Below the pieces are notes generated by a model. The model was not told where the DNA came from. It ran no database searches and was given only the letters and a program-made list of their open reading frames with translations. A DNA stretch of 64,000 bases. Source: an uncultured Pseudomonadales bacterium (GTDB lineage: Bacteria > Patescibacteriota > Microgenomatia > UBA1400 > PJMF01). Numbering within the stretch: the first letter of the stretch is position 1; every line of letters begins with the position of its first letter. Position numbers and translations under genes: made by a program. The stretch is taken from assembly GCA_964653045.1 (NCBI GenBank), contig CAZZBW010000002.1, positions 298 to 64,297 on the forward strand, in the 5' to 3' direction. Shown here piece by piece: positions 1 to 64,000 of this stretch.

Positions 1-198
1 TTAATTAGATTTAATGGAGAAGTAGACGTCAATAAAATAATTGAGTCCGTGCGCCACTTTGACCCAAGTCTGGCACCTAAAACTGAACCGACAACTCAAG
101 TACCCCTCGCTCCTCAACCTAAGAAAAAAATGATTGAGACTACTACAACTTCACCAGCAGCCAAAAAATTGTGGGCAAAGTGGCACGGGAGTAATTAA
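1..198 (+). CDS. 3' end of an upstream CDS running off the window (hypothetical protein C-terminus)
   Basis: Frame 1 is open from position 1 to the TAA at 196-198; no homology recognised. Confidence 0.3.
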   Translation, partial: LIRFNGEVDVNKIIESVRHFDPSLAPKTEPTTQVPLAPQPKKKMIETTTTSPAAKKLWAKWHGSN

Positions 199-259
199 GC
201 CTAATCTTCCTAAAGTTTTCATATTGTACCGCATCAGATCCTGACAACCGGACTCACAG

Positions 260-1156
260 TTGCTATACTACCCAATTATGATAATCAAAAAAGCCCTAAT
301 TGCCGCCGCTGGTTTTGGTACTCGCTTCCTGCCGATTACCAAAACCATTCAAAAAGAGATGTTGCCTGTTCTCAATCGGCCAACAGTTGATTACTTGGTC
401 GAAGATTTGGTTAAAGCCGGAGTGGAAGAAATCATTTTCGTCATTAATGAACACAATAAACAGTTATTACACTACTACAGTGAAAACCCCCGTTTATTTA
501 GCTACCTAAGTAAACATGGTAAAGAAGAGCTTTATACGCAAATGGTAAAAATCCATCAACAGGCTCGGTTCCATTTTATAAAACAATCGGACACCGATCC
601 ATACGGTACCGCGACACCTCTAAAATTAGCTCAATCCCATTTAGCCAATGAACCTGCCTTTTTTGTATTTATGGGCGACGATTTCTTGTTCAACCCTAAA
701 GGACAATCTGAATCTGGCAAAATGCTTGAACTCTATCAAAAAAGCCAAGCTGATGGACTAATTACTTGCATCACGAAACCAAGAGCAGAGCTAGGTCTTT
801 ACGGCGTGGTTAAGCTCGGATCTCAAAATGGCTTTTCGTACTTGGACTCAATTGTCGAAAAGCCAAAGCCTGAAGAAGCACCGTCCAATCTCGTGAACAT
901 CAGCAAGTATATTCTCACTCCTGAAGTGTTCTCACTTATTGACGAACAAAAACCAGATGTAAAATCTGGTGAGCTGTATATTGTTGATACAGTGACACGT
1001 TGGGCACAATCCAAAAAAATAGTTGTTTATGAGCCCGCAGATCCTTACTTAGACTGTGGCAATGTCATGGGTTGGCTCGAAGCCAACCTCAGCGTAGCGC
1101 TAAATCACCCAACATATGCAGATTCAACCAAAATCTTAATCAAAGAATTACTCTAA
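260..1156 (+). CDS. galU: UTP--glucose-1-phosphate uridylyltransferase (sugar nucleotidyltransferase)
   Basis: N-terminal AAGFGTRFLPITK...KEMLPV nucleotidyltransferase signature; length 298 aa. Confidence 0.8.
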   Translation: MLYYPIMIIKKALIAAAGFGTRFLPITKTIQKEMLPVLNRPTVDYLVEDLVKAGVEEIIFVINEHNKQLLHYYSENPRLFSYLSKHGKEELYTQMVKIHQQARFHFIKQSDTDPYGTATPLKLAQSHLANEPAFFVFMGDDFLFNPKGQSESGKMLELYQKSQADGLITCITKPRAELGLYGVVKLGSQNGFSYLDSIVEKPKPEEAPSNLVNISKYILTPEVFSLIDEQKPDVKSGELYIVDTVTRWAQSKKIVVYEPADPYLDCGNVMGWLEANLSVALNHPTYADSTKILIKELL

Positions 1157-1160
1157 GCAC

Positions 1161-2225
1161 TTAGTTGCGATATTCGTTGCGGTATACTTCAATACTGGTC
1201 ATGAGAATCACCATAATTAATGGACCGTAAATTAAGCCAATGAAACCAAAAGTCTGTAGACCAGCTAAAACTGCAATCAGCATTAAAGCAGGATGAAGAT
1301 TGGCATCTTTCGAAACCATCAACGGGCGCAATATATTGTCGACGCTGTTAACAACTAACATTTGCCAAATAAAGATTAACAAACCAATGATCCAATGTCC
1401 TGAGAGAATATAAATTATCGCGATTGGGACTGTTACCATACCTGTCCCCACAATTGGAAGAATCGAGAGCACCATCATCAAGAATGCCAAAAATACTGGC
1501 GTAGGCACTCCTAATATCGCCAGAAAAATTCCTCCCACTAGACCTTGAACAATACCAATTACAAAAGTGCCCTTGATGGTGTCCATCACCATTGCGTGAG
1601 AACGACGAAAATATTGCAAAGTGGCATCAGCACTTAAAGGGCTGATGCTAATCAGAAAGTTTTTCAGTTTTTGCAAGTTGGGCAGAATAAAAAAAACTAA
1701 GAAAATTACTAAAATAAAATTAATAAAAAATATCACCGAGCTGTTACCAACCACCCAAATAGAGTTAACTAAAATGTTTCGCAACGGAATAAGTAGGTCA
1801 TTTAAAGATTGGATGATTAATTGTTGATTAATTTGAATATCTAGCAACGGAATTTGGATATTAAATCCTTGGTTTTGCTCTATCCAACCTTGCCAGTCAG
1901 TTTGACCGTAGCTTGATTGAAGGAGCGAGATAGCTTCAACCACTTGATTGAGTAAGCTTCGGATAAAAACAACCATCGGCACAATTAAAACAAACAAACT
2001 AAATATTACAGTAATTGGAGTTGCAACCCATGCTGGCTTTGGAAAAAGTTTTTTTAGCGAGCAGTGAATCGGCCAAATAATCACCGAAAAAACAAAACTG
2101 CTAAATATCAGACCAACATAGTCTTTCACCATATATGCGGTGAGAATAATGACCAGCGCAAAAAAAATGAAGAATATTTGGGTGTGATATTTTGAATTTT
2201 TTTTGCGCAAAAAATTTGTCAACAT
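1161..2225 (-). CDS. AI-2E (PerM/UPF0118) family transporter
   Basis: Polytopic membrane protein of about 350 aa with the typical AI-2E architecture and conserved C-terminal region. Confidence 0.7.
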   Translation of the reverse strand: MLTNFLRKKNSKYHTQIFFIFFALVIILTAYMVKDYVGLIFSSFVFSVIIWPIHCSLKKLFPKPAWVATPITVIFSLFVLIVPMVVFIRSLLNQVVEAISLLQSSYGQTDWQGWIEQNQGFNIQIPLLDIQINQQLIIQSLNDLLIPLRNILVNSIWVVGNSSVIFFINFILVIFLVFFILPNLQKLKNFLISISPLSADATLQYFRRSHAMVMDTIKGTFVIGIVQGLVGGIFLAILGVPTPVFLAFLMMVLSILPIVGTGMVTVPIAIIYILSGHWIIGLLIFIWQMLVVNSVDNILRPLMVSKDANLHPALMLIAVLAGLQTFGFIGLIYGPLIMVILMTSIEVYRNEYRN

Positions 2226-2293
2226 ATATATTTTAGTATAAACTATCTGCTACTCTTGACACAAGAGGTGAAGTTGAGGCACAATAGGAGGCA

Positions 2294-3172
2294 ATGTCCA
2301 TCTGCAATTTAGATTACATCAATCGCCTCGAGCAAATTGAACCCACTGCTTCTCCAACCACGCTCAATTCTCCAAACAAAACGCGCTTGGTCGTTCCAAC
2401 ACTTATTTTACTAAGCATGCTTACTTTTGGTGGTGTTAAACTTTTTAATAACTTTCAATCACAAAATCACCAACAGTTAATTGCGCCCATTTCCCAAGAT
2501 AATGTAATTAATCAAAACCTAGCCGCAAACGATAATAATTCTCAAAACGAAACAAGTATGCTTGGCCAGTTAGTCGAAGACGACTCACCACTCACTGCCA
2601 GAGTCGCCGGAGTGAGCACAGAAAATGCTCGCCAAGAAGACCAAACCGGTGAGTTTGGACTTCTTGAAGAAAAAATACAGTGTCAAAAACAGCTAATTTT
2701 TAGTTTGGGAGATATTGAGAGTGAGACGAGCGCCCACCCCGCTGACGAGTTCAACTGGGTGGGCGCTCTAGATGTGTTACCTGAGTATCCCACGCCCTTC
2801 ATCGTTAGTGAAAATCAAGCTGATGAATTTCCCTGGAGAACCCTGCTCCCCAATGCAGAACCAATCGTCATCAACTTTGAGTGGCCCAGTGCTACCACTG
2901 CCCCACTAGAAATGACTGTTGGTTGGAGGACCGGTACACAAGGAACGAAAGCGATCTCTGTCATGCTCAACAACCAAGCCTCCAACCCCTCTCCTGCTTA
3001 CGAGACAAAGCTTGAGCACAGTAACTGGCAGCAAATGCAGCTGGTTGAAAGCTCCTTTGCTCTAGATGGTCTGGCACTTGGTCAAAATCAGCTCACTGTC
3101 AAACCCATCATCAATTCTGGAGATCCGATTGTCTGGGATTATCTAAGGTTGGAGTTATTAAACTGCCCCTAA
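2294..3172 (+). CDS. hypothetical secreted/membrane-anchored protein
   Basis: N-terminal hydrophobic segment (LVVPTLILLSMLTFGGV); no recognisable domain. Confidence 0.45.
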   Translation: MSICNLDYINRLEQIEPTASPTTLNSPNKTRLVVPTLILLSMLTFGGVKLFNNFQSQNHQQLIAPISQDNVINQNLAANDNNSQNETSMLGQLVEDDSPLTARVAGVSTENARQEDQTGEFGLLEEKIQCQKQLIFSLGDIESETSAHPADEFNWVGALDVLPEYPTPFIVSENQADEFPWRTLLPNAEPIVINFEWPSATTAPLEMTVGWRTGTQGTKAISVMLNNQASNPSPAYETKLEHSNWQQMQLVESSFALDGLALGQNQLTVKPIINSGDPIVWDYLRLELLNCP

Positions 3173-3200
3173 TTTGGTCATGCTGATATAATATAGGCTT

Positions 3201-3923
3201 ATGATGCAGCTCGAGAGTCTCTCCCTGTTTTTTCCAGCATTCAACGAAGAGCAAAATATTCAAGCGCAGCTGAACCACGCCCTTGAAGTAGTACCCTCAA
3301 TTGCTAAGCAATACGAAATGATCGTGATTGACGATGGCTCTACAGATCAAACAGAATCGATTGTACAAAAGATGATGGTTAGTCATCCTCAAATTAAGCT
3401 TATTTCCCATCCCAAAAATCGAGGTTATGGCGCTGCCTTGAAGTCGGGATTCAAGGCAGCGCAGTACTCACGGATTTTCTTCACTGATGCTGACCTGCAA
3501 TTTGATTTGAAAGAACTGAGCGAGTTCATTCCCTTCACCGCTCAGTATCAAGCCATTCTTGGTTATCGTCGTACCCGAGCCGAGGGTAAAGGCCGAGCCT
3601 TTAACGCCAAGTTGTTCAAAGTATTTATTGACTTGCTCTTCCGCGTCCACGTCAAAGACATCGACTGTGCCTTCAAATTATTTGACGCTCGATTGATTCA
3701 CTCAATCGAGCTGGAATCAAATGGTGCTTTTATCTCGGCCGAACTGCTTTACAAGCTGAAAAAACAAGGTACGAACTTCAAACAAATCCCCGTCACTCAT
3801 CATCCACGCTTGCGCGGCAACCCCACGGGTGCCAATATCAAAGTAATCATTAAAGCTGGTCTAGAAGCCATCAAGCTTTATCTGAAGATAAAGCTCCACC
3901 GTCTCCAAGCCCATCAATGGTAA
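3201..3923 (+). CDS. family 2 glycosyltransferase (dolichol-phosphate mannosyltransferase-like)
   Basis: FNEE...IVIDDGSTD...GYGAALKSG...TDADLQ motifs typical of DPM1-like GT2. Confidence 0.75.
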   Translation: MMQLESLSLFFPAFNEEQNIQAQLNHALEVVPSIAKQYEMIVIDDGSTDQTESIVQKMMVSHPQIKLISHPKNRGYGAALKSGFKAAQYSRIFFTDADLQFDLKELSEFIPFTAQYQAILGYRRTRAEGKGRAFNAKLFKVFIDLLFRVHVKDIDCAFKLFDARLIHSIELESNGAFISAELLYKLKKQGTNFKQIPVTHHPRLRGNPTGANIKVIIKAGLEAIKLYLKIKLHRLQAHQW

Positions 3924-3934
3924 AATATTCTTAC

Positions 3935-3996
3935 GGAAGCGTCGCACCTGCCCGCAATGCATACGCATAGCGTTGCAGGCGGGTAGCGGTCAATTG
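3935..3996 (+). other. partial 5' copy of tRNA-Ser (acceptor stem + D arm) interrupted by a 37-nt insert
   Basis: ggaagcgtcgca + insert + tagcggtcaattg is identical to nt 1-25 of the downstream tRNA except for the insert in the D loop. Confidence 0.55.
3947..3983 (+). repeat. 37-nt GC-rich element (inverted-repeat arm U)
   Basis: cctgcccgcaatgcatacgcatagcgttgcaggcggg; its exact reverse complement is at 4161-4197; a near copy is at 12909-12944. Confidence 0.7.
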
Positions 3997-4055
3997 AAAA
4001 ACACTACAACTGACAACCATACTGAAATTAGACTAGAATTAACAAGTAGAAAAAA

Positions 4056-4143
4056 GGAAGCGTCGCATAGCGGTCAATTGCACCGGTCTTGAAAACCGGA
4101 ACCCGCAAGGGTTTCGTGGGTTCGAATCCCACCGCTTCCGCCA
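4056..4143 (+). tRNA. tRNA-Ser (anticodon TGA), type II with long variable arm, CCA encoded
   Basis: Cloverleaf folds by eye: acceptor GGAAGCG/CGCTTCC, anticodon stem CCGGT/ACCGG with loop CTTGAAA, variable arm ACCCGCAAGGGT, T arm GTGGG-TTCGAAT-CCCAC, discriminator G. Confidence 0.85.
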
Positions 4144-4160
4144 GGAAAGGTGGGATGAGA

Positions 4161-4197
4161 CCCGCCTGCAACGCTATGCGTATGCATTGCGGGCAGG
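4161..4197 (-). repeat. 37-nt GC-rich element (inverted-repeat arm D), perfect reverse complement of 3947-3983
   Basis: cccgcctgcaacgctatgcgtatgcattgcgggcagg. Confidence 0.7.
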
Positions 4198-4288
4198 AGT
4201 TTACTCTGAATTAGATTCAGGGAATCCCACCACTTCCGCCGCAACAATCGTTACCACTACCGTTTCAAAAAAATTAAATACAATTGAT

Positions 4289-5104
4289 ATGACGCATAAC
4301 AAGATCAGCTTGAATCCCTCCAAAACTCTGATTATAACTTGTTTGCTCATCATATTGTTTTCTTGGTCAATATTTATATTGATCCAAAATCTACAGCTGC
4401 AGAAACAAATTGAGCAACAGAATTCCTTGATCAGAACTCAAGCTCACGTAATTCAACAAAAAAATAATCAAACATCTCCAGAAGAAGTGATAAAACAAAA
4501 AGAAATAAATTTTTTCGTCAATGAAGTTCTTCCCAATTACCCAAATCTAATCGATACTGCCAAAGAGCAAATATTAGATGTTTTTGTTTTTTCTACTCAA
4601 AATAAAACGAGCGGTCGGCTAGTAGAAGCAGGAAATCCTGAAAACAAGTCTTATTACTTAATTTCAGATCAAGTACAAACTAGACTAAGAGACGTAATGA
4701 TTTCAAACTTGGGGGAAAACACTGTTTGTTCAAACTCCAAATTCATGACATTCGGCAATGATGCTGGTTTAGTGAGAAATTTAAAAGACGATAATGGCTA
4801 CATCATCATTGCCGGAGAGCATTGTCAAACATACAGCGGAGAAAATTCCATTGCGGTATATTCCTTGAGCACTGGGAATAAAATTAACTTAACAGGCAGA
4901 TTCACTGTTCCTGGGACTCGTTGGAGTGGCACAACTAATAATGGTACAGCTACCGGCATGCTTGTAGGTGTGTATGGAGATTTTGATCCAATTTTAGTTG
5001 TTAGTTATGGATCTCAATCAGGGGCGATGGACAGTGACATCAATCTCCTTGCATTTTTTGATTTGCAAACTGGCAAGCTCATGAGCACGCAAAAATTTGA
5101 TTAA
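4289..5104 (+). CDS. hypothetical membrane-anchored protein
   Basis: The ORF-track start at 4187 lies inside the inverted repeat, so the internal Met (MTHNK) followed by a TM helix is the likelier start; no domain recognised. Confidence 0.45.
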   Translation: MTHNKISLNPSKTLIITCLLIILFSWSIFILIQNLQLQKQIEQQNSLIRTQAHVIQQKNNQTSPEEVIKQKEINFFVNEVLPNYPNLIDTAKEQILDVFVFSTQNKTSGRLVEAGNPENKSYYLISDQVQTRLRDVMISNLGENTVCSNSKFMTFGNDAGLVRNLKDDNGYIIIAGEHCQTYSGENSIAVYSLSTGNKINLTGRFTVPGTRWSGTTNNGTATGMLVGVYGDFDPILVVSYGSQSGAMDSDINLLAFFDLQTGKLMSTQKFD

Positions 5105-5275
5105 GATGGCTTTACAGAAACACCGATGCTTGAAGAAGGTTTTTATCCATTGGGCAAATCTTATCAAGATGGCTTCGCGATTAAAGAAAACTGATTGCAC
5201 ATTGTTTCCAATTGACTACAATCCTATTCATCATCTAAGATATCAGGACGCATATGTGAAGTTTCTAGGATATCT

Positions 5276-6493
5276 ATGAAAATTTTAAGTAGTATCTTCA
5301 TGGCTCTGGGTTTTATCTTTTTTACCTCCACAATTCAGGTTGCACAAGCTCAAGTAACGACTCAAGACGTGTATTTTTTCTGGGGAGACGGTTGCCCGCA
5401 CTGCATGAAGCTCAAACCACTGATGGAAGAGTGGAAAAACACATACCCACAATTACGGTTTGGCAGCTACGAAGTTTACAACAATCCTGAGAACCGCGAG
5501 ACCATGACCGAGATGGCGGAAAAACTGAACGTTAAAAACTTGGGAGTGCCGCTAACAATTGTGGGAGATCAAGCATTTGTCGGTTTTTTGAACGAGGAAA
5601 CAACTGGCAGAGAGATTGAGACCGCTATTCAACAGCTCGTTCAAAAAACCGACACCGCAGACACAGCGGAAATAATCACATCTCCCACTCCCTCTCCCTC
5701 ACCAACGCCGACCGTTGCGTTAACTCAAATTGAACAGATTCAAGATTCAAGTATCAAGTTACCCATATTTGGCCGAATCGATCCTAACTTAATCTCCATC
5801 CCCTTGGTGACAGTTATGATTGCTGCCCTGGATGGCTTCAATCCTTGCGCCATGTGGGCATTGGTTTTCTTGATTAGCTTGCTACTCGGATTAAAAGATA
5901 GAAAAAGAATGTGGATTTTGGGTGCCACCTTCATCGTCACTTCCGGACTGGTATACTTTTTGTTTCTATCTGCCTGGCTTAATTTGTTTTTGTTTGTAGG
6001 TATGATTTTCTGGGTCAGATTGGGAATTGGTCTGTTAGCGCTGGGGGCTGGCGGATACTATCTCAAAACCGCCCTAGAAAAGAAAGACACCGAGTGCAAA
6101 GTTACCGCCAGCCCCCAGCGTCGACAAGTTTTTGAAAGACTGAAAGATTTGACTCAACAAAAACAATTTATTATCGCTTTCTTAGGCATTATTGCTTTAG
6201 CAATCGCTGTTAACTTAGTGGAGCTATTTTGTTCTGCTGGTCTGCCCGCTGTTTACACCCAAATTCTGACCTTAAATCAATTGCCCACCTGGCAATATTA
6301 TAGCTATCTAGTTCTCTATATTTTGATTTTCATGCTCGACGACCTTATTGTTTTTTTTACCGCAATGTTCACTCTCAAAATCACTGGATTGGAAGGTAAA
6401 TACGCTCGTTACTCTCACATCATCGGCGGAGTGTTGATGCTGATTATTGGTTTATTAATGCTGTTTAAACCGGAGTGGTTAAGTTTCAGTTAA
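5276..6493 (+). CDS. thioredoxin-like domain fused to a CcdA/DsbD-family transmembrane thiol-disulfide transporter
   Basis: Signal peptide; WGDGCPHC thioredoxin CXXC; TM region with NPCAMW and LFCSAGLP cysteine motifs typical of the CcdA/DsbD beta domain. Confidence 0.65.
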   Translation: MKILSSIFMALGFIFFTSTIQVAQAQVTTQDVYFFWGDGCPHCMKLKPLMEEWKNTYPQLRFGSYEVYNNPENRETMTEMAEKLNVKNLGVPLTIVGDQAFVGFLNEETTGREIETAIQQLVQKTDTADTAEIITSPTPSPSPTPTVALTQIEQIQDSSIKLPIFGRIDPNLISIPLVTVMIAALDGFNPCAMWALVFLISLLLGLKDRKRMWILGATFIVTSGLVYFLFLSAWLNLFLFVGMIFWVRLGIGLLALGAGGYYLKTALEKKDTECKVTASPQRRQVFERLKDLTQQKQFIIAFLGIIALAIAVNLVELFCSAGLPAVYTQILTLNQLPTWQYYSYLVLYILIFMLDDLIVFFTAMFTLKITGLEGKYARYSHIIGGVLMLIIGLLMLFKPEWLSFS

Positions 6494-6501
6494 TCGAAGA
6501 A

Positions 6502-7521
6502 TTAGATAAAATTTGGTGAAACTTGATTCACATTGATCACTCCAGCCAAAATCATTGCCAAGCGGTCGATACCTAGGCCAACGCCGGCCAAATTATTTTT
6601 GGCGTTGATTTTAACCGCTTGGAGAAAGTCGGTATCGCAATGAAAATTTTGGCCACCCATCTGAAGTTGCGCTAGTTGTTGAACGAAAACTTGTTCGAGT
6701 TTTTTTTCGTCAGTTTCTTCAACACAACCATTGGCAATTTCCAAGCCAGATATGTACAACTCGAAACGCTGGGCAAAAAGAGGTCGGTCCTGCTGTGTTT
6801 TCGCCATCGGCGAAAGCACAGCAGGAAAATCAGTCAGAAAAAACGGTTCTTTCGGCAAGTGTGGTTCAACTTCATTGAGAAGCACCTGATTAAAAACTGG
6901 CTCAAACTCTTTCTGGTCAATATGATACTTATTTCGCTCTGCAAACTGGAAAAGTAACTGATGATCCTCTAGTATCTCGGCTAAGTTTAGCTGACAATGT
7001 TGAGCAAACAACTCAATTAGCGACAGTTGTAACCACGGTTGTTCGAGTGCATAATTAGTATTCTGGTACACGAACTCATTACTTGCTGGACTTTTCTCAA
7101 TCGTTTTTAATGCCTGGTGACAAAAGATGAACAATCCTTGTGTTTCCTTCATCAGAAACTCCAATGACTGGTGAAATCGGTACCATTCTAACATCAGAAA
7201 CTCTGGCTGATGCTGGTCGCCACTCGCCTCAAGATTGCGAAAACTGTGACCTATGGCATAACTTTCTCCTAAACCTTGAGCAATCAGTTTTTTAAAGTTT
7301 TGCTCGGGAGAAGTGGCTAAAAACAGTTGTTGTTTGATGTCGTTTTGTTGCCAAGTGGTGTGAAACACACCAATGTTGGGCTCGAGCATCGGTGCTCGAG
7401 CCAAAATCGGTACTTGCGCCTCAATCAAACCCCGATTGTCAAAAAACTCTCGTACTGCCCGCGCAACTATTTGTCTGGTGATAAATCCCCGCCAGTGGGA
7501 ATCGTCTAAATTTTTTTTCAT
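6502..7521 (-). CDS. epmA: EF-P lysyl-lysine ligase-like class II aaRS paralogue (EpmA/PoxA/GenX)
   Basis: SFRNLE...PEFLMLEWYR (motif 2) and GLGIDRLAMILAG (motif 3); about 339 aa with no anticodon-binding domain. Confidence 0.7.
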   Translation of the reverse strand: MKKNLDDSHWRGFITRQIVARAVREFFDNRGLIEAQVPILARAPMLEPNIGVFHTTWQQNDIKQQLFLATSPEQNFKKLIAQGLGESYAIGHSFRNLEASGDQHQPEFLMLEWYRFHQSLEFLMKETQGLFIFCHQALKTIEKSPASNEFVYQNTNYALEQPWLQLSLIELFAQHCQLNLAEILEDHQLLFQFAERNKYHIDQKEFEPVFNQVLLNEVEPHLPKEPFFLTDFPAVLSPMAKTQQDRPLFAQRFELYISGLEIANGCVEETDEKKLEQVFVQQLAQLQMGGQNFHCDTDFLQAVKINAKNNLAGVGLGIDRLAMILAGVINVNQVSPNFI

Positions 7522-7565
7522 GCTTTATTTTTGCAAAAAAAAACCTAGAATACTACCACCAATCA

Positions 7566-9998
7566 ATGCCAACAAAAGAACCAATTGAACCTTTGCCTCT
7601 AACGGGCAAAACCATTTTAATTGTAAATACCGGCACTCTCAAAAAAAAATTTATCCTCCAACGGATTCGTAAAATTCCTGGTCTTAAAGTTGTTGTTCTC
7701 AATTCGGTCAAAAACTGGGCGGATAAGTATGTTGATGAGTGGATCATTGCTGATACTACCAAACACTCTGAAGCGATGCGCGCAGTTGATGAATACTTGG
7801 CTAATCGCAAAATCGACGGTGTCTTAACCTTCTGGGAAGACGATGTGCTACTTACCGCCAAAATTGCCGAGAAACACAGATTAATCGGCATTCCTCACAC
7901 CGTAGCTCAAAGAACCCGAAACAAACTGCTCTTCCGCCAATTTTGCCAAGAAAATCATTTGCCCTTCCCCAAGTTTGGTCGAGCCAATGACCAGACTGAG
8001 TTGACAAAATTAATGAAAACTTTGAAGTTCCCTGTCGTGATCAAGCCGGCTTTCGGTTCCAGTAGCGCTTTTGTCATCAAGGCAGAGAATCAGACTGAGC
8101 TCGATGAAGTCTACCAATACGTCAAGCAAAATATCTCGGCTAGAGTTGAATCAGCGCTTAAAGACGGTTCTGACATCGTAGTTGAAGAATATATCGAGGG
8201 TAACGAGGTCGATATCGATATTTTAGTCCAAAATGGCAAGATCAAATACTCTTCAGTCAGTGATAATTTACAAACCAAAGAACCGTTCTTCCTCGAATCG
8301 GGATACAATCTGCCCTCCTCCTTGCCTCAAGATGATCTAAAGCAGCTACAACATCTATCCGAGCTAGTTCTGGAAAAATTGGGCGTGATGCACGGCTGTA
8401 TTCACTTCGAAGCCAAATCAACCGAAAAGGGTCCAGTGCCATTGGAAGCTAATTTGCGCCTGGGAGGAGATGAAATATATCCAGCCAATAAAAAAGTTTG
8501 GGGAGTAGATTTGATTGAAGAAGCGATCAAAATTGCCTGTGGTATTTACATCCCAATCATTGAGAAAAAAGAGCCACTCACATACGTAGCTGCTCAATCA
8601 ATCATGGCAGAAAAATCCGGTGTCATCTCCAAGCTTTACGTACCCAAAAAATTTGACCATGATTTGGGCGTGGCCGAGTTTCATTTTGATAAAGAGGTGG
8701 GCGATCTGGTTTTCACCCCGCCCAATAACTTTGATTTTCTCGGTTGGACAATGGTGACTGGCGATAACCCAATCGAGGCCGATGAAAATCTTGAAGAAGT
8801 CCTCAAACTAATCTCTTACGAGATCACTCCTTTCTCTCCACTCTCGTCTCTAGGCAAAACCCAACGTAAATCAAGATTTTCATCGGCCGCCTTGAATCAC
8901 ACCTTACTCGAAGGTAGAGCCAGAATTGAAAAGGTTCGCCTCACCGAACGAAAAAATCAACGCAAACTCAAAATTGGCATTGGTTGCAACTCATTCAATG
9001 CTGATGATGGAGCAGTAGAAGCTGAACTTACCAGTGTGGGCAAAACTATTGAAGACACGCTTCAGGAGCGCGGTTACCAAACGGTCTTTATTGACTTTAA
9101 TGATATAGATAATGCCACTACTCAACTCAAACAAGGTCAAGTTGATCTGGTGTTTAATGTGGGCGAAAGATTAAATAATTCCAGCCTACTTGAGCCCCAC
9201 ATCGCTTCCCTGTTCGATATGTATCAAGTCCCCTACACCGGTTCAAATCCATTTACCCTAGGCTTGTGCATTGATAAAATTCGCGTCAAAAAACTCCTCA
9301 CTTACCACAACATTCCTACCCCTAGATGGGATTATATGTACGATCTGTCAGACGAGCTACGCGATGACTTGCGTTACCCACTGATTGTCAAACCCGCCAA
9401 CACGGATAACTCGATTGGCATTACCAATGACTCCGTAGTCACCAATGAAAAACAACTGAAGAATCAACTGGAGTATGTCCTCACCCAGTTGCAACGACCG
9501 GCTTTGATCGAAGAGTACCTGGAGGGCGATGAGTACGACGTGTCAATTATGGGCAGTGAAGACGATGATCTGCGGGTCCTACCTCTGGCACGAACAATTT
9601 TTGATCAACTCCCTGAGGGATATTGGCATATCTGCCCATTTGATTACAAGTTTGCGGACGCGAGTTTATACAAAAAGTACGTTACCACTCAAATTCCACC
9701 TAAAAATGTCAATCACAAGTTGCTCAGACTAATCTCTGAGATCGCGCTTGATACGTATAATATCTTGGACTGTCATGATTACGGACGGGTTGAGATTAAA
9801 CTGGATAAAGACGACAATCCCTATATTCTCGAGCTTAATCCCAACCCATCTATCAATCGCGGCAACCGGGTACCCACGGTTGCCGAGCTCGTCGGCATGA
9901 ACTACGGTGATTTTATCGAAGAAATTATTGCTTTAGCCATCAAGCGCTACAAAAACAAACCACCGTTTTATCACCTACAACCCAACATTGGCTATTAA
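7566..9998 (+). CDS. tandem ATP-grasp ligase (N-terminal ATP-grasp domain + C-terminal D-Ala-D-Ala-ligase-like domain)
   Basis: Two separate ATP-grasp signatures: VVIKPAFGSSSAFV...EEYIEGNEVDID and PLIVKPANTDNSIGI...EEYLEGDEYDVS...ILELNPNP. Confidence 0.6.
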   Translation: MPTKEPIEPLPLTGKTILIVNTGTLKKKFILQRIRKIPGLKVVVLNSVKNWADKYVDEWIIADTTKHSEAMRAVDEYLANRKIDGVLTFWEDDVLLTAKIAEKHRLIGIPHTVAQRTRNKLLFRQFCQENHLPFPKFGRANDQTELTKLMKTLKFPVVIKPAFGSSSAFVIKAENQTELDEVYQYVKQNISARVESALKDGSDIVVEEYIEGNEVDIDILVQNGKIKYSSVSDNLQTKEPFFLESGYNLPSSLPQDDLKQLQHLSELVLEKLGVMHGCIHFEAKSTEKGPVPLEANLRLGGDEIYPANKKVWGVDLIEEAIKIACGIYIPIIEKKEPLTYVAAQSIMAEKSGVISKLYVPKKFDHDLGVAEFHFDKEVGDLVFTPPNNFDFLGWTMVTGDNPIEADENLEEVLKLISYEITPFSPLSSLGKTQRKSRFSSAALNHTLLEGRARIEKVRLTERKNQRKLKIGIGCNSFNADDGAVEAELTSVGKTIEDTLQERGYQTVFIDFNDIDNATTQLKQGQVDLVFNVGERLNNSSLLEPHIASLFDMYQVPYTGSNPFTLGLCIDKIRVKKLLTYHNIPTPRWDYMYDLSDELRDDLRYPLIVKPANTDNSIGITNDSVVTNEKQLKNQLEYVLTQLQRPALIEEYLEGDEYDVSIMGSEDDDLRVLPLARTIFDQLPEGYWHICPFDYKFADASLYKKYVTTQIPPKNVNHKLLRLISEIALDTYNILDCHDYGRVEIKLDKDDNPYILELNPNPSINRGNRVPTVAELVGMNYGDFIEEIIALAIKRYKNKPPFYHLQPNIGY

Positions 9999-10020
9999 TT
10001 TGCTTTTTGGCAGGTAATTC

Positions 10021-10701
10021 TTGTACACTGGTACCGTGCAAAATAACACTCCCGAAGGTCAAGAAGTCAAAGTTGGCGCTGAGCTACCCACCGATTCTGC
10101 AAAAGCCGAACCCGAACAGCAAGAATCCCAAAAATCACCCAACAGAACTAGCTTTCCCACTCCCCCTGGTATTGAAATGTCCGAAATTTTTCCTGGAGTA
10201 GTCAAACCAGTGTCAGAGAGAACTATTTATCAATGGCAGTCACCATCGCGGGTGTTTAAAAAACGAACAGGTAAATACTTGACAAATTTGGCCACAATTG
10301 TTTTGCTTCTCTCACTAATCTTGTTTTTTTCCGGTCAAGTCTTGACCGTAGCAGTAGTCTTGTCAGTTGCTTTCATGGCTTACGTCATGACCTCTATCCC
10401 ACCGCATAACATTACCCAAAAAATTACAACTTACGGTATTCGCCAAGAAAAAAAGCTGTATTATTGGGAGGAAATGGGCAGATTTTGGTTTGAAAAGAAA
10501 TATCAACAAATTGTGCTCAAAATTGAGGTCGGACGGTTTCCCAATCAACTTAATCTGGTCATCAATAATGACCAAGAAAAAAACCAGATTCAACAATATC
10601 TCTCAGATGTATTACTCCAGCAAAAGCCCGAACCAACCACCACCGACAAAGTTGCTGATTGGCTAGCCAAAAAATTCCCAATTGATCTTGAGGGGGCATG
10701 A
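10021..10701 (+). CDS. hypothetical membrane protein
   Basis: Two predicted TM helices (LTNLATIVLLLSLILFF / VLTVAVVLSVAFMAYV); no domain recognised. Confidence 0.4.
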   Translation: MYTGTVQNNTPEGQEVKVGAELPTDSAKAEPEQQESQKSPNRTSFPTPPGIEMSEIFPGVVKPVSERTIYQWQSPSRVFKKRTGKYLTNLATIVLLLSLILFFSGQVLTVAVVLSVAFMAYVMTSIPPHNITQKITTYGIRQEKKLYYWEEMGRFWFEKKYQQIVLKIEVGRFPNQLNLVINNDQEKNQIQQYLSDVLLQQKPEPTTTDKVADWLAKKFPIDLEGA

Positions 10702-10741
10702 TCTGGTACAATACCAGTGGTTGAGAGATCAACGCCGCCGA

Positions 10742-10813
10742 GCACCCATAGTTAAACGGATAGAATAGCGGTTTGCGGAACCGTTGATCCAGGTTCGATT
10801 CCTGGTGGGTGCA
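10742..10813 (+). tRNA. tRNA-Arg (anticodon GCG)
   Basis: Acceptor GCACCCA/TGGGTGC, anticodon stem GCGGT/ACCGT with loop TTGCGGA, T arm CCAGG-TTCGATT-CCTGG, discriminator A; D stem is weak. Confidence 0.6.
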
Positions 10814-10846
10814 CACCTTAAACTTATCAATTAACATAGCATTATT

Positions 10847-11665
10847 ATGGCTAATTGGGACAAAATTCTTAGTCGAGGTAACGTGGAGGATCGAAGATCA
10901 TTTAATCCTGTTGCCGTGGGGAAAATTAGCCTTGTAGGAGTTGCTGCGTTCTTACTGATGAATTACTTGAGTGGCGGTAGTATTGAAGGTGCCATAGTAG
11001 AAATTGGTAAGACAGTTCTAGAACAGCAAGTGAACCAAGTTCAAATTCAAGAAAATCCCGAGTTGGCTGTTGACGATACTTACGAAGTATTTGCTTCCAC
11101 AGTACTTGGATCAAATAACCAATTCTGGAATAATCAACTCCAAATAATTAACCGTGAGTATAGCGAACCCAAGCTAGTGTTATTTCGCGTTGCCACTGAG
11201 TCTGGTTGCGGTGTAGCGGCTTCGCAGATTGGACCGCATTATTGCTCTATTGATAAAACTATTTATCTGGATGAAACATTTTTTGATGAAATGATTAATC
11301 GATTTGGAGCTAAGGGCGGAGATGTTGCCCAAGCATACGTGATCGCCCATGAAGTTGGACATCACGTCCAAAATGTCATGGGCGAATTTGGCCAGAAATC
11401 ACCAATTGAGGCAGAACTCCAAGCTGATTGTTACGCCGGTGCGTGGGCAAACTCAATCAAAGATCAAGGTGTCCTTGAGCCTGGAGAAATTCGTGAGGCA
11501 ATGGATGCCGCAGCTGCTATCGGAGATGACCGAATCCAAGAAAAAACCCAAGGATATGCGAATCCTGAAACTTTTACCCACGGCTCTTCGGAAGAACGAG
11601 AAAAATGGTTTACTGTTGGTTATGATCAAGGAACCATCAGCGCCTGTGACACCACACAAAATTGA
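10847..11665 (+). CDS. YpfJ-family putative neutral zinc metallopeptidase
   Basis: N-terminal TM helix; conserved YVIAHEVGHHVQ HExxH motif and YpfJ-like flanking blocks. Confidence 0.7.
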   Translation: MANWDKILSRGNVEDRRSFNPVAVGKISLVGVAAFLLMNYLSGGSIEGAIVEIGKTVLEQQVNQVQIQENPELAVDDTYEVFASTVLGSNNQFWNNQLQIINREYSEPKLVLFRVATESGCGVAASQIGPHYCSIDKTIYLDETFFDEMINRFGAKGGDVAQAYVIAHEVGHHVQNVMGEFGQKSPIEAELQADCYAGAWANSIKDQGVLEPGEIREAMDAAAAIGDDRIQEKTQGYANPETFTHGSSEEREKWFTVGYDQGTISACDTTQN

Positions 11666-11735
11666 TTATTGTCTGTAGACTAGCAGATGATTCTGCAGTA
11701 TTTGAACTAACTGTTACTTTGAAAATCTCAGAAAA

Positions 11736-12881
11736 TTAGTTACAAAGGTGTGTCCAAATTTTATGCTTTAGTTGGGGAATGTTCTGCCCGCCAGCGGCCG
11801 AGAGAGCGAGACTCTCCCGGCCGCTGGCAAACTGCCGGAAATCGGCTAACGTTTTTTTATTAACCAGATCAATTTTGTTGGCAACGAGTAAAACGGGCTG
11901 GTTCGCACCCAGTTTGGTCAAGATTTGATCAACCACCTCAATTTTCTTGGGATATTCTTGATCAGATATGTCCACCATGTGCAGAATCAGTTTGGCTGAC
12001 ATAGATTCGAGCAAAGTGGACTCAAAAGCTTGAATCAACTGCGGTGGTAGCTGATCAATGAAACCAATCGTGTCAGACAAAATAATCGGCAGATTGCCCG
12101 ACGGCGCCTTCATCAAACCGACAACCGTGTCCAGAGTGGTAAACAGCTTGGCGCTGGTGGTTTTATTCTTACCAGTTAGAGCGTTGAACAGGGTCGTTTT
12201 ACCCGCACTGGTATACCCCACCAGCGCCACCGGTCCTAACCCTAGCTCTGAGCGCCGATCAATCCGGTCACCTTTTTGTTTTTTGACTTTGTTCAACCGT
12301 TCGACCAAAAACTGGCGCCGTTTCTTTAGTTGTCTTTTTTCAAACTCAATATTAGTTTCACCTTTTCCCCGGGTGCCAATTCCCCCTCCCTGACGTGACA
12401 GTTCAGTCTCTCCCAGACCGTATATTCGTGGACCTTTGTGATCGAGTTTGGCCAGCTCAATTTGCAGCTTGGCCTCGACTGATCCAGCATGCTTTTCAAA
12501 AATTGCCAAGATCAGATCGACTCGATCCCAAACTTTGATCGCGGGCGCTGTCTGCCACAGCGCCCGCTCCACCCGAAACAGCTGACTTGGTTTGACGATA
12601 TCGTTCACCACTACAATCGCTACCCTTTGACTGACAATTTCTTGCTTCAGCCATTCCAGTTTGCCTTTGCCGATATAACTCCCAGGGTCAGGCTTGACCC
12701 GATGCTGAGTGACTTTGCCCACAATCACACCACCAAGGGTATGAACCAATTGGGTCAGCTCCACCATATTGGCTTTGGCCAAATCATGATGATAATGAGG
12801 ATCAATTACTTGGATAAGTAAACAGCGCGGGTTTTGCATGACTAAGGCGGTATAATAAACTACTATCACCTCAAACAGCAA
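11736..12881 (-). CDS. hflX: GTPase HflX
   Basis: HflX N-domain followed by G-domain VALVGYTSAGKTTLFNALTG, DTIGFI, NKID; start may be the TTG at 12881 or the ATG at 12839. Confidence 0.85.
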   Translation of the reverse strand: MLFEVIVVYYTALVMQNPRCLLIQVIDPHYHHDLAKANMVELTQLVHTLGGVIVGKVTQHRVKPDPGSYIGKGKLEWLKQEIVSQRVAIVVVNDIVKPSQLFRVERALWQTAPAIKVWDRVDLILAIFEKHAGSVEAKLQIELAKLDHKGPRIYGLGETELSRQGGGIGTRGKGETNIEFEKRQLKKRRQFLVERLNKVKKQKGDRIDRRSELGLGPVALVGYTSAGKTTLFNALTGKNKTTSAKLFTTLDTVVGLMKAPSGNLPIILSDTIGFIDQLPPQLIQAFESTLLESMSAKLILHMVDISDQEYPKKIEVVDQILTKLGANQPVLLVANKIDLVNKKTLADFRQFASGRESLALSAAGGQNIPQLKHKIWTHLCN

Positions 12882-12896
12882 ATGGTGTTAACAATA

Positions 12897-12959
12897 GGAA
12901 GCGTCGCACCTGCCCGAATGCGTACGCATAGCGTTGTAGGCGGGTAGCGGTCAATTGCA
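12897..12959 (+). other. second partial 5' copy of tRNA-Ser interrupted by a 36-nt insert (paralogue of 3935-3996)
   Basis: ggaagcgtcgca + cctgcccgaatgcgtacgcatagcgttgtaggcggg + tagcggtcaattgca; the insert contains the perfect 12-bp palindrome ATGCGTACGCAT. Confidence 0.55.
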
Positions 12960-12980
12960 TTATAATAAAAACATTAAATT

Positions 12981-13068
12981 GGAAGCGTCGCATAGCGGTC
13001 AATTGCACTGGTTTCGAAAACCAGAGCCTTCACCGGCTTCGTGGGTTCGAATCCCACCGCTTCCGCCA
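12981..13068 (+). tRNA. tRNA-Ser (anticodon CGA), type II, CCA encoded
   Basis: 5' 25 nt identical to the tRNA at 4056; anticodon stem CTGGT/ACCAG with loop TTCGAAA; long variable arm; same T arm and acceptor. Confidence 0.85.
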
Positions 13069-13190
13069 TTCTCCGTCAAACTCAGAATGTCACTGAGTGA
13101 CGAGCGAGAACTGAAAGTCCAAACATCGACTATGTAAGTGATGAATACCCTTGACAAGACAGTTATAATTTTATCGTTATATATCATTAA

Positions 13191-13550
13191 GTGTCGAAGT
13201 ATTGCCAGTCGAAAAATATGCCAATAAATCCAGAAAGACTTAAATCACAAAACTCTGAAGCTGAATTGAGAGACAAGGGCTTATTGCATGACGATGAAAC
13301 TATTCAGGTTGTACATTGGAAATACTTCAGTCTTCAACCAAGATATGGCAAGCTCACCAATGTTAATTCGATAATTATTATCGACCAAAGTTCTGGTGAA
13401 ACCAAGTATTATCGACTCAATCACAACCAATGGCGCGTCACCCAGCTCGAAGAAGGAAAAAAAGTTGTCCGCTCAGATGCGCACAATCGAGAATTCATAT
13501 TTAGAGTTGGGTGCAAACTAAGCGCACGCTTAATAGTGCCAAAAAGATAA
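13191..13550 (+). CDS. hypothetical protein
   Basis: ORF only; no motif recognised. Confidence 0.35.
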   Translation: MSKYCQSKNMPINPERLKSQNSEAELRDKGLLHDDETIQVVHWKYFSLQPRYGKLTNVNSIIIIDQSSGETKYYRLNHNQWRVTQLEEGKKVVRSDAHNREFIFRVGCKLSARLIVPKR

Positions 13551-13630
13551 AACCTGCCTTGACATAAAGTTATTAATTTCATCAACAATCAAAAGGGAAA
13601 TCCCAAATAATTTTTAACAAGAATCAAATC

Positions 13631-14032
13631 ATGGCGAGAAGAAATATCGAGCGCAGCGGGCAATCAAGATTTGTCTTCGACGAAAAAGATAGATTGAAAC
13701 TTCCAAATAATTCTGGGTTTGATACTCTACCACCTATTAAAGAACAAAAACCAGAAGTGGTAAGCTATTTATTTGCCCCTGGGAAAAAAATTTGGATGTA
13801 TTCCAAACAAGCCAAAAAAATCGCAGTGACCGTATTTCAAGCCAGCCTTGTTGCCCGCGCAACCGGCACAGTCGATCAACAAGGCAGAAGAAAATTCCAG
13901 GTCTCATACCCAGCAACCATAAAATGGCCAAGTGGAAAAGTTTGGCAATTGCATTCTGGAGATGTCTTTTGGGCAAAACCTTCTGATGCAGAGAGACAGT
14001 TAAATTATCAACCACCACAACCTGATAGATAA
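13631..14032 (+). CDS. hypothetical protein
   Basis: ORF only; no motif recognised. Confidence 0.35.
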   Translation: MARRNIERSGQSRFVFDEKDRLKLPNNSGFDTLPPIKEQKPEVVSYLFAPGKKIWMYSKQAKKIAVTVFQASLVARATGTVDQQGRRKFQVSYPATIKWPSGKVWQLHSGDVFWAKPSDAERQLNYQPPQPDR

Positions 14033-14087
14033 TATCTATACACTTTTTTTAATAGGCGGGTGAAATAATCAAGAAAAGAGAAAATCC

Positions 14088-15209
14088 TTGATATTAGATT
14101 TGTATGGTAAAATATCTTTTGTTATGTTTATAAGAGATATTGAACTTAGCAAGCGAATGGAGTCTCCTCCCTCACCAATTCATGGCGACCAACTTGAACA
14201 AATTTCTTTTGAATCAATGCGGGCCAAGCATGGTGGTCGGTTTTTTCCAAGAAAGTCCTTAGAAATACTTCATCAAAATAATCAAACTTGTATGGCCATT
14301 GATATTGGCGGCACTAAAATGAGTGTCTCTAAGATTACATTTAAAAACGGCTCGCCAGTGATTTCAGAAGTTGTTACGCATCAAACTATTGACAAAGGGG
14401 CTGATTTTTTTCCGATTCTTCAGCAACTTGCTGGTAAATTTTCTGGTAATATTGCTATCTCAATCGCTGGAGAAGTCGACGATGACGAAAAAACTATCGG
14501 ACCATTACCAAATTTACCAGGATTGATCAACGCGCTAGGTGGTCGTAGATCTTTTTCTGAAATTTTTGGCGATCGATACAGATTAGCCAACGATGCGAAA
14601 TGTGGGTTAATTGCGGTAGCCACAGCTTGTCAGGCTAATCAAATAGAACAATCGAACGTAGTTTTTATGATTGATGGTACCGGAATTGGCGGCGCCGTAC
14701 TATATGAGGACGGTAGAATCATTCAACTTGAGCCAGGTCATGTACTTCACGTACCCGCGCTCAATCCAAATGGTCACCAACAAGCTTGTGACCCAGAATC
14801 GAAAAGGTTTGACACTTGTCTAGAAAGAATTGGCAGTCACGGTGCTGGAATAGTGGCTCAGTGGAACTCACTTCACCCGGAATTACTGATTCAAAACGGT
14901 CGTGAACTGCTCGATCTGGCTAATTCTGGTGAAGAAGACGCAATAAATTTACTCATACTCTCAACGCAAATTGTAGCTACGATTAGTGCTGGAATTGTGA
15001 ACGCAAGTCATTTGGCTCCAAATCAAACTGTGGTTGTGTTGGGTGGTGGGGCCAGCCATATTCCCATGAGAGTTAAGCGAATCGAACAAACTCTGCGTGC
15101 TCACTTCCGCCTCGCTAATCTGCCTGTCATTTCAGCTGATCACTTGGGAATTGATAATCCCTCTCTTTACGGCGCAGCGGTACTAGCCGGACTAATGAAA
15201 ACCGAGTAA
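14088..15209 (+). CDS. ROK-family sugar kinase / glucokinase-like
   Basis: AIDIGGTK N-terminal ATPase motif and VFMIDGTGIGGAV; true start may be an internal Met. Confidence 0.65.
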   Translation: MILDLYGKISFVMFIRDIELSKRMESPPSPIHGDQLEQISFESMRAKHGGRFFPRKSLEILHQNNQTCMAIDIGGTKMSVSKITFKNGSPVISEVVTHQTIDKGADFFPILQQLAGKFSGNIAISIAGEVDDDEKTIGPLPNLPGLINALGGRRSFSEIFGDRYRLANDAKCGLIAVATACQANQIEQSNVVFMIDGTGIGGAVLYEDGRIIQLEPGHVLHVPALNPNGHQQACDPESKRFDTCLERIGSHGAGIVAQWNSLHPELLIQNGRELLDLANSGEEDAINLLILSTQIVATISAGIVNASHLAPNQTVVVLGGGASHIPMRVKRIEQTLRAHFRLANLPVISADHLGIDNPSLYGAAVLAGLMKTE

Positions 15210-15214
15210 AAATC

Positions 15215-16525
15215 TTACTTTTTCCTAGGCAAGCGGGACAATCTTCCAGCAGAATCAATTGCTGCCACCACTTGTTTTTTGGGTAATTTTAAGCCAGTAA
15301 TCTTTTTGAATAACTTTCTCGGATCAAGCTGAGGGAGAAGATGCTTGCCAATTTGTTTACGTAAATCTTTCGTATTGGGATACTTCATCATTAAATAAAC
15401 CATGTAGGCAACAAAGTCATCAACGTTTAGCACCTCCACTCGTTTTTCTCCTCCGTCTTCTGCATCCACCTCAGTATTATTTTGAGGCAAGGTGCTACTC
15501 ACCATCACGATTTTGACTAAGTCATTTGCGAGTAACTTAGGTAAATTTTGCTCACAATCGCCGCAAAATATGGCATGTGAAGCACAAACCAGTATTTCTT
15601 TGGCGCCTGCGGCACCCAACAACTCCACCGTTTTCACCAACGTCCCACCACTGCTGATCATGTCATCAAACAACACCACTCTTTTGCCTGACACATCGCC
15701 ATATACTAGTTCATGCTCGGTTCTCGATTTAGTGCCATTCCCCATTGGGATTCTTCTCTTATTAATTATTCCAATTTCAAAACCATCCTCTGTGCTCAAT
15801 TTATGAGCTAAAGCCAGATTGCCCAAATCCACGCCAACTACGATGGTTTCTAAACTATCGTCTAACAAGCCTCTGCTTTTTAGGGTATCAATCATTAATC
15901 TGGCAGTAGTAATGTTAATTACTTCAAGACCTCTCTCAATTAATTGGTTAGCAGCTATCCCACTGTGACCATCGATTGTAACAACTCGCTTCACTCCTGC
16001 TGCTTGCAAAAGATTGGCTACTACTCCTGACCAAGGAGTTTGTTCAGCGACCATGGCAACAGGTTCAACACCTGGTTTGGGAGCAATTCCCAGCTTATCA
16101 TACTCAGTTGCCGAAATTGGCAAAACTGAAGCGCGATCCTGGCGAAAATCAGCCATTACTAACAAAGCGCTTAAATTACTGGCGATTTCTCCAAGACCTT
16201 GTCCACGATCGAGAGAAAGTGATTGAAGATATACTAAATCTTGGACGAAACTTTGCCAATTATCACCATTCATAATCAATGGCACCACAACTTGTGCGGT
16301 TTCAGTCAGAAGCGAGTGAGCCAAAACAAGCGGCATACCATTATTGAAAGACTCTACCAATAGGGAGAATTGCGTGAAAAATTCCTTTAATCTTTGCGCC
16401 AGCTCGGGAGCTCGAGTTTCAAAGCTGTTCAGCAATAAGACTTGAGCTAACTCAGGAGCAACAGTGGATAATGCGAAAGAATCACTTGATCTGCGACTAT
16501 GTCTCAATCTTTCATCACGACTCAT
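15215..16525 (-). CDS. prs: ribose-phosphate pyrophosphokinase (PRPP synthetase) with about 120-aa N-terminal extension
   Basis: VVLFDDMISSGGTL PRPP-binding loop and Prs-like N-domain (KRVVTIDGHSG). Confidence 0.65.
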   Translation of the reverse strand: MSRDERLRHSRRSSDSFALSTVAPELAQVLLLNSFETRAPELAQRLKEFFTQFSLLVESFNNGMPLVLAHSLLTETAQVVVPLIMNGDNWQSFVQDLVYLQSLSLDRGQGLGEIASNLSALLVMADFRQDRASVLPISATEYDKLGIAPKPGVEPVAMVAEQTPWSGVVANLLQAAGVKRVVTIDGHSGIAANQLIERGLEVINITTARLMIDTLKSRGLLDDSLETIVVGVDLGNLALAHKLSTEDGFEIGIINKRRIPMGNGTKSRTEHELVYGDVSGKRVVLFDDMISSGGTLVKTVELLGAAGAKEILVCASHAIFCGDCEQNLPKLLANDLVKIVMVSSTLPQNNTEVDAEDGGEKRVEVLNVDDFVAYMVYLMMKYPNTKDLRKQIGKHLLPQLDPRKLFKKITGLKLPKKQVVAAIDSAGRLSRLPRKK

Positions 16526-16683
16526 ATGCTCAAACCACAGGCAGATCAGTAGATAGTTGCCAAAAATAGTAACACCACCTCAGTAAATTGGCAATGTCTA
16601 AAAATACCGGAATTGATCCAGTTGTGAAAGTGCGAAGATAATGCTAAACTAAGACATTATTATATACCCTACAGGAGTATCCT

Positions 16684-17292
16684 ATGTCATTTCAATTACC
16701 CAAATTACCGTACCAATATAACGCGCTCGAACCATATTTTGACGCTCAGACTATGGAGTTACATCACACCAAGCATCACCAAACATATACCGATAAGTTA
16801 AATCTGGCTGTTGCAGGAACCGAGTGGGAAAGTAAATCTGCCGAGTGGCTAGTCAGCAATCTCAATCAACTGCCGGAAAAAATACGGGGAGCGGTGAGAA
16901 ATCATGGCGGGGGCTTTGTCAATCATAATTTGTTTTGGCAGATGCTCTCGCCCGAGTTTGATCAAACGCCCCCGCCAGAATTAATGGAACTATTGGAAAA
17001 GCAGTTTGGCAGTTACGAAAATTTCCAAGAAAAATTCAGTACCGCTGCCAAAACTCATTTTGGCAGCGGCTGGGCATGGCTGGTACAAAAACCATCTGGG
17101 GAGCTCGATGTCTACTCGCTCCCCAATCAGGACTGCCCTATTACCATGGATGACGTCCCATTACTCACTCTAGATTTGTGGGAACACGCTTATTATCTTA
17201 AATACCAGAATCGCCGCGATGAGTACATCGCCAACTTTTGGCACGTCGTCAACTGGCAGCAAGTTGCAAAAAATTTGGCCAGCTCAAACTAA
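16684..17292 (+). CDS. sodA: Fe/Mn superoxide dismutase
   Basis: LPKLPYQYNALEPYFDAQTMELHHTKHHQTY and DLWEHAYY signatures. Confidence 0.9.
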   Translation: MSFQLPKLPYQYNALEPYFDAQTMELHHTKHHQTYTDKLNLAVAGTEWESKSAEWLVSNLNQLPEKIRGAVRNHGGGFVNHNLFWQMLSPEFDQTPPPELMELLEKQFGSYENFQEKFSTAAKTHFGSGWAWLVQKPSGELDVYSLPNQDCPITMDDVPLLTLDLWEHAYYLKYQNRRDEYIANFWHVVNWQQVAKNLASSN

Positions 17293-17294
17293 AG

Positions 17295-18365
17295 TTATTT
17301 TATTAACCAACGCAAAGTAACCACATAAATTAACCAGCTGATAATTTTTTGCCAAAAGTTAATAATGAGACGGTCAATGATAACAATAGTACTGACAACT
17401 TTATGTGCGAAACTGTCATCCTTATTATCTTCGATCGTATCCAAGTCGGTACTCACACCTAATACCACTGGCTCGCTTAAACCAATTTCTTTGGCACTAC
17501 CAAACTTGAGTTGATTAGATGCTTGCTCAATCGCAATTAGATTTTCTTCTTTGATTAGCTGAGACTGCTGGTCATTATTCTGGGGTACCACCGATTCCGG
17601 CACGATCAGATAACTAGCCGTAGTTAGATCTTTGAGCAAGTTAGTGCCTTCGCCATTATTTTCCAACACTAGCGATGAAGGCAAGAATCTAACTTGGGTT
17701 AATCCAGCCTGCTTTGCTTTAAATACAGCAGTAGCAAACACTCCCCGCTCGGCAAAAAAACCGGGGTTGGGTAAACCCCCACTAATCCGGCCATACCCAA
17801 GCTCATTATCAATTTGCTTCTGAATAAAAATACTGGCAAAAGAATCTTGTGTGACTATGTCAACTAACTCTAACGATCGAGGATCGAACACAAAATCAGA
17901 CTGAATGGCATTAATCGGTTTCTTTATCCCAACCAGCTCGATCGGCATGAGAAAGGTTTCACCAATTGCGTATTGCCCTTCAGATGGAATCACAAAAGTA
18001 ATAGTTTTTTCGGTTAAATTAAACCCAGATCGAGCAAGAATTGTTCCCTCTAGCACCACCATCCCCATAGAAACCATGGAAATGAGTAAGATCAAAAATG
18101 CATTTAAAATACTGGAACGAAAGTTTTTCGGTGCAGAAACTTTTTCATCAGAAACATAACTCCGACAAAAAGGACAGACATCGCCTGTCTTACGTGTTTG
18201 GCACATCAGACAAGGAATTGATCCAGGAGCAAGTAACCACCAAACCGGGTACATTAGCGCCAAAAAGACCCCAAAAAAAGCTAGCAAATGTCCCAAGAAA
18301 AACGAGGCAATCACTAACGCGAACAGGCGAAAAAAGATGGTCAGAATCGAGGCTCGCTGTTGCAT
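17295..18365 (-). CDS. hypothetical membrane protein with zinc-ribbon motif (first gene of the surface-protein operon as read 3' to 5')
   Basis: Two N-terminal TM helices, CLMCQ...CPFC zinc ribbon, a third TM helix, then an extracytoplasmic domain. Confidence 0.45.
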   Translation of the reverse strand: MQQRASILTIFFRLFALVIASFFLGHLLAFFGVFLALMYPVWWLLAPGSIPCLMCQTRKTGDVCPFCRSYVSDEKVSAPKNFRSSILNAFLILLISMVSMGMVVLEGTILARSGFNLTEKTITFVIPSEGQYAIGETFLMPIELVGIKKPINAIQSDFVFDPRSLELVDIVTQDSFASIFIQKQIDNELGYGRISGGLPNPGFFAERGVFATAVFKAKQAGLTQVRFLPSSLVLENNGEGTNLLKDLTTASYLIVPESVVPQNNDQQSQLIKEENLIAIEQASNQLKFGSAKEIGLSEPVVLGVSTDLDTIEDNKDDSFAHKVVSTIVIIDRLIINFWQKIISWLIYVVTLRWLIK

Positions 18366-18391
18366 TTTTAGCTGATACTAAATAATACCAC

Positions 18392-19447
18392 TTATTCCTT
18401 CTCTACCCAATACATTAAAATTGAAAAATCAATAATATCGCAGCGTTGGTCCGCATTCAGATCGCAGGTTGCTAAATTCTGTTTCACTGGATAGTAGGCA
18501 TTCCACCAATGCTCTGATATCCGGTCAAGCATAAATGGATCTAATCTTCCAGATTGATTAAAATCATACTGACGCAAAATTTCGGGGAGCGACTCAACAG
18601 TTGGTGCAACAACTACATTCGGTTGACCAAAATCGAGTTTACCATCGCTGATTACCGTTGGCGCTGGTGTCATGACTGAATCTGTCGTTCCTTCACCTTC
18701 ATCATCGCTGTCGTCACCAGCTCCTGGGGATTGAGTGGGAGTGGGCGTGGGTAAAGGAGTTGGAGTTGGCGACGGGACTTGAAAGAACAGCACGCTGAAA
18801 CTCCCTACATTAATTTCTTGGCTAGCAAACCCATGATAAATGACTGTGGCGACAACTGGGAAAGTTACACCGGGCTGAAGATTAACAGCTGAGATTGATC
18901 CCGACCAATACCCTTGCTCACCAGCGGTGAATGAGAGAAAGTAATCAGCGCCAACCATCAGCTCCACCACACTTCCTGGTGGAGCCCAACCAGAAATTAG
19001 CAGTTGCTCATCGGGTAAAACCTGAGTGGCAGAGAGCTCAGCTGTAGGGGGAAAAACTATGTTCGAGAGGGTAGTCTCGACAGTTGGAGTGAGATAGACT
19101 GAGTACTCGACTGTGTCGGTCATCGATCCAGATGGAAGGTGAGTGGAACTCAACTGAAAAACTTTGTTTTCTGGGGTCTGAGCGGTAAGGGTTTTGGTGA
19201 AAAAACCTTGCTCGTCACTAAGAGCCGTGCCGACGGCCACGCCGTTTTCTTTGATGGTCACTAATGAGTTTGGCGCTGTCCAGCCGGAAAAAGTGACAAC
19301 CGTGTCACCGACGTCAATACTGAGAGTCAGCTCAGTTTGAGCTTTAGCGGAAGATAAACCACCCCACATGCCCACAATTACCAAAAAAATTCCTATCCAA
19401 AATTTCACTCTTAAGTTCAAAAACAGCGGGCAGATGCGCGTGCTCAT
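18392..19447 (-). CDS. secreted protein with Pro/Thr linker and C-terminal dockerin-like tandem Ca-binding repeats
   Basis: Signal peptide; PSPTPTPLPTPTPTQSP linker; DFNQSGRLDPFMLDRI and DLNADQRCDIIDFSILMYW resemble dockerin repeats. Confidence 0.5.
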   Translation of the reverse strand: MSTRICPLFLNLRVKFWIGIFLVIVGMWGGLSSAKAQTELTLSIDVGDTVVTFSGWTAPNSLVTIKENGVAVGTALSDEQGFFTKTLTAQTPENKVFQLSSTHLPSGSMTDTVEYSVYLTPTVETTLSNIVFPPTAELSATQVLPDEQLLISGWAPPGSVVELMVGADYFLSFTAGEQGYWSGSISAVNLQPGVTFPVVATVIYHGFASQEINVGSFSVLFFQVPSPTPTPLPTPTPTQSPGAGDDSDDEGEGTTDSVMTPAPTVISDGKLDFGQPNVVVAPTVESLPEILRQYDFNQSGRLDPFMLDRISEHWWNAYYPVKQNLATCDLNADQRCDIIDFSILMYWVEKE

Positions 19448-19462
19448 GGCAAATAATCTTCC

Positions 19463-20410
19463 TCATTCTGTTGGGTCCAAGCCCCGAAATAATATTTTAA
19501 GAGCCTTGGACAACCTTTTTCTGATTTTCACTAAGATGATCATGACTATCAGGGCTCCCACCGCTATTCCAGCCAGCAACTTATATGGCAGAACGAAAAA
19601 AGTCACAGAAGCGCTGGCCAACTCGGTTTTTTGACCTGCAGCCACAGAAATAGTGGCGACATACCGGCCAAACAGTCTATCTTTATTCCACTGCGTCTCA
19701 ATCCGACGAATCGCTTGAGGCAAAACGTTACGCTGGTCTAGATCAAATTTATCCACTACCCGACCAAACACATCAGTAATGGTAATACTTCCTTTGACCT
19801 TAATATGAACATTGCCGGCATTGCTGACCCTGAGCACAAAATCTACTGGGGCTCGCTCAAAGAGTTCCTTAGTGGTACTAAACTCCTCGATCGCCCACGA
19901 CTCTTTGACCTCGCCTGCAACTCTGAGCAAGATCAGCGCACCTATCTCTTGGACCACTGATGCACCCTGTGCATTTGGTCCAGCTCCGCCAGTTTTGAAC
20001 ACCACTGAAGCAAAGTGCCCACCGGGCTCAGCATTATCTGGAACTGGGATAAAAATCGTGAAGGTTTGATTAGAACGGGGAGGAATAACTGCAGTAACAG
20101 GTGAAACTTGGATCCACTCGGCAAGGGTGTTGGTCAGCTTTTCGCCACTTAGCTCAACGGAACCCTCCTCGCCCCGTGCCACAAATAAGCGCTTATCAAC
20201 ACTTATTTCTAACGGTTTATCACCTGCGTTTTCAACTTTGAGTGTGTTTGTCAAAGTATCACCGCGATTGGCAGATAACTCAAAAGTGGGAGGAGTAATA
20301 ACTAGCCCTGTTTCTTGTGCCAAAACTAGAGAAGCTGAAATGCCAAAGCAAAAAACAAATAGCAAGCAGAATAACGAAAGGACTAAAGTTACTTTCGCAA
20401 GATGTCTCAT
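19463..20410 (-). CDS. cell-surface protein with N-terminal signal and C-terminal TM anchor (DUF916-like architecture)
   Basis: Signal peptide, about 250-aa beta-rich ectodomain (LVITPPTFEL...), C-terminal TM plus basic tail; paralogue of 21551-22495. Confidence 0.5.
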   Translation of the reverse strand: MRHLAKVTLVLSLFCLLFVFCFGISASLVLAQETGLVITPPTFELSANRGDTLTNTLKVENAGDKPLEISVDKRLFVARGEEGSVELSGEKLTNTLAEWIQVSPVTAVIPPRSNQTFTIFIPVPDNAEPGGHFASVVFKTGGAGPNAQGASVVQEIGALILLRVAGEVKESWAIEEFSTTKELFERAPVDFVLRVSNAGNVHIKVKGSITITDVFGRVVDKFDLDQRNVLPQAIRRIETQWNKDRLFGRYVATISVAAGQKTELASASVTFFVLPYKLLAGIAVGALIVMIILVKIRKRLSKALKILFRGLDPTE

Positions 20411-20455
20411 CGGGATTTGATTATAACTGCAAGCTTGACCAGTTGCAATTCAGGC

Positions 20456-21517
20456 TTAATAAGTTGGTGTTGCGGTATAAATTACCGTAGTGGTGTAATT
20501 ACCAGCTGGAGTACTTGAAGACACACCCACCTGATAGCCAACACGAGTGGTTTCTGTACCACTGGTTGGGGTAGCACGAGTGGCCACTACTTCATTGCTA
20601 GCAGTAAAAGCTGCCCACTTGTTTGTCGCAAATTGAGTCAAATCAGCATCATTGGTGGTGTAACCAAAGTCTTCGTCATCGACACTCTGCGGAAAGATAG
20701 TTGGAACAGTGTGGGTCCCTGAGTGATCATCAATATCTGCAGTACTATATGTTGGCTTGCCTGTATATCGAACATACACTGAATAGCCTGTCGTAGAGTT
20801 GGTGCCTACATTCAAATCATGCGCTGCGATTGCATTGGTTGCGGCAGTAACCGTACCAAGTGGAATAGTGTTAGCATCAGTCACTGTGGCTACTGTGGTG
20901 GTAGCACCATTAACAGACTGAGAACCAGCCACGCCCGTGATCGTGAAAGACAGAGATGGATCGACGGTGAGAGATACAACTTGACCGTCGGTGTAAATGA
21001 ACATGACCGTGGCATAATCGACTTCGTTGCCTGCTGTACAGCTTGCATCTGTGTAGGTATTGAAAATTGCGTAATATCCAGTGTCAGCAACTGAGCCATT
21101 AGCTACCCCATCCAAAACAACCGTCCTTCCGCTCGCACCACCAGGGGTAGCGCCAGTAACGTCAGTATACTGGATTTTTCCACCACTGACAGTCTTCGAC
21201 CAACCATTCAAACCAGTGATATAGGTACTACTGGCATTGACGGCGGCGCTGGCCAAACTCAGGCCTGATGGCGCCGATCCTCCAGCAGCAGTGGTGGCAA
21301 ACTCAAGTTCAACACACTTGACCGTTGTGGTGGTATCGACATTACTAAAGGTCGCAGTATAAGTCACAGTTGTCGCGGAGGGGCGAGAATCATCAACGCT
21401 TAATGATCCAGCGGTCAATGCATTAGCACTTGCGAGAGGGACTAAGCCAAACAACGATTGGCCGAGGAAGAAACTGACCATTAAAAGTAGGGCGGGTAAG
21501 GACTTTCTATTTGTCAT
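20456..21517 (-). CDS. secreted Thr/Gly-rich surface protein with conserved C-terminal domain ending TTTVIYTATPTY (WxL-like)
   Basis: Signal peptide; the C-terminal 200 aa are homologous to the C-terminus of the 1520-aa protein (..YSTTVIYAVTPQY). Confidence 0.5.
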   Translation of the reverse strand: MTNRKSLPALLLMVSFFLGQSLFGLVPLASANALTAGSLSVDDSRPSATTVTYTATFSNVDTTTTVKCVELEFATTAAGGSAPSGLSLASAAVNASSTYITGLNGWSKTVSGGKIQYTDVTGATPGGASGRTVVLDGVANGSVADTGYYAIFNTYTDASCTAGNEVDYATVMFIYTDGQVVSLTVDPSLSFTITGVAGSQSVNGATTTVATVTDANTIPLGTVTAATNAIAAHDLNVGTNSTTGYSVYVRYTGKPTYSTADIDDHSGTHTVPTIFPQSVDDEDFGYTTNDADLTQFATNKWAAFTASNEVVATRATPTSGTETTRVGYQVGVSSSTPAGNYTTTVIYTATPTY

Positions 21518-21550
21518 AATCGGATCCTTTAATAAGTACTCTATCTGGTT

Positions 21551-22495
21551 CTAAGAATTTTTTACTAACACGCGCAAAGCAGATAAAACTCTGCGTCTAT
21601 TCAGAGAAGCAATGATCAAAATGGCTGTCAATAGTGAAAATCCGATCGCGGATAGAAGTTGGGCGAGAGAGATGTTGAACACATAGAGGGTTAAAGTACT
21701 GGCCGGGGGCGCCGCAGACCGGAGGTCTGCGGCGCTTAACCAAGTGTTCACTTGATACACTCCCAAGCGTGGTGCCTCAGGCCAACTGAGTTTCATCTGC
21801 TTGGTATTGAGTGGCAACACAATTCGTGGCTCTGCTACCAAATAAGTTTTCTGGCCAAATGGCCAAGATTTAATCACCAGCTCAGGTTGGAGCAGTTGGT
21901 GAACATTACCATAATTTTTGAGAGTCAGGTTAAAGTTAATCTCCCCTGTTTCTGCCAGAATTTCTTTTTGTATATCTGTCAGCAGGACTTTCTCAATCCG
22001 CTCACCAGCTACATCGATAAAAATCAACGCTCCTACTCTCGGCACAACGGCACTACCTTGGAACTGCGAAAGTTCGCTTAACGCAGCAACTTCAAAAAAC
22101 ACGGTGGCATAATGGCCGCCCGGACCGAGATCGTCCGGCGCGGCCACTTCAATTTGTACTTGAGTCGTCTTCCCAACTTCAATAATGAACGATTCGGGCT
22201 CAACTCTGACCAAGTGTGACGCATCATACCGAATCCGCGCTTCAGGAGTGTCACTCAGTTCATCTGAGTTGAGCCCCATCACAAAACTCTTGACTGGCAA
22301 GGGTTGGGCAGTTTTGTTAAACACGGTTAATTCCCGCGTTTGGGTATCTCCTGCCTTGAGATCAAACTCCAAGATTGCCGGACTGATTGTTAACGAGTTA
22401 AGTGAGTCTGCATAAGCAACCCCAGATTCCAACCACCACAAACAGAGAGCAACAAAAAATCCGCTGATCAATTTAATACTGGGGTGTAACTGCAT
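21551..22495 (-). CDS. cell-surface protein with signal peptide and C-terminal TM anchor (DUF916-like), paralogue of 19463-20410
   Basis: The ORF-track N-terminal 125 aa overlap the upstream gene in another frame, so the start is moved to the ATG at 22495 (MQLHPSIKLISGFFVALCLWW signal peptide); C-terminal TM LLSAIGFSLLTAILIIASL. Confidence 0.5.
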   Translation of the reverse strand: MQLHPSIKLISGFFVALCLWWLESGVAYADSLNSLTISPAILEFDLKAGDTQTRELTVFNKTAQPLPVKSFVMGLNSDELSDTPEARIRYDASHLVRVEPESFIIEVGKTTQVQIEVAAPDDLGPGGHYATVFFEVAALSELSQFQGSAVVPRVGALIFIDVAGERIEKVLLTDIQKEILAETGEINFNLTLKNYGNVHQLLQPELVIKSWPFGQKTYLVAEPRIVLPLNTKQMKLSWPEAPRLGVYQVNTWLSAADLRSAAPPASTLTLYVFNISLAQLLSAIGFSLLTAILIIASLNRRRVLSALRVLVKNS

Positions 22496-25400
22496 AAATA
22501 ACGGTGGTTGAGTACTGCGTGGCGGCTTGACCGCTGTCGACCCGGACCTTGAGATCAACGTTGAACTGTTCATTAGTAATGGGCGTACCGCTGACTGCCG
22601 CAGTGTGATCAGCCATAATATCACCGGGAGATTCTTGATCGAATGGAGCGTAACAAGGCGGCGAACCTCCACCTGGGCATGGTGTGTCATTGAAAAGATC
22701 AACTCCTTGGATCGAGGTATCACTCGAGTGGTAACCAAAACCCAGATCTCCGGTACCCCACTCTGCTGGTGTAGCATAGCTACCTGCAGAAAAATTGGCA
22801 ATTTCGTTGGTCGGGTACAAAATTGATCTGAGTAGATCAGTGGTATAGGCACGGATGACGTAACCGGCATAAGCGTTGGTGGACGTCGTCAACGTCACTT
22901 GCTCAGTCGCAGTGTATGAATTACCTGGACCGAGATTATCGAAAGTCACATTCTCAGGAGAAACAGCAAAACTCAGAGTGGGCGCGACCAACTGGCCGTC
23001 CGAAGATGCCCCTGTACTGGTGTTACCAGCCAGATCGGTCGCGCGGACGGTGAAGTAGTACACCACTGAAGTTTGCAAGCTCTGACCACTGACAGTCACC
23101 GAAGTATCGGTACCCACATTAGTCCAGCTCACCAACTCAGTGCCACCAACTGTTGTCCCAATAGCATATTCATAGTAGTCTATTTCAGAAACAGCTTCAT
23201 TGAAACCAACAAAATTGGCGGACAAACTGGACAAAGAACCATCATTTAACATTTTATCTACTCCAGTTTCCGTCCCATCGTAAACCGTCCCATCATCGGG
23301 AGCCGTTGTATCGATTCCAAAATCACGCTCTGCCTCGGTATTGTTACCAAAACTCACCCAATCGGAGTAAGCACCAAAACTATCTTTGGTTCGAGCCTGC
23401 CAATGATACTCCATTTCATCAGGCAACGAGCTGAGAGTTACAGTAGCTTCAACTGCAGAACCAGAATAGGCCACACCAGTACCACAACCCGTCTCGACAC
23501 CAGTAAAGCTTATGTTCAACGGCTGCACCTCAACACACAGCTGGAGAGTATCCGGGTTATCAGGATCCGACACATTGGCCGTAAACACGACCGAGGTTTC
23601 ATCGGTCCAGTCACCCACGCTCAATATTGTTTGGTCAGTCTTTTCTTGAGATAAATTCGTCGGATCATTTGGCGCGGTATTCATTGAGCCAAATGAAACC
23701 AACCAATCCTGGAGTTGAGGCGAGCCAGTACCATAGGTCAGGGTCGCCTTCAGATAGATCGTGGCATAAGTGGTAGTAGAAAGACCGCTTAGATCAACTC
23801 CAGCGCTGCCATCAAAGCCAGTGGAATTACCACTCAGAGCACCATCAGGAATAATGGTCGGTGTTCCAGAGTTATCATAAAAAACTTGATAAATAATGGT
23901 GCCATTAGTTTGGTCATCCCCCACCATAAAATACCCCCAAGTGGTTTCACTGGGCTGAATCTGGGCGGCAACGATCGGCGTGGACAGCACCATGTCGGTA
24001 CCAGAAGTGACTTGAACATAGTTACTGGTGTAGTTCACTTCTGCGTTGCTGCCCAACGTGTCTGATTCGAACTGCTCGCCGTGCGTCTCAAACCAAGCAT
24101 TACCTTTGCTTAGTGAAGTATCGATGGTGAGCGACCGGCGATCCGACCAGGCACTCCACGTCTCGGTACCTGCAATATCCATCGCTCTGACTTGATAAAA
24201 ATAGGTTGTGCCGTTGGTCAAGGCATTACCCGCTTGCACCGTGTAGCTGATGGTGTCTCCTGCGGTGAAAGGATCTAGATCGGATTCGTTGCCAACATTA
24301 AGAAAGCCTAGATCTGTTTCAGAAACATCATCAATTTCAGGAGAGGTGAAACTAGGATCAGAGCTTATTTGAATTTGGTAAGTAAGATTATTGCTCTCAG
24401 TATCAGTTGATTTAAATCGAATGATTGGCGTGGTATCAGTAATTTTTGCTTTATCGTAATAGAGATTTCCTTCGATAGTTGGTTTGGTGGCTGGCGTCCC
24501 TACTGAAGTTTTTTTGGCAATCACCACGTCGCGGTAGGGAGGGAGATGCGGCTGAGTATCAAATGACAGCGTCACGTCATGAGTGTGAGTGCTTGTTGCC
24601 TGGTTTCCATAGGGCTTTTGATTCGTCCCACCACTACTTGCACTTGGTCCACCTGATGTAACAGTGGCATTGGTGTGATTATGACTGGCAGTCCCATTTA
24701 CTGAAGCATAACTACTGGCGCCCCGCAAAAACCGCTGATAAAACGCCCCACCGCTATCTGACAACGATGTCCAATTAGTACCTATTGTTCCTTCCACCAT
24801 CACAATCTCTCCACCGGTAAAATATTTATCAGCCCCACTAGTATTTTTATAAAGTAAAACGTCTATCCGATCAGGCAAGTGTGTGGCTGAAGCGTTGGTC
24901 CCAGAGACAGTGTGCGTGTGTGTATCTATAGCAAAACTCCCGGCTGCACCAGTAGCACCACCAAAATTACTGGACGCTGTCAATGATCCAGAATAATTAT
25001 GAGTGTGATTATCAGCTCCTCCAGTGCCAGTGGTATTACCCTCGCCTCGGAGAAAGGCAAGGTCTTGAGTCGAGTAACGGGTCCAACCAGTTACTGGTGA
25101 AGGTGTTGCGTCAAACATCAAAATTAAACCATCGGGAATACTGGTTGGCACACCTGTGGTATCGTACTTAATTACTTTTAGATTGCGATAAGTTGGCAGG
25201 TTGGTGCCCACTCCAGTAGAAGCACCACTCCAACCGTGAGTATGAGTGGACAATGTCTGGATCAAAGAATTATTGCGATAAGGTAGTGTTGAATTAGCCC
25301 CTGTATGACTGACAAAAGTCATACCGTGACTATGTTCAATAAGACCACCAGTGCCGCCAGAAGTGGCGGCACCACGAGGAAAGACTTGGTAATACGGTTC

Positions 25401-27035
25401 AGTTGATAAACACGATACACAAGACCAACCGGTGGGTGGGGTTGCACCATCCCAAAAGGCTAAGACGTTGTAGACAGCATCGGAAGCCACCTGCCACTGG
25501 CGCAACTCTTGAAAAATAATCGTTTCTTGATTAGTCACGGTTCCTGCACTGCTGGTGGCGGCAGAATCTGATGCAACTTCGGCATCTGGTAACGAATCAG
25601 CGTTGACGTCAGCGGATTCCGTCGAGTCTAGCACTGGCTCAAGAATCACATTACTATCTGCTTCAATCTGGTTGGAAGGAGAGGACTCGGCCGCTGCGGT
25701 TGGTGATTCGTCAGTGAAAATATCGAGATCCAACGCTCCCTCAATTACTTGCGTCGACTCCACCAACCGCAGTGGCCCCAGCAGATAAAACTGCGGGGAT
25801 ATTTCCGGAGCTTGATATTGATACCCAATTAGCAATATTTCATCTGGGTCCAGCACTTCATCCCAAATGATATTTTGCACACCGTTCTCTACGTCAATTT
25901 CAATCCGATCGTAATCGCGAAACCCGGCACCGACAAATGGTGAAATCTCAAACTCAAGTGGCACCGGCTCGATGATCGAGCCGGTGAACTCTTGTCTGGC
26001 CACCACCTCCACCATCACCGAGTAAGTGTTGGGTGGGTAAATCCGGGTGGCCGACGAGTGCTCAATCTCAAATGGGACCTCATCCCAAACCTCAATGTAA
26101 TCGCTAACAGCGTAACTACCGTTGACAGTGACTGCGCTCAGTTCTAGCTCGTATCTGCCCACTCCTCCCAACTGGTAGGCAGACTGGTAATCCGGGACAT
26201 CGGTCACTGCACTTTCTTTGCACTCAGGATTGACAGTAATTAGTCCATTAGTTGTCGACAACTCATCAACTTTTTGCTGATCGGGATGATAAATTTTTAA
26301 ACTTAGATCTGCGTCACACACCATCGCGCCATTTTCATCCAACACGGCAAAAGCCAATTGCGCTTCTTCTTCTGGTAAATAGATTGATCGATTGGCATTC
26401 AGCGCTAAAACCCCCCAGGTGAAATCTTGGGCGAAAACTTCCCGATCTCCTTCGTAAACCTCAAGGTGAAACTTGCCCGGCCGGACACTGCCCACGGGCG
26501 TGACCAACAGCTGCCCATCTTCGAAGCTAGTTTGAATCGTCACTGGCTCCTCAGCATAATCTGTCACCACAATTTCCAACTCTTCTGGCTGATAATCTAG
26601 CAGCTCCAACTCGATTCCCTCGTTGATCTGGAAATCCTTGTCCTTCATTGTCAGCTTACGCATCCGCAATAACTCTTTGATAATGTTCCAAACTTGCGTC
26701 GGCTTGCTTTTTTCGACCTTTTGATCAGCATCAGTTTCGTCTGGAGCGATCGTCGGAGTAAGCGTTGGTGAAATTGATGGTGTAATTGTGGGGGAAATAG
26801 TTGGCGCCAAATCAGTTGGCTGAGGAACAAGTGCATCGGTTGGCTCGGCTTCAGCCGAGCCAACCGATGGTTCTAGCGTGATAGTAGGTAATTCTGGAGC
26901 ACTATGGATTGGCTGAATATTCGGAATAACAGATTCACTCACCTGTGCTTCTGCCTCGGCAACCATTCGGCCAACTCCCAACGAAAAACCAACCAACACA
27001 AACAAAGCCACGATAGTTGGCTTAAACTTAATCAT
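22473..27035 (-). CDS. giant secreted surface adhesin (1520 aa) with Ig/FN3-like domains, phage tail-fibre-like HxH / LPxYR repeats and WxL-like C-terminal domain
   Basis: Signal peptide, Pro-rich linker, acidic linker, and four to five repeats containing HxH (THTH, NHTH, SHNH) followed by LPxYR / FLRG motifs (aa about 565-840); C-terminus shared with 20456-21517. Confidence 0.6.
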   Translation of the reverse strand: MIKFKPTIVALFVLVGFSLGVGRMVAEAEAQVSESVIPNIQPIHSAPELPTITLEPSVGSAEAEPTDALVPQPTDLAPTISPTITPSISPTLTPTIAPDETDADQKVEKSKPTQVWNIIKELLRMRKLTMKDKDFQINEGIELELLDYQPEELEIVVTDYAEEPVTIQTSFEDGQLLVTPVGSVRPGKFHLEVYEGDREVFAQDFTWGVLALNANRSIYLPEEEAQLAFAVLDENGAMVCDADLSLKIYHPDQQKVDELSTTNGLITVNPECKESAVTDVPDYQSAYQLGGVGRYELELSAVTVNGSYAVSDYIEVWDEVPFEIEHSSATRIYPPNTYSVMVEVVARQEFTGSIIEPVPLEFEISPFVGAGFRDYDRIEIDVENGVQNIIWDEVLDPDEILLIGYQYQAPEISPQFYLLGPLRLVESTQVIEGALDLDIFTDESPTAAAESSPSNQIEADSNVILEPVLDSTESADVNADSLPDAEVASDSAATSSAGTVTNQETIIFQELRQWQVASDAVYNVLAFWDGATPPTGWSCVSCLSTEPYYQVFPRGAATSGGTGGLIEHSHGMTFVSHTGANSTLPYRNNSLIQTLSTHTHGWSGASTGVGTNLPTYRNLKVIKYDTTGVPTSIPDGLILMFDATPSPVTGWTRYSTQDLAFLRGEGNTTGTGGADNHTHNYSGSLTASSNFGGATGAAGSFAIDTHTHTVSGTNASATHLPDRIDVLLYKNTSGADKYFTGGEIVMVEGTIGTNWTSLSDSGGAFYQRFLRGASSYASVNGTASHNHTNATVTSGGPSASSGGTNQKPYGNQATSTHTHDVTLSFDTQPHLPPYRDVVIAKKTSVGTPATKPTIEGNLYYDKAKITDTTPIIRFKSTDTESNNLTYQIQISSDPSFTSPEIDDVSETDLGFLNVGNESDLDPFTAGDTISYTVQAGNALTNGTTYFYQVRAMDIAGTETWSAWSDRRSLTIDTSLSKGNAWFETHGEQFESDTLGSNAEVNYTSNYVQVTSGTDMVLSTPIVAAQIQPSETTWGYFMVGDDQTNGTIIYQVFYDNSGTPTIIPDGALSGNSTGFDGSAGVDLSGLSTTTYATIYLKATLTYGTGSPQLQDWLVSFGSMNTAPNDPTNLSQEKTDQTILSVGDWTDETSVVFTANVSDPDNPDTLQLCVEVQPLNISFTGVETGCGTGVAYSGSAVEATVTLSSLPDEMEYHWQARTKDSFGAYSDWVSFGNNTEAERDFGIDTTAPDDGTVYDGTETGVDKMLNDGSLSSLSANFVGFNEAVSEIDYYEYAIGTTVGGTELVSWTNVGTDTSVTVSGQSLQTSVVYYFTVRATDLAGNTSTGASSDGQLVAPTLSFAVSPENVTFDNLGPGNSYTATEQVTLTTSTNAYAGYVIRAYTTDLLRSILYPTNEIANFSAGSYATPAEWGTGDLGFGYHSSDTSIQGVDLFNDTPCPGGGSPPCYAPFDQESPGDIMADHTAAVSGTPITNEQFNVDLKVRVDSGQAATQYSTTVIYAVTPQY

Positions 27036-27102
27036 GATTACTGCTAATCATAATCTAATTTGGTGTAGAACTTCAACTTAAGATAGGTAATAGTCAAGAT
27101 TT

Positions 27103-27924
27103 TTACTTTTTTGACTTAAATAATCTATCGTATTCACTTACTTTAGCGGTGTAATCTCCCCAATTTTCCGGGGTTAATTCTGACAAACTTACTATCATTG
27201 GTACTTCAGACACGGGACAAGGAATTTGCTGAGCAATTTCACTTGCTCTAGTATATGGAATTGGTTTACCCAAATGGATTTTAAGATGAAAAAATTTAGA
27301 TTTATTCGGTTCAGTTTGCCCTGGCGGCCAAAACTGATACGCCCCAACAAGACATATCGGAATGAAGTATAAATTGCTTGAATATTCTTCACAAATCGCA
27401 TCAATTGCATCTGTTACTAATGCGGGTGCCTCACTCGCACCAACTTCGCGGGATCTAGTTCCTTGTGGAAACACACCTAGGATTGCGCCTTGTTTAAAAG
27501 CACGCATAATAGGAAGCCAAGCAAATGGGTTTTGCTTACGATCAACTTCTGAACCATCTTGAACTTGAATTACTGGACGTAGATCCAAATTTAATAGTTT
27601 TAGAGCAATTGCAGCATCTCCCAACTGACCCATCCGACCATCAAAAAATTTCCCAGAAATTGGACCAACCAGTGTAGTATTCAGTTTTTTTGCCAACCTA
27701 TAAAACAAGGCAATATCGGCCACACTCCAGTGAGGAGGTAAAATTACTAACTTGCTACCTGATTCTTGCAGTTCCTTGATTTCTTTCCAATGCTCTTTTC
27801 CCCTGATCGGAATTAAGTCAAAAACTGTCGCTAAAGTTTTGGCAATCGTTTCTGGAGTGGGGTGAGTCAAACCCTCCGATACAGAGTTGAACTTTGTGTG
27901 CAAAACTTCAGAAATTCTGCTCAT
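27103..27924 (-). CDS. lysophospholipid/glycerol-3-phosphate acyltransferase family protein (PlsC-like)
   Basis: HWSVAD (Hx4D) acyltransferase motif; about 273 aa. Confidence 0.55.
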   Translation of the reverse strand: MSRISEVLHTKFNSVSEGLTHPTPETIAKTLATVFDLIPIRGKEHWKEIKELQESGSKLVILPPHWSVADIALFYRLAKKLNTTLVGPISGKFFDGRMGQLGDAAIALKLLNLDLRPVIQVQDGSEVDRKQNPFAWLPIMRAFKQGAILGVFPQGTRSREVGASEAPALVTDAIDAICEEYSSNLYFIPICLVGAYQFWPPGQTEPNKSKFFHLKIHLGKPIPYTRASEIAQQIPCPVSEVPMIVSLSELTPENWGDYTAKVSEYDRLFKSKK

Positions 27925-27935
27925 GTTTTCCTTAT

Positions 27936-28943
27936 TTAAAAATAAGAGGTGTATAAGCGTCTTATCAAACCAATAATTGTGCCAATCATCACAACTGCAT
28001 CAGCAACTAACTGTAAGATCGGTAAAAAAGGCCAGCCTAGTGGCGCGTAACGATAGTTCTTGGCTATTGACCAAAGCAAGTAAATAATTGCAAGAACAAT
28101 TAAGACTAATAAATAAGAGAAGTTATTAGTGAATAAAAAAATCAAGAATAAGGTAAGGGCGAAGAGATAGCGGCCGAAAATCAGCAAGACTTTCGGCCGC
28201 CACAGTCCCGCATACGCGTCGCCGCGGGCGAAGCGGTAAATGGTGCGAATAAACTCAGACCAAGAGCGATGAGGAATCCAACCAATGCGCGCCCGCGGGG
28301 TAAATACAATTTTTTCTTTCAAGTTGGCGCGCAACATCTTGCGCGCCAACGCATAATCTTCATTATCACTCAAGCTCTGATCAAATCCACCAAGCTTGGT
28401 TAAAACAGATTTTTTAATTAGCATTGACCTGGTGGTTGGCAACATAAATCCAGCTTTAATTACCCGCGGCATCGCCAGTGCATAACAGCTAAACGCTTGC
28501 TCTAACCCGGTTTTTGTCAGTGGGTAAAAATAACCACTGACAATCTCAGTTCGATTGTCATGCTGAGCGCAGTCGAAGCATAGACCCCCATCTACAGCTT
28601 TAACTAATTCTTCCAACCAGTCTTGATCGGGCACACATCCAGCGTCAGTAATCGCTATCCACGGAGATTTGGCTAACTGAACTGCCCGATTGCGCCCCAC
28701 ACTCCGGTTGCCGCGTTTTTGCTCAACAACTAAAGAAATTTTTTTGCTTTTTCGTGCTAATTGTTGCAGCTTATCCCATGTTCCATCTGTTGACCCACCG
28801 TCAACAACAATCACCTCACGCGGTAAATACGATTGGGCCGTCAGCGCTTTGATCAGCGAATCAACCGACCCAACTTCGTTCAACACCGTCACGATCACGC
28901 TGACGGCCAACTGTTTTTTCTGAATATTTTTTGTTTTTTTCAA
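27936..28943 (-). CDS. family 2 glycosyltransferase with C-terminal transmembrane region
   Basis: VSVIVTVLNE...VIVVDGGSTDGT...ITDAGC GT2 motifs followed by three to four TM helices. Confidence 0.7.
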   Translation of the reverse strand: MKKTKNIQKKQLAVSVIVTVLNEVGSVDSLIKALTAQSYLPREVIVVDGGSTDGTWDKLQQLARKSKKISLVVEQKRGNRSVGRNRAVQLAKSPWIAITDAGCVPDQDWLEELVKAVDGGLCFDCAQHDNRTEIVSGYFYPLTKTGLEQAFSCYALAMPRVIKAGFMLPTTRSMLIKKSVLTKLGGFDQSLSDNEDYALARKMLRANLKEKIVFTPRARIGWIPHRSWSEFIRTIYRFARGDAYAGLWRPKVLLIFGRYLFALTLFLIFLFTNNFSYLLVLIVLAIIYLLWSIAKNYRYAPLGWPFLPILQLVADAVVMIGTIIGLIRRLYTSYF

Positions 28944-29968
28944 TTATTTACTCCCCACAATTTCAGGTACTTGTCAGCTAACTTTTTCCAAGTTTGTTTT
29001 TTCGCCCAGTCGTACGCTTGTTTAATCATGTTATTTTTTTGAGCTTCGCTCAGTTTCTTCAATTTCTCCGCTAGCTCCCGTCCACTTTCAGCGATTACCA
29101 TCCACTTGCTGGCCGGATGCATAGTCAAGTAATCTTTTTTGATTTGGTTATTATAAACAGCCAAAACCAAGCGCTTGGATTGCATTGCCTCAAGGATTGC
29201 CAAATATCTAGACACAAAAGCGTACTCATGTGAGTTATATAATTGATCTACCCGAGTTTGCCAAAGATAAAATTTCACATCTAATTTGCGCCGCTGCACA
29301 AATTTTTTCGCTCGGTTTAGAAATGAGCCTTCTCCATAAACATCTAAGTTTATTTTTGGCTGGATACGTTGAAGCGCTTCCAAATACATCATGATCCCTG
29401 TATCTTCTTCCAGCCGTCCCAAGAAAGCGGCAGAGTTTTTTTTCGCAGTAGTTTTATCAGAAACACCTTGTTGATCGGCGGCACCATAAATGATTAGGTC
29501 TGGATTTTGGCCATACCACTTTTTGATAAACTCGCCCACAGCAATGGTTCTGTATGAAAGTTTCTCCACCAGCCGTCGGTGCCACACTGCTTGCCAACGA
29601 GGCAAACCAGGACCCTCATAACCATGGAAAGTGGTAAAAACTTTTTTGTTAAAATAAAAAATTCTCTGCGGTAAGTACCACCAAAACACATCGTGAATAT
29701 GGACAATATCTGCGTCGACAAACAGTTGCCGGTGTTGCCAAATCCACTGCCAAGTTTGAAGCTTGTGGTTAAAGTGCTGGAAAGGTAAACGAAACACATT
29801 GACACCGGCAATAATCTCATTGGATTTCAGTCCGGGCTGATTTGAAGTGGTTAAAACAGTGATGCTAAAGCCACGGTGAATTAATTCTTGGGCTAGCTGG
29901 GCGGTGTGCTTCTCCACACCGCCCACCGCCGGCGCATATCTTGGTACCAAAAACAATATTTTTTTCAT
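28940..29968 (-). CDS. family 4 (GT-B) glycosyltransferase
   Basis: N-terminal KILFLVPRYAPAVGGVEKH signature; GT-B fold length. Confidence 0.7.
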   Translation of the reverse strand: MKKILFLVPRYAPAVGGVEKHTAQLAQELIHRGFSITVLTTSNQPGLKSNEIIAGVNVFRLPFQHFNHKLQTWQWIWQHRQLFVDADIVHIHDVFWWYLPQRIFYFNKKVFTTFHGYEGPGLPRWQAVWHRRLVEKLSYRTIAVGEFIKKWYGQNPDLIIYGAADQQGVSDKTTAKKNSAAFLGRLEEDTGIMMYLEALQRIQPKINLDVYGEGSFLNRAKKFVQRRKLDVKFYLWQTRVDQLYNSHEYAFVSRYLAILEAMQSKRLVLAVYNNQIKKDYLTMHPASKWMVIAESGRELAEKLKKLSEAQKNNMIKQAYDWAKKQTWKKLADKYLKLWGVNN

Positions 29969-30708
29969 TTTTTTTGCGCCAGAATAATAATGTTGGAATA
30001 ACCAAAAATCTTGCCCAATAATTCGTCAGCAACACAGACCAACTTCGAAAATCTCGGACGAATAAACTTCAAAAAAACTTTTAATCTCGACAAAAACATT
30101 ACAGATCTGAGCGGACCGTCAACAATTTTGTAATTCGATATCATTAATTTGTTGTCCTCAATTAACCTCGTAATTGAGCCGACTGAGTACCGCCGCAGAT
30201 GTCCCACTTCTTGATCAAATTTGTCAAAAAATCCGAGTTTGTAAAACACCGATGAGTTGAGCGGAGTCGACAGTATTAAATAACCATGCTTATTTAATCT
30301 AGCTGAAATATCTCGAATGAATGCAGCGTCATCGGCAATGTGTTCAATCACTTCTGAGCAAACAATCAGATCAAACTTACCTTTGATATCCCTAATACTT
30401 CCAGTTAAAAACTTGACGTTAATAATTTTTAAATTTTTGGCGTTTGCCTTTGCTAACCGAATGGCTTTGGGAGAAATATCAACCCCCACGACGATTGAGC
30501 ACTGTTGAGAAAGATACAGAGCAATATTGCCAATTCCACAACCAACATCGAGTGCCTTGGTATTTTTTGCTCCCCAAATTAAAGGTAAATGTAAGAATCC
30601 CAGAATATAACGATAGGTAAAGTCGCGAGGATCAATCAACTTTTTGATCAAACCACTTTTGTGATGAAAACCATTGTAAAAGCTAGTAATTGAGAAAGGT
30701 TTACTCAT
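29965..30708 (-). CDS. class I SAM-dependent methyltransferase
   Basis: LDVGCGIGNIALYL motif I plus IVCSEVIEH; start moved to the internal ATG at 30708 (MSKPFS), which abuts the divergent ATG at 30707. Confidence 0.7.
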   Translation of the reverse strand: MSKPFSITSFYNGFHHKSGLIKKLIDPRDFTYRYILGFLHLPLIWGAKNTKALDVGCGIGNIALYLSQQCSIVVGVDISPKAIRLAKANAKNLKIINVKFLTGSIRDIKGKFDLIVCSEVIEHIADDAAFIRDISARLNKHGYLILSTPLNSSVFYKLGFFDKFDQEVGHLRRYSVGSITRLIEDNKLMISNYKIVDGPLRSVMFLSRLKVFLKFIRPRFSKLVCVADELLGKIFGYSNIIILAQKK

Positions 30709-32473
30709 GATGAAAAATACAATTTGCCTGGTTATTCTAACACTGATGTTCTTGATCTTTCCGCCGCAAACTTTTGCTAAAAAAGTCGTGTTCGAAGATG
30801 ATTTTTCGTCTGAACTAAACAAGTGGGAATTAACGCGTGGCGGTTATTCAATCTGGAGCGTTGCAGATGGCAAGCTTCACGCCAAAGTCCTAACTTCGTT
30901 TACTATTTCCGAACTCGTTCCCACCAATCAGTACTGGGATGATAGCTGGCGAAACATTGAGTACCAATTAGAGTACACGCCAATTGCTGGTGTCGACAAA
31001 AATATTTCGTTTGGCTACAAAAATATTGATAAGTGGTACGAGATTCACTTTGTTTCCTCATTCTTTGAAGTGGTCAAGGTTGAAAATGGAGCACTCGTTT
31101 GGTCTAAAAAAAGTGATTATTCGCTGAGTAATAACAAGACGTATACATTTAATATAATTTTTCAGCATGGCAATATCGAAATAAATGTAGATAACACCCA
31201 AATCTTCAAAGATTTTGACCCGAATTTCACCGAGAACGATTACGGCAAAATCGGTTTAAAAGTTGGGACTGGGGCAGTCTACTCGACTCAAGTCATCTTC
31301 GATAATGTGGTGGTGTACGACTTAGATCAATCCCCAGACTCAGAGCTCATGCCCCACTTTATGCAAACTGATGAATCTTGGGGCGATAGCGAATATGACT
31401 CAGCCACAAAATGGTCGGATCAACCAACCATCGCGCGCTGGGGCTGCGCCTTGAGCTCAATGGCCATGATTCTCCGTAATTATCAGATCAATACGTTACC
31501 CAGCGGAGAAACAATTGATCCAAAAACACTGAACGAGTGGCTCAAATCACAGCCTGATGGATACTGGGGCAACGGCTTGCTCAATTGGTTGGCGGTCACC
31601 AGACTCACCAAACAATTAAGCACTCCAGAAGGAACGCCGGCGCTCGAATACACCAAAGAAACTGGCGAAAATTTGATAGATACCGCCCTGACCAGCGTTG
31701 AGGACAAAAAACCGGTGATTTTAGAAATCCCGGGGCATTTTTTGGTTGGCGATGGAATGACTGATGATAGGCTGGATCTTAAGATCAAAGATCCAGCCTA
31801 CTCTTTCAGTAACTTCAGCCAACACCAACAACCGCTCAAATCAGTCAGATTGTTTCATCCCAGCCACACCGATCTCTCTCACATTGCCATCGGCATTCCA
31901 CCCCAGCTCACTGGACAACTGGTAACACCATCTGGGAAAATAATTCAATTTGATCAGATTGAGTACCTAAATAATTATCTGGGTAGTAATCTCCTCCCCG
32001 ATCAAAGCACCAGTGGCTTAAAAATCGTGGAGTTACCTAAGCCAGAACTCGGTGAGTATCAACTTTGGTTGAGCCAAGAAAAATTTGGTCAATTCCAAGC
32101 CACAATTTTTACCTATGACTTAGATGGAAACGTGAGTGATCTCTCGGTTTTTGGCTTCACCGGCCAAAAACCGACGCTGTACCAACTCGATTATTCACAC
32201 TCAGGTGAGGACAGGGTTACTAAAATCAGCAGTTACTTTCAATTTAAAGAGCTGGTGCGGGAGCTAGCTCAACTCAAAGAGATTAGCAACCCGGTTATGG
32301 AAATTTGGTTACAATTTTTTGCCGATACTAATCAAGAGTGCGCCTCACCCAACCCAGCCGGATGCATCAGGTTGTTGAGACAGGCAATTAAGTCAATCGA
32401 AAAAAATATGAGTCAGACAGCCAGAAAAGCTCTGGAAGAAGAATTACGCGTCATCGAAAAAGCTGCTAAATAA
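30707..32473 (+). CDS. secreted protein with peptidase C39-like (papain-fold) domain
   Basis: Signal peptide; WGCALSSMAMIL (Cys) and downstream GHFLVGDG (His) resemble the Peptidase_C39_2 catalytic dyad; N-terminal beta-sandwich-like region. Confidence 0.45.
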   Translation: MMKNTICLVILTLMFLIFPPQTFAKKVVFEDDFSSELNKWELTRGGYSIWSVADGKLHAKVLTSFTISELVPTNQYWDDSWRNIEYQLEYTPIAGVDKNISFGYKNIDKWYEIHFVSSFFEVVKVENGALVWSKKSDYSLSNNKTYTFNIIFQHGNIEINVDNTQIFKDFDPNFTENDYGKIGLKVGTGAVYSTQVIFDNVVVYDLDQSPDSELMPHFMQTDESWGDSEYDSATKWSDQPTIARWGCALSSMAMILRNYQINTLPSGETIDPKTLNEWLKSQPDGYWGNGLLNWLAVTRLTKQLSTPEGTPALEYTKETGENLIDTALTSVEDKKPVILEIPGHFLVGDGMTDDRLDLKIKDPAYSFSNFSQHQQPLKSVRLFHPSHTDLSHIAIGIPPQLTGQLVTPSGKIIQFDQIEYLNNYLGSNLLPDQSTSGLKIVELPKPELGEYQLWLSQEKFGQFQATIFTYDLDGNVSDLSVFGFTGQKPTLYQLDYSHSGEDRVTKISSYFQFKELVRELAQLKEISNPVMEIWLQFFADTNQECASPNPAGCIRLLRQAIKSIEKNMSQTARKALEEELRVIEKAAK

Positions 32474-32529
32474 GTAATAGATTGGTTCGGGGGGAGATAA
32501 TCAGGCTATAATACTCCCCCCGAGCCGAT

Positions 32530-33618
32530 ATGCAGCAATCATCTTTTTGGCACCAACTAAACAAACCAATTGTGGGACTCTCACCCATGGACGGAGTTAC
32601 AGATCACCCTTTTCGTGTGATTACCAAAAAATATGGAGATCCAGATGTAATTTTTACCGAGTTTGTCAGTGTTGAAGGACTTTGTCACTCAGCTGCGGTA
32701 ATGCTTGACCACTTCATTTACGATGAATCTCAACGCCCAGTTGTTGCCCAAATTTTTGGGAAAACTCCAGAATTTTTCCGCCAAGCAGCTATTTTGGTCA
32801 GCCAACTGGGATTTGATGGCATCGATATCAACATGGGTTGCCCTGCTCGGACAGTCACCAATCACGGCTCTGGTGCGGGCCTGATCCAAACCCCCGAGCT
32901 GGCTCAACAAATTGTTCGAGCAGTACAAAAGGGCGTTCAAGACTATCAAAGTGGACAAACGGTGGCAGACTGTCCCGATTTTTCTCCAGAAATTAGATCA
33001 ATTGTCGAGCTGAGAAACAAACGACTGCCACAACAGTATTATAATTGTCAGAGAAATGTTCCGGTTTCCATCAAGACTCGCCTCGGTTACTCAGACTCAA
33101 TCATTACTGAGTGGCTGGAAGTGCTACTCCAAACTAATCCTGAATTAATAACTGTGCACGGGCGCACGCTCAAACAAGGATATGGCGGACAAGCCAACTG
33201 GGAAGACATTGGTCAAGCAGCAAACATCGCCAAAAAATATGCTACAGCTTCTGGTAAAAAGCGAACGCTGATTTTCGGTAATGGTGATGTGCAATCGCGA
33301 GCGCAAGCAGAAATATTAGCTAACAAACACAATCTTGATGGCGTGTTAATCGGTCGGGCGAGTTTTGGCAACCCATTAGTATTTCAAGCTAATGCAGAAA
33401 AGGATCAGCCAAAACTCGCCCGAATCGCACTAAAACACGCTCAAGTTTTTGAAAAAACTTTTGCTCATCGCTCAAATTTCAATTTTCTACCCATGCGCAA
33501 ACACCTCGGCTGGTACATTAGGTCATTACCCAAAGCCAAAGAAATCCGACTGGAGTTGGTCAAAACTAACTCTGCCGCAGAAGTCGAAAAAGTTTTGACC
33601 CAGTATCAGTTGATCTAA
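32530..33618 (+). CDS. dus: tRNA-dihydrouridine synthase
   Basis: LSPMDGVTDHPFR N-terminus; TIM-barrel Dus signatures (GFDGIDINMGCP, TVHGRT). Confidence 0.85.
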   Translation: MQQSSFWHQLNKPIVGLSPMDGVTDHPFRVITKKYGDPDVIFTEFVSVEGLCHSAAVMLDHFIYDESQRPVVAQIFGKTPEFFRQAAILVSQLGFDGIDINMGCPARTVTNHGSGAGLIQTPELAQQIVRAVQKGVQDYQSGQTVADCPDFSPEIRSIVELRNKRLPQQYYNCQRNVPVSIKTRLGYSDSIITEWLEVLLQTNPELITVHGRTLKQGYGGQANWEDIGQAANIAKKYATASGKKRTLIFGNGDVQSRAQAEILANKHNLDGVLIGRASFGNPLVFQANAEKDQPKLARIALKHAQVFEKTFAHRSNFNFLPMRKHLGWYIRSLPKAKEIRLELVKTNSAAEVEKVLTQYQLI

Positions 33619-33640
33619 TGTTATAATCTTGAGGTTACAT

Positions 33641-33717
33641 GGTCGCATAGCTCAGTTGGTTAGAGCGCACGATTCACATTCGTGAGGTCCCAGGTTCGAG
33701 TCCTGGTGCGACCACCA
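33641..33717 (+). tRNA. tRNA-Val (anticodon CAC), CCA encoded
   Basis: GGTCGCA/TGCGACC acceptor, D arm GCTC-AGTTGGTTA-GAGC, anticodon loop TTCACAT, T arm CCAGG-TTCGAGT-CCTGG. Confidence 0.85.
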
Positions 33718-33759
33718 TTTACTACGCTTCGATTAAGATTATCCATTTAGACTTCTTCA

Positions 33760-34419
33760 GTGATAACAAAAGTACTCAGTTGTGCGTGGTCGTGGATTCT
33801 GGATTTTATTTTTCCTCAGTTCTGTGTCAACTGTGGTAAGTTTGGACAATTACTCTGCCCCAGTTGCTTTGCTCAACTAGAGTTTCATACTGCTCCAATT
33901 CGGTTAGTTTTACCAGAACGACACTTAGACAGCGTTTGGGCGTGTTGTGTGTATAAAGGTGCAATCAAAAAGTTGATCAAAGCGCTCAAGTACCAAAGTA
34001 TCAAAGATGCTGGAGCAGTGTGCGGCCAGCTGCTGTACTACTGCAGCTGGCCGCCCCAAGATATCGATTGCCTGACCGCTGTCCCTATTCATCCCAAACG
34101 TCGTCAAGAAAGAGGCTTCAATCAAGCCGAGTTGATTGCTCAGACTCTGGCCCAACTGATGAGCAAACCTTACGTACCATTGCTGCTAAGACTGCACCAC
34201 ACCCCCCAACTAGCCAAACTCAAGCATCGTCAGGATCGACTTAAGCAATTAGAAAATCAGATTGGAATTAATCCAATTTTTAACCACAAAGCTCCGCCTA
34301 AGGTATTAATCATCGATGACGTTGTTACCAGTGGCGCTACTCTAAACGAGTGCGCCAACGTTTTGAAACAGCACGGTTACACCAAAGTTAACGCTCTGTG
34401 TGTCGCTCACGGCATGTAA
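33760..34419 (+). CDS. comFC: ComF-family competence protein / phosphoribosyltransferase (ComFC-like)
   Basis: N-terminal double zinc-ribbon CVNCG...CPSCF, C-terminal PRTase motif LIIDDVVTSGATL. Confidence 0.75.
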   Translation: MITKVLSCAWSWILDFIFPQFCVNCGKFGQLLCPSCFAQLEFHTAPIRLVLPERHLDSVWACCVYKGAIKKLIKALKYQSIKDAGAVCGQLLYYCSWPPQDIDCLTAVPIHPKRRQERGFNQAELIAQTLAQLMSKPYVPLLLRLHHTPQLAKLKHRQDRLKQLENQIGINPIFNHKAPPKVLIIDDVVTSGATLNECANVLKQHGYTKVNALCVAHGM

Positions 34420-34439
34420 ATTCATGCTAATATTACCCT

Positions 34440-36062
34440 GTGTTGAAAACCAAGTTGCTAGTGCTTTTAGCTCTCACTTTCTTGATTTATTTACCCTCGT
34501 TTGGCAATCATTTTATCTGGGACGATGAGCAATTTATCTATAAAAATACCTCAGTTCTCAACTTTGATTTACCAGCAATTTTTACCGAGAGCACTACTGC
34601 CGGCGCCGGCATCGCTAGTAATTACTACCGCCCATTGACCAGCCTGTCGTTCGCAATTGATCACGCGCTGTGGGGACTCAAGCCCTTTGGCTTTCACTTG
34701 ACCAATACCCTGCTCCACGCCGGCGCCGGCATACTTTTGTACTTGCTTTTAACCCAAATCGGGATTGGTAACAGAAGTAACTTTATCTGGAAAGATCCAG
34801 CGTTTTGGCTGAGCTTGATTTTTCTCGTTCACCCCATTCAAACCGAAGCGGTGGTGTATATCAACTCCCGTGGTGATTCGCTGTCCGCTTTACTTGCCCT
34901 AACCAGCTTGTTGATGTTTGCCCGCGTGATACGCAAAACACCCGAGCAGCAATCAAGCCTGTTTCCCAGCCAAGTCTGGCCAGTTTATATTTGTGGCATT
35001 TTTCTGCTGGCAATCTTGGCCAAAGAGATTGCCATCAGTGCCGTAGCATTAATGTTTCTGATTTATTGGCAACAAATTGTTTTAGAAAAGAATCGGAAAA
35101 ACCATCAGCTAAATCATCGCTTGGCCAGAATTACACTGGTGGCGGCGAGCGCGCTCGCCGCCACTTACTTCTTCCTCCGCCTGACTGTTTTCAACTTTCA
35201 AAATACCGTTAACTTTTATACCGAAGCCACCGAGTACTCCCAAAGCCTCGCGGTCAGAATGCTGACTTTCAGTAAGGCAATCTGGATCTACTGGAAGCTA
35301 CTTTTTGTCCCCTACCCACTTCATATGGAACGCGATCTAGAAATTGTCAACACTCTCGCCTCAATTTGGCCGTGGTTAACTCTCGGCGCAATTCTGATCC
35401 TATTCGCTGCTGGAACATGGGAAAAAATCAAACACTCCACCACCTGGATTTGGTTTGGCGGCGCCTGGTTTATGATCACTATTTCACCCGTATCAGGCAT
35501 TATCCCGATCAATGGCATGATTTACGAACACTGGTTGTACTTTCCAATGGTCGGTTTTTTCATCATATTTTGGAAAATAATAACGCTGACATTGACAAAA
35601 TTTGCTTTATCGAACAAATACACTTCATTAACAAAAATAGTATTAATTACTGTGATCGTTACCTTAAGCTCGTTGACCATCCGCCAAAACTGGTTGTGGC
35701 GGAACCCAATTTCTTTTTATAATTACCTACTTCGCTACACCGACTCTGCCCGCATCAGAAATAATCTCGGCATTGCTTATGCCGATAGCGGACAGATTGA
35801 CCTAGCAATCGAACAGTATACTTACGCCCTTGAGTTTAATAATAGCTATCCGCAGATTTATCATAATCTAGGCAATCTTCATCAAAGTAAGGGAGAGATA
35901 GAAAAAGCACTGGAATACTACCAACTTGCGTTGGAAAGAGACCCTCAATTCATTCCCACATTAATTAATTTGACTAAACTATACCAGCAACTGGGTAAAA
36001 CCGATGAGGCGGCGGCCACAGCCGCCGCACTTGAGAAATTAACTGGTTTAAGCTATAATTAA
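34440..36062 (+). CDS. polytopic membrane protein with C-terminal TPR repeats (TMTC/PMT-like glycosyltransferase-39-type fold)
   Basis: Conserved N-terminal FIWDDEQF motif, about ten TM helices, three to four C-terminal TPR repeats. Confidence 0.5.
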   Translation: MLKTKLLVLLALTFLIYLPSFGNHFIWDDEQFIYKNTSVLNFDLPAIFTESTTAGAGIASNYYRPLTSLSFAIDHALWGLKPFGFHLTNTLLHAGAGILLYLLLTQIGIGNRSNFIWKDPAFWLSLIFLVHPIQTEAVVYINSRGDSLSALLALTSLLMFARVIRKTPEQQSSLFPSQVWPVYICGIFLLAILAKEIAISAVALMFLIYWQQIVLEKNRKNHQLNHRLARITLVAASALAATYFFLRLTVFNFQNTVNFYTEATEYSQSLAVRMLTFSKAIWIYWKLLFVPYPLHMERDLEIVNTLASIWPWLTLGAILILFAAGTWEKIKHSTTWIWFGGAWFMITISPVSGIIPINGMIYEHWLYFPMVGFFIIFWKIITLTLTKFALSNKYTSLTKIVLITVIVTLSSLTIRQNWLWRNPISFYNYLLRYTDSARIRNNLGIAYADSGQIDLAIEQYTYALEFNNSYPQIYHNLGNLHQSKGEIEKALEYYQLALERDPQFIPTLINLTKLYQQLGKTDEAAATAAALEKLTGLSYN

Positions 36063-36494
36063 CCTTACCCTTTGGGGATGTAACGCTTTGACGTGACAAG
36101 CTCTTTAACAGTCGCAAGTCGTCTTTAGTCAAAAGACGTAAAAAAGGACTAAAAACATAACTGCAGATACAATCAGCAGCAAAGCTCGCAACTTCGTAAC
36201 TGAAGTTGCCGAAGGTGTCGACTCTTTTGTCGATTCATTCAGAGCTCCACAAATGCTTTACGCATAAGTGGCATTCATCCGAGGCGTTTCACTGGCGCGC
36301 GCGGGTGGGTGACAAATCAGTCAGTGTGACAATCTGATCGTCTGTGCCGATCAGAAATAAGCAAATTGTACAGAGGGAGTGTGCTCCGGTTTGTTCATCC
36401 ACCCGCTTACTCCGCCAACTCAAAGATGAACTACACTTGTAGAAGCTGTTTTTGACTATTCACAGACACGGGCTCATTACCCGTCATCTCCACC
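36063..36494. other. GC-enriched structured non-coding region between convergent genes (candidate ncRNA or decayed gene)
   Basis: No ORF of 60 aa or more; local GC is clearly above its flanks; several hairpins (acgtctt..aagacgt) and a long-range pairing (gcgggtgggtga / tcatccacccgc about 90 nt apart). Confidence 0.25.
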
Positions 36495-37514
36495 TTACAA
36501 ATGTTTTTGGTTTATTGTTAGATAATACGCATCGATATCGCTTTTGATCTGTTTTGCTAACGCTTCTGCGAACTTAACAGGAACAGCATTACCAACCATT
36601 TTATAACCAGTAGCTAAATCATCATATATAAAACGAAAATCGTCGGGAAAAGTCTGGATTCTGGCGCACTCTCTTACAGTTAACCTTCTGTATAAGTGCT
36701 CTTTACCAGGAGCAAATATTCTTTTGTCATAATCAACAAATTTCATCTTTGGTGCCTGAGGATGAATTGGAGCATGCCTGCCACCAGCCTGAATTGTAAA
36801 CGATTGTTCATCCCAATTTCTGACTCTATTTCGCGACATATAAATTGTTGAAAAACCTCCATTCATGTACTCATGATTTGGCGTTGACAGATCTGATCCA
36901 TTTGTTTTGTTAAAATCTCTTGCTTTGACTGCAGTATCTTTTAGATCCCAAATCGTATCTCTTAGAGTTAGTTCGTTACTCGACACTTTTGGAAAAACAA
37001 ACTTTTTATTCATTTTTTTATGATAACCTACAAAAATTACTCTTTTTCTATCTTGCGGAACATTATAATTTTTTGCGTTTAATAACTGATAATCAAAACT
37101 ATAACCAAGTTTATTAAATTCTTCTATTAAATTTGAAAGCGCCTGTTGATGTCTAGTTGACAACATTCCTGAGACATTTTCTGCCAAAAAGAAAAGCGGT
37201 TGCTTGTCTCTAATTACTCTAATATGCTCAAAAAAAACTTTGCCTCTTTTGTCTCCCAAACCTCTACCGGCACCAGCCTCACTCCAACTTTGACATGGAG
37301 GACCACCAATTACTCCGATAGCTTTGGGAATCTCTTCAGAAGGAACATCGGTAACACTACGCTCGTCAACCACTGTATTTGGAAAGTTTTCTCTTAACGT
37401 AGGCGTAATAGTCGTATCAAATTCGTTTGCCCAAATTATCTTAAATCCGGCATTCTCAAAACCAAGGTCTAACCCGCCAGCACCTGTAAAAAGTGAAACA
37501 ATGTTATATTTCAT
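36495..37514 (-). CDS. DNA (cytosine-5)-methyltransferase, type II R-M
   Basis: FTGAGGLDLGF (motif I), GGPPCQSWS (PC motif IV), ENV (motif VI). Confidence 0.85.
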   Translation of the reverse strand: MKYNIVSLFTGAGGLDLGFENAGFKIIWANEFDTTITPTLRENFPNTVVDERSVTDVPSEEIPKAIGVIGGPPCQSWSEAGAGRGLGDKRGKVFFEHIRVIRDKQPLFFLAENVSGMLSTRHQQALSNLIEEFNKLGYSFDYQLLNAKNYNVPQDRKRVIFVGYHKKMNKKFVFPKVSSNELTLRDTIWDLKDTAVKARDFNKTNGSDLSTPNHEYMNGGFSTIYMSRNRVRNWDEQSFTIQAGGRHAPIHPQAPKMKFVDYDKRIFAPGKEHLYRRLTVRECARIQTFPDDFRFIYDDLATGYKMVGNAVPVKFAEALAKQIKSDIDAYYLTINQKHL

Positions 37515-38379
37515 ACTTAATTATCCTAGCTTTAATTAATCGTGCGGGGTTATCAGGATCCCTAATTTCAATGACCTCATTCGAATATCCTATTTTTTTA
37601 ATGTTCTCGATTTCAAATCTTTCTTCTTGAGAAAAAGACTGATATTTATTTTCCCTCATAAGCAGATAAAACTGTTTGGTTTTCGTTTGGTCCATAAGAT
37701 GACCATATATTTTGGAGGGGTTAGCAATGTGCCACATTCCCCTAATACGCATCGTCGTAATACCCAATGGATCAACTTTTTTCACTTTGCCAAGTTCATT
37801 TGTTTTCTGAAAGTTCGTATCAGGAATAGAATTGACACCTTTTTCAATAATTGTAAACAATTTTTCATAAACTTGTCTTGAAGCCGAATAGCAATCTCCA
37901 TATATTAACCACAATCTCTTTAGTTCAGCACTGCTATCAGGAGTGCCAATAGCATAAACAATGTCCTTAACTTTCCATTTCTCAGCAGTTTTTGCTCCAG
38001 AGGCAACTCTTGTGTCATCTATATATAACTTGTTTCTAGGATGAGAACTATTTAGTGCGATATCTGATTTCAGTGATTCAACTTTTTTTATTTCTATTGC
38101 ATCGCCGTTTTTGATAATGCAATCGGGTGGATTACTTCCGTTACCCAACCAGGAGAAAGCATCACTATACACCCTGTCTCTGACACTGTTTTCTATTGAT
38201 TCTCTCCCGAGCAAACCGGCGATTGCATCTTTTACATATCCCTCGAGCGCATCACCGATATTATTTATCCGATTATTTGATATTTTTGCTGGGTTTATTG
38301 AGGAATTCGGCTGATTCACAATATTCATGAAGGCGCCAAGGACTGAATAAAATTGTCTGCTCATTTTATTGATCCACAT
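37504..38379 (-). CDS. putative type II restriction endonuclease (R-M partner)
   Basis: Co-directional with the m5C MTase and overlapping it by 11 nt; no family recognised from sequence. Confidence 0.4.
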   Translation of the reverse strand: MWINKMSRQFYSVLGAFMNIVNQPNSSINPAKISNNRINNIGDALEGYVKDAIAGLLGRESIENSVRDRVYSDAFSWLGNGSNPPDCIIKNGDAIEIKKVESLKSDIALNSSHPRNKLYIDDTRVASGAKTAEKWKVKDIVYAIGTPDSSAELKRLWLIYGDCYSASRQVYEKLFTIIEKGVNSIPDTNFQKTNELGKVKKVDPLGITTMRIRGMWHIANPSKIYGHLMDQTKTKQFYLLMRENKYQSFSQEERFEIENIKKIGYSNEVIEIRDPDNPARLIKARIIKYEI

Positions 38380-38561
38380 TCACACATAATATAATCGGAT
38401 TCTTACATTTACATTTACTTTTTACAAGAACCTATCCAACGCTAAGTTGTTTGAGACATACTGGGCTTTACAAGATATTGCCTCAAAATCTTGAATAATA
38501 TCTCAATATCGGCAAGGTACGCTTTTGCTCAAAAGCAATTAAGATCGTAATCAACTGGTTT

Positions 38562-38828
38562 TTAGCAATGAATCTCTTTTCTGTGCCCGGCACGAATAAT
38601 TAGGATTTCTTTTTGCGAATGGATGACATCGAAAAGTACGCGATAATCTCCGGCTCTTAGACGATATTTAGGGATATTTGGTCCAACCAACATTTTAATG
38701 TTTTTTGATTTCCGATTGGTTCTCAATAGTAAAACGTGATTAATTAACTTAACGCGGATTTCCGCATTAAGTTTGCGAAAATCCTTTTTGGCTCTCTCGG
38801 TGATGTTGATTGAATACTCGCCAGTCAT
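38562..38828 (-). CDS. RelE/ParE-family type II toxin
   Basis: 88 aa; RelE/ParE-like pattern (..YRLRAGDYRVLFDV...ILIIRAGHRKEI). Confidence 0.7.
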   Translation of the reverse strand: MTGEYSINITERAKKDFRKLNAEIRVKLINHVLLLRTNRKSKNIKMLVGPNIPKYRLRAGDYRVLFDVIHSQKEILIIRAGHRKEIHC

Positions 38829-39101
38829 TTATTTTTTAAACTCTTTGATAAAATCTTCAAACTTAGTTGTCTTGCCTGCTTTGTAATCCTTTCGTGCTTG
38901 AGCCACGTCGCGAAGCAGTTGAGGAGAGTTTAGCTCCATCAAAATGTCTTCCAAATCTTGATAATCAGCAAACGGCATCACCACGAATACCGGCTTATTC
39001 CGGCAAGTGACAATGTAGTGTCCACCCTCTTTTTCAATTAACCGCGCCATTGCGGGCAGCTTGGTTTGAAACTCTTTAATGCCAAAAACGTTTTGTATCA
39101 T
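38829..39101 (-). CDS. Phd/YefM-family antitoxin
   Basis: Abuts the toxin; PVFVVMPFADYQDLEDI core typical of Phd/YefM; start moved to an internal Met (ORF track gives 147 aa). Confidence 0.6.
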   Translation of the reverse strand: MIQNVFGIKEFQTKLPAMARLIEKEGGHYIVTCRNKPVFVVMPFADYQDLEDILMELNSPQLLRDVAQARKDYKAGKTTKFEDFIKEFKK

Positions 39102-39293
39102 AGTGCGATTAGGATACCGTAATCGTAGTACCTTGTCAAACTCTAAGTCGAAAACACTGGCATTGCTCAGTTGCGATTGACCAAGGTAAAAATCAAAAGA
39201 AGTTGAGTTTTGACTTACTTGAATTTGGTTAGGACTGGCTGATAATTGCACTTCTGCAATTATCAGCCCCAATTCTTACATTAACCTTAAATA

Positions 39294-40088
39294 TTATAAA
39301 AACCGATCTAATCCCAGGTTTTTGGAGTAAGCAAAGCTGCGGATGAAAAACCAGCCGGCCAGGGTGAGATAGAGAACATTCAGACCAAAGCTAATATAAA
39401 GATAAGTGGGATTGATGGGCGCGCCGCCCACTGCGGCGCGCATGCTCTCCAACACATACGTGGTCGGCACCAACATTGAAATTTTTTGCACGAAAAACGG
39501 TAGCCGATCCACCGGAAAATAGATGGCGCTAAACGGCAGTAAAATTCCTGGCAAAGCCCAAATAATTGTCTGGACCTTCGGCCCATGACGCAACACAATT
39601 CCAGAACCAAGTAGTCCTACCCACCAGCCAGTCATACTACACAAAAAGAAAAACGGCACTAGCCACCAACCAAGTGTAAAAGCGTTAACCGCATACAAAA
39701 TCAAAATTGCAGGAACCATTATGCCCAACGTAATTAACGTTTTGATTACTGACAATCCCAGTACAGCGGTCAGCCACTCACTAATCTTGAGAGGTGTCGA
39801 AAACAAGTTGCTGAGATTGCTGTTCCAAATCTCATCCATCAAGTTTCTGCCAACTTCAGACTGTGACCGCCAGATTATATTCCACAGGATTAAACCCATC
39901 AGAATTGCGGTGACCAAAGTTGGCGAACCACTTTCTTCAGTCAACCAACTACCAGTAATTCCCCAAGTCAAAGTGTCAATTAGTGGCCAATAGATCATGT
40001 CCGAAAGCAGATCAAAATCCCGCCGCAACGGATAGAGATGGCGCATAAACAAAGCTTTGACGCGGTGGTTAAAAATTTTATTTAGCAT
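39294..40088 (-). CDS. ABC-2 type transporter permease
   Basis: Six TM helices; lies downstream of the ABC ATPase; start moved to the ATG at 40088. Confidence 0.6.
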   Translation of the reverse strand: MLNKIFNHRVKALFMRHLYPLRRDFDLLSDMIYWPLIDTLTWGITGSWLTEESGSPTLVTAILMGLILWNIIWRSQSEVGRNLMDEIWNSNLSNLFSTPLKISEWLTAVLGLSVIKTLITLGIMVPAILILYAVNAFTLGWWLVPFFFLCSMTGWWVGLLGSGIVLRHGPKVQTIIWALPGILLPFSAIYFPVDRLPFFVQKISMLVPTTYVLESMRAAVGGAPINPTYLYISFGLNVLYLTLAGWFFIRSFAYSKNLGLDRFL

Positions 40089-41031
40089 TACCACCTTCCT
40101 TTGCCTGATTGATAAAGTAATCTTCAAGTGTCGGCTTATCAATACTAATTTGGGTATACTCAATTTTGGCATCGGCCAAACAAGCCAAGAAACCAGCAAT
40201 TAACGACTCTTCAATGTTAATTACAATCTCCCGCCCGTCAATGTTGCTGGCAAAGCCCTGCTCTTTGGCAAACCGCGCTGTCCTTTTCAAACCGTCTTTG
40301 ACTATTAATCTCATTCTAGCCAGAGACACAGATTGGGCCAATTTTTCCGGTGTGTCCTCAGCCACAATTTTCCCATGCTTAAGAAAAATTACCCGATCAC
40401 ACACATTGGCGACCTCATCCATATTATGTGAAGTGTATAAAATGCTAGTACCAAACTCATGTTGCTGTTTGGTCACAAATTGGCGCACTTCGTGCGCCAT
40501 ATCCGGGTCGAGTGACGCGGTCGGCTCATCAAGCAGGACAATCTTTGGGTATGAGATGAAGGCTTTTGTCAACATCACCCTAGTGACCTGACCAGCAGAT
40601 AACTGACTCAAAGTTTTATCCCGTTGTTGCCAAACTCCAAAATATTCCAAAAAATATTTCACTCGCTTATTAAATGTTTTTTTGCTTAATCCATACAACA
40701 ACGCATAAACCCACAAGTTTTCCATCACACTCAGCCGCCAGGGCATCTTGATGTAGGTACTGGCAAAAGTCACATTTTGTAATATTTCAGTACGGAAATT
40801 TTGGAAGTTTTGGCCAAAATAATTTACATCTCCAATCGTGGGAGTCAGGTTACCGATCAACATTTGAATTGTGGTTGACTTGCCTGCTCCATTGGGACCA
40901 AGCAGTCCCAAGATCTCACCCGGCTTGAGCACAAACGAGATATGATCAACCGCAGTAAACTCCGCCTCGCCCTTTCGGCTCGGCGGATAAATCTTGGTCA
41001 GCTGGCCAACTTTCAGCACTGGTGCTTTCAT
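40078..41031 (-). CDS. ABC transporter ATP-binding protein
   Basis: Walker A GPNGAGKST, signature LSAGQ, Walker B LLDEPT. Confidence 0.85.
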   Translation of the reverse strand: MKAPVLKVGQLTKIYPPSRKGEAEFTAVDHISFVLKPGEILGLLGPNGAGKSTTIQMLIGNLTPTIGDVNYFGQNFQNFRTEILQNVTFASTYIKMPWRLSVMENLWVYALLYGLSKKTFNKRVKYFLEYFGVWQQRDKTLSQLSAGQVTRVMLTKAFISYPKIVLLDEPTASLDPDMAHEVRQFVTKQQHEFGTSILYTSHNMDEVANVCDRVIFLKHGKIVAEDTPEKLAQSVSLARMRLIVKDGLKRTARFAKEQGFASNIDGREIVINIEESLIAGFLACLADAKIEYTQISIDKPTLEDYFINQAKEGGNAK

Positions 41032-41174
41032 AAACTACCCTCACCGCAGTTCTGCCCGCCTTCCCGTTTCGGTTGCAATCACTTTGGAAATTACTATAAT
41101 GATTTTACTACAGAATTACCAGATATCAATTAGAAAATTTACCTAATGTATAATTTTATTGCACATCCACAACC

Positions 41175-41513
41175 ATGATTCAAATCATAAATACTTCATC
41201 AGTAAAAACCATCTCTGACGTTTGCGGAACTATTAAAGAGCTGTATTCGAGTGAAAACATCAGTTTTTCAATCGCTGAAATTTCTGGAACATCAACTCCG
41301 CATAAACACAAACAGATGGAAGAAATATATTTCGTGTTAAGTGGCACAGGTATTATTTACATTGGTGACGACTTATTACCAATCAAACCTGGAGATCTGA
41401 TTCCTATTCCCAAAGATATTCTTCATCACATTAAAACAAACCAGAATGAAGTTCTAGAGCTAGTTGTGATCACACATCCAAAATTTGACAAAAGTGATGT
41501 AATTGAGCAGTAA
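41175..41513 (+). CDS. cupin-domain protein
   Basis: PHKHKQMEEIYFVLSGTG...G.D cupin motifs. Confidence 0.65.
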   Translation: MIQIINTSSVKTISDVCGTIKELYSSENISFSIAEISGTSTPHKHKQMEEIYFVLSGTGIIYIGDDLLPIKPGDLIPIPKDILHHIKTNQNEVLELVVITHPKFDKSDVIEQ

Positions 41514-41516
41514 TGT

Positions 41517-42026
41517 ATGTCCCCCATTACCGTGTTCGTCCACGACAAAATGCAAAGCAACTATTGCTATACGTTGTCGAAACCGATGGGGAATAACTTT
41601 GATCCGGGTTTCAAACCGGAGCTAACGCCACTACAAATGTTGGAACTGGGGGTGTTCGGCGGCAAGTACATGAGTGATTGCCGCGACGAGTTTCCCAAAA
41701 GTTGGTTTAAAAATGCTAAACTCTGCTCTGAGTTTCACAATCCTGAACTCAACTATTTCGGTGTCAACGCCTCGCAACCTTTGTCTGTTTGGCTGAAAAA
41801 CGGCTGGATCTACGAAGAAGATCCACGCGGCTGGTTTCAGTGGTACTGCCGGTACTACATGGGGAGGAGGATTGCACATGAGGACGCGCGCCAGATTAGA
41901 AGATGGCGCGCGTATCGGAGGCACTTGAGCCAAGTGCAAAACAACTGCCGCGCCGGCGACCTCACCTGCCGGCGCAAACAACGCCAATCACTTCTTCACT
42001 GGGCTTACGACTCACGCAGGGTTTAG
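41517..42026 (+). CDS. hypothetical protein (DUF-type, conserved basic C-terminus)
   Basis: ORF only; weak resemblance to a conserved protein family of unknown function. Confidence 0.35.
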   Translation: MSPITVFVHDKMQSNYCYTLSKPMGNNFDPGFKPELTPLQMLELGVFGGKYMSDCRDEFPKSWFKNAKLCSEFHNPELNYFGVNASQPLSVWLKNGWIYEEDPRGWFQWYCRYYMGRRIAHEDARQIRRWRAYRRHLSQVQNNCRAGDLTCRRKQRQSLLHWAYDSRRV

Positions 42027-42180
42027 AATAACACCGTCTCACCCATACTTCGACCGCTTTCTTTTGATCCCGAATTCATTACAACTCGGATTTACAAAGA
42101 GGCTATCATCCTATCAAAATAAATTTTCAACTTTTTTTTCAAAACGGTAAATTAGTATAAAAATTACTTTAAGTTTCAAT

Positions 42181-42196
42181 TAGCAAAATTTTGCTA
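42181..42196. promoter_or_regulatory. 16-bp perfect palindrome TAGCAAAATTTTGCTA (copy 1 of pair, region 1)
   Basis: Read directly; second copy (TTGCAAAATTTTGCTA, 1 mismatch) at 42331-42346, 150 bp away. Confidence 0.5.
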
Positions 42197-42330
42197 ATAT
42201 ATTCTTAGTAATAAATTGACAGTAGCGATTCCATCGGTTATCTACTAATAGATCTTCTGACCAAAGTATTTATCAAAAATACAAATTGGCACTGATGGAT
42301 TGCATTTTTCGTTTCGTAGGTTGGGAAACA

Positions 42331-42346
42331 TTTGCAAAATTTTGCT
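42331..42346. promoter_or_regulatory. palindrome copy 2 of pair, region 1 (1 mismatch)
   Basis: ttgcaaaattttgcta. Confidence 0.45.
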
Positions 42347-42421
42347 ACAAGCTATTATACGAAAGATACGACAACCAGATAGTCAGAATATAGTTATAGG
42401 ACTCTATGTGACATCCAATAA

Positions 42422-43063
42422 TCAAACTTGTTTATAAAAAAGTAGACTTGAGTAGTTTTTTAGACCAAAAAGATCAATCGGACTGGTAACACACGCACGA
42501 TTAAAACCCATGGCGGTATGCCAAAGAATTGATGGGCAATTTGTTACCGGTCCAGTGGTAACTATTGAGAACAAATGTTTGATCTTAAGATTAAACAGTT
42601 CCCTTATCGATGCTTGAAAAAGCCCGGTCGCAATTCCTTTACCTTGATGTTCTTTGGCAACCACTATTTGGTGTAAAGCAATACTTTGCTCATCTTCAAA
42701 ATATGTTTGCTTAAGTTTTTGGTCAAACCAAATTATATTGTCCGCTTGTTCTGGGAAATATATTTCACGATTAATATCAATTAAACCCACTGGTTGATTG
42801 TTTTTTTCGTAAACATTGAAAATTGAGGAGTTAGTAATTCTAGCTTTGTGCTCTTTTTCAGTTTCGCTACTAATGAAAAAGCCATCATGTTGTATTTGAG
42901 TGCAATAACTTATATCATCAACTTTGCTTACGTCTAAAACAAATGCTTGCTTAAGTAACCAAAGCTTTTTTGAATCAGAAGGGAGCGCTTTTCTAATCAT
43001 ACATTCGACTTGCTTGTAATGAATGAAGTTGAGGTGTTCAGTATGACACTGATACGACTTCAT
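42422..43063 (-). CDS. GNAT-family N-acetyltransferase
   Basis: QIVVAKEHQGKGIATGLF acetyl-CoA-binding motif; true start may be an internal Met. Confidence 0.6.
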   Translation of the reverse strand: MKSYQCHTEHLNFIHYKQVECMIRKALPSDSKKLWLLKQAFVLDVSKVDDISYCTQIQHDGFFISSETEKEHKARITNSSIFNVYEKNNQPVGLIDINREIYFPEQADNIIWFDQKLKQTYFEDEQSIALHQIVVAKEHQGKGIATGLFQASIRELFNLKIKHLFSIVTTGPVTNCPSILWHTAMGFNRACVTSPIDLFGLKNYSSLLFYKQV

Positions 43064-43070
43064 TACATTT

Positions 43071-43097
43071 CTGCGCCCCGCCGCCGGCGGGGCGCAG
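43071..43097. terminator. GC-rich perfect palindrome / hairpin ctgcgccccgccg-c-cggcggggcgcag
   Basis: 13-bp perfect stem, extendable with flanking tacatt/aatgta; downstream of the 43123-44052 (-) gene; no clear U-tract. Confidence 0.4.
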
Positions 43098-43122
43098 TAA
43101 TGTATTTCATTAAACCAAACCG

Positions 43123-44052
43123 CTATTTGATTGGCGTCCCAATTTTCCTGACTGATTTTCGTTTAAGAACTCCAGCAAGAATTACCAGCGGAATTAATAC
43201 AGCACCATATACCACTACCCAAATCATAAACTGAGCAATTACAAACAGGTTGTCTAAAACCGAGTTGTATGCTCGATCGAGCTCGTCACGAAGATCGGGA
43301 CGAGCGCTGGGATCATAAACAGATTTTGACGATGCAGCTGAAATACTCAAGGTCGCATACTCAACTTGCTCAGTTTGAGCTTCATCTTGATCCTTAACTT
43401 GTTTGATCTGCTGATCTAAACGTTGAATCTCTAATTCAATCCGGCGTCTTTCCACCTCGGTTTTGGCCTCAACCAACTCAATTTCTTTGACAGCTTTCTG
43501 ATCTTCCAAATTGGCCAGTTGAGTTTTAATTGAGTCTACTCTACCAGTCACGTCAGTTGAGCTGACTTGCTGGTTTTCAATTGAACGCACGCCCTCAACA
43601 ATTTTGGCTGTAGCTTCATCAAATTTGTCGACAGGGACTTTGGCCGTCATGTAGCCAGTTTGATACCTACCATGGCTACCAGTTTGAAAGTTCATTACCC
43701 GACCATCAATACTCAGGATGTATGCCTTGGTTTGATTAAAGTAACCAGCCACATCATCCATTACTAAACTAAACGAACCGTAAACTTCATATGCTCTTTG
43801 TTCAACCTGGAGGGCATCACCAGCATCAGGGTAGTAAGGGGGATAATAAGGCTGACTTGGGAATCCTGGAGAAGTGTAGCCAATTTTATCAACGGCTTGA
43901 ATACCTGCACCTCCTTGATTTTCTGAAACCATGTACATATCCATTGACGAGGTACTGAGTTGATTGAGACCAAAACCACTCCGCAGAAGTACTGTCAAAC
44001 CAGAAAGAATGACTACAGCTAAGCCTAATACTAGCCACTTTTTTTTGGACAT
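43123..44052 (-). CDS. hypothetical membrane protein with central coiled coil (N-terminal and C-terminal TM helices; DUF4349-like architecture)
   Basis: TM helices at both ends, heptad-rich Q/E/K region; no catalytic motif. Confidence 0.4.
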   Translation of the reverse strand: MSKKKWLVLGLAVVILSGLTVLLRSGFGLNQLSTSSMDMYMVSENQGGAGIQAVDKIGYTSPGFPSQPYYPPYYPDAGDALQVEQRAYEVYGSFSLVMDDVAGYFNQTKAYILSIDGRVMNFQTGSHGRYQTGYMTAKVPVDKFDEATAKIVEGVRSIENQQVSSTDVTGRVDSIKTQLANLEDQKAVKEIELVEAKTEVERRRIELEIQRLDQQIKQVKDQDEAQTEQVEYATLSISAASSKSVYDPSARPDLRDELDRAYNSVLDNLFVIAQFMIWVVVYGAVLIPLVILAGVLKRKSVRKIGTPIK

Positions 44053-44058
44053 ATGAGT

Positions 44059-46305
44059 TTATCCTCCGTTGCTACCTTCTATACTATGAATATACTCCAT
44101 AATCTTTCCGGCGTTAACAGTCCGCGGCTTACTACCTTCGGCCGGTCCTACCATCCCAGCGGCGTATAACTGGTCTAAAATTCTGGCGGCGCGGTTGTAG
44201 CCCAAGGAAAAGCGGCGCTGAATCATGGATGATGAAGCTTTGTCCGAAGTGACAATTAGTTTGGCTACTTCGAGAAACAGTTCGTCTCGTTCGTCACTGC
44301 CACCTCCGCCACTGCCAAATTTGCCACCAGAAGTGACACTCGCCTCATACTTTGAGGTCACTTCCTCAAGATATTCCGGTTGTTGGCCTTGTTTTTTGAC
44401 GAACTCAATAAGACGTTTTGTTTCGTCATCAGATACAAAAGTACCCTGCAGACGAAGAGGCTTGGCTCGGTCGGGGGGAATAAACAACATGTCCCCCCGA
44501 CCGAGCAGTTTTTCCGCTCCTGGTGTATCCAAGATCACTCTAGAATCCATCATCGAAGAGACGTTGAAGGCGATTCTGGCCGGAATGTTAGCTTTAATCA
44601 AACCAGTCAAGACATCAACTGAAGGACGTTGTGTTGCCAAAAGCAAGTGAATTCCGACTGCCCGCGCCATCTGAGCAATTCTGGTAATATTTTCCTCTAC
44701 GTCAGCTGGCGCGAACAGCATCACGTCAGCCAATTCATCTACCACCACTACAATTCGGTACATGGCGGTATACCCAGCTAACTCATTGTATGCATCAATA
44801 TGCCGGACACCGGCAGCAGATAGTTTTTTGTACCGCTCCTCCATCTCGTGGGTAGTCCACTTGAGTGAAGAGACCACCTGTTTGGTCTCGACAATTACTG
44901 GAGTCAACAAATGCGGTATGTTGTTATAACCACTCAGCTCCACCCGCTTAGGATCAACCAAAATCAATCTCACTTCGTCTGGAGAAGCCCGAAACAAAAT
45001 TGAGCATAAGAAACTATTGAGTGCGACTGACTTACCTGAGCCAGTCGCACCAGCGATCAACATGTGTGGCATGCGCGAAATATCGACCGCGTATGGTCTG
45101 TTGGCAACATCAATGCCCAGCGCTACCAACAATTTTGACTGATTTTGTTGCATTTGCGGCGAGCTGAGCATTTTGCGCAGCGTTACAAATTTGGCAGTGT
45201 GATTCGGCACTTCAATACCGACTAGTGAACGTCCAGCGATTGGTGCTTCGATCCTGATTTGACCAGTCGGAGCAGCTAAGGCTAGAGCCAAATCAGTCGA
45301 TAATCCAGTAATTTTTGATAGTTTTGTACCCCTAGTAATTTCCAGCGCGTACTGGGTGACAGAAGGTCCAAAATTGACTTCTTTAACTTTCGCTTTAATG
45401 CCAAACGAATCCAGGGTAGCCTCGATCATATCGGCGTTTTGGGAAACATCGCCCCGATCAGCCTCACCGCCATCGCTTTGATCCAATAAGCTCAAAGGAG
45501 GTAATTGCCATGGCCGATTTTGACCAGTCGGGACTGAGCTATTGGCGGAAGAAATAAGTGCCCCCACCTCTTCATCTGGCTCAATTAATGGAGGAATCGT
45601 AACCTTCTTTTGAGTCTTGGTTTGTTTAATTTCTTGATCAGAGTCAGGCTCCGCATTGCCAGGATTAATGGTAAATTTCGGCTTATTAATTAGCTGGGGC
45701 ATTTTAATTCCGGGTAAACTAAATCTTTTTTTCTCGTTTTTATCTTCATTATTCATATTTGGCAAAACTGGTTGGGTTTCTTTATTAGGCTGAGCCTTAC
45801 CTTTTAGAATACCAATTAATTCAAAGAACTCCTGCAACTTCATTTGTGCCATGATTACCATGCCGACAATAATTAATGTTAGAGAAAAAACCACTGCGCC
45901 GGCTGCAGAAAGCAGCCGGCCTAAATTTTGGTTGGTTGCCAAACCAACCTCACCATTACGAAACAAACTCATCCAACCCAAGAAAATCATGATTGTGCCC
46001 AATAGTACGTTGGGTTTGGCGGCTGACCATTTAAACTGGAGAAAGATTAATCCACTGGAAATAAATATAAATGGCAAGAACATTAACGCCAAACCCAGTT
46101 TTGAGATTAGAAAACTATTAATGCTACTTAACCAAACTCCCTGACCAGAAAACGAGATTAAAACTAACAAACCAATTGAGATCAACAGCACTCCAACAAT
46201 GGTATAAAGCGTGTGAGCTTTAAGATCGAGCTTGAATGGCAGTTTCGAACGTTTCCGCCTTTTTCCCATATTATAGGATATATCATACTTTCGGCTTGCG
46301 TTCAA
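44059..46305 (-). CDS. ftsK: DNA translocase FtsK/SpoIIIE
   Basis: N-terminal TM helices, AGATGSGKS Walker A, C-terminal gamma winged-helix (SSSMIQRRFSLGYNRAARI). Confidence 0.9.
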   Translation of the reverse strand: MNASRKYDISYNMGKRRKRSKLPFKLDLKAHTLYTIVGVLLISIGLLVLISFSGQGVWLSSINSFLISKLGLALMFLPFIFISSGLIFLQFKWSAAKPNVLLGTIMIFLGWMSLFRNGEVGLATNQNLGRLLSAAGAVVFSLTLIIVGMVIMAQMKLQEFFELIGILKGKAQPNKETQPVLPNMNNEDKNEKKRFSLPGIKMPQLINKPKFTINPGNAEPDSDQEIKQTKTQKKVTIPPLIEPDEEVGALISSANSSVPTGQNRPWQLPPLSLLDQSDGGEADRGDVSQNADMIEATLDSFGIKAKVKEVNFGPSVTQYALEITRGTKLSKITGLSTDLALALAAPTGQIRIEAPIAGRSLVGIEVPNHTAKFVTLRKMLSSPQMQQNQSKLLVALGIDVANRPYAVDISRMPHMLIAGATGSGKSVALNSFLCSILFRASPDEVRLILVDPKRVELSGYNNIPHLLTPVIVETKQVVSSLKWTTHEMEERYKKLSAAGVRHIDAYNELAGYTAMYRIVVVVDELADVMLFAPADVEENITRIAQMARAVGIHLLLATQRPSVDVLTGLIKANIPARIAFNVSSMMDSRVILDTPGAEKLLGRGDMLFIPPDRAKPLRLQGTFVSDDETKRLIEFVKKQGQQPEYLEEVTSKYEASVTSGGKFGSGGGGSDERDELFLEVAKLIVTSDKASSSMIQRRFSLGYNRAARILDQLYAAGMVGPAEGSKPRTVNAGKIMEYIHSIEGSNGG

Positions 46306-46330
46306 GCAGGAGTTGGATTAAACACTTTAT

Positions 46331-47995
46331 TTACGCCTTAAAGCTCACAATGTTCGCAATTACCAATGGCTCTCTCTTGATAATTTTATACAACTTACGC
46401 ACCAATCTTTTTTCAATAGTTTGACTCAGCTCTTTGTCAGAAAGTTTTTTATTCTGTGAAATAGCCTCACGCACTGTTTGCTTGATAAACTCGATCACCT
46501 CATCAGCCTGCTGCATAAAAACAAAGCCACGGGAAATCAGCTGAATTTGGTCTAGCTTCAGCTCACCTTTGACTCTTGGCACAATTACTGCCACAATTCC
46601 TGCATCTCCGAGCTTGAGCCGATCTGACAAAACTACTGGACCCACATCCCCAATTCCCAATCCGTCAACCGTAGTAGGTCGCAGCTCAAACTTGGGACCA
46701 ATACTCGCTCCATCCTGAGTGAATACCACTGTCTCGCCACTTCTCGGTCGCAAGATTTGTTCTCCTGAATAACCCAAGGGTCGAGCAATATTTATGGCAA
46801 ATAAATACCTATGCCGATCGGCGCCGCCGATCGGCATCACCAGTTTCGGCTTCAGCAGCTCAACTACTTGTCGCTGCTCTTTCTTACTCGCATGTCCAGA
46901 ATGGTGCAAGCCCGGCTCAATACTGGGGTACAACACTCGAATATCATTGCCTGCAAGCTCATCAATCGATTGGTAGTATGGCACCTCATTGCCGGGAATC
47001 GCATCGGCGGAAAACACCACCGTGTCATCAGATTTGATTTGCAAAGCAGGATGCTCACCAAAAATTGCGCGAACGAGTGATGAGCCCTCTTGCCCTTGGC
47101 TTCCGGCAATGATTAAACACACTTGGTCATCAGGCAAAGTATCAAGATGCTTTTTATCAACAATTTGTTCTTGACGAACCTTAAGTTTACCCAGATCTCT
47201 AGCAACTCTGACATTTTGTTCAACTGATCTACCCACAAATACGACCTTCCTACCCAATTTTTGGGCCACGTCAACGGCTTGTTGAATCCGGTGAATATGC
47301 GAACTCATCAGAGTTAAAATGAACTTTCCTTTGGTATTAGCCATCAGTTTTTCAAACTCAGCCCCTATAGTCGATTCTGGTTCAGCCGGTTCATTTTTTT
47401 CCACGCGCAAACAGTCAAGCAACACACATAAGACGCCTTGGTCTCCCAATTTTGCCAAACTATCTAAATCACTTACTGCCCCATCGACAGGTTTTGGGTC
47501 AATTTTAAAATCACTCCCATGATAAATTGCCCCGACTGGTGTGGTGATTAACAGATGACGTGTATCAGGAACCGAGTGAGTCATGTTGTATGACGTAAAA
47601 CGGAAACTGGGACTCAAGCTAACTTCTTTGGTCGCTTCAATCACACGAAATTCCACCTCGCGATTCATCTCACTTACTCTTTCTTGGGCAAAACCAATCG
47701 TTAGGGGCGAACCAAAAATGGGAAACTCCGGTAGGTGCGGCAGCACATATGGCAATGCCGCGATGTGATCGTCGTGACCATGAGTTAAAATCATCCCTAC
47801 AATTTTTTTACCCGCTTCGAGTTTTTTTAACAAAGGAGTAATGTCAGGAATGAGAATGTCAATTCCTGGCATATAAGTAGTGGGAAACCCAATCCCACAA
47901 TCAACTAACAAGATTTCGTCTTCGTATTCATACAGATACATATTTTGGGTGACGTTGCCCATCCCACCAAGAGGCAGAAGTTGTAAATTTGACAT
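46331..47995 (-). CDS. rnj: ribonuclease J
   Basis: Metallo-beta-lactamase HxHxDH (LTHGHDDH), beta-CASP and RNase J C-terminal domains; 554 aa. Confidence 0.9.
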   Translation of the reverse strand: MSNLQLLPLGGMGNVTQNMYLYEYEDEILLVDCGIGFPTTYMPGIDILIPDITPLLKKLEAGKKIVGMILTHGHDDHIAALPYVLPHLPEFPIFGSPLTIGFAQERVSEMNREVEFRVIEATKEVSLSPSFRFTSYNMTHSVPDTRHLLITTPVGAIYHGSDFKIDPKPVDGAVSDLDSLAKLGDQGVLCVLLDCLRVEKNEPAEPESTIGAEFEKLMANTKGKFILTLMSSHIHRIQQAVDVAQKLGRKVVFVGRSVEQNVRVARDLGKLKVRQEQIVDKKHLDTLPDDQVCLIIAGSQGQEGSSLVRAIFGEHPALQIKSDDTVVFSADAIPGNEVPYYQSIDELAGNDIRVLYPSIEPGLHHSGHASKKEQRQVVELLKPKLVMPIGGADRHRYLFAINIARPLGYSGEQILRPRSGETVVFTQDGASIGPKFELRPTTVDGLGIGDVGPVVLSDRLKLGDAGIVAVIVPRVKGELKLDQIQLISRGFVFMQQADEVIEFIKQTVREAISQNKKLSDKELSQTIEKRLVRKLYKIIKREPLVIANIVSFKA

Positions 47996-48020
47996 AATAA
48001 ACCTTTCTTAAATCATGTAA

Positions 48021-48833
48021 TTATTTTTTATTAAAAAGCTGGATATTTTCTCCCCAACGTTGATACTTGACATGGCCTACAAGTATGTCCAAAGCGCTGC
48101 TTATGCTGTAAAACTTGTAATCCAAAAAGGCAAATACAAAAGCTCCACCAAAATACGATAAGCTTGACCAGTAGAAAAGATACTCAGCACTAATGGTTGG
48201 CGAGCCAAAATAGTAACCAATCAAATGAGCGCTGAAAAATACGCCTATTCCAAGCTTGACTAATCTACTCAAGGTCAGACGTTTTTGTTGTAAAGGCTCA
48301 GAAATTAATAGAAGTAGATAAAAACCAATTCCAACCAAAAATGATCCCAGCATTGCTATCGTGAATTTAAACGGCGATAGGACGAAATCGAACGGTGCGA
48401 ATAAATTGGCTAGAGCAAGAATAGTCAGAATCAACATACCACCCATGAATAAAACCACGTGCGACAGCCATAAATGCATATATTCAGAGTCGTGAAAAAT
48501 GTCATAAAGAGGATCAAAGTTTTTCAAATGAAACGTCTTGGTTAAGGAATGCATGCTGAAAAAGGCGTAAATATAAAGGAAGATTAGGCTAAAAAGTGTG
48601 TCAGCAAAAAATACCTGTTTATCACTCAAAACTAAATCAGGGCTGGTGGTCAAGATTACAAAGAAAATAGTTTTGATCCACACAAAAACCAGTGGTGCAA
48701 ATACAAAATTATATAAAAATTGCACTAGATCAAAGTTTAAAACGTACTTTCTACCTTGAAATCGATACAAAATTAAAACGGAAAACACCACAATTACCGG
48801 GATGACAAATAAGATTAATTCTGGTTTTAACAC
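48021..48833 (-). CDS. hypothetical polytopic membrane protein
   Basis: About seven predicted TM helices; no motif. Confidence 0.4.
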   Translation of the reverse strand: MLKPELILFVIPVIVVFSVLILYRFQGRKYVLNFDLVQFLYNFVFAPLVFVWIKTIFFVILTTSPDLVLSDKQVFFADTLFSLIFLYIYAFFSMHSLTKTFHLKNFDPLYDIFHDSEYMHLWLSHVVLFMGGMLILTILALANLFAPFDFVLSPFKFTIAMLGSFLVGIGFYLLLLISEPLQQKRLTLSRLVKLGIGVFFSAHLIGYYFGSPTISAEYLFYWSSLSYFGGAFVFAFLDYKFYSISSALDILVGHVKYQRWGENIQLFNKK

Positions 48834-48858
48834 TCCGCTTATCTTATCACACCAACAA

Positions 48859-49485
48859 TTATTGAAGTGCCTCTCGCACTATCTCAATTTGGTTTTGCTT
48901 GGTTACTTCCTCTTTCACCCAGTTTAATACCGGAATAATTTTCTCAAAATCGTTGACGAACGCGGTTTTCAACTGAGTGGATCGAAGTGCCGCGGCCGGG
49001 TGGTACATAGGTAAAACATAAACTGGTTTCTCCTGCCACACCACCCGATGCACCCGGCCGTGAACTTGAGAAACTCGCGCGTCGGGAAGGAATTTTGCCA
49101 TACTAAAACGTCCCAGCGTCACAATTAGCTGCGGATCGATCAGCTCAATCTCGCGATTAAGAAATGGGCGAAAAGCAGCGATCTCTTCTGGCAGAGGATC
49201 TCTGTTGTCGGGCGGTCGGGCTTTGACAATGTTCGAGATATAAGTTTGCTCTGGTGGCAAACCAACTTCAGTCAGGGTTTTACGCAGCAACTGCCCCGAC
49301 CGCCCCACAAACGGCCGACGCTGCACATGCTCGTGGTACCCCGGCGCTTCTCCAATAAACATCACTTCGGCTCGGGCATCGCCCTCGCCATGCACAATGT
49401 CAGTTACTTTTGTCACCAACGGCAAATTAGTTAAATTTTCCTCCAACAACTCCTTCAGCTCGCTTAAGTTATCTGCCACAATCAC
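48859..49485 (-). CDS. uracil-DNA glycosylase, family 4
   Basis: GEAPGYHE (motif A), Fe-S cysteines absent or variant, HPAAALR motif B-like. Confidence 0.75.
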   Translation of the reverse strand: MIVADNLSELKELLEENLTNLPLVTKVTDIVHGEGDARAEVMFIGEAPGYHEHVQRRPFVGRSGQLLRKTLTEVGLPPEQTYISNIVKARPPDNRDPLPEEIAAFRPFLNREIELIDPQLIVTLGRFSMAKFLPDARVSQVHGRVHRVVWQEKPVYVLPMYHPAAALRSTQLKTAFVNDFEKIIPVLNWVKEEVTKQNQIEIVREALQ

Positions 49486-49529
49486 AGTTATATCTTAGCA
49501 GACATTTCCACCGTCTCTTTTTCAGCTTG

Positions 49530-49545
49530 TAGCAAAATTTTGCTA
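49530..49545. promoter_or_regulatory. 16-bp perfect palindrome TAGCAAAATTTTGCTA (copy 1, region 2)
   Basis: 45 bp upstream of the divergent UDG start; partner copy at 49679-49694. Confidence 0.5.
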
Positions 49546-49678
49546 AAAGTATTGGTCTGACCGAGCAAAATATATGATAACTAAGCTCTGTTTTTTGTAG
49601 TTACTTACTATTTAAATCAGGAAAATTAACAATTGAGCGATGTGATGATCGTAATGTTGGATTGAATACTCTTATTTA

Positions 49679-49694
49679 TTAGCAGAATTTTGCA
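49679..49694. promoter_or_regulatory. palindrome copy 2, region 2 (TAGCAGAATTTTGCAA, 2 mismatches)
   Basis: 149 bp from copy 1; followed at 49715-49741 by GGTTGAAATGAGGTTGAAACCTAGTTT. Confidence 0.4.
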
Positions 49695-49882
49695 AATTAA
49701 TTGGGGCAGTTTTCGGTTGAAATGAGGTTGAAACCTAGTTTAATAAAGAGCAGTTTGCTCAAATTTAGGGTAATTGCAAAAAAATGATTCCGAAACTTAA
49801 AAAGTCGACGATCCACCGGGCTAGATTAACGGTTGGGAAAGACAATGATGGGATTGCGCGAAATTAAATTTCCCTCAAGGTA

Positions 49883-49911
49883 CTTGACAAAGAAGGAGAG
49901 GAAGAAGAAAA
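49883..49911 (+). promoter_or_regulatory. conserved promoter module TTGACA-N17(GA-rich)-GAAAAT (copy A)
   Basis: ttgacaaagaaggagaggaagaagaaaat; same module at 54383-54411 and 57378-57406. Confidence 0.55.
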
Positions 49912-49951
49912 TACACATAGTATCAAAAACAGATCGTTGAAAGGCTACCTT

Positions 49952-50413
49952 ATGCCTACAGATGAGCAAAATAAATTTACTCCCGAAACAGCCCATAATC
50001 TTGGTGATAGAGAGAACGCAGCGCCTGGTGATTTTCCAGACATTGCCAAACTTTTTGAAGACTTAGAACCCGATCCCAATTTAACACTAGAGCAAGTTGA
50101 AAAGATTGGTCAAACTATCGTAGATATTCAACATGTTATTGAAGAAAAATCAAAAGGAAAAAATCCTTTAGACGATAATGGCGCTGAAAAGTTGGCAAAT
50201 ATGATTGCAGCACAAATCGGTATATCCCCAGTTCCAAGATTGGAAGTTAAATCCCAAACCCCGCAAATTATAGCTTTCCATGGTCAAAAAATCCGAAAAT
50301 GGGAAGTTGGATTTACTACCTATAGTGGTCAAGCAAAATTAATGTTTGTCAATACCAAAGGGTCGTGGAGTATATACTATGTTAGACCCGACGTCATGAG
50401 GCAACAACAATAA
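49952..50413 (+). CDS. small acidic hypothetical protein (module-A cargo)
   Basis: ATG at 49952 preceded by conserved RBS GAAAGGCTACCTT; the ORF track uses an upstream TTG at 49937. Confidence 0.5.
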   Translation: MPTDEQNKFTPETAHNLGDRENAAPGDFPDIAKLFEDLEPDPNLTLEQVEKIGQTIVDIQHVIEEKSKGKNPLDDNGAEKLANMIAAQIGISPVPRLEVKSQTPQIIAFHGQKIRKWEVGFTTYSGQAKLMFVNTKGSWSIYYVRPDVMRQQQ

Positions 50414-50480
50414 AACGAAGCTAAAAAGGTTTTAATTTTTAGATAAACGTCGCGAAGATTATTGATTTGTCCTATCCCTA

Positions 50481-51575
50481 TTAATACTGCGGTAAGAAAA
50501 TTTTCCGGTTTTGCTCGTTCACCACAATTTGTGGGTAACCTTTTTCGACGATAATGCGCGCTGCCTTGCGCACCGCGCCTTGCATAGTGCGCTGCAGTGA
50601 ACGAATCCCCATATCATAACCTAGCGGCCGGATCACGGCGGGCCAAACGTTTTCCTCAATAATAAACTGTTCTGGTTTGAGTCCGGCCGCTTCCAGCAGT
50701 CCCGGCAACACATACTTTTGCGCGATCACCATTTTTTCATGATCGGTGTAGCTAGGCATCGAGATTTTCTCTAATCGATCTAACACCGCGGTCACAATTT
50801 GGGTGGTATTGTTCGCAGTCGCGATAAAAATTGCGTGTGACAAATCAACTGGGTAATCAATATAGGTATCGCGAAATGCATTATTTTGCGCCGGATCAAG
50901 CAACTCAACGAGCACACCCATAATATCCCGATTGGCTTCTTCAGCGCTTCTGTCAATCTCGTCGAGCAAAATCACCGGATTACGAACGCCAGCTTCACAA
51001 ATTCCCTTGATCACCCTGCCCGGCTCAGCGCCCAGAAGTAACCGAGAATCACCACGTAATTCCTTGGCACCACCCATGCCGCCAAACGGGATACGAACCA
51101 TTTTGCGATCTAAAGCCTCAGCCAACGAATAGGCAAAAGTGGTTTTACCAGTACCCACCAGACCAACTAGTAACAACACTGGTGCTCGAAATTCAGTATC
51201 GCCAAACTGCTCTTTACGCATTTTCAACACCGCCACATACTCAAGAAACCGATCTTTGACCTCTTGCATGCCAAAATGATGTTTTTCGAAAATTTGTCGG
51301 GTAATTTCAAGATCTAATCTGTCTGGAGTTTCTTTTTCCCATGGAATTTTTAGCACCCAATCGATGAATTTTGAGACTTTCTCATACTTTTCGTCATAAC
51401 TACCTAACTCAACCGACCGCTCCAGCGCCACAATGTCTTTTTTCAATTTGTTAGACATTTCTTCAGGCAAGCCCTGCGCCTGGGTCACGCGTACCTTCAG
51501 GTCCTCTATCTCTTGCTGGAGAATTTGTTTGTAATCAGACATAGGGCAGTACTTTTCTTCAGTCCAGTGTAACAA
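50481..51575 (-). CDS. Lon-like AAA+ ATPase domain protein lacking both the Lon N-domain and the protease domain
   Basis: Colinear with the Lon ATPase module (VKDRFLEYVAV..LLLVGLVGTGKTT..ILLDEIDRS..LLDPAQNNAFRD..LDRLEKI) but only 364 aa. Confidence 0.7.
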   Translation of the reverse strand: MLHWTEEKYCPMSDYKQILQQEIEDLKVRVTQAQGLPEEMSNKLKKDIVALERSVELGSYDEKYEKVSKFIDWVLKIPWEKETPDRLDLEITRQIFEKHHFGMQEVKDRFLEYVAVLKMRKEQFGDTEFRAPVLLLVGLVGTGKTTFAYSLAEALDRKMVRIPFGGMGGAKELRGDSRLLLGAEPGRVIKGICEAGVRNPVILLDEIDRSAEEANRDIMGVLVELLDPAQNNAFRDTYIDYPVDLSHAIFIATANNTTQIVTAVLDRLEKISMPSYTDHEKMVIAQKYVLPGLLEAAGLKPEQFIIEENVWPAVIRPLGYDMGIRSLQRTMQGAVRKAARIIVEKGYPQIVVNEQNRKIFLPQY

Positions 51576-51590
51576 AAGTGACGAATGTTG

Positions 51591-52517
51591 TCACTGCGAT
51601 AACAGTATTTGATCTTTAGTTAATAAACCAGTTTTCGCACCATATGATTGAATTACTGATGTGGAGTTGCGTAAACCTAGTTGCACACACTCATCGATCG
51701 GCATTTTCCACAGATAACCAGCCACAAAACCTGAGGCAAATGCATCACCCGCGCCCGTGGTATCCACGGCGCGGGCAGCTAGACTGCTGAAGTGTTGCTT
51801 CGCTCCTTTGAAAAACACCCTACCTCCCTTCGCCCCATTGGTTACGACTACTATCGGAATCTGTGTCAAAAGGATTGAGTGGAGCGACTTCAGCATTGCC
51901 CACTCCTTCTCATTCACAAACAGAATCTCCACCGGCAGCGACACCAGATCAAATTGACCGGCCGCAAGTAAATTAAGCTCTGCCGTACCAGGATTCCAAG
52001 ATAAGTGCCGAATTCCCTGACGAAAGTGGAAAATTTCCTTTAGCGTGCTGTGTCTACCAGAAATGCTACTCAAATGCACCCAGTCTGCCGACTTCAATAA
52101 CGCTTCTGGCAAATCGGGAGGATCCAACAACGAGGCTGCACCCCGATGTACCATCACCGTCCGGTCTCCACTTGGACCAACCAAAATGACAGATCCACCG
52201 GTTTGTTCTCGCCTTTCACGAATCATTTTTGAAACGTCAACTTCTGTTTTGATCAAATCACTCATCACGATCTGGGCAAAATCGTCTTTTCCCAACTCGC
52301 TAACTAAAATTGCATTGAAATCTAATCTAGCAAAACCTACTGCAGTATTACTCCCACCCCCTCCAGTGCTTACAGTCAGACCATCGAGTTCCAATTTGTC
52401 ACCATAGGTTTGACAAAGTAACAGGCCATCGTCTGTTGTGTGTAACTGAAACTGGAGTGAAGAAATAAAGATATCAACCAAACTTGAACCAATACTAAGA
52501 ATGTTTTGTTTTGTCAT
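51591..52517 (-). CDS. PfkB-family carbohydrate kinase (ribokinase-like)
   Basis: DTTGAGDAFASGF C-terminal motif and N-terminal GG motif. Confidence 0.8.
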   Translation of the reverse strand: MTKQNILSIGSSLVDIFISSLQFQLHTTDDGLLLCQTYGDKLELDGLTVSTGGGGSNTAVGFARLDFNAILVSELGKDDFAQIVMSDLIKTEVDVSKMIRERREQTGGSVILVGPSGDRTVMVHRGAASLLDPPDLPEALLKSADWVHLSSISGRHSTLKEIFHFRQGIRHLSWNPGTAELNLLAAGQFDLVSLPVEILFVNEKEWAMLKSLHSILLTQIPIVVVTNGAKGGRVFFKGAKQHFSSLAARAVDTTGAGDAFASGFVAGYLWKMPIDECVQLGLRNSTSVIQSYGAKTGLLTKDQILLSQ

Positions 52518-52520
52518 TAT

Positions 52521-53153
52521 TTATTCCTTATGGGGCAATTTAGCCCGGTCGCGCAACTCTGTTTCAAACTCTTCCAAAGCTGTCTTCGTTTCTTCCTGGT
52601 TTTTGACAATTTTGTAGATATTTTGCTCTTTTTCTCCAATAAAAAAATTATTATTGATTACTCGTACCACCTCGTGCCAAAATTCACCGTACAAAATGAT
52701 CGGCTTGTGATTGCCATAGTTAAGATGACTGAGTAACCATGCTGTGGTCCATTCACTCAGCGTGCCTGTCCCACCTTGAAAACAAATAAACGCGTCCGCT
52801 TGATCAATTAATCCAAACATCCGTTCAATGTAATTGGCAGTTTTGATCTCCAAATCAACAATGTTGCTAGGCGCTCGCCCCTCAAACTCTGGCATATCGT
52901 GTGGTTGAAATGTTACAGCTATCGTTTTTCCCCCTGCCGACTCAGCACCAAGAGTGGCAGCCTCCATTGTCCCGGGACCGCCACCATTGACCACAGCTAT
53001 GCCGTTGTATGCTAGGTAGCGAGCTACTTTGAATACTTCTTGATAAAGAGGGTGCTGCCTATCTACATCTGCGCTGCCGAAGATTGCCACCGCATCGATA
53101 TTGCAGTGCTGCTTGGGTGCTGGAACCACTACACGAGTTTTCATCTGGCTCAC
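52521..53153 (-). CDS. LOG-family (TIGR00730) nucleotide 5'-monophosphate nucleosidase
   Basis: GGGPGTMEA and QGGTGTLSE motifs. Confidence 0.8.
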   Translation of the reverse strand: MSQMKTRVVVPAPKQHCNIDAVAIFGSADVDRQHPLYQEVFKVARYLAYNGIAVVNGGGPGTMEAATLGAESAGGKTIAVTFQPHDMPEFEGRAPSNIVDLEIKTANYIERMFGLIDQADAFICFQGGTGTLSEWTTAWLLSHLNYGNHKPIILYGEFWHEVVRVINNNFFIGEKEQNIYKIVKNQEETKTALEEFETELRDRAKLPHKE

Positions 53154-53175
53154 TTTTAACTAACTTAATAATGTT

Positions 53176-53874
53176 TCAACATACCCGACTCATCTCTAAA
53201 TAGGTAGAAGCAAAATTGTCTGATTTCCACAATAAGCTCCCAACTGCCACGCTATCCACACCGAGTTTTTTGAGTTTTTTCATTTTGGCGATGTTGATTC
53301 CTCCATCTACTACAATCTGATAATCAAGCTGGTTTTTAGCTCGATACTCAACCACCTGATCAATTAACGACCAAATGTGTTCAGAAAATTTTTGGCCCTG
53401 TTGCCCCGCCTCAACACTCATTACTTGAATTACATCTAACTTGCTCAAAACTTCTTCATCGATCGAGTCAAGCGGTGTATATAAATCGAGGGACAAGCCT
53501 ACTTGCCAACCTTGATCTCGCACCAACTTGACGTAATTCTCTTGACTGGACATCTTCTCAATTTGAGCAATTACCACTCTGATGGGTAATTGAGCTTTGA
53601 AATCGATTAACTCGTACACATAATCCATTGGCTCTTCCACCATCAGGTGAAAATCAGCATTAAGTTGATCGAAGTCCAAGAAAGCATAATCAGCTGGCGT
53701 TAATGTTAGATTGTCAGCATAAAAACCATCAATAATATCAATTTGGACTGTTTGGAGTCCGGCTTGGGCAGCCAGCTGCAGCTGGCTGGCTGCTTCTGTC
53801 ATATCCTCAGTCAAAATCGAGGGTAAAATTGCTAGTTTTTTTTTATCAGTTTTTTTCTTCTTCATACTTACCAA
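53176..53874 (-). CDS. rpe: ribulose-phosphate 3-epimerase
   Basis: PSILT.D...IDIIDG, HLMV, VMSVEAGQQGQKF, VDGGIN blocks. Confidence 0.7.
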   Translation of the reverse strand: MVSMKKKKTDKKKLAILPSILTEDMTEAASQLQLAAQAGLQTVQIDIIDGFYADNLTLTPADYAFLDFDQLNADFHLMVEEPMDYVYELIDFKAQLPIRVVIAQIEKMSSQENYVKLVRDQGWQVGLSLDLYTPLDSIDEEVLSKLDVIQVMSVEAGQQGQKFSEHIWSLIDQVVEYRAKNQLDYQIVVDGGINIAKMKKLKKLGVDSVAVGSLLWKSDNFASTYLEMSRVC

Positions 53875-54298
53875 TTTCAGCCACTCGCCGCAGATACTTC
53901 TCTTCTGTCAACTTGGGTGCATCAAGAAATACTGAAACTAACTCTTTGGCTTGATCCAACTCAAAATAATCTGAAGCGAGAGAAAGGACATTGATATGAT
54001 CATGTTGCTTGGCGTGCTCTACTTGATCTACAGACCAACCTTGGGCGGCACGAACTCCTCTGACTTTGTTGGCAGCAATGTTGACTCCCACGCCTGAACC
54101 GCAGATTAAAATGCCGAGAGCATCGGTGGCGGAGGCGGTCGCCTCCGCCACCACAATCGCCACATCAGGATAATCGTCATCCGGATCAAACTCTTCTGGT
54201 CCTAAATCAACCACAGTAACCTCTAATTCTTCTAACCATGGTTTGAGCTCGTTCTTGAGCTCAAACCCCCGATGATCCGCGCCAATATAGATTGTCAT
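53846..54298 (-). CDS. rpiB: ribose-5-phosphate isomerase B
   Basis: MTIYIGADHRGFELK... and ILICGSGVGVNIAANK RpiB/LacAB signatures. Confidence 0.85.
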   Translation of the reverse strand: MTIYIGADHRGFELKNELKPWLEELEVTVVDLGPEEFDPDDDYPDVAIVVAEATASATDALGILICGSGVGVNIAANKVRGVRAAQGWSVDQVEHAKQHDHINVLSLASDYFELDQAKELVSVFLDAPKLTEEKYLRRVAEIGKYEEEKN

Positions 54299-54382
54299 AG
54301 CAATTTACAGTGTATCAAACTTGACCCCGACTTTGCTAGAGCTTCATCGGGATCTCGTTCAATCATGCCCTTCTTGACTTAC

Positions 54383-54411
54383 TTGACAATAAAGCAGAAG
54401 CAGAAGAAAAT
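54383..54411 (+). promoter_or_regulatory. conserved promoter module TTGACA-N17-GAAAAT (copy B)
   Basis: ttgacaataaagcagaagcagaagaaaat. Confidence 0.5.
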
Positions 54412-54442
54412 AACGTGAGTATCAAGTCATGAAAGGTTTACT

Positions 54443-54766
54443 ATGGCAGAAGCATTTTTTGAAGCACCTGAAGAAATAAGTAGTGGGGTCAAAGAAAGAC
54501 CACCAACAGATACTGAAAATCCGGATAACGATGAACTATTAGTAGATCCAAACCAAGAATTGTTGAGTTCTGCACTCAATATTGTCGAACAACTTTCCAA
54601 AGACGGCAGAATTGGCGAATTAGCCCAAATTGCCAATGCGGCTACAGGAAAAATAAAACAAGCAATAGCTGAGGCTGAAGCGATGCACCACGAGGTGAAA
54701 CAACAAGGTGGTGGAGGTCAAAACAAATTACGGCAATTACTTGGACGGATTAGTGGTAGCAGATAA
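54443..54766 (+). CDS. small acidic hypothetical protein (module-B cargo)
   Basis: Conserved RBS GAAAGGTTTACT before the ATG; no domain. Confidence 0.5.
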   Translation: MAEAFFEAPEEISSGVKERPPTDTENPDNDELLVDPNQELLSSALNIVEQLSKDGRIGELAQIANAATGKIKQAIAEAEAMHHEVKQQGGGGQNKLRQLLGRISGSR

Positions 54767-54819
54767 AAATCTAAATCTTCGTCTGCTCTTACAAGTCAAT
54801 TGCGTTTAACACAACAAAA

Positions 54820-54870
54820 AAAATCCCCCCTACTGCGCCCCGCCGTTAGCGGGACTTCATAGGGGGGATT
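54820..54870. terminator. rho-independent terminator hairpin (strong for the minus-strand gene, possibly bidirectional)
   Basis: aatcccccct...aggggggatt stem with nested GC hairpin cccgccgttagcggg; A8 on one side gives a U8 tract for the minus-strand transcript. Confidence 0.6.
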
Positions 54871-54893
54871 TAAGTTTCAAAATAATTTATAAA

Positions 54894-55091
54894 TTATTTT
54901 TTCTTCAACACAGGCATGTTGGTGCGCTTGGTCTCCATGACGGCGTAACCAGCGGGAACGGCGTCAAGTGAGCCACTGCGAACATCGCGGGCGAAGAAAT
55001 AAATTCTTTGTTTGCGACCATTTTTCAGGGTCACATCTTTGAAATGCAGGTAGTAAACCTGTTTTTTAGCATTGGTATAGCTGTATGCCAT
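54894..55091 (-). CDS. small hypothetical protein
   Basis: 65-aa ORF immediately followed by a strong terminator. Confidence 0.35.
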   Translation of the reverse strand: MAYSYTNAKKQVYYLHFKDVTLKNGRKQRIYFFARDVRSGSLDAVPAGYAVMETKRTNMPVLKKK

Positions 55092-55169
55092 ACGTGTCCT
55101 TTCTTTAGGATGCTACTTACTACTCTATTTATAGCACACTTGAGGTGTGTTGCAACAGCCAATCTGGAG

Positions 55170-55718
55170 TTATTCGGATACCTCTTTACCGACCCTACCC
55201 TTGAGGACCACGTTACCCATTTCTTCACCCAAGCTCATTCCTCTCGTGATCATCACATCAACCGGAAGCTGTTCTTCAGAAAAAGCTCCACTACCAATCA
55301 GTCCTCCTTTTCCCTCAATTAGGGCAAAAGCTTGCTTCGGCTCCAGAGCACCTTCAGGCTGCAACCACACATAAAAACTATCGCTCTGGTTGACGCCACT
55401 GGCGATGACGCTTAATTTGACTTTACTATCCTCGATTTCATAGCGTAACACTCCATTGAGCGGTTGAACGGGTGATGGTTTTTGGGTCACCTTATCTTTT
55501 GTTTCGGTGACGTTTGGAGTTACTTCTTCTAGTGGTACTGTCGTATAATCTCCAACACCACTCAACGCTTCGCTCAACTCCTCTTCGGACAGATTCTCAA
55601 TCTCGATACCTTCACCATAGTCAGAAATTTCACCCCGACGGTCATACCACCTGGTGATCAGAAAGACTACAATGACAACTACTAAGGCAGGGAAAATATA
55701 TGGTGTAAGTTTATTCAT
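55170..55718 (-). CDS. hypothetical membrane-anchored protein
   Basis: N-terminal TM helix; no motif. Confidence 0.4.
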   Translation of the reverse strand: MNKLTPYIFPALVVVIVVFLITRWYDRRGEISDYGEGIEIENLSEEELSEALSGVGDYTTVPLEEVTPNVTETKDKVTQKPSPVQPLNGVLRYEIEDSKVKLSVIASGVNQSDSFYVWLQPEGALEPKQAFALIEGKGGLIGSGAFSEEQLPVDVMITRGMSLGEEMGNVVLKGRVGKEVSE

Positions 55719-55801
55719 AGTTTGATGTTATTTAGCACTCCTTTGATCTATATTCTGCCTAATTAATTTCAGATGTCAATGACTAATAGGAAAATCAGTA
55801 G

Positions 55802-56068
55802 TTATTCGGCTTCAATCGGCCAGACTTGATTGCCAGTTCCAGTGTCAATTACAACTATGGCTGCAGTTGGACAACTCTGGGCGGCCAACAGTTTCGTCTC
55901 GTCGTCGTCTCCTTCTTGACTGATGACTCGAGCAATTCCCTCTTCATCCAGCTCAAACACACCGCCGGCTATCGCGACGCAGCTGGCCGCACTAATACAT
56001 TTGTCCCTGATCACAGAAACTTGGTACTTACCAATTTGCTTGGTGGTGACGTTGGGCTGATCTGACAT
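55802..56068 (-). CDS. small ferredoxin (single Fe-S cluster type)
   Basis: CISAASC...C...CP cysteine spacing; 88 aa, acidic. Confidence 0.55.
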   Translation of the reverse strand: MSDQPNVTTKQIGKYQVSVIRDKCISAASCVAIAGGVFELDEEGIARVISQEGDDDETKLLAAQSCPTAAIVVIDTGTGNQVWPIEAE

Positions 56069-56124
56069 ATTGTTCCTTTGGTTTCGTTAATTAATATTGA
56101 GTATTTAATTTAAAATAATCGCAG

Positions 56125-56904
56125 CTAAAAGAATTTCTCTTGATGGATGTGGGCTGGGTCAATTCCTTTTCCTGTCAAAATTTTGCTCACGTCTTGGATC
56201 ATGTTCGCCCTGCCACACAGGTAAAATCCCGTGGCAGGGCGAAACTCATGCGCCAAGACCAAATCGGTCACTCTACCAGTGCTGAGCGTCCACTCTGGGT
56301 GGGGTTGCGACAATGTAGGATAAAAATGGAAATTGGGTAATTGCTCGACTAATCCCTGAAACTCATCTAACCAAAATAAATCATTTGCGTTTCGCATCCC
56401 CCAGTAGAGCACAATCTCTCGTTGGTCTTGGCGCACTTGTACCAAATCCAAGATCATGCTGTGCATCGGTGCGATCCCAGAGCCAGTGGCAATAAACACC
56501 AACGCTGTTTCGCTCTGGTCGGCTATCACAAACTGACCCATCGGCCCAATCCCCCGAACGCTGTCACCGAACTTCAGATTATCTAAATACTGTGAACCAA
56601 TCCCACCAGGTGAGCGATCTATCAGTAGCTCAATTCCGTGTTGAGTGGCTGGCGAAGAGGTAATCGAGTAAGATCGCCGGTGCCCAACATCGTCAACCTG
56701 AATCGAAACATACTGGCCAGACTTAAAACCAAGCTCATGTGGCTCTGTCAGCTCAAAGTGATACTCCGCAAACTTGTCATTAAACTCAATTTTTTCTTCA
56801 AATTTGGCGGTAAACTGCTTGGGTGGATTGAGTACAGGATTCATGTGCCAAGAGTATAACATTGTCTGACAAGGGTTAGTAAAATTATGAGGTGACGCTG
56901 TCAC
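56125..56904 (-). CDS. FNR-family FAD/NAD(P)-binding oxidoreductase (ferredoxin reductase-like)
   Basis: RRSYSITS (RxYS FAD motif), GSGIAPM NAD(P) motif. Confidence 0.7.
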   Translation of the reverse strand: MTASPHNFTNPCQTMLYSWHMNPVLNPPKQFTAKFEEKIEFNDKFAEYHFELTEPHELGFKSGQYVSIQVDDVGHRRSYSITSSPATQHGIELLIDRSPGGIGSQYLDNLKFGDSVRGIGPMGQFVIADQSETALVFIATGSGIAPMHSMILDLVQVRQDQREIVLYWGMRNANDLFWLDEFQGLVEQLPNFHFYPTLSQPHPEWTLSTGRVTDLVLAHEFRPATGFYLCGRANMIQDVSKILTGKGIDPAHIHQEKFF

Positions 56905-57008
56905 ACTGAGTCCCGATGCAAATCGGGATCGAAGTGTGAGAAAACAGCCAATCTATCATCCAATTCTTTCATTCGGCTTACATAAGTTAAATTGGGTTTC
57001 CTTTGTTG

Positions 57009-57024
57009 TAGCAAAATTTTGCTA
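57009..57024. promoter_or_regulatory. 16-bp perfect palindrome TAGCAAAATTTTGCTA (copy 1, region 3)
   Basis: Partner perfect copy at 57159-57174. Confidence 0.5.
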
Positions 57025-57158
57025 AATCTTTAAGCTAATTGAGCAAGGTAAATTGGAAAGCAGTGTTAGTCTTTTGTAACTGACTGATAGTTAGATCTGG
57101 AGTGTTCGTAAGCAGACGACAAGTAGAACCATGCATTAAATTTAGCTTTTATAAATTG

Positions 57159-57174
57159 TAGCAAAATTTTGCTA
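57159..57174. promoter_or_regulatory. 16-bp perfect palindrome TAGCAAAATTTTGCTA (copy 2, region 3)
   Basis: 150 bp from copy 1; followed at 57194-57220 by GGTTGAAACGAGGTTGAAACCTGGTTT. Confidence 0.5.
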
Positions 57175-57377
57175 ATTGATAGGGATGAAGTTTGGTTGAA
57201 ACGAGGTTGAAACCTGGTTTGGTGCCAACTAGATGGATCAAATTTGAGGTGATAACAACAAAGTGACACCGAAACTCAAAATTTAATTAATCTACCGTTC
57301 TAACTCAATGGCTGAAAAACCAGCTTGATCCCGACTTCGCCAAAGCTCCGACGGGGTCTCGTGCTTTTTCTATTTTT

Positions 57378-57406
57378 CTGCTCGAACTTGACAAAGAAGA
57401 AGAAGA
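57378..57406 (+). promoter_or_regulatory. conserved promoter module TTGACA-N17(GAA repeats)-GAAAAT (copy C)
   Basis: ttgacaaagaagaagaagaagaagaaaat. Confidence 0.55.
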
Positions 57407-57457
57407 AGAAGAAAATACAGGGAGTATTTGTTTGGTTTTGATATTGAAGGGATACAA

Positions 57458-57874
57458 ATGAGCGAAGAACAAACAACGGGTCGGGATTTAGAAGCGAGAT
57501 TAAAAGAAGGTGAAACCCGAGAAGCTTCATCCACACCAGAAATTGTCATTAATGCGGCTGATTTACCCTTGCCTGAGCCAGAAATAACATTTGACGAAGA
57601 GGGAAATGTAGAATCCGAAAAAGTCGTAGTTTATCGCTTCGACATTACGAGGTTGGGAGAAGTAATGGATCGTTTAATCTATCATGCTGATAAAATTACG
57701 GGAGCATTGGATTACGGTAATTGGAGATTAGATAAAGAAAAAATCAAACCCGATAGCAGTGGGTGGGTTGAAATATCAGTCGTTAGAAACTCTGCTCCTC
57801 AAGAAAATCCTGAGCTCAGTAAATCTGTCGATGATCTTCGAAGATATTTTGCAAATTGGATGACAACAAACTAA
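57458..57874 (+). CDS. small acidic hypothetical protein (module-C cargo)
   Basis: ATG at 57458 preceded by GAAGGGATACAA; the ORF track uses the TTG at 57428. Confidence 0.5.
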   Translation: MSEEQTTGRDLEARLKEGETREASSTPEIVINAADLPLPEPEITFDEEGNVESEKVVVYRFDITRLGEVMDRLIYHADKITGALDYGNWRLDKEKIKPDSSGWVEISVVRNSAPQENPELSKSVDDLRRYFANWMTTN

Positions 57875-57885
57875 GGTTCAACAAC

Positions 57886-58479
57886 TTACTCATCCCACCC
57901 GTCTCCATACCAAAGTCCCAATGCTAACTTAGTAATGTTGGCATACTCGTCAGTCCGGGTAACAAAATTACGGGTGACTACTCCAATCATGCCTTGATTA
58001 TGACGAATGTCGGCGCCGGCGAAAAGATGGCTTAGAGCCGGCCCCATTTCTTCACCAGACCTGATTGGATCAGCAATAATTGGTGGTAACTTAATTCGGG
58101 AACCGTTGGCGGTGTGAACGCGACCATCCTGATCCACCACCGCTCCCCAAACCGTTGACCACAACTCTTTTCCCAAATCGCACACACCGCCTTCTAGACC
58201 AAAGCCTAAACAAACAGCCTTGTTTTTCTTTTCCAACTCAGCTAAACCAATTTTTAACGCCAATTTTGCCCGGTTAATTGCACCACGCATAGTCTCGTCA
58301 TCACTTCTAGGTTGAGCTGGTACTCCAGACTCAACTGCAAATCCTTTCACTATTGTTTGCGGCCAATATTCTCCAACAGCCCGCTGCACAGCGTTCAGCT
58401 TCACTCGGTTATCAGAGCCAACAAAACAGTAATCCAGCGCTTTGATTGGTTTAGTCAAAATTTGTGTTTGATTATTCAT
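57886..58479 (-). CDS. inosine/xanthosine triphosphatase (YjjX/DUF84 family)
   Basis: VESGVPAQP..DDETMRGAINRA matches YjjX VESGVPEQP..EETRAGARNR. Confidence 0.65.
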   Translation of the reverse strand: MNNQTQILTKPIKALDYCFVGSDNRVKLNAVQRAVGEYWPQTIVKGFAVESGVPAQPRSDDETMRGAINRAKLALKIGLAELEKKNKAVCLGFGLEGGVCDLGKELWSTVWGAVVDQDGRVHTANGSRIKLPPIIADPIRSGEEMGPALSHLFAGADIRHNQGMIGVVTRNFVTRTDEYANITKLALGLWYGDGWDE

Positions 58480-58910
58480 TATTTTTTCCTAGTTAACTCC
58501 AACGCCAATGCCCTTTTGACTGTCATCAATCCCAAGCTCAAACACTTGAGTCGCATCGAACTGATCTGCGTCAATCCAAGCTGGGCAAGCAGAGCTTCGC
58601 TCTTGAGCCCCAACACTTGTTTGATGCTCATGCCTTTGATCATCTCGGATAAAACACTCATCGCGGCTGTGCTGATCGCACAGCCGCTCCCCTGCCATTT
58701 GACTTCGTCAATCTTTTTCCCATCGGCACTCAGCTTCATTCCCACCGTGATTTTATCGCCGCAGCTAATATTTCGTTCAGCTTTAATTATCTGCAAGCCA
58801 GTTAACTCACCAAAGTTTTTTGGGTACTTGGCCTCCTCTAGAATCACCTGCTGGTAAAGATTGTCAGCGCTATCACTCATCACTGTTTTATACCTTGTTT
58901 GGCTTCCCAC
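58479..58910 (-). CDS. sufU: Fe-S cluster assembly scaffold SufU/IscU-like
   Basis: NISCGD, ...GSGCAIS cysteine motifs. Confidence 0.8.
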   Translation of the reverse strand: MGSQTRYKTVMSDSADNLYQQVILEEAKYPKNFGELTGLQIIKAERNISCGDKITVGMKLSADGKKIDEVKWQGSGCAISTAAMSVLSEMIKGMSIKQVLGLKSEALLAQLGLTQISSMRLKCLSLGLMTVKRALALELTRKK

Positions 58911-59335
58911 TCTCTGACCACTGCCAACGCTTCAGCCTCCAGCTCTTTGAGATGAATAAACTCGATTGATTGATTAAAGGTTTTAATCAATGGGCGGGCA
59001 TTAGCCGGGGTTTCGTAGTAATCACCTGACACTTTACTCTTCGACACAGCGTACACAATCCGCCTGATACCCGCCCAATACGCCACCCCAGTGCACATCA
59101 GGCATGATTCCAAACCAATATATAAAGTCGCGCCTGTTAAAACACCATTTTTATTAAACGCCTCAGTGACTGCTTTAGAATCGGCGTGAAATAATCCCGG
59201 AAACGGAACACTAACCGCCGAGGCTAATATTTCACCATCTTTGACTACCACTGCCCCAGCAGGAAAGTTGCCTTCTGCTAGCGATTTTCGTGAATTAGCA
59301 ATTGCTTGCTCTAAAAAATGTTTATCCTTATTCAT
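58880..59335 (-). CDS. CDA-fold nucleoside/tRNA deaminase with variant active site (HAD / SCxxC instead of HAE / PCxxC)
   Basis: LFHADSKAV ... LESCLMC aligned to the TadA HAEIMAL ... LEPCVMC. Confidence 0.6.
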   Translation of the reverse strand: MNKDKHFLEQAIANSRKSLAEGNFPAGAVVVKDGEILASAVSVPFPGLFHADSKAVTEAFNKNGVLTGATLYIGLESCLMCTGVAYWAGIRRIVYAVSKSKVSGDYYETPANARPLIKTFNQSIEFIHLKELEAEALAVVREWEAKQGIKQ

Positions 59336-59348
59336 ATTTCTCTAGTTA

Positions 59349-60566
59349 CTAACCAAATACTTTTTTGACTTTTTTCAATCCGTCAACCAGCTTGTCGATG
59401 TCTTCTGGTGAATTATAAACACCAAAGCTGGCGCGAACGGTTGCCGTCCAACCGAAGTGGGTATGTAGCGGCATACAACAGTGGTGACCGGAGCGCACGG
59501 CGATGTTTTCACTATCCAAAATTTGAGCTACATCGTGAGCGTGGACACCGCGGTACAGGAATGCAATCGAGCCAAGGCGGGTGGCGTCGGTGGGACCGAC
59601 GAGCTCAATTTCTTTAATCTGTGAAAGTTTTTCGAGAGCCAGTGCGGTCAACTCCCAATCGTGGGAGTTGACCGCAGGCATAGTTAAGTCAGATAAAAAC
59701 TTGCACGCCTCGGCCAGCCCCGCGGCCGAGACGACATCCGGCGTGCCGGCAGTGAACCGCTCAGCCAACTCTTCGTTGTAAGTACTTTTATCTAAATTAA
59801 CCGCTTCGATCATCCCACCGCCGAATAAATAGGGACGAAACTCTTCGCTTGTTAACAAAGATTTTTTCACTAATAAGCCGCCAACTCCCATCGGCCCATA
59901 CATTTTGTGACCGGAAAAAGCAAGGAAATCTGCGCCAATTTTGTTAAAATCAATTTTAATTCTGGACGCGGCTTGAGCCGCGTCCAACAGTACCCGCACA
60001 CGATATTTTTTTGCTAGTTCAATCACGCGACCAACATCGTTAACTGTACCCAACGCATTAGATAAATAACTAACTGCCACCAACTTAACTTGTTGATTTA
60101 GGTGTTTTTCTAACCACTCATAATCTAATTGTCCGGTAGGTAAAACTGGGATGAATTCAAGCCGCGCGCCGGTGCGCGCGCACAACTCCTGCCACGGAAC
60201 AATGTTCGCGTGATGTTCCATCACGCTACTGATAATCACGTCCCCGGCATGCAAATTTCGTTCACCCCATCCATAAGCTACCGCATTGATACTTTCGGTA
60301 GCGTTTCGGGTAATGATCAGCTCTTCGGGTTGGGCACCAAAAAACTGTGCAATGGTTTTTCTTGCTTCTAACCAATTATTAGTACTAATATCGGACAATT
60401 TATGTACTCCGCGATGAACGTTGGCATTTGACGTTTGGTAATACTTTCCAATCGCGTCAATTACGCTTTCAGGTTTTTGGGTAGTGGCGGCATTATCCAA
60501 ATAAACTAAGTTAGGATAAGTGCGAAAAATGGAAAATTGGGATTTTAATAACACTGCGTTCAACAT
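59349..60566 (-). CDS. sufS: cysteine desulfurase (SufS-like, class V aminotransferase)
   Basis: PLP-dependent fold; SGHK lysine motif; C-terminal RSGHHC active-site Cys. Confidence 0.85.
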   Translation of the reverse strand: MLNAVLLKSQFSIFRTYPNLVYLDNAATTQKPESVIDAIGKYYQTSNANVHRGVHKLSDISTNNWLEARKTIAQFFGAQPEELIITRNATESINAVAYGWGERNLHAGDVIISSVMEHHANIVPWQELCARTGARLEFIPVLPTGQLDYEWLEKHLNQQVKLVAVSYLSNALGTVNDVGRVIELAKKYRVRVLLDAAQAASRIKIDFNKIGADFLAFSGHKMYGPMGVGGLLVKKSLLTSEEFRPYLFGGGMIEAVNLDKSTYNEELAERFTAGTPDVVSAAGLAEACKFLSDLTMPAVNSHDWELTALALEKLSQIKEIELVGPTDATRLGSIAFLYRGVHAHDVAQILDSENIAVRSGHHCCMPLHTHFGWTATVRASFGVYNSPEDIDKLVDGLKKVKKVFG

Positions 60567-60593
60567 AAATTAACATTCAAAATTATTACTCAC

Positions 60594-61115
60594 TTACTTA
60601 CTTCTTTTTAATCTTTTTTTCAAACCTTCTGGAATGTATTGAGCGATCACCGACACTAATGATTGATTCCGTGGCTTAACGTGATCACTAATAATTAACA
60701 TACAGAGTGAGTGCACATTATCCGGTTTGAGTTGATACTCACGTGACGCTTGTGCCACAAACAAAGCCAAATCATACATTTGTTTATGCGAAAGCGTTAG
60801 CTCTAAATCATGAAAAAATAAGAACGCATCGGTATACAAAATACACATTCGTTTGTTACCGTTTTCAAATGGGTGTAAACAATTTATTTTGTAATAATAC
60901 GCCGCTGCAGCTTCCAAAACGGTCGGATACAGATACGTATCATCAAAAGACTGTGAAACCGCGCCAAGAATGGCTTCCAAACGACCAGGGTATCTTGTTT
61001 CAAACTCTTTAAGCGGTTCTTGGAACTTAACTTGTTGGCGAAAGTTTTCGTAAATACTTTTGCACAAAATCAGGTTCAGCCAAATTTTTGGAGGAGCATT
61101 GAGAGCCGCATTCAT
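60594..61115 (-). CDS. doc: Doc (death-on-curing) / Fic-family toxin
   Basis: HPFENGNKR matches the Doc signature HxFx(D/N)GNKR. Confidence 0.75.
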   Translation of the reverse strand: MNAALNAPPKIWLNLILCKSIYENFRQQVKFQEPLKEFETRYPGRLEAILGAVSQSFDDTYLYPTVLEAAAAYYYKINCLHPFENGNKRMCILYTDAFLFFHDLELTLSHKQMYDLALFVAQASREYQLKPDNVHSLCMLIISDHVKPRNQSLVSVIAQYIPEGLKKRLKRSK

Positions 61116-61266
61116 ATTTTTCCAAATTTAAATAAGTTTGACGATATTTTTTGATACTGTTGACCACACTGCCCTTGACTGCGCCATCAGACACTCCAAG
61201 CCCTTCAGCAACTTGTGGCCGCTGCTTGGTACTTGTAGCTAGTCGAGAAATAAAATTTTTCCACAT
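61027..61266 (-). CDS. possible small antitoxin/HTH protein overlapping the 5' end of doc
   Basis: 79-aa ORF in another frame directly upstream of and overlapping doc; weak HTH-like segment EGLGVSDGAV. Confidence 0.3.
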   Translation of the reverse strand: MWKNFISRLATSTKQRPQVAEGLGVSDGAVKGSVVNSIKKYRQTYLNLEKYECGSQCSSKNLAEPDFVQKYLRKLSPTS

Positions 61267-61291
61267 AACTGATCTTTCAGTGTAACATAGA

Positions 61292-61798
61292 TTAGACTAA
61301 ATAACCAGAGATGATTAACCGGCGCGCGGCTTGACGACTCAAGCCGCGCGACAACAAGTAAAACAGCTGCTTTTCATCAATCTGGGAAATACTAGTTGCG
61401 TGCGAGCACTGGACATCATTGTGATTTATTTCAAGTTCAGGATGTAGTTCAGCTTGAACTGTTTTTGATACAGCGAGAACTCGCGCGGAGAAAAATGATT
61501 TAGCTTCAGAACAACCCGATTCAGTAATAATTTTCCCGCTGATCTTGATTTTGGATCGATATTGAGCAACTGCCTTGAGCGACACGGTGGCAGAATTTTC
61601 ACCGACCATATGCTGAACTATTACACTAACGTCAAGCTGCGAATGTGGGTTTACTTGCCAACGGCCAATGATTTTGACGTACGCTCGTTCTACCAGTAAG
61701 CGCACCAGGTAATCTCCAGCTTTTTTAAGCCTAACTTCCTGCTCACCTGGTTGATCAATGTCAATGATTTTCATCCCACATTGCCTTCCATCTCGCAC
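61292..61798 (-). CDS. sufD: short SufD-like protein (C-terminal beta-helix portion only)
   Basis: C-terminus HNDVQCSHATSISQIDEKQLFYLLSRGLS matches the SufB/SufD C-terminal motif; only 168 aa; overlaps sufB by 28 nt. Confidence 0.6.
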   Translation of the reverse strand: MRDGRQCGMKIIDIDQPGEQEVRLKKAGDYLVRLLVERAYVKIIGRWQVNPHSQLDVSVIVQHMVGENSATVSLKAVAQYRSKIKISGKIITESGCSEAKSFFSARVLAVSKTVQAELHPELEINHNDVQCSHATSISQIDEKQLFYLLSRGLSRQAARRLIISGYLV

Positions 61799-63216
61799 TC
61801 AATCAAGCGGTTCATTTCGACTGCGTACTCGAGCGGTAAAGTTCGCACCAACTCGCTAATAAATCCATTGACAATCATTTTCCTCGCATCTTCTTCACTG
61901 ATTCCGCGGCTGATTAAATAAAATAGCTGATCTTCACCAACTTTAGAAACTGTCGCCTCGTGCTGCACGTTGGCTTGAGCCTGAAAAATCTTTTGGGTTG
62001 GGTAAGTATCAGATCGTGACTGCTCATCCAAAATCAGCGCGTCGCACACCACGCTGTTTTGACTATGATGAGCTTTAGGTCCAACGTTGACCAGACCACG
62101 ATAGCTAGTCCTCCCGCCATCTTTACTGATCGACTTGGAGACAATGGTAGAGCTGGTGTGCGGAGCTAAGTGAATCGCTTTACTGCCGGTGTCTTGGCGC
62201 TGGCCGCTCCCGGCCAGCGCCATACTTAGCGTCTCCCCTTTTGCCCCTTTGCCAGCCAACACCAAGCTTGGATACTTGATGGTCACCTTACTCCCCAGAT
62301 TAAAATCAGTCCAGATCATCACTCCTTCTGCTTCAACCCACGCCCGCTTGGTTACCAAGTTATATACGTTTTTGTACCAGTTCTGGACTGTGGTGTACTG
62401 GCACCGTCCACCTTTTTTGACGAACACTTCAACTACAGCTGAGTGCAAACTACTTTGAGAAAAGACTGGCGCGGTACACCCCTCAACATAGTGAACTGAA
62501 GCACCTTCGTCAACAATGATTAGAGTCCGCTCAAACTGTCCGGCTCGATTGGCATTAATGCGAAAATATGTCTGGAGCGGCAGCTTAATTTTCACCCCCT
62601 TGGGCACATACACAAACGATCCTCCTGACCAAACAGCGGAATTTAAAGCAGCAAATTTATTGTCACCGCTCGGCACTAATTTACCAAAGTACTGTTTAAC
62701 TAAATCTGGATATAACTTCAACCCTTCGTCCATCGACAAAAAAACCACTCCTTTCTCGCGCCAAGAATAGTGGAGCGAGCCATACACCACCTCGCTATCA
62801 TATTGCGCTTTGACACCGGACAGCACCAATTGCTCAGCTTGAGGCAATCCCAGTTTGGTAAAGGTATTTTTAATCGCGCTGGGAACTTTTGCCCACGAAG
62901 TAGTCACACTGTCAGTCGGCTTCAAAAAGTAATGAAAGTTGTCAAAGTTAAGAAGCGACAGATCTGGTCCCCAGCTGGGTAGAGATTTGCTCTGGAACTG
63001 CGCCAGCGCCGCCAGCCGCTGGCGCAACATCCACTCTGGCTCCGCTTTAATCCCCGAAATTTCTTTGACCAATTCCGGTGATAACTTGAGTTTGCTAATA
63101 TGGCTGTAGCGATCCACCGGATCGCTCCAGCCCGGAAAGTACTGATTGTTCTTTTCGTCTTCCCGCTTTTTGCTTGCTCTTGATTTATTGTTTGTTGCCG
63201 ACTTCACATTTCCCAT
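61771..63216 (-). CDS. sufB: Fe-S cluster assembly protein SufB
   Basis: FERTLIIVDEGASVHYVEGCTAP and C-terminal LFYLISRGISEEDA signatures; 481 aa. Confidence 0.9.
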   Translation of the reverse strand: MGNVKSATNNKSRASKKREDEKNNQYFPGWSDPVDRYSHISKLKLSPELVKEISGIKAEPEWMLRQRLAALAQFQSKSLPSWGPDLSLLNFDNFHYFLKPTDSVTTSWAKVPSAIKNTFTKLGLPQAEQLVLSGVKAQYDSEVVYGSLHYSWREKGVVFLSMDEGLKLYPDLVKQYFGKLVPSGDNKFAALNSAVWSGGSFVYVPKGVKIKLPLQTYFRINANRAGQFERTLIIVDEGASVHYVEGCTAPVFSQSSLHSAVVEVFVKKGGRCQYTTVQNWYKNVYNLVTKRAWVEAEGVMIWTDFNLGSKVTIKYPSLVLAGKGAKGETLSMALAGSGQRQDTGSKAIHLAPHTSSTIVSKSISKDGGRTSYRGLVNVGPKAHHSQNSVVCDALILDEQSRSDTYPTQKIFQAQANVQHEATVSKVGEDQLFYLISRGISEEDARKMIVNGFISELVRTLPLEYAVEMNRLIECEMEGNVG

Positions 63217-63386
63217 CGCGGCAGTAGTATATCAGCCAATTTTAACCCAACAAAAAACCACCCTAATGGTGGTTTTTTGGTCGAACTGACCACTGCTGTA
63301 ACTTTAGAGCCAAACCTGCGATTGAGAAAATTATAACAAACAGCTTAATTTTTATCTAGTATTAATTTTTGATAAAAAAACAATCG

Positions 63387-63454
63387 TGGAGGTGACGGGA
63401 ATCGAACCCGCCAGCCCAACTTCGCAGGTTTGGCCCTACACCAGTAGCACCCCC
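63387..63454 (-). tRNA. atypical 68-nt tRNA-like gene (normal acceptor/T arm/anticodon arm, truncated D arm; anticodon loop CTGCGAA)
   Basis: Reverse complement GGGGGTG..CACCTCC acceptor pairing, GCGGG-TTCGATT-CCCGT T arm, but only 15 nt between the acceptor and the anticodon stem. Confidence 0.35.
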
Positions 63455-63512
63455 ACGACAAAATTCAGTTTAATAAAAATTACTTACAATAACCGTAAAA
63501 TTATTTATTCAA

Positions 63513-63974
63513 TTATTTTTGACTTACCATTTTCCTAATAAACCCATTCGACTTCCCAGCGAAGCCAAAATCGTACCGATCGAACTGATCTAATTTAATC
63601 CAAGCAAATTCGGTGTGTTCGTCGCTAATCACGACTGCAGGTTGAGCCGGCAAAAGAATTTTCCAGCCAACAATAATTGTGTAAACTTGTTTGTCAGCCT
63701 CAAAGTAAGTGCTGAAGTGTAGTGGCACAGCACTGAGTGAGTTAGCATCAACAACAATTCCGGTTTCTTCTTGAATTTCCCTGAATAGTTCTGGCAGATT
63801 GGGGTTGGCAACGTCGGTAATGCTTTGCGGCCACTCGCAGTTGCCGCCAGGCAAATCCCACTGGGCGGGACGAGTGAGAGCGTGGGGCGAGCGCTTGAGG
63901 ATCAAGAGCTCGCCATCAGCCATAATTACAGCTTTTTGTAATAACTTGACCTGCTCGGTTAATTGGTGACTCAT
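63513..63974 (-). CDS. NUDIX hydrolase
   Basis: Nudix box GGNCEWPQ...LFREIQEETGI. Confidence 0.75.
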   Translation of the reverse strand: MSHQLTEQVKLLQKAVIMADGELLILKRSPHALTRPAQWDLPGGNCEWPQSITDVANPNLPELFREIQEETGIVVDANSLSAVPLHFSTYFEADKQVYTIIVGWKILLPAQPAVVISDEHTEFAWIKLDQFDRYDFGFAGKSNGFIRKMVSQK

Positions 63975-64000
63975 AAACTCCTCCTTTTTATGCCTGATAT

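What the first reader, a model, noticed from the sequence alone, without database searches (positions are those of the whole stretch)
24518..25343. Phage tail-fibre-like HxH and LPxYR/FLRG repeats inside the giant adhesin
Residues about 565-840 of the 1520-aa protein carry four to five repeats. Each has a His-x-His motif (EHSHG, THTHG, NHTHN, THTHT, SHNHT, THTHD) followed by LPxYR (LPYRN, LPTYRN, LPDRID, LPPYRD) and FLRG(E/A). HxH repeats coordinate metal in the T4 gp12/gp37 fibre tips. LPDLRGR-type motifs define phage tail-collar (MdpB-like) domains. A host-encoded adhesin appears to have recruited a phage receptor-binding fold. This is plausible for attachment to a host cell.
Basis: inference. 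Interest (0 to 1): 0.65.

Follow-up and report, generated by a model that had tools for sequence, protein, structure and literature searches.

The report
Single-chain triple phage-fibre-tip module
A 1520-residue secreted protein of an ultra-small (Woesebacteria-like) bacterium contains three tandem copies of the metal-binding tip domain that phage short tail fibres normally build from three separate chains; the same module occurs in thousands of unannotated, often giant, surface proteins and in phage tail proteins.

Summary
The six His-x-His motifs are real (6 observed, 0.33 expected, 0 of 20,000 shuffles). The repeat anatomy was misread. There are three ~108-aa repeats (aa 520-631, 631-735, 739-847), not four or five. 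Each runs beta-strand, P-x-G-W, F-x-R-G, TGG-HxH, variable loop, HxH, LPxY strand.

Profile-profile comparison puts each repeat end to end on the C-terminal collar plus receptor-binding region of T4 gp12 (91.7%, P 8e-7). The gp12 metal HxH aligns with the first HxH. The repeat lacks the helical hairpin that carries LPDLRG, so Pfam Collar does not match. FLRG is the collar remnant; LPxYR is not.

AlphaFold folds the triple module as one confident body (pLDDT 90.5, pTM 0.85). Its only strong fold matches are two phage phiAsp2 tail proteins that carry the same triplet. Family proteins have 3 or 6 repeats, never 4 or 5. Phage fibres also exist with one terminal copy.

Best reading: a single-chain pseudo-trimer of a phage fibre tip, held by two six-His metal sites, with hypervariable loops for ligand binding. 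The family has at least 3,825 clusters, no Pfam model, and is found mainly in Patescibacteria among the genomes scanned. Metal binding, threefold geometry and the ligand are inferred.

The parts
22473..27035 (-). Gene for the 1520-aa secreted or surface protein that carries the module
   Evidence: ORF list and translation. The same gene is called on an independent Logan contig.
26943..27035 (-). N-terminal signal peptide or membrane anchor (aa 1-31, MIKFKPTIVALFVLVGFSLGVGRMVAEAEAQ)
   Evidence: Read directly from the translation: basic n-region, hydrophobic core, AEA-type site. No predictor was run. Homologues in genomes have similar N-termini.
26721..26942 (-). Pro/Thr/Ser-rich low-complexity linker (aa 32-105)
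   Evidence: Translation. A 12-bp, 1.9-copy tandem repeat lies at 26766-26788.
24495..25481 (-). Whole triple module (aa 519-847): three gp12-tip-like repeats, predicted as one compact all-beta body
   Evidence: AF2 on alignment A1: pLDDT 90.5, pTM 0.85. Homologues cover 97-99% of it. 3,825 clusters in the representative search.
25152..25481 (-). Repeat A (aa 519-628): VLAFWDG...P-T-G-W...FPRG...GGLIEHSHG...THTHG...LPTYRNLKVIKYD
   Evidence: Repeat HMM built without window sequences: aa 520-631, E 3e-29.
24816..25151 (-). Repeat B (aa 629-740): IPDGLILMFD...TGW...FLRG...TGGADNHTHN...DTHTHT...LPDRIDVLLYK
   Evidence: Repeat HMM: aa 631-735, E 2.6e-27. AF2 of this repeat alone is weaker (pLDDT 78.8, pTM 0.53).
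24495..24815 (-). Repeat C (aa 741-847): GEIVMVEG...TNW...FLRG...NGTASHNHT...STHTHD...LPPYRDVVIAKK
   Evidence: Repeat HMM: aa 739-847, E 2.2e-28.
25326..25334 (-). HxH#1 of repeat A (H568-S-H570); proposed ligand pair of metal site 1
   Evidence: Both His conserved in at least 90% of 30 sequences. HxH#1 aligns with gp12 H445/H447.
24999..25007 (-). HxH#1 of repeat B (H677-T-H679); metal site 1
   Evidence: One His invariant, the other at least 90% conserved.
24675..24683 (-). HxH#1 of repeat C (H785-N-H787); metal site 1
   Evidence: One His invariant, the other at least 90% conserved.
25236..25244 (-). HxH#2 of repeat A (H598-T-H600); proposed metal site 2
   Evidence: Both His at least 90% conserved.
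24912..24920 (-). HxH#2 of repeat B (H706-T-H708); metal site 2
   Evidence: One His invariant, the other at least 90% conserved.
24579..24587 (-). HxH#2 of repeat C (H817-T-H819); metal site 2
   Evidence: Both His invariant.
25245..25325 (-). Hypervariable loop of repeat A between the two HxH (aa 571-597); candidate ligand-contact surface
   Evidence: Mean column entropy 2.56 bits, against about 1.5 in the core. Lowest pLDDT block of the repeat.
24921..24998 (-). Hypervariable loop of repeat B (aa 680-705)
   Evidence: Entropy 2.62 bits. pLDDT 69-75.
24588..24674 (-). Hypervariable loop of repeat C (aa 788-816)
   Evidence: Entropy 2.60 bits. pLDDT 69-83.
25371..25382 (-). FPRG (aa 552-555), the repeat A counterpart of FLRG; remnant of the collar '...RGrFlRG' strand
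   Evidence: hhalign aligns F-x-R-G with gp12 'LFVRG' and family 'FlRG'.
25044..25055 (-). FLRG of repeat B (aa 661-664)
24720..24731 (-). FLRG of repeat C (aa 769-772)
25182..25199 (-). LPTYRN (aa 613-618), start of the closing strand of repeat A; equivalent to gp12 'RPWNISLNYIIK'
   Evidence: hhalign. The Pro column is invariant in the 30-sequence family alignment.
24861..24878 (-). LPDRID (aa 720-725), closing strand of repeat B
24528..24545 (-). LPPYRD (aa 831-836), closing strand of repeat C
   Evidence: In the family alignment the first Pro is at least 90% conserved and the Tyr is invariant.
24135..24455 (-). Ig/FN3-like domain directly after the module (aa 861-967)
   Evidence: Pfam Ig_Rha78A_N, E 9.7e-7, 29.4 bits against a cut-off of 27.4. 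Weaker fn3, Big_13 and Ig_J_second hits cover the same stretch.

Best explanation
Residues about 519-847 form one domain built from three tandem, anciently diverged copies of the C-terminal tip of a phage short tail fibre. That tip is the T4 gp12 type: a collar strand, an HxH metal site and a closing strand. Here it has been stripped to about 108 residues by loss of the collar's helical hairpin.

In phage fibres this region works only as a homotrimer. Three chains wrap around a threefold axis, and each gives one HxH to an octahedral six-His metal site. In this protein the three copies sit on one chain and are proposed to pack around a pseudo-threefold axis. The three HxH#1 would form one buried Fe/Zn site and the three HxH#2 a second. 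The metals would act as structural staples.

The three hypervariable 26-29-residue loops between the HxH pairs would form the exposed surface that binds a ligand, most likely a cell-surface glycan or protein of another cell. The rest of the protein (signal peptide, Pro/Thr-rich linker, Ig/FN3-like domains) presents this module outside the cell. A single-chain tip lets a monomeric surface protein carry a phage-type binding head anywhere along its length, and lets the three loops diverge independently.

Shown: the repeats, the conservation pattern, homology to phage fibre tips, and the multiple-of-three copy-number rule.
Inferred: the pseudo-threefold packing, metal binding, and the adhesin role and ligand.
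For: 1. Three repeats are detected by an HMM built from other proteins (E about 1e-27 to 1e-29). All 12 His of the six HxH are invariant or at least 90% conserved in 30 homologues.

2. Profile-profile alignment of the repeat against a gp12 C-terminal/Collar family covers the whole repeat at 91.7%, P 7.8e-7. It matches IPxGxIxxF-PxGW, FxRG, TGG, HxH (gp12 H445/H447) and the closing strand. Controls with reversed or column-shuffled alignments give at most 0.5%.

3. HxH from three chains forming an octahedral Fe site is established for pyocin fibres, T4 gp37 and P2 gpV. T4 gp12 has the same motif with Zn (PMC6116203).

4. AF2 gives the triple module pLDDT 90.5 and pTM 0.85. One repeat alone gives 78.8 and 0.53. 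This fits repeats that depend on each other.

5. Among 182 family proteins, 148 have 3 repeats, 22 have 6, and none has 4, 5 or 7 or more. The few with 1-2 are mainly fragments or single-copy forms.

6. Single-copy forms sit at the extreme C-terminus. One of them, P0040, is a classical tail fibre in a phage with an SU10-like capsid gene. The triple form occurs in phage tail proteins: Pas28/Pas29 of phiAsp2 (Foldseek probability 1.0; HMM; Pas29 is annotated as a possible receptor-recognising protein) and P0017, which lies among tail-fibre genes.

7. Loops between the HxH pairs are hypervariable (2.6 bits against 1.5 bits in the core) in all three repeats.

8. Cellular homologues are 625 to more than 3,400-aa ORFs with N-terminal signal or TM segments. 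One fragment has the module upstream of an RHS toxin core (P0036). This fits a targeting role.
Against: - No coordinates were available, so the convergence of the His residues on an axis and the threefold packing were not seen directly.
- Foldseek against solved structures found nothing significant for the module (best E 0.03, TM below 0.1) or for one repeat (best fibre, 9nxk, E 1.0).
- Pfam Collar and S_tail_recep_bd do not match.
- hhalign against gp12 alone gives only 29%. Block shuffles that keep local motifs reach up to 82%, so part of the signal comes from short motifs.
- Which HxH corresponds to the gp12 site differs between the two alignments.
- The module sits in the middle of this protein, and directly after the signal peptide in others. 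That is not obviously a distal tip.
- No ligand, expression or localisation data exist.
- The repeat count comes from proteins found with a three-repeat profile, which favours proteins with at least 3 copies.
Confidence: 0.6

Rival explanations
1. Same fold and metal sites, but the module is a rigid, metal-stapled structural joint in the stalk of the surface protein. Ligand binding would be done by other domains.
For: In T4 gp37 and pyocin fibres the HxH iron sites lie in the shaft or needle, not at the contact surface (PMC6116203). The module is internal here (aa 519-847 of 1520) and at very different positions in homologues: aa 30-56 in some, beyond aa 1800 in others. Some proteins carry two modules.
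Against: Three hypervariable loops sit on a conserved scaffold, which is the usual pattern of a specificity determinant. Single-copy versions form the extreme C-terminal tip of a phage fibre. The homologous gp12 and Pvc13 regions are described as host-binding domains (PMC12546770). The module is fused upstream of an RHS toxin core in P0036.
Confidence: 0.2
2. The conserved His pairs form a catalytic metal centre, and the module is an enzyme such as a hydrolase or oxidase acting on a surface polymer.
For: Twelve invariant or near-invariant His residues could in principle build an active site. Glycosyltransferase and methyltransferase genes lie next to the gene.
Against: No enzyme family matches in Pfam, in PDB sequence searches or in Foldseek. 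All homology points to fibre tips, where six-His sites are coordinatively saturated and structural (PMC6116203). No conserved Asp/Glu/Cys accompanies the His residues in the family consensus.
Confidence: 0.04
3. The gene is really a phage tail-fibre gene in a prophage or misassembled phage fragment, not a cellular protein.
For: The closest fold matches are phage tail proteins. Some family members lie in phage contigs.
Against: The protein has a signal peptide and a Pro/Thr-rich linker. It is flanked by glycosyltransferases, a methyltransferase and small cohesin- or Big_6-like proteins, within a chromosome carrying FtsK, RNase J, Suf, Ddl, tmRNA and tRNAs. PHROGs finds no phage family in it. 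No capsid, terminase or tail genes were seen among the window ORFs that were scanned. GC content at the gene (0.47-0.49) is only slightly above the window's range. Forty-nine genome loci carry the module in large signal-peptide proteins.
Confidence: 0.03
4. The motifs are a chance or low-complexity feature of a Gly/Ser/Thr-rich disordered region.
For: The region is rich in G, S, T and N. BLAST against phage records found nothing.
Against: 0 of 20,000 shuffles reach six HxH. There are 3,825 homologous clusters. AF2 gives pLDDT 90.5 with defined beta strands.
Confidence: 0.01

Closest known systems
T4 gp12 short tail fibre C-terminal region (collar domain PF07484 plus receptor-binding domain PF14928; PDB 1OCY/1H6W, cited from my own knowledge of Thomassen et al. 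2003)
   Same: Co-linear motifs across the whole unit: IPxGxIxxW/F, PxxW, FxRG, TGG, an HxH metal motif, and a closing strand ending ...IK. hhalign gives 91.7% against the family. It is a host-binding tip with a six-His site on the threefold axis (PMC6116203).
   Different: gp12 has one copy per chain and must trimerise; here three copies sit on one chain. The unit is about 108 aa instead of about 190. It lacks the ~31-aa hairpin with LPDMRG and most of gp12's distal insertions. It has two HxH per unit instead of one. Neither Pfam model matches.
Pas28 and Pas29 of Actinoplanes phage phiAsp2 (AY576796)
   Same: Same triple-repeat module with HxH pairs. Foldseek E 7e-14 and 2e-13, probability 1.0, TM 0.55-0.58. 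The repeat HMM finds three domains in each. Pas29 is annotated as a possible receptor-recognising protein with HXHY motifs.
   Different: They are phage tail proteins without signal peptides. Their repeats carry extra HxH copies, and their third repeats keep a short 'CDG..G.PDM' collar motif that the window protein has lost. About 20% identity.
Pvc13 tail fibre of the Photorhabdus PVC contractile injection system (PDB 9QGO)
   Same: Best PDB sequence hit of the single-repeat profile (E 8e-4), aligning LPKGMIVMFSG..PTGW..CDG..PDLRSRF with the repeat's N-terminal half. Its C-terminal region is described as homologous to host-binding domains of phage short tail fibres (PMC12546770).
   Different: It is a homotrimeric fibre on a phage-tail-like particle, with a single copy per chain. 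The similarity is borderline and covers only half the repeat.
HxH iron sites of T4 gp37, R-type pyocin fibres and P2 gpV spikes
   Same: HxH motifs contributed threefold to octahedral metal sites (PMC6116203). gp37 (2xgf) is a weak sequence hit (E 0.037).
   Different: Those sites are stacked along a homotrimeric beta-helical shaft. There is no collar-type strand or closing strand, and the similarity may reflect the motif only.
Mosaic adhesive trimer (MAT) fibres of Bdellovibrio bacteriovorus
   Same: Cell-encoded, surface-displayed, phage-fibre-like proteins used by a bacterium that lives on other bacteria. One member binds prey surface glycans (PMC10769870). This is the closest precedent for the proposed role.
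   Different: MAT proteins are true homotrimers with varied tips. No sequence relationship was tested or found here, and they have no single-chain triplication.
Cellular 'microcystin-dependent protein' (MdpB-like) tail-collar proteins
   Same: Secreted single-copy collar-plus-HxH proteins in bacteria. Several gp12 C-terminal homologues found here carry that name and PF07484. P0199 bridges the two families (E 3e-9).
   Different: They keep the full Collar domain with LPDLRG, are single copy, and are small (about 200-330 aa).

Membership tests
Pfam PF07484 Phage tail collar domain | Match to the family HMM at or above its gathering score | tested here: not met
   No hit at E up to 1 for the window protein, 29 homologues, Pas28/29 or four further family members. 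T4 gp12 as positive control scores 51.9 bits.
Pfam PF07484 Phage tail collar domain | N-terminal strand plus P-x-G-W turn (IPxGxIxxf....PxGW) | tested here: met
   Conserved in all three repeats and aligned to the collar family by hhalign.
Pfam PF07484 Phage tail collar domain | Helical hairpin ending in the (L)PD(L/M)RG motif | tested here: not met
hhalign places a ~31-column gap in the repeat opposite 'vsrt.y..Lfa.iGt.yG...tFniPD.RG'. Only the following FxRG is kept.
T4 gp12-type short-tail-fibre receptor-binding tip (collar plus PF14928, trimeric metal-binding fold) | Profile-level homology across collar, HxH and closing strand | tested here: met
   hhalign 91.7%, P 7.8e-7, repeat positions 1-111 against gp12 338-527. 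Controls. Against the gp12 sequence alone only 29%.
T4 gp12-type short-tail-fibre receptor-binding tip (collar plus PF14928, trimeric metal-binding fold) | Match to PF14928 (S_tail_recep_bd) | tested here: not met
   No hit. gp12 control E 3.6e-65.
T4 gp12-type short-tail-fibre receptor-binding tip (collar plus PF14928, trimeric metal-binding fold) | HxH motif that supplies two of six His ligands to a metal on the threefold axis | tested here: inconclusive
   The motif is present, invariant and aligned with gp12 H445/H447. The geometry and the metal could not be examined, because no coordinates are returned by the tools.
T4 gp12-type short-tail-fibre receptor-binding tip (collar plus PF14928, trimeric metal-binding fold) | Homotrimer of identical chains | tested here: not met
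   Three diverged copies (24-31% identity) lie on one chain. Family copy numbers are 3 or 6. Proposed to replace trimerisation.
T4 gp12-type short-tail-fibre receptor-binding tip (collar plus PF14928, trimeric metal-binding fold) | Fold similarity to the solved structure | tested here: not met
T4 gp37-type HxH needle (PDB 2XGF) | Sequence or fold similarity beyond the HxH motif | tested here: inconclusive
   The single-repeat profile hits 2xgf_A at E 0.037, driven by HxH-rich stretches. No Foldseek match.
Triple HxH module family (unnamed; phiAsp2 Pas28/Pas29-like) | Three tandem ~105-130-aa repeats, each with two or more conserved HxH, folding as one unit | tested here: met
   Foldseek probability 1.0 to Pas28/29. 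3,825 clusters at E up to 1e-3.

The most novel reading that the evidence does not exclude
The single-chain pseudo-trimeric fibre tip is a widespread, unnamed receptor-binding domain that ultra-small episymbionts (Patescibacteria, and at least one DPANN archaeon) place in their giant surface proteins to recognise host cells. It would be exchanged with phages that infect the same hosts. Saccharibacteria live on Actinobacteria (my own knowledge), and the closest phage copies are in a phage of the actinobacterium Actinoplanes. If so, symbiont host range could be read from, or re-engineered through, three independently evolving loops on one chain.
Probability: 0.15. Interest if true: 0.85.

Novelty: new variant of a known kind. 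Interest (0 to 1): 0.62.

Why it matters
Phage fibre tips are textbook obligate homotrimers. A natural version in which three diverged copies on one chain rebuild the tip would show how a symmetric oligomer becomes a single-chain domain. It frees the three binding loops to evolve separately, and it can be inserted anywhere in a monomeric protein.

The family is large: 3,825 clusters at 50% identity, 643 of them below 1e-30. It has no Pfam model. It sits in proteins of up to 7,246 aa, mostly from Patescibacteria among the 49 genome loci recovered. How those organisms recognise their hosts is an open question, and their giant proteins are largely unannotated.

The result gives a concrete, expressible 330-residue fragment to test for metal content, fold and ligand. 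It also gives a profile for annotating thousands of unannotated proteins (no Pfam domain over the module in any of the 40-odd checked; the few with a source name are mostly 'hypothetical protein').

Tried and rejected
- Pfam, PHROGs and PDB sequence searches with the whole protein or the whole module gave nothing for the module.
- tblastn of the module against 50,697 phage records gave no match.
- Foldseek against the PDB with the whole module gave only noise (tetravirus capsids such as Nudaurelia capensis omega virus, TM below 0.1). With a single repeat it was also noise.
- The genome scan with the single module found nothing, and the 30-sequence alignment was too diverse to seed a scan. The 8-sequence alignment worked for genomes but found nothing in IMG/VR, probably because only two peptide patterns were used.
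- Literature searches for phiAsp2, 'tail collar' with HxH, gp12 with zinc and collar, and 'pseudo-trimer' with tail fibre found no description of this module.
- PDB sequence searches of the N-terminal (aa 106-514) and C-terminal (aa 851-1520) parts found nothing.
- Rejected: recent tandem duplication or assembly artefact (no DNA repeat); prophage origin (context); equating LPxYR with LPDLRG.
- P0025 and P0026, which looked like one- or two-repeat proteins, read as frameshifted fragments of triple modules.
Full report
**Where it is.** The finding (window 24518-25343) lies inside one ORF, 22473-27035 on the minus strand, 1520 aa. The window is a cellular chromosome. It carries FtsK, RNase J, SufB/SufS, a Ddl-type ligase, four tRNAs and a tmRNA. 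Its SufB falls in a 90%-identity cluster with a 'Candidatus Woesebacteria' MAG protein, so the organism is probably a Woesebacteria-like member of the Patescibacteria. The neighbours of the gene are an acyltransferase-like protein, GT2 and GT4 glycosyltransferases and a methyltransferase upstream. Downstream on the same strand are five small proteins of about 315-356 aa, two of which have weak cohesin and Big_6 hits. The scanned ORFs of the window gave no match to a phage family.

**The observation.**
- Six HxH motifs are present at aa 568, 598, 677, 706, 785 and 817. They hold 12 of the protein's 23 His.
- Composition-preserving shuffles give 0.33 HxH on average, and none of 20,000 reaches six.
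- The LPxYR-like and FLRG strings exist.
An alignment of the region with itself and an HMM built only from other proteins show three repeats: aa 520-631, 631-735 and 739-847 (E 3e-29, 3e-27, 2e-28).
- Each repeat has the order: beta-strand (i-x-m-F-D), P-x-G-W, F-x-R-G, T-G-G-x-x-HxH, a loop of about 26-29 residues, HxH, about 10 residues, L-P-x-Y-x-x-V-x-x-x-K (consensus).
- The repeats are only 24-31% identical and the DNA has no tandem repeat. The triplication is old.

**Relatives.**
- A search with aa 520-850 found 42 proteins, most covering 97-99% of the three-repeat query. None has a Pfam domain over it.
- In the alignment of 30 sequences, all 12 His are invariant or at least 90% conserved.
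- A full HMMER scan of 1.84 billion cluster representatives found 3,825 proteins at E up to 1e-3, 1,929 at up to 1e-10 and 643 at up to 1e-30. Many are giant (up to 7,246 aa) and some contain two modules.
- A scan of one genome per GTDB species recovered 49 loci. Most are Patescibacteria (about 18 Saccharibacteria, plus Paceibacteria/Parcubacteria, Woesebacteria and others). There are a few Chloroflexota, one Elusimicrobia, and two Geobacter genomes, one of them the isolate Geobacter sp. AOG1. This scan used two peptide patterns from the closest relatives, so it is biased towards them.
- One family member is a 5,808-aa DUF2341 protein of a Woesearchaeota archaeon.
- In the genome loci the module sits in ORFs of 625 to more than 3,400 aa with N-terminal signal or TM segments, at positions from aa 30 to beyond aa 1,800.

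**Fold.**
- AlphaFold2 on the 30-sequence alignment gives an all-beta model with mean pLDDT 90.5 and pTM 0.85 for the 336-residue module. The only weak blocks are in the three loops between the HxH pairs.
- Repeat B alone, with 55 stacked repeats as its alignment, gives pLDDT 78.8 and pTM 0.53.
- Foldseek against predicted viral structures gives two strong hits: Pas28 and Pas29 of Actinoplanes phage phiAsp2 (E 7e-14 and 2e-13, probability 1.0, TM 0.55-0.58). Next come an Aeromonas phage tail fibre (probability 0.96) and a 'phage tail collar domain containing protein' (probability 0.94).
- In the phiAsp2 record, Pas28 and Pas29 follow the putative major tail protein. Pas29 is annotated 'possible receptor recognizing protein; contains HXHY motifs; similar to phage TuIa tail fiber'.
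- Both proteins contain the same three tandem repeats. The repeat HMM confirms this at sequence level: Pas29 2e-23 and Pas28 1e-18, three domains each.

**Link to gp12 and the collar domain.**
- T4 gp12 (positive control: Collar at aa 344-400, S_tail_recep_bd at aa 433-525) shows the same order of motifs from aa 340 to its C-terminus: IPVGAIMMW, P-x-x-x-W, LFVRG, TGG, H445-K-H447, and ...RPWNISLNYIIKVKE.
- I collected ten gp12 C-terminal homologues, all carrying PF07484, and compared their alignment with the profile of 89 repeats. hhalign gives 91.7% probability, P 7.8e-7, over repeat positions 1-111.
- Controls: the reversed target gives 0.4%, and 30 column shuffles give at most 0.5%. Thirty shuffles of 10-column blocks, which keep local motifs, give at most 82% with score 36.5, against 45.2 for the real alignment. 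Against the single gp12 sequence the probability is only 29%.
- The alignment shows what is missing. The ~31-residue helical hairpin that ends in the LPDLRG motif, about half of the Pfam Collar model, is absent. This explains why PF07484 never matches. The FxRG of the repeats corresponds to the strand right after that motif (RG-r-F-l-R-G).
- One collar protein, P0199 (PF07484 plus Gp10_C), is hit directly by the repeat HMM (E 3e-9 in a 13-sequence set) and bridges the two families.
- The single-repeat profile searched against all PDB sequences returns phage or phage-like structural proteins as its three best hits: Pvc13 of the Photorhabdus PVC (9qgo, E 8e-4), 7z47 (deposited as 'putative structural protein', 0.023) and T4 gp37 (2xgf, 0.037). 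The Pvc13 paper says its C-terminal region is homologous to host-binding domains of phage short tail fibres (PMC12546770).

**Why three.**
- In fibres and spikes, an HxH from each of three identical chains builds an octahedral six-His iron site. gp12 has the same motif with zinc (PMC6116203).
- Here the three copies are on one chain.
- Counting repeats with the repeat HMM in 182 family proteins gives 148 with three, 22 with six, and none with four, five or more than six.
- The 12 proteins with one or two repeats are mostly short fragments or frameshifted (P0025, P0026). The remainder include single-copy forms (P0038, P0040, P0042) in which the repeat is the extreme C-terminus of the protein.
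- P0040 is a typical tail fibre on a phage contig that encodes an SU10-type capsid protein.
- P0017, a triple-module protein, lies among tail-fibre genes of another phage contig and hits a 'tail protein' PHROG.
- Both the single-copy form (which must trimerise) and the fused triple form therefore exist in phages, and the triple form also occurs in cellular proteins.
- Together with the high pTM of the triplet, this is the basis for reading the module as a single-chain pseudo-trimer with two six-His sites. I could not inspect coordinates, so this step is inference.

**Function.**
- Column entropy is about 1.5 bits in the collar-like core and the closing strand. It is about 2.6 bits in the loop between the two HxH, and the pattern is the same in all three repeats. 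A conserved scaffold with variable loops is the pattern of receptor-binding tips.
- The signal peptide, the Pro/Thr-rich linker and the Ig/FN3-like domain after the module (Ig_Rha78A_N, E 1e-6) fit a surface-displayed protein.
- One family fragment places the module upstream of an RHS toxin core (P0036).
- In a locus on an unassigned metagenome contig (its closest relatives include a Dehalococcoidales protein), a triple-module protein sits between a camelysin/TasA-like protein and a signal peptidase.
- I therefore take ligand binding on another cell or surface as the most likely role. A purely structural 'metal staple' role is the main rival, because the module is internal in this protein and its position varies among homologues.
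- The closest functional precedent in cells is the mosaic adhesive trimer fibres of Bdellovibrio (PMC10769870).

**Verdict.** The motifs are real and highly non-random. What is there is a minimised, triplicated, single-chain relative of the gp12-type fibre tip. It belongs to a large family without a Pfam model, shared between phage tail proteins and large secreted proteins of mostly ultra-small bacteria. I found no description of it in the searchable literature, which is weak evidence of novelty. I rate it a new variant of a known kind.

Noticed in passing
window 17295-22417 (-): Five consecutive ORFs of about 315-356 aa lie directly downstream of the 1520-aa gene on the same strand. Two have weak Pfam hits (Cohesin, 1.6e-6, at 17295-18365; Big_6, 1.8e-6, at 18392-19447) and three have none. 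They may be co-expressed surface proteins. The listed ORF 21551-22870 overlaps the end of the big gene; an independent gene call gives 314 aa for it.
   Followed up: partly
window 27103-30822 (-): An acyltransferase-like gene, GT2 and GT4 glycosyltransferases and a SAM methyltransferase lie directly upstream of the adhesin gene. This is a glycan-synthesis cluster that could modify the cell surface or the Pro/Thr-rich linker of the protein.
   Followed up: no
window 7566-9998 (+): An 810-aa protein with two ATP-grasp halves. The C-terminal half is D-Ala-D-Ala-ligase-like (E 9e-56, below the curated cut-off). The N-terminal half resembles carbamoyl-phosphate-synthase-like ATP-grasp proteins. This is an unusual fusion.
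   Followed up: no
window 36074-36495 (+): A full-length tmRNA (Rfam RF00023, 91 bits) that ARAGORN did not report.
   Followed up: no
window 30707-32473 (+): A 588-aa protein with a Peptidase_C39-like domain (3e-6), divergent from the adhesin cluster. Its listed ORF overlaps the start of the methyltransferase ORF by about 115 bases.
   Followed up: no
L003 6330-10037 (ENA contig k141_396212) and L004: A 484-aa triple-module protein (P0007) sits between a Peptidase_M73 (camelysin/TasA-like) gene and a Peptidase_S26 signal peptidase. Several homologues have TasA-type N-termini (...FTDxETSN...). This suggests secretion through a SipW-like pathway in Chloroflexota-type genomes.
   Followed up: partly
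P0036 (426 aa, JGI fragment): One full repeat and the end of another lie upstream of an RHS-repeat-associated core (PF25023) and a C-terminal variable region. The module may serve as a targeting head of a polymorphic toxin.
   Followed up: no
L009 and L011 (same 1.03-Mb Patescibacteria contig JBAZBY010000001.1); L025 and L049 (same contig QZJE01000017.1): Two module-bearing giant ORFs per genome, or two modules in one 5,472-aa protein (P0069). Paralogous expansion would fit a specificity determinant.
   Followed up: no
L002 19272-25990 (phiAsp2 pas28, pas29): Two adjacent phage genes each carry the triple module. Their third repeats retain a short 'W..CDG..G.PDM' motif, intermediate between the full Collar domain and the hairpin-less repeats of the window protein.
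   Followed up: partly
L051 (Geobacter sp. AOG1, NZ_BLIZ01000001.1, 329478-342446): A cultured isolate encodes a 1,564-aa protein with the module directly after its signal peptide (aa 44). It would be a tractable organism for experiments.
   Followed up: no

Follow-up and report, generated by a model that had tools for sequence, protein, structure and literature searches.

Paired palindromes and a repeated promoter-like unit at small orphan genes of a Woesebacteria lineage

Palindromes, hairpins and small genes at the locus

The window (the whole stretch of DNA that was analysed, 64,000 nucleotides) comes from an uncultivated Candidatus Woesebacteria bacterium of the candidate phyla radiation. 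It contains three intergenic regions, numbered 1 to 3, that each hold two copies of a 16-bp palindrome. Three small genes on the plus strand, ORF1 to ORF3, are each preceded by the same promoter-like sequence, and hairpins (H1, H2) and direct repeats accompany some of them. The features are as follows, with palindromes of regions 2 and 3 denoted P1 and P2.

42067..42091, minus strand: H1-like hairpin of the truncated region 1 module, GATCCCGA..TCGGAT
42181..42196, no strand: region 1 palindrome copy 1, perfect TAGCAAAATTTTGCTA
42332..42347, no strand: region 1 palindrome copy 2, TTGCAAAATTTTGCTA, one mismatch, 151 bp from copy 1
49530..49545, no strand: region 2 palindrome P1, perfect, upstream of a divergent UDG gene whose start is 45 bp away
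49680..49695, no strand: region 2 palindrome P2, TAGCAGAATTTTGCAA, two mismatches, 150 bp from P1
49715..49735, plus strand: region 2 tandem direct repeat, GGTTGAAA-N3-GGTTGAAA, period 11
49884..49912, plus strand: promoter-like sequence of ORF1, TTGACA-17(AAGAAGGAGAGGAAGAA)-GAAAAT, a copy without the H1 hairpin
49952..50413, plus strand: ORF1, 153 aa, an acidic strict orphan
54320..54359, plus strand: H1 hairpin before ORF2, CTTGACCCCGAC..TCGGGATCTCG; the ORF2 cassette insertion starts directly after it
54383..54411, plus strand: promoter-like sequence of ORF2, TTGACA-17-GAAAAT, without palindromes
54443..54766, plus strand: ORF2, 107 aa, an acidic orphan
56900..56939, no strand: H2 hairpin of region 3, GTCACACTGAG-TCCCGAT-GCAA-ATCGGGA-TCGAAGTGTGA, between P1 and a divergent FNR-like gene
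57009..57024, no strand: region 3 palindrome P1, perfect TAGCAAAATTTTGCTA
57159..57174, no strand: region 3 palindrome P2, perfect TAGCAAAATTTTGCTA, 150 bp from P1
57194..57214, plus strand: region 3 tandem direct repeat, GGTTGAAACGAGGTTGAAACC
57324..57362, plus strand: H1 hairpin before ORF3, CTTGATCCCGAC..GACGGGGTCTCG, with a T-rich run after it
57388..57416, plus strand: promoter-like sequence of ORF3, TTGACA-(AAG)5AA-GAAAAT, 17-nt spacer
57458..57874, plus strand: ORF3, 138 aa, acidic

The palindrome has the structure TAGCA-N6-TGCTA, in which the arms TAGCA and TGCTA enclose an A/T centre. A scan of the 64-kb window for TAGCAAAATTTTGCTA with up to three mismatches gave nine matches against 0.97 expected, a number reached in none of 100 shuffles, and with up to two mismatches the window yielded only the six copies listed. 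All six are intergenic and lie in the three largest gaps between genes of that part of the window, with start-to-start spacings of 151, 150 and 150 bp in regions 1, 2 and 3. A fourth pair, spaced at 151 bp, adjoins the tRNA-23S rRNA operon in a sister MAG (L036). An earlier, sequence-only reading of this DNA had described four perfect and two degenerate copies confined to intergenic regions, and the mismatch scan and the gap positions bear this out. Its arrangement of the copies in three pairs also stands, but its spacing of 149-150 bp is corrected to 150-151 bp, and two of its second-copy starts, 42331 and 49679, were each one base low (42332 and 49680). The same reading had correctly placed a direct repeat after the second palindrome of regions 2 and 3, and the sequence TTGACA-17(GAA-rich)-GAAAAT lies where it was described, including the palindrome-free third copy before 54443-54766; the distance from direct repeat to promoter, given there as about 150 nt, measures 169 and 194 nt.

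Within the window GGTTGAAAYGAGGTTGAAACC occurs at 49715 and 57194 only, with no occurrence expected. The ~125-nt stretch of region 2 that holds the repeat (49680-49802) shares 74-75% identity with its counterpart in region 3, and the leader is completely different between the two module subfamilies. Tandem direct repeats are also the form taken by the CtsR operator, A/GGTCAAA-NAN-A/GGTCAAA, and by OmpR/PhoB-type pho boxes. The element GGTTGAAA-N3-GGTTGAAA resembles these in being an 8-mer repeated at an 11-bp period, but its sequence is different, it sits ~170-190 bp ahead of the promoter, and two of the four modules lack it.

A 42-nt promoter block, ACTTGACAA..GAAGAAAAT..AGTAT, recurs at 49882, 54381 and 57386 with 76-88% identity, and a ~110-nt hairpin-plus-promoter unit aligns across six loci, standing before six unrelated ORFs. 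This unit combines a perfect -35 element and a 17-nt spacer with a weak -10 element, GAAAAT, and the ordinary promoters of this genome are of the TTGACN/TATAAT type. Hairpins related to H2 are present in other modules. In regions 2 and 3 TTGACA lies 204 and 229 bp past the start of the second palindrome, and across the modules between 196 and ~300 bp separate P2 from the cassette promoter. The unit is present without palindromes both at ORF2 and in a palindrome-free relative at 72% UDG identity; to judge from its distribution, it works as a separate piece. Given the palindrome-free copies and the variable distance, the palindromes are not an obligatory part of the promoter, and the notion of one regulon is too tidy.

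The three small proteins have pI values of 4.5-5.2 and no detectable similarity to each other, in keeping with their earlier description as acidic and unrelated-looking. No family was found for any of them in Pfam, PHROG or NCBIfam, a word-index search with ORF1 and ORF3 returned only the queries themselves, and a full HMMER search of ORF3 against 1.8 billion representatives gave low-complexity matches only. When ten cassette ORFs were compared all against all by BLASTP, similarity appeared only between the ORF3 orthologs, and the AlphaFold model of ORF1 from its single sequence (pLDDT 44.8) was unusable.

Insertion, turnover and phylogenetic range

Each module, together with its small ORF, is an antisense insertion in a long housekeeping operon that is uninterrupted in relatives. 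The ancestral state, a co-directional unbroken operon, is found in L061 and in L078/L079. Turnover at these sites is evident between strains that are ~90% identical, in which ORF1 is replaced, ORF2 is absent and ORF3 has diverged, with flanking proteins that are 82-99% identical. The ORF1 site is occupied by an unrelated 203-aa ORF in all relatives examined at 94-96% UDG identity; the whole ORF2 cassette (~54360-54820) is missing from a sister strain, which has 60 bp there versus 531; and the ORF3 ortholog of the sister strain retains 45-46% identity over 83-84 aa. These comparisons cover regions 2 and 3 and the ORF2 site, as every related contig ends inside ftsK, before the region 1 orthologs. 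The sequence-only reading had proposed a small regulon or a paralogous cassette family. The replacement, absence and hyper-divergence of cassettes between strains strongly reinforce the second of these, as repeated modular cassettes, and the palindrome-free promoter copies weaken the idea of a single regulon.

Region 1, which lies between convergent genes as had been described, can be read as a module on the minus strand that has kept an H1-like hairpin and has neither promoter nor ORF. Its interior is homologous to that of the fourth module (L036), in inverted orientation relative to the coordinates used here. Both findings support the earlier suggestion that it is a decayed module.

Across the 185,579 species genomes and 241 million metagenome records that were scanned, the palindrome pairs were confined to this species-level clade; most of what the genome-wide search for pairs matched belonged to unrelated repeat families, such as AGAGACGCAAAATTTTGCGTCTCT in Bacteroidota, and was discarded. 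Relatives at 72% and 64-66% UDG identity have no such pairs. An origin in phage was not supported, with scans of viral contigs giving no promoter copy and 12 isolated single palindromes, none of them paired. A literature search for the palindrome sequence returned only DNA-bending model oligonucleotides.

Interpretation of the palindrome pairs

The 134-bp interiors of the four paralogous pairs are 25-46% identical, where ~30% is estimated for random sequence of the same composition. A spacing of 150-151 bp in all four pairs, maintained around near-random interiors, indicates that the spacing is under constraint. Two properties of looping operators are thus present, namely at least two copies of the same dyad-symmetric site and a spacing that is conserved independently of the intervening sequence. 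Among strain variants of region 2, five palindrome positions are polymorphic: four fall within the A/T centre, and the fifth is an arm position, with TGCAA replacing TGCTA. Such a bias towards the centre is expected of a helix-turn-helix dimer reading two half-sites. At strain level, five of 32 palindrome positions are variable compared with ~10% in the flanks, so that the palindromes are not better conserved than their surroundings.

These observations are best rationalized, albeit tentatively, in terms of a composite module specific to this Woesebacteria lineage, in which two putative operators would be bridged by a dimeric regulator upstream of antisense-inserted, self-promoted orphan cassettes. 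The module as envisaged would run from P1 through 134 bp to P2 and a leader of 110-250 nt (opening in two copies with the direct repeat), and then through H1 (CTTGAYCCCGAC..TCGGGRTCTCG), the TTGACA-17(GAA-rich)-GAAAAT sequence, AGTAT and a Shine-Dalgarno sequence to the small acidic ORF. The hairpin-plus-promoter unit would provide the cassette with its own sigma-70-type promoter and would move with it, and the cassette genes would be accessory genes with fast turnover. The palindromes would be operators of one dimeric DNA-binding protein, whose dimers, by bridging both sites, would close a ~150-bp loop between the cassette promoter and the divergent remainder of the interrupted operon. Such a loop may control or insulate the cassette promoter, the divergent remainder, or both. 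Several observations count against this reading: 150-151 bp is a non-integral number of 10.5-bp turns, region 1 has good palindromes yet no gene start on either side, the promoter stands at a variable distance from P2, strain-level conservation of the palindromes does not exceed that of the flanks, the interiors show no A/T periodicity of 10-11 bp, and the -10 element is weak. Consensus promoter scans in and near the loop found no shared or consistently placed promoter, a divergent one included, and no helix-turn-helix regulator is encoded beside any module.

The pairs may instead act through the shape of their DNA. An intrinsically bent A4T4 core with a narrow minor groove could make them sites at which a nucleoid-associated or xenogeneic-silencing protein nucleates or bridges, or a topological insulator that separates a strong cassette promoter from the adjacent operon, and GCAAAATTTTGC is known as a model A-tract bending sequence (for example PMC2879501). 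The pairs are always found with recently inserted DNA, the region 1 palindromes are intact without an adjacent gene start, and the variable promoter distance suits an insulator more than it does a classical operator. Conservation resides, however, in the arms TAGCA/TGCTA and not in the A/T centre alone, which points to sequence-specific recognition. The interiors, in which an A/T periodicity of 10-11 bp was sought, are also devoid of such phasing, and the 64 kb hold only six sites. Overall, an architectural role appears unlikely.

It is distinctly unlikely that the palindromes are secondary and that slipped-strand mispairing in the (GAA)n tract turns the cassette promoters phase-variable, in the manner of contingency loci. 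A simple repeat does lie between -35 and -10, as (AAG)5AA in a 17-nt spacer, and in three modules the spacer consists of an uninterrupted (AAG)5-6 tract. In the L064-66 lineage the same promoter has a spacer of 11 nt rather than 17, equivalent to two GAA units fewer, one scaffold is broken inside the tract, and the genes downstream are hypervariable. Yet all 14 copies from the window's clade (four loci, several strains and samples) have 17 nt, the other lineage has uniformly 11 nt in three assemblies, and several tracts are interrupted (GGAGAGG, GCAGAAGCA) and thereby stabilised.

Could the pairs be relics of mobile DNA, whether ends of a ~166-bp MITE, recombination sites of an inverton or att-like scars of cassette insertion? 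The identical flanking repeats, the presence of at least four genomic copies, the homologous interiors of region 1 and L036 in opposite orientation, the transposase genes found at the same junctions in other strains and the coincidence of H1 with the ORF2 cassette boundary would all be accommodated. Nevertheless, the near-random interiors, without conservation between subfamilies, and the absence of target-site duplications speak against a MITE. An inverton was likewise not supported: every ortholog of regions 2 and 3 is collinear, with no inversion in sequences from at least eight assemblies, and perfectly symmetric sites could not set orientation for a recombinase. Moreover, no module adjoins a recombinase gene, and the swapped segment begins downstream of the palindromes rather than at them, making such an origin improbable. 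Integron cassettes, which are promoterless ORFs arrayed beside an integrase with an attC hairpin at the boundary, are not matched either: one cassette boundary here does have a hairpin, but the cassettes have their own promoters and are single and dispersed, and no integrase was found.

A structured small RNA or riboswitch-like leader in the P2-to-H1 region or the 134-bp interior, with H1 as terminator, is highly improbable: in region 3 a U-rich run follows the stable H1 hairpin, and regions 2 and 3 differ by a compensatory change in one stem (TTTAGG/CTTAAA versus TTTGAG/CTCAAA), but Rfam 15 has no match in the modules at gathering or permissive thresholds (E up to 5), fold z-scores are -0.4 to -1.9 (leader and four interiors, either strand), covariation occurs in one of 22 predicted pairs of the alignment fold, a consensus scan found no promoter at P2, the leader is not common to both subfamilies, and most H1 copies lack the U-run.

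Relation to known systems and biological meaning

The composite module, with its putative bridged operators, invites comparison with looping operator pairs such as gal OE and OI (~114 bp apart), lac O1 and O3 (92 bp) and those of NagC (93 bp). The same dyad-symmetric site is again used twice at a fixed 100-200 bp, with free intervening sequence, but the palindrome modules have no known cognate protein and no promoter that can be placed inside the loop, their promoter distance is variable, and one pair is without an adjacent gene start. Phage morons are independent promoter-ORF-terminator units inserted between conserved genes. The cassettes resemble them as self-contained orphan-gene transcription units that are absent from the same junction in a close relative, but sit among chromosomal housekeeping genes of a CPR bacterium and not in a prophage.

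Putative mobile promoters are upstream segments of 50-110 nt conserved before non-homologous genes, both within a genome and in related genomes (Matus-Garcia et al. 2012, PMC3488235). The conserved upstream segment of the window likewise precedes non-homologous genes and falls within the 50-100 nt at ≥80% identity by which such promoters are defined, with a 42-nt core at 76-88% and some pairs below 80% over the full 100 nt. What travels here, in contrast, is an entire cassette (hairpin, promoter, 5'UTR and ORF), placed antisense at fixed junctions of one operon, and some copies are coupled to a further upstream module. Promoters of the Mycoplasma vlp/maa2/vmm type also have a repeat between -35 and -10 (PMC2268961), and share with the cassettes a promoter region common to several genes, divergent coding regions and a small-genome, host-associated bacterium. 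The cassette repeat is, however, a trinucleotide for which no repeat-number polymorphism was seen in the clade, and the cassette products have no lipoprotein or signal sequences.

It is conceivable, if doubtful, that these elements represent an undescribed class of micro-cassettes, each an orphan gene with a portable hairpin-(GAA)n promoter, inserted antisense at fixed operon junctions and exchanged between strains, those of one lineage having come under a 150-bp palindrome-pair switch. Their acidic products might then be fast-evolving factors that serve host interaction or anti-defence in an episymbiotic life.

Almost nothing is known of transcriptional control and accessory-gene turnover in the candidate phyla radiation, whose members are uncultivated and have tiny genomes. 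The sequence TAGCA-N6-TGCTA, present twice at 150 bp, is a compact cis-element that offers a direct bait for its regulator, and the portable, predicted strong promoter could be a genetic part for CPR organisms. The locus is a clear case of orphan genes being replaced from strain to strain at fixed hotspots in an otherwise rigid operon, and this replacement points to diversifying pressure, possibly host- or phage-linked.

Paired palindromes and their spacing

The architecture of palindromes and promoters described here is real, non-random and lineage-restricted, and on the sequence evidence is taken to be regulatory. Its host, placed by DNA matches in Candidatus Woesebacteria of the candidate phyla radiation, encodes in this window FtsK, RNase J, a family-4 uracil-DNA glycosylase (UDG), a Lon-like AAA protein, PfkB, LOG, RPE, RpiB and Suf. 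The sister genome, MAG AMR_MDS_2586 (DAOOPX01), is ~90% identical in nucleotide sequence; GCA_029565865.1 is a further sister MAG. The window's source contig, 65,472 bp long in NCBI, is also present in Logan run SRR8925802. Longer sister-strain contigs (L067, L068, L069, L071 and L072) all stop in ftsK, about 1.5 kb in, hinting at a segment there that is repeated or varies between strains; no related contig reaches beyond this gene. An accessory island at 36495-39272, beside the tmRNA gene (36074-36495), carries an NgoPII-type restriction enzyme, a C5 cytosine methylase and a ParE/Phd toxin-antitoxin pair.

Features of the modules in the window

42067-42091: hairpin of region 1 resembling H1, the hairpin just upstream of the cassette promoters
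42181 and 42332: region 1 pair, perfect TAGCAAAATTTTGCTA and copy with one mismatch, 151 bp apart
49530 and 49680: region 2 pair, perfect TAGCAAAATTTTGCTA and copy with two mismatches, 150 bp apart
57009 and 57159: region 3 pair, both perfect TAGCAAAATTTTGCTA, 150 bp apart
49715 and 57194: GGTTGAAAYGAGGTTGAAACC, at these two sites only
49882, 54381 and 57386: 42-nt promoter block, ACTTGACAA..GAAGAAAAT..AGTAT
49952-50413, 54443-54766 and 57458-57874: ORF1 (153 aa), ORF2 and ORF3

The sequence-only reading had described four perfect and two degenerate palindromes, intergenic and paired, and a scan with shuffled controls agrees. At up to three mismatches TAGCAAAATTTTGCTA has nine matches in the window against 0.97 expected, a count reached in 0 of 100 shuffles, and no further site with two or fewer mismatches occurs elsewhere in the 64 kb. 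All six paired copies fall in intergenic gaps, the three largest in this part of the window. When 185,579 species genomes and 241 million metagenome records were scanned for the paired pattern, pairs of this type were found in both scans only in the window's species-level clade, from activated sludge and digesters. The other 53 matches of the genome scan were rejected as unrelated repeats with a common GCAAAATTTTGC core. Across strains, five positions of the region 2 palindromes are polymorphic, four of them in the central A/T stretch and the fifth an arm change (TGCAA for TGCTA); the recognition unit is likely TAGCA-N6-TGCTA. Conservation of the palindromes among strains is no higher than that of their flanks.

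A fourth pair, 151 bp apart, is found on the sister-MAG contig L036, followed by the same hairpin and promoter and another acidic orphan ORF, in a module that diverges from a tRNA-23S rRNA operon. Compared without gaps, the 134-bp interiors of these four paralogous pairs are 25-46% identical to one another, where random sequence of this composition is estimated to give roughly 30%; identity rises above background in two pairings only, when region 2 is set against region 3 and when region 1 is set against L036 in inverted orientation. As the interiors are randomised yet the distance is unchanged, the spacing has been held at 150-151 bp, and this is the strongest argument for both palindromes acting together at a set distance. 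In minus-strand orientation, region 1 and the L036 module are paralogs: their interiors are homologous, and region 1 has the H1-like hairpin. Region 1 has neither promoter nor ORF and is flanked by convergent genes. The earlier suggestion of a decayed module is thereby supported, region 1 being best described as a truncated module with its palindromes still intact.

The promoter unit and neighbouring repeats

Six loci, each ahead of an unrelated ORF, can be aligned over a unit of ~110 nt, in the order H1 (CTTGAYCCCGAC..TCGGGRTCTCG), a T-rich stretch, TTGACA-17(GAA-rich)-GAAAAT and AGTAT. The repeat following the second palindrome in regions 2 and 3, and the promoter block at all three small ORFs, were correctly recognized from the sequence alone. 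ORF2 has the hairpin-promoter unit without palindromes, and in the lineage of contigs L064-66 (72% UDG identity) the unit is present and the palindromes wholly absent; promoter and palindromes are therefore separable. The spacer of that lineage is 11 nt instead of 17, exactly two GAA units fewer. An N-run scaffold gap on L064 (5440-5520) sits exactly within the promoter's (GAA)n tract, and the flanking sequence is duplicated on either side. This may be an artefact of assembly, or else hint that the repeat length is heterogeneous. Ordinary promoters of the genome, upstream of tRNA and tmRNA genes, are of the TTGACN/TATAAT type, so the cassette element, whose -35 is perfect and whose -10 is weak, is plausible as a sigma-70 promoter.

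Both tRNA-Ser genes have a conserved ~60-nt upstream element (3936-3996 and 12897-12956), made up of a copy of the tRNA 5' end (GGAAGCGTCGCA ... TAGCGGTCAATTG) and an inserted 37-nt GC-rich hairpin, in one case followed by a TATAAT-like box. Such an element might serve as a promoter or leader derived from the tRNA, or represent a pseudo-5'-half. Short hairpins of a second family, GTCACACTGAG-TCCCGAT..ATCGGGA-TCGAAGTGTG, recur within modules in either orientation:

Window, 56900-56939
L057 (related strain), 5085-5130
L036, 1672-1700

These are REP-like small dispersed repeats, with a CCCGA/TCGGG stem in common with H1. GC-rich hairpins with CTGCGCCCCGCC..GGCGGGG stand at gene ends (43071-43097 and 54824-54869) and are probably bidirectional intrinsic terminators; one of them marks the right-hand end of the ORF2 cassette.

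Insertion and turnover of the cassettes

In L061 (72% UDG identity) and L078/L079 (66%), the region is a single uninterrupted co-directional operon, in which the Lon-like AAA gene runs straight into UDG and the NTPase gene straight into FNR. The window's clade has, each time, a module and a small ORF antisense at such a junction. The modules are accordingly insertions and the small genes swappable cassettes. Turnover is seen against strain L057/L037, ~90% identical to the window, whose proteins flanking the cassettes are 82-99% identical. ORF1 occurs nowhere else by homology search; at its site L057/L037 carries an unrelated 203-aa ORF, present in all fetched relatives with 94-96% UDG identity. 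The ORF2 cassette is missing (60 bp versus 531), with the breakpoint immediately after H1, and the ORF3 ortholog retains 45-46% identity across 83-84 residues only. In other Woesebacteria lineages these junctions are occupied by different orphan ORFs, also antisense, or by transposases. The proposed cassette family is strengthened by this replacement, absence and divergence. As had also been noted, the three products look unrelated: BLASTP gave no mutual relationship, they are acidic (pI 4.5-5.2), and no family was matched in Pfam, PHROG or NCBIfam.

In another strain (L058, 2000-2830; JGI Ga0209717_1015891) the region 3 module is intact up to H1 and its T-run, but the promoter and ORF3 have given way to a transposase-like ORF of 459 aa and to unrelated genes; the hairpin/promoter junction is a breakpoint hotspot. 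Woesebacteria with 64% UDG identity have, at the same junctions, other antisense orphan ORFs without palindromes or GAA promoter:

L077, 8912-9901
L076, 4029-4457, 5166-5603 and 9095-9829

One strain of this set has an HTH_38 transposase-type ORF at an operon junction. Antisense cassette insertion is therefore more widespread in the group.

Possible function and known systems

Our preferred reading, a tentative one, is that the palindromes are putative operators bound and bridged by one dimeric protein; the pair would be the modules' upstream element for control or insulation, flanked by the cassette promoter and by the point where the interrupted operon resumes. This is weakened because no candidate regulator was found among the modules' neighbours, no promoter is consistently placed inside or beside the loop, and the distance from palindrome to cassette promoter varies. 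Region 1 adjoins no gene start on either side, 150-151 bp does not make a whole number of helical turns, and A/T phasing is absent from the interiors, all of which weaken it further. The looping regulator and the small regulon suggested in the sequence-only reading are hypothetical. That the bent A4T4 core acts architecturally or in silencing is unlikely. We think it quite unlikely that the (GAA)n spacer drives phase variation of the cassette promoters, by analogy with mycoplasma vlp, maa2 and vmm (PMC2268961): the two spacer lengths between lineages speak weakly for it, but the spacer is invariant in the clade's 14 copies. That the modules are relics of a mobile element or inverton is very unlikely, given no inversions, no duplications and unconserved interiors, and a structured RNA is less likely still.

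Integron cassette, MITE and inverton identities were rejected because the defining features tested are lacking. The palindrome pair is arranged like a looping operator pair, although membership of that class would need a cognate protein and promoter geometry, and the promoter shared by the cassettes agrees with what has been published as putative mobile promoters (PMC3488235). Cassette architecture is like that of phage morons, although here it is chromosomal; viral scans returned no promoter copies and 12 palindromes, all isolated singles with none paired. Limited literature searches found no earlier description of such elements in this phylum. The modules bring together, in Woesebacteria, known kinds of element: putative operator pairs, a putative mobile promoter and moron-like cassettes.

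Follow-up and report, generated by a model that had tools for sequence, protein, structure and literature searches.

A two-gene cassette resembling a Doc toxin-antitoxin (TA) module lies between the sufD and sufS genes of a Woesebacteria-like CPR bacterium. Comparison with related loci suggests, with a probability that we put at roughly 0.6, that the cassette became fixed at the sufB-sufD/sufS-sufU junction in an ancestor of a small clade of Woesebacteria-like CPR bacteria and has been inherited vertically, under purifying selection, since that time. Throughout, "the window" is the whole 64,000-nt stretch of DNA that was analyzed.

Gene Order at the suf Locus

The locus reads, on the minus strand, sufC (13 nt of it in the window), nudix, sufB, mini-sufD, a small ORF, doc, sufS, a deaminase gene, sufU and DUF84. 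All of the ORFs in the original prediction, which gave the order as sufB, a short sufD, a 79-aa ORF, doc, sufS, deaminase, sufU and yjjX, are present on that strand, and their family assignments held in profile searches. The features discussed in this work are listed here.

63988..64000, minus strand: 3' end of sufC; last 13 nt including the stop codon, the remainder lying past the window edge
63513..63974, minus strand: nudix (NUDIX hydrolase); PF00293 E = 2e-8; AAGGAGG Shine-Dalgarno sequence upstream
63217..63358, minus strand: sufB upstream region, examined by promoter scan, folding and upstream comparison
61771..63216, minus strand: sufB; full length, 481 aa; TIGR01980 670.6 bits (cut-off 346.4)
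61292..61774, minus strand: mini-sufD; 160 aa; matches PF01458 profile positions 98-231 of 232 only
61319..61354, minus strand: GC-rich hairpin in the 3' end of mini-sufD, from folding
61279..61287, minus strand: extended -10 box TGTTACACT; the small-ORF ATG follows after 12 nt
61027..61266, minus strand: small partner ORF; 79 aa; precedes doc in every relative and is conserved there
60594..61115, minus strand: doc; 173 aa, Fic fold; PF02661 46.2 bits (cut-off 24)
59349..60566, minus strand: sufS (cysteine desulfurase); TIGR01979 488 bits (cut-off 475); 27 nt 3' of doc
58880..59335, minus strand: deaminase of the cytidine/dCMP-deaminase fold; PF00383 E = 6e-18; between sufS and sufU
58479..58880, minus strand: sufU; 133 aa; PF01592 76.5 bits; TIGR01994 84.4 bits, below its cut-off of 92.5
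57886..58479, minus strand: DUF84/YjjX-type NTPase; PF01931 141 bits; abuts sufU

The original prediction was right that a Doc gene and an overlapping upstream partner sit between sufD and sufS, that both ORFs are real and that this is an unusual site for such a module. Describing the surroundings as "core" was an overstatement: the sufD/sufS junction is a variable spot in relatives. It holds LemA and a hypothetical gene in L004 and RNase HII in L017, and in both of these loci other genes lie between doc and sufS. L024 and L027 are without doc; their junction carries a 305- to 356-aa gene on the opposite strand, to which no family could be assigned.

The apparent absence of sufC from the operon was an artefact of the window edge. 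Contig L010, which is 99.99% identical to positions 53783-64000 of the window, extends 2850 nt further and encodes a 243-aa SufC (L010:2132-2863; TIGR01978, 288 bits against a cut-off of 212.8). This gene ends 14 nt upstream of the nudix gene, with a junction sequence identical to that of the window, and lies about 770 nt upstream of sufB, the nudix gene and a non-coding stretch being in between. The sole complete ABC ATPase gene inside the window (40078-41031) pairs with an ABC-2-type permease and was rejected as a SufC candidate. A NUDIX gene directly 3' of sufC and upstream of sufB also occurs in L001, L004, L009 and L010, where one or two opposite-strand genes lie between it and sufB.

The cassette is surrounded by a complete suf system: SufB, SufC, SufS and SufU are all present, as in E. 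coli SufBC2D plus SufS and the Gram-positive SufCDSUB arrangement. It differs from both in that sufC is set apart from sufB by the nudix gene, the Doc cassette comes between sufBD and sufSU, and a DUF84 NTPase gene abuts sufU; in L001 and L004, sufU and DUF84 are fused and encode 329- to 331-aa NifU_N+NTPase_I-T products. The gap from doc to sufS is 8-27 nt, and in L021 the two genes overlap by 20 nt. Only the window lineage (window, L014, L022 and L010) has the deaminase. An FNR-like reductase gene follows in all relatives examined, joined by a ferredoxin gene in the window lineage, L007 and L020/L021.

A Conserved Short Form of SufD

The drastic shortening of SufD and its overlap with sufB, both noted in the original prediction, are genuine; the dimensions given there need revision. 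The longest sufD ORF, from GTG 61798, gives the 168 aa and 28-nt sufB overlap that had been described. Homologues of 151-161 aa begin at MKIIDID, and their starts favor ATG 61774 as the most likely start codon, which would give a 160-aa protein and an ATGA overlap of 4 nt with sufB.

The protein is not a full-length SufD (about 420 aa, with an N-terminal domain, a complete beta-helix and C-terminal helices) and scores 115 bits against TIGR01981, where the cut-off is 222. It aligns to residues 287-393 of E. coli SufD. Relative to E. coli SufBC2D (PDB 5AWF, 2ZU0, 1VH4), it is without the N-terminal ~285 and the last ~30 residues but keeps the CSH motif (equivalents of C358/H360). Relatives share the short form, at 151-167 aa, and a profile search of metagenomic clusters with mini-SufD returned 29 clusters at E<1e-30, most of them 150-215 aa long. 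Such conservation argues that the 160-aa protein is a lineage-typical mini-SufD and not a product of decay. Literature searches on SufD in CPR bacteria gave nothing relevant. Consisting of the C-terminal third with the Cys/His pair, mini-SufD offers a natural minimal SufD for studies of the SufBC2D scaffold.

For the hairpin in the 3' end of mini-sufD, the predicted folding energy is -27.4 kcal/mol (z = -4.0) with the window sequence and -37.1 kcal/mol (z = -7.4) with that of L014. This hairpin is specific to the window's lineage and may be a transcript end or a processing site between sufBD and the cassette.

The Doc Protein

The assignment of doc from its HPFENGNKR motif was borne out by the PF02661 match at 46 bits, by the Fic fold and by P1 Doc being the best PDB fold match. 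The catalytic motif occupies residues 81-89 (60849-60875) and is invariant in 11 of 11 aligned sequences; the doc ATG is invariant too. Castro-Roa et al. reportedly described in 2013 a Doc-type motif, HxFx(D/N)(A/G)NKR, with K replacing the second G of the Fic motif. HPFENGNKR has this form and aligns with HIFNDANKR of P1 Doc.

An AF2 model of Doc reached a pLDDT of 84.7. Its best PDB fold matches in Foldseek were the P1 Doc structures 3DD7, 3K33 and 3KH2 (probability 1.0), with a target-normalized TM-score of 0.65 against the P1 Doc-Phd complexes. When a Doc profile was compared with the PDB, the best sequence match was the Doc of 9VZC, a chromosomal E. faecalis Phd-Doc (PMC13034048), at E = 3e-16; 3K33 followed at E = 7e-4. 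TIGR01550 (DOC_P1) was narrowly missed (35.2 bits against 38.65), which points to a divergent subfamily, and the protein has ~10 extra N-terminal and ~30 extra C-terminal residues relative to the Doc of Phd-Doc pairs. A dN/dS of ~0.08 indicates purifying selection on Doc.

The 225-aa "long" Fic protein P0003 was set aside as an over-called start: its 48 N-terminal residues come from reading the small-ORF region in the frame of doc. No EF-Tu gene was found within the window. A viral scan yielded one distant Fic only, and literature searches on Doc or Fic in suf operons returned nothing relevant.

A Small Partner Gene Upstream of doc

The 79-aa ORF is, as had been proposed, a real conserved gene overlapping doc (by 89 nt in the window), but only its first ~50 codons are under protein-level selection. 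The conserved core, residues 1-52 (61111-61266), ends in ...SVVNSIKKYRQTYLNLEKYE and gave dN/dS values of 0.17 and 0.09 in two pairs. The tail, residues 53-79 (about 27-29 codons), lies out of frame inside doc, and its dN/dS in the small-ORF frame is at least 1. Across the suf clade, the out-of-frame overlap is 67-100 nt (34-100 nt when L018 is included), so that the small ORF reads 22-33 codons into doc; doc is in the +1 frame relative to the small ORF in all suf-embedded loci. The conserved part of the partner, ~40-52 aa, has a single basic amphipathic helix at its end (…V.NSIKKYRxTYLxLE). The partner-family consensus is ~40 aa long and reads …AVKKxxKKYRKTLxxLAxT.

A core HMM found exactly one copy upstream of every Doc locus, with the next best hit at E = 0.43, and recovered a Streptomyces sequence omitted from the model at E = 9e-11. 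At every Doc locus examined the partner is directly upstream of doc, co-oriented with it and overlapping it, which is an antitoxin-like placement. The partner and a related Doc also occur outside suf: in the Saccharibacteria genome L102, where a phage-type integrase is the neighbor, in Streptomyces (L106), where the neighbor is a Replic_Relax gene, and in L104 and L018. On another, unclassified contig, a related cassette lies between nusG and rplK (L105). In L102 and L104-L106, the partner joins doc through an ATGA stop/start overlap.

A check of the 79-aa ORF for a Phd, AbrB or HTH antitoxin fold had been suggested. Profile searches with 10 family members and the family profile produced no consistent match in Pfam, NCBIfam, PADLOC or the PDB, and gave no membership in Phd/YefM or another recognized antitoxin fold. 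One family member weakly matched a sigma-factor region-4 helix (E = 0.008); beyond this, nothing favors either a ribbon-helix-helix or an HTH antitoxin. The Fic inhibitory-helix motif (S/T)xxxE(G/N) is absent from partner alignments A3 and A6 and from the Doc N-terminus. A single-sequence AF2 model of the partner was of low confidence (pLDDT 52). A search of 5.8 billion proteins retrieved no small-ORF homologue, since gene calling passes over this ORF. Judging by its length, the partner is probably too small for a DNA-binding domain, which makes classical autoregulation doubtful.

Promoters and Transcription Layout

Promoters were called from motifs only. At 10 of 11 loci, a TGnTAnnnT sequence occurs in the 45 nt that precede the small ORF, against a background chance of ~0.04 per locus. 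In most loci this extended -10 stands ~8-13 nt from the start codon, so that a leader, if there is one, would be very short. In a formal -35/-10 scan, sites were no more numerous than in shuffled sequence. These motifs suggest that the cassette has its own promoter.

The sufB gene shows the same promoter style as the cassette. The scan of its upstream region picked out a promoter-like TAGATA-17-TATAAT with TG, and folding revealed a hairpin and an intrinsic-terminator-like stem, AAAAAACCACC...GGTGGTTTTTTG. The window also has a second extended -10, TGATATACT, 9 nt upstream of the sufB ATG; TGnTATACT is found 9-16 nt before that ATG in the window, L001, L004 and L009. This upstream stretch is nearly 100% identical to that of L014. 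The "tRNA-like gene" placed upstream of the operon in the original prediction was not called by ARAGORN, and the Rfam match was confined to the two ends of the tmRNA model, with 32 bits against a gathering score of 47.

In the upstream-region comparison, sufS has no extended -10 of its own where it abuts doc; one precedes it only in L017, where it is separated from doc. This pattern suggests that, in the window's lineage, the cassette probably supplies the proximal promoter for sufS-(deaminase)-sufU-DUF84. The promoter layout is compatible with a coupling of toxin expression to suf transcription.

Age and Inheritance of the Cassette

The order sufB - mini-sufD - small ORF - doc - sufS is kept in the synteny set of six other diverged lineages in which the cassette lies between sufD and sufS (L001, L004, L007/L009, L014, L017 and L021). 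A scan of GTDB genomes turned up a single species representative of the clade. Identity to the window across the six lineages is 68-96% for SufB (full-length alignments), 55-76% for SufS and 47-68% for Doc. In degree of conservation, Doc equals SufS and exceeds mini-SufD, SufU and DUF84. The Doc and SufS trees (NJ, without support values) both recover a group of the window with L007 and a group of L001 with L004.

The recent insertion considered in the original prediction does not fit this shared position, the similar groupings in the Doc and SufS trees, or the low dN/dS of Doc, and the comparisons argue that the cassette is an old, vertically inherited resident. The prediction had also asked how its reading would fare against relatives with an identical order, a full-length SufD and SufC nearby. 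The conserved order and the nearby SufC were both found; SufD in the relatives is short throughout, not full-length. Such long syntenic retention and housekeeping-level conservation would be atypical for a selfish TA module, and would fit a domesticated function equally well.

Comparison with Known Doc and Fic Systems

The P1 Phd/Doc pair (3K33, 3DD7, 3KH2) resembles the cassette in the Fic fold and the H-x-F-x-(D/N)-(A/G)-N-K-R motif of the toxin, and in the small gene located upstream of, and overlapping, the toxin gene. P1 Doc phosphorylates EF-Tu at Thr382 and is blocked by an antitoxin occupying the NTP site (PMC7758455); by analogy, phosphorylation of the same residue would be expected here. 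Unlike in the P1 and E. faecalis Phd-Doc pairs, the upstream partner is not Phd/YefM. Its conserved part has a single conserved helix, probably without a DNA-binding domain, and its overlap with doc in this clade is long and out of frame. The cassette lies inside the suf cluster and appears to be vertically inherited, rather than being carried on a plasmid, phage or island.

The class I Fic pairs VbhT/VbhA and EcFicT/EcFicA (3SHG, 5JFF) were second-tier fold matches, with TM-scores of ~0.35-0.42. Their antitoxins are, like the partner described here, very small, with little beyond an inhibitory helix, and encoded just upstream of the Fic gene. However, the active site of our Doc is of the kinase type (NKR) and not the AMPylation type (GNGR), and inspection of A3 and A6 showed that the partner helix is without the class I motif. 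The pair does not belong to class I Fic on either count, its toxin motif being NKR rather than GNG(R/K).

Proposed Mechanism and Alternative Explanations

Following the P1 Phd/Doc paradigm, the partner would bind Doc through its conserved helix and block the active site, and unbound Doc would stall translation by phosphorylating EF-Tu. Ribosomes on the partner gene, which read ~30 codons into doc, could couple or limit the translation of doc, while the cassette promoter would act as the proximal promoter of sufS-(deaminase)-sufU-DUF84. A bolder version of this scheme, which we consider doubtful, has the cassette wired into Fe-S biogenesis: its promoter would drive sufS-sufU-DUF84, Doc and its partner would set or sense the expression of the sulfur-mobilizing half of the system, EF-Tu would couple translation to Fe-S demand, and the partner would be a new, widespread Doc antitoxin family of CPR bacteria and Streptomyces.

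Domestication of Doc is somewhat more plausible than that scheme, though still unlikely. The kinase and its partner would no longer form an addiction module and would serve instead as a regulator linked to Fe-S biogenesis, perhaps slowing translation via EF-Tu upon a failure of the Fe-S supply or redox state, or modifying a Suf protein. A regulatory role would account for the pair being kept at the head of sufS-sufU. It agrees with a single syntenic position held down to 55% SufS identity, with a Doc as conserved as SufS at a dN/dS of 0.08, with the tight spacing or overlap of doc and sufS and the missing extended -10 of sufS, and with the streamlining of CPR genomes, from which dispensable genes are usually lost. 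The same cassette, however, turns up in unrelated contexts (integrase, Replic_Relax, nusG/rplK), so it has no intrinsic link to suf. The sufD/sufS junction also accepts unrelated insertions, L024 and L027 do without doc, other genes come between doc and sufS in L004 and L017, and no sequence feature indicates a Suf substrate. Fixation in an ancestor followed by vertical inheritance is the reading that we prefer.

The remaining explanations are all very improbable. A mobile TA module recently inserted into the suf operon of this genome would fit the GC content of the cassette, 0.36-0.41 against 0.43-0.52 in the flanking suf genes and a window mean of 0.43, and the mobility genes that adjoin related cassettes elsewhere; it is opposed by the identical position in the six other lineages and the main groupings shared by the Doc and SufS trees, and neither flanking repeats nor an integrase were seen at the cassette here. 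We see just as little room for a decaying remnant, in which doc, the small ORF or both would be inactive and the long out-of-frame overlap would mark a disrupted antitoxin gene. The small ORF has indeed lost the LA(K/Q)T-stop/ATGA junction of the distant cassettes and now runs on into doc with a tail at a dN/dS of at least 1, but strong purifying selection acts on both its core and Doc, the catalytic motif is invariant, and start codons and promoter box are conserved. It is equally hard to credit a programmed +1 ribosomal frameshift near the doc start that would fuse the two products. That doc is in the +1 frame in all suf-embedded loci, and that conservation of the small ORF stops right at the doc ATG, would suit one; against it stand the invariance of that ATG, an in-frame stop 4 codons upstream of it in the doc frame of the window, the two clearly separate ORFs with ATGA overlap in the distant cassettes, and the lack of an evident slippery or stop-codon shift site.

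TA modules are usually seen as mobile accessory genes. Here, a Doc cassette appears fixed in a housekeeping Fe-S gene cluster down to ~55% SufS identity and is as conserved as the housekeeping genes that adjoin it. Its partner gene, missed by gene callers, Pfam and NCBIfam, ranges from CPR bacteria to Streptomyces, and many "solo" Doc genes in databases may have an overlooked partner. If the cassette were wired into Fe-S biogenesis, translation capacity would be coupled to the demand for Fe-S clusters in a genome-reduced CPR bacterium.

The suf gene cluster and its doc cassette

All of the minus-strand ORFs listed in the original prediction are present, and their family assignments hold. The cluster comprises the following features:

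61771-63216, minus strand: SufB (TIGR01980, 670 bits)
minus strand: short SufBD-core protein (mini-SufD), matching only profile positions 98-231 of 232 of PF01458, the C-terminal half
61027-61266, minus strand: 79-aa ORF without a family match
60594-61115, minus strand: Fic/Doc protein (PF02661, 46 bits; motif HPFENGNKR)
minus strand: SufS (TIGR01979, 488 bits)
minus strand: deaminase-fold protein, SufU and DUF84 NTPase, the rest of the cluster

The apparent lack of sufC was an artefact of the window edge. When sufC was sought elsewhere, it was found on L010, a contig that is 99.99% identical to window positions 53783-64000 and extends 2850 nt beyond. The encoded SufC is 243 aa long (TIGR01978, 288 bits; cut-off 212.8), and its gene ends 14 nt before a nudix gene, with its last 13 nt being window bases 63988-64000. 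The window has one complete ABC ATPase gene (40078-41031), which was ruled out as sufC because it is part of an ABC-2 transporter.

SufD had been described as a 168-aa protein overlapping sufB. The shortening and the overlap stand, but the length is more likely 160 aa. The most likely start is the ATG at 61774, which leaves a 4-nt ATGA overlap with sufB, because gene callers pick it on the identical contig and it is common to homologues starting with MKIIDID. The 160-aa protein aligns to E. coli SufD residues 287-393, including DDVKCSHGATVG (C358/H360) versus NDVQCSHATSIS; relative to E. coli SufD, approximately 285 N-terminal and 30 C-terminal residues are missing. When 1.84 billion cluster representatives were searched with a profile, 29 clusters scored E < 1e-30; most are 150-215 aa and align end to end, so the short form is a family and not a truncation peculiar to the window genome. 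No paper describing it was found in the literature searched.

Conservation and age of the cassette

Among 185,579 species-representative genomes, the sole close match to the window locus was a Candidatus Woesebacteria MAG (L014), whose Doc is 94% identical; this places the window lineage in the CPR/Microgenomates. In the comparison of suf operons across relatives, the order sufB - mini-sufD - doc - sufS was conserved: metagenomic contigs with Doc homologues 54-93% identical keep sufB - mini-sufD (153-167 aa) - gap - doc - sufS - sufU/DUF84 - FNR-like reductase, and in the relatives' contigs that reach far enough (L001, L004 and L009), sufC and nudix lie a few genes upstream of sufB. Across relatives, identity to the window Doc is 54-68% by tblastn and 47-68% by global alignment. 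This is comparable to SufS in the same relatives (54-75% and 55-76%, respectively) and higher than for mini-SufD (38-42%), SufU (32-61%) and DUF84 (48-62%). Neighbor-joining trees of Doc and SufS, which carry no support values, have in common the groupings of the window with L014 and L007 and of L001 with L004, with L021 and L017 branching apart. Doc dN/dS was 0.08 for the window versus L014 and approximately 0.04 for L001 versus L004. Taken together, the conserved order, matching trees and low dN/dS indicate that the cassette (the small ORF plus doc) is old, vertically inherited and under purifying selection. They contradict the earlier suggestion of a recent insertion. Pseudogene decay was also contradicted by the data.

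The cassette had further been described as embedded in the core operon. Its position between sufD and sufS is correct; "core operon" goes too far, as this junction is variable. L004 has LemA and a hypothetical gene between doc and sufS, and L017 has RNase HII there. Scanning with the mini-SufD profile revealed a related lineage (L024/L027; SufB 66-67% identical) with sufB - mini-sufD - sufS and no doc, in which the gap between mini-sufD and sufS holds an opposite-strand gene of 305-356 aa. Given this lineage-variable content, the site is better described as a seam between sufBD and sufSU modules.

The deaminase gene between sufS and sufU was found only in the lineage of the window, L014, L022 and L010, so it is a recent addition to the cluster. 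In its translation (58880-59335, minus strand), HAD replaces the expected catalytic HAE, and SCLMC replaces the expected PCxxC. In L001 (9752-10741) and L004 (11085-12080), a single protein of 329-331 aa combines SufU (NifU_N) with the DUF84/YjjX-type NTPase, a fusion that hints at a functional link of DUF84 with Fe-S assembly; in the window (57886-58880), the two genes are separate and abutting. An FNR-like reductase gene lies downstream in all relatives examined, and a ferredoxin gene in some. A (TTC)6-7 run (57395-57413) occupies the intergenic region between the DUF84 and FNR-like genes, adjoining a 148-aa ORF on the opposite strand (57428-57874, plus strand).

The Doc protein and its small partner

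The motif HPFENGNKR shows no variation within the clade or among distant homologues, and it aligns with HIFNDANKR of P1 Doc, as confirmed against PDB 3K33. The AF2 model of Doc (pLDDT 84.7) best matched the P1 Doc-Phd complexes 3DD7, 3K33 and 3KH2 (probability 1.0, target-normalised TM-score 0.63-0.65), with VbhT and EcFicT, both class I Fic toxins, in second place. Among solved structures, E. faecalis Doc 9VZC is the nearest in sequence (E = 3e-16); the TIGR01550 cut-off was narrowly missed (35.2 versus 38.65). Doc is established to phosphorylate EF-Tu at Thr382, an activity that Phd prevents by sitting in the NTP site (PMC7758455). By analogy, we infer that the window Doc would act on EF-Tu in the same way.

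The 79-aa ORF, proposed as a putative antitoxin, is a real gene, although selection on it as a protein is evident only over the first ~50 codons. Every relative has such a small ORF ahead of doc; its frame is always -1 relative to doc, which it overlaps by 67-100 nt. Its core, …S-V-x-N-S-I-K-K-Y-R/K-x-T-Y-L-x-L-E, ends exactly at the doc ATG. Over this non-overlapping core, dN/dS was 0.17 (window versus L014) and 0.09 (L001 versus L004). Within the overlap, dN/dS was 1 or more in the small-ORF frame and ~0.1 in the doc frame. A frameshift fusion of the two genes was contradicted by the data.

The partner also precedes distant Doc genes outside suf: in L018 (Doc 40% identical), in a Saccharibacteria chromosome (L102) beside a phage-type integrase, in L104, and in Streptomyces (L106) beside a Replic_Relax gene. 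The L105 cassette (2331-2935) lies in the conserved secE-nusG-rplK-rplA cluster, with nusG on one side and rplK on the other, and is a second example of this cassette family inside a cluster of core genes. The ORF of L102 and L104-L106 is 40-45 aa and ends …YRKTLxxLA(K/Q/L)T-stop with a classical ATGA stop/start overlap. The suf-clade junction (GAA AAA TAT GAA versus the canonical GCA AAA ACA TGA) is consistent with a 1-nt deletion, whose effect would have been loss of the stop codon and extension of the ORF into doc.

A core HMM scanned over the window and all 106 fetched loci, with the Streptomyces copy held out, found exactly one copy upstream of each Doc locus, recovered the held-out copy at E = 9e-11, and gave no further match beyond noise at E = 0.43. 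There were no family matches in Pfam, NCBIfam, PADLOC or PDB sequences. Because gene callers pass over the ORF, a collection of 5.8 billion proteins lacks it. In a single-sequence AF2 model of low confidence (pLDDT 52), its conserved segment forms a long helix (residues 27-52). Partner ORFs of ~40 aa went uncalled upstream of called Doc genes in the NCBI genomes L106 (1355-1935; Streptomyces sp., JBITCX010000005.1; MELSMSNTTAPLTDDQKKVLDAAVKKTLKKYRKTLQKLALT) and L102 (2870-3432; Saccharibacteria, JAEUQU010000002.1; MNKQPSVPVPPTPQRKAEIDAAVKLVVKKYKKTLKMLAQT), so some apparently "solo" Doc genes have an overlooked partner.

Proposed transcription layout and nearby elements

Of 11 loci, 10 have an extended -10 box (TGnTAnnnT) in the 45 nt preceding the small ORF, in surroundings that are not conserved (chance match ~0.04 per locus). 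The distance from the end of the box to the start codon is ~8-13 nt in most loci, so the leader would be very short. In this clade, sufB has a box of the same style, TGnTATACT, 9-16 nt before its ATG. Where sufS directly follows doc (window, L007, L001 and L021), it has no such box; in L017, where an opposite-strand gene separates the two, sufS carries TGGTATAAT. In the window (-27 kcal/mol) and L014 (-37 kcal/mol), the final ~25 codons of mini-sufD contain a strong, perfect, GC-rich hairpin of 12-16 bp (61319-61354, minus strand), a short way ahead of the putative cassette promoter; it is missing in more distant relatives. Read from motifs, the boxes, the boxless sufS after doc and the hairpin point to a possible division into two transcription units: sufB-sufD on the one hand, small ORF-doc-sufS-(deaminase)-sufU-DUF84 on the other. 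A generic scan for -35/-10 and terminator sites returned no more than shuffled sequence.

The ~120 nt before sufB (63217-63340, minus strand) are nearly 100% identical between the window and L014, while synonymous sites of flanking genes differ by ~0.38. Within it are two extended -10 boxes, TGTTATAAT and, 9 nt ahead of the ATG, TGATATACT, together with a small hairpin and a clean stem plus U-run resembling an intrinsic terminator. The stretch has no Rfam family match and could be a small RNA or an attenuator. The tRNA-like gene reported upstream of sufB was not called by ARAGORN. This 71-nt element (63384-63454, minus strand) has a T-arm and an acceptor stem GGGGGUG/CACCUCC (G3:U70), and its similarity to the Rfam tmRNA model is confined to both ends of that model and falls below threshold (32 bits; gathering score 47). 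It is part of a ~130-nt insertion present in L010, L012 and L013 and missing in the 94%-related L014. The genuine tmRNA (36074-36495, plus strand) has different ends.

A 20-mer, TTAGCAAAATTTTGCTACAA, occurs at five sites (42178-42199, 42331-42350, 49527-49548, 57006-57027 and 57156-57175; 0.03 expected). The palindrome at its core, TAGCAAAATTTTGCTA, shares bases with TGCTACAAT, which resembles an extended -10 box. Two of the five copies precede the FNR-like reductase gene (56125-56862, minus strand). The 20-mer is a candidate operator/promoter motif. It was not found upstream of sufB or the Doc cassette.

Interpretation

We favor the reading, at a probability of roughly 0.6, that a Doc-type toxin-antitoxin-like cassette with an unannotated mini-partner was fixed at the sufD/sufS seam in the clade ancestor and heads the sufS-sufU unit. 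The main rival reading, which we consider unlikely, is that the pair has been domesticated into a regulator tied to Fe-S biogenesis. Its housekeeping-level conservation would fit this. Against an intrinsic suf link stand the unrelated settings in which the cassette also occurs and the relative that has no doc.

The toxin itself is of a known kind. New, in lying outside Pfam, NCBIfam, PDB and the literature searched, are the family of small partners, the long overlap read out of frame, the lasting place of the cassette in the suf cluster of a genome-reduced CPR lineage, and mini-SufD. We regard the finding as a well-supported curiosity, and the possible regulatory role of the cassette is a testable hypothesis.
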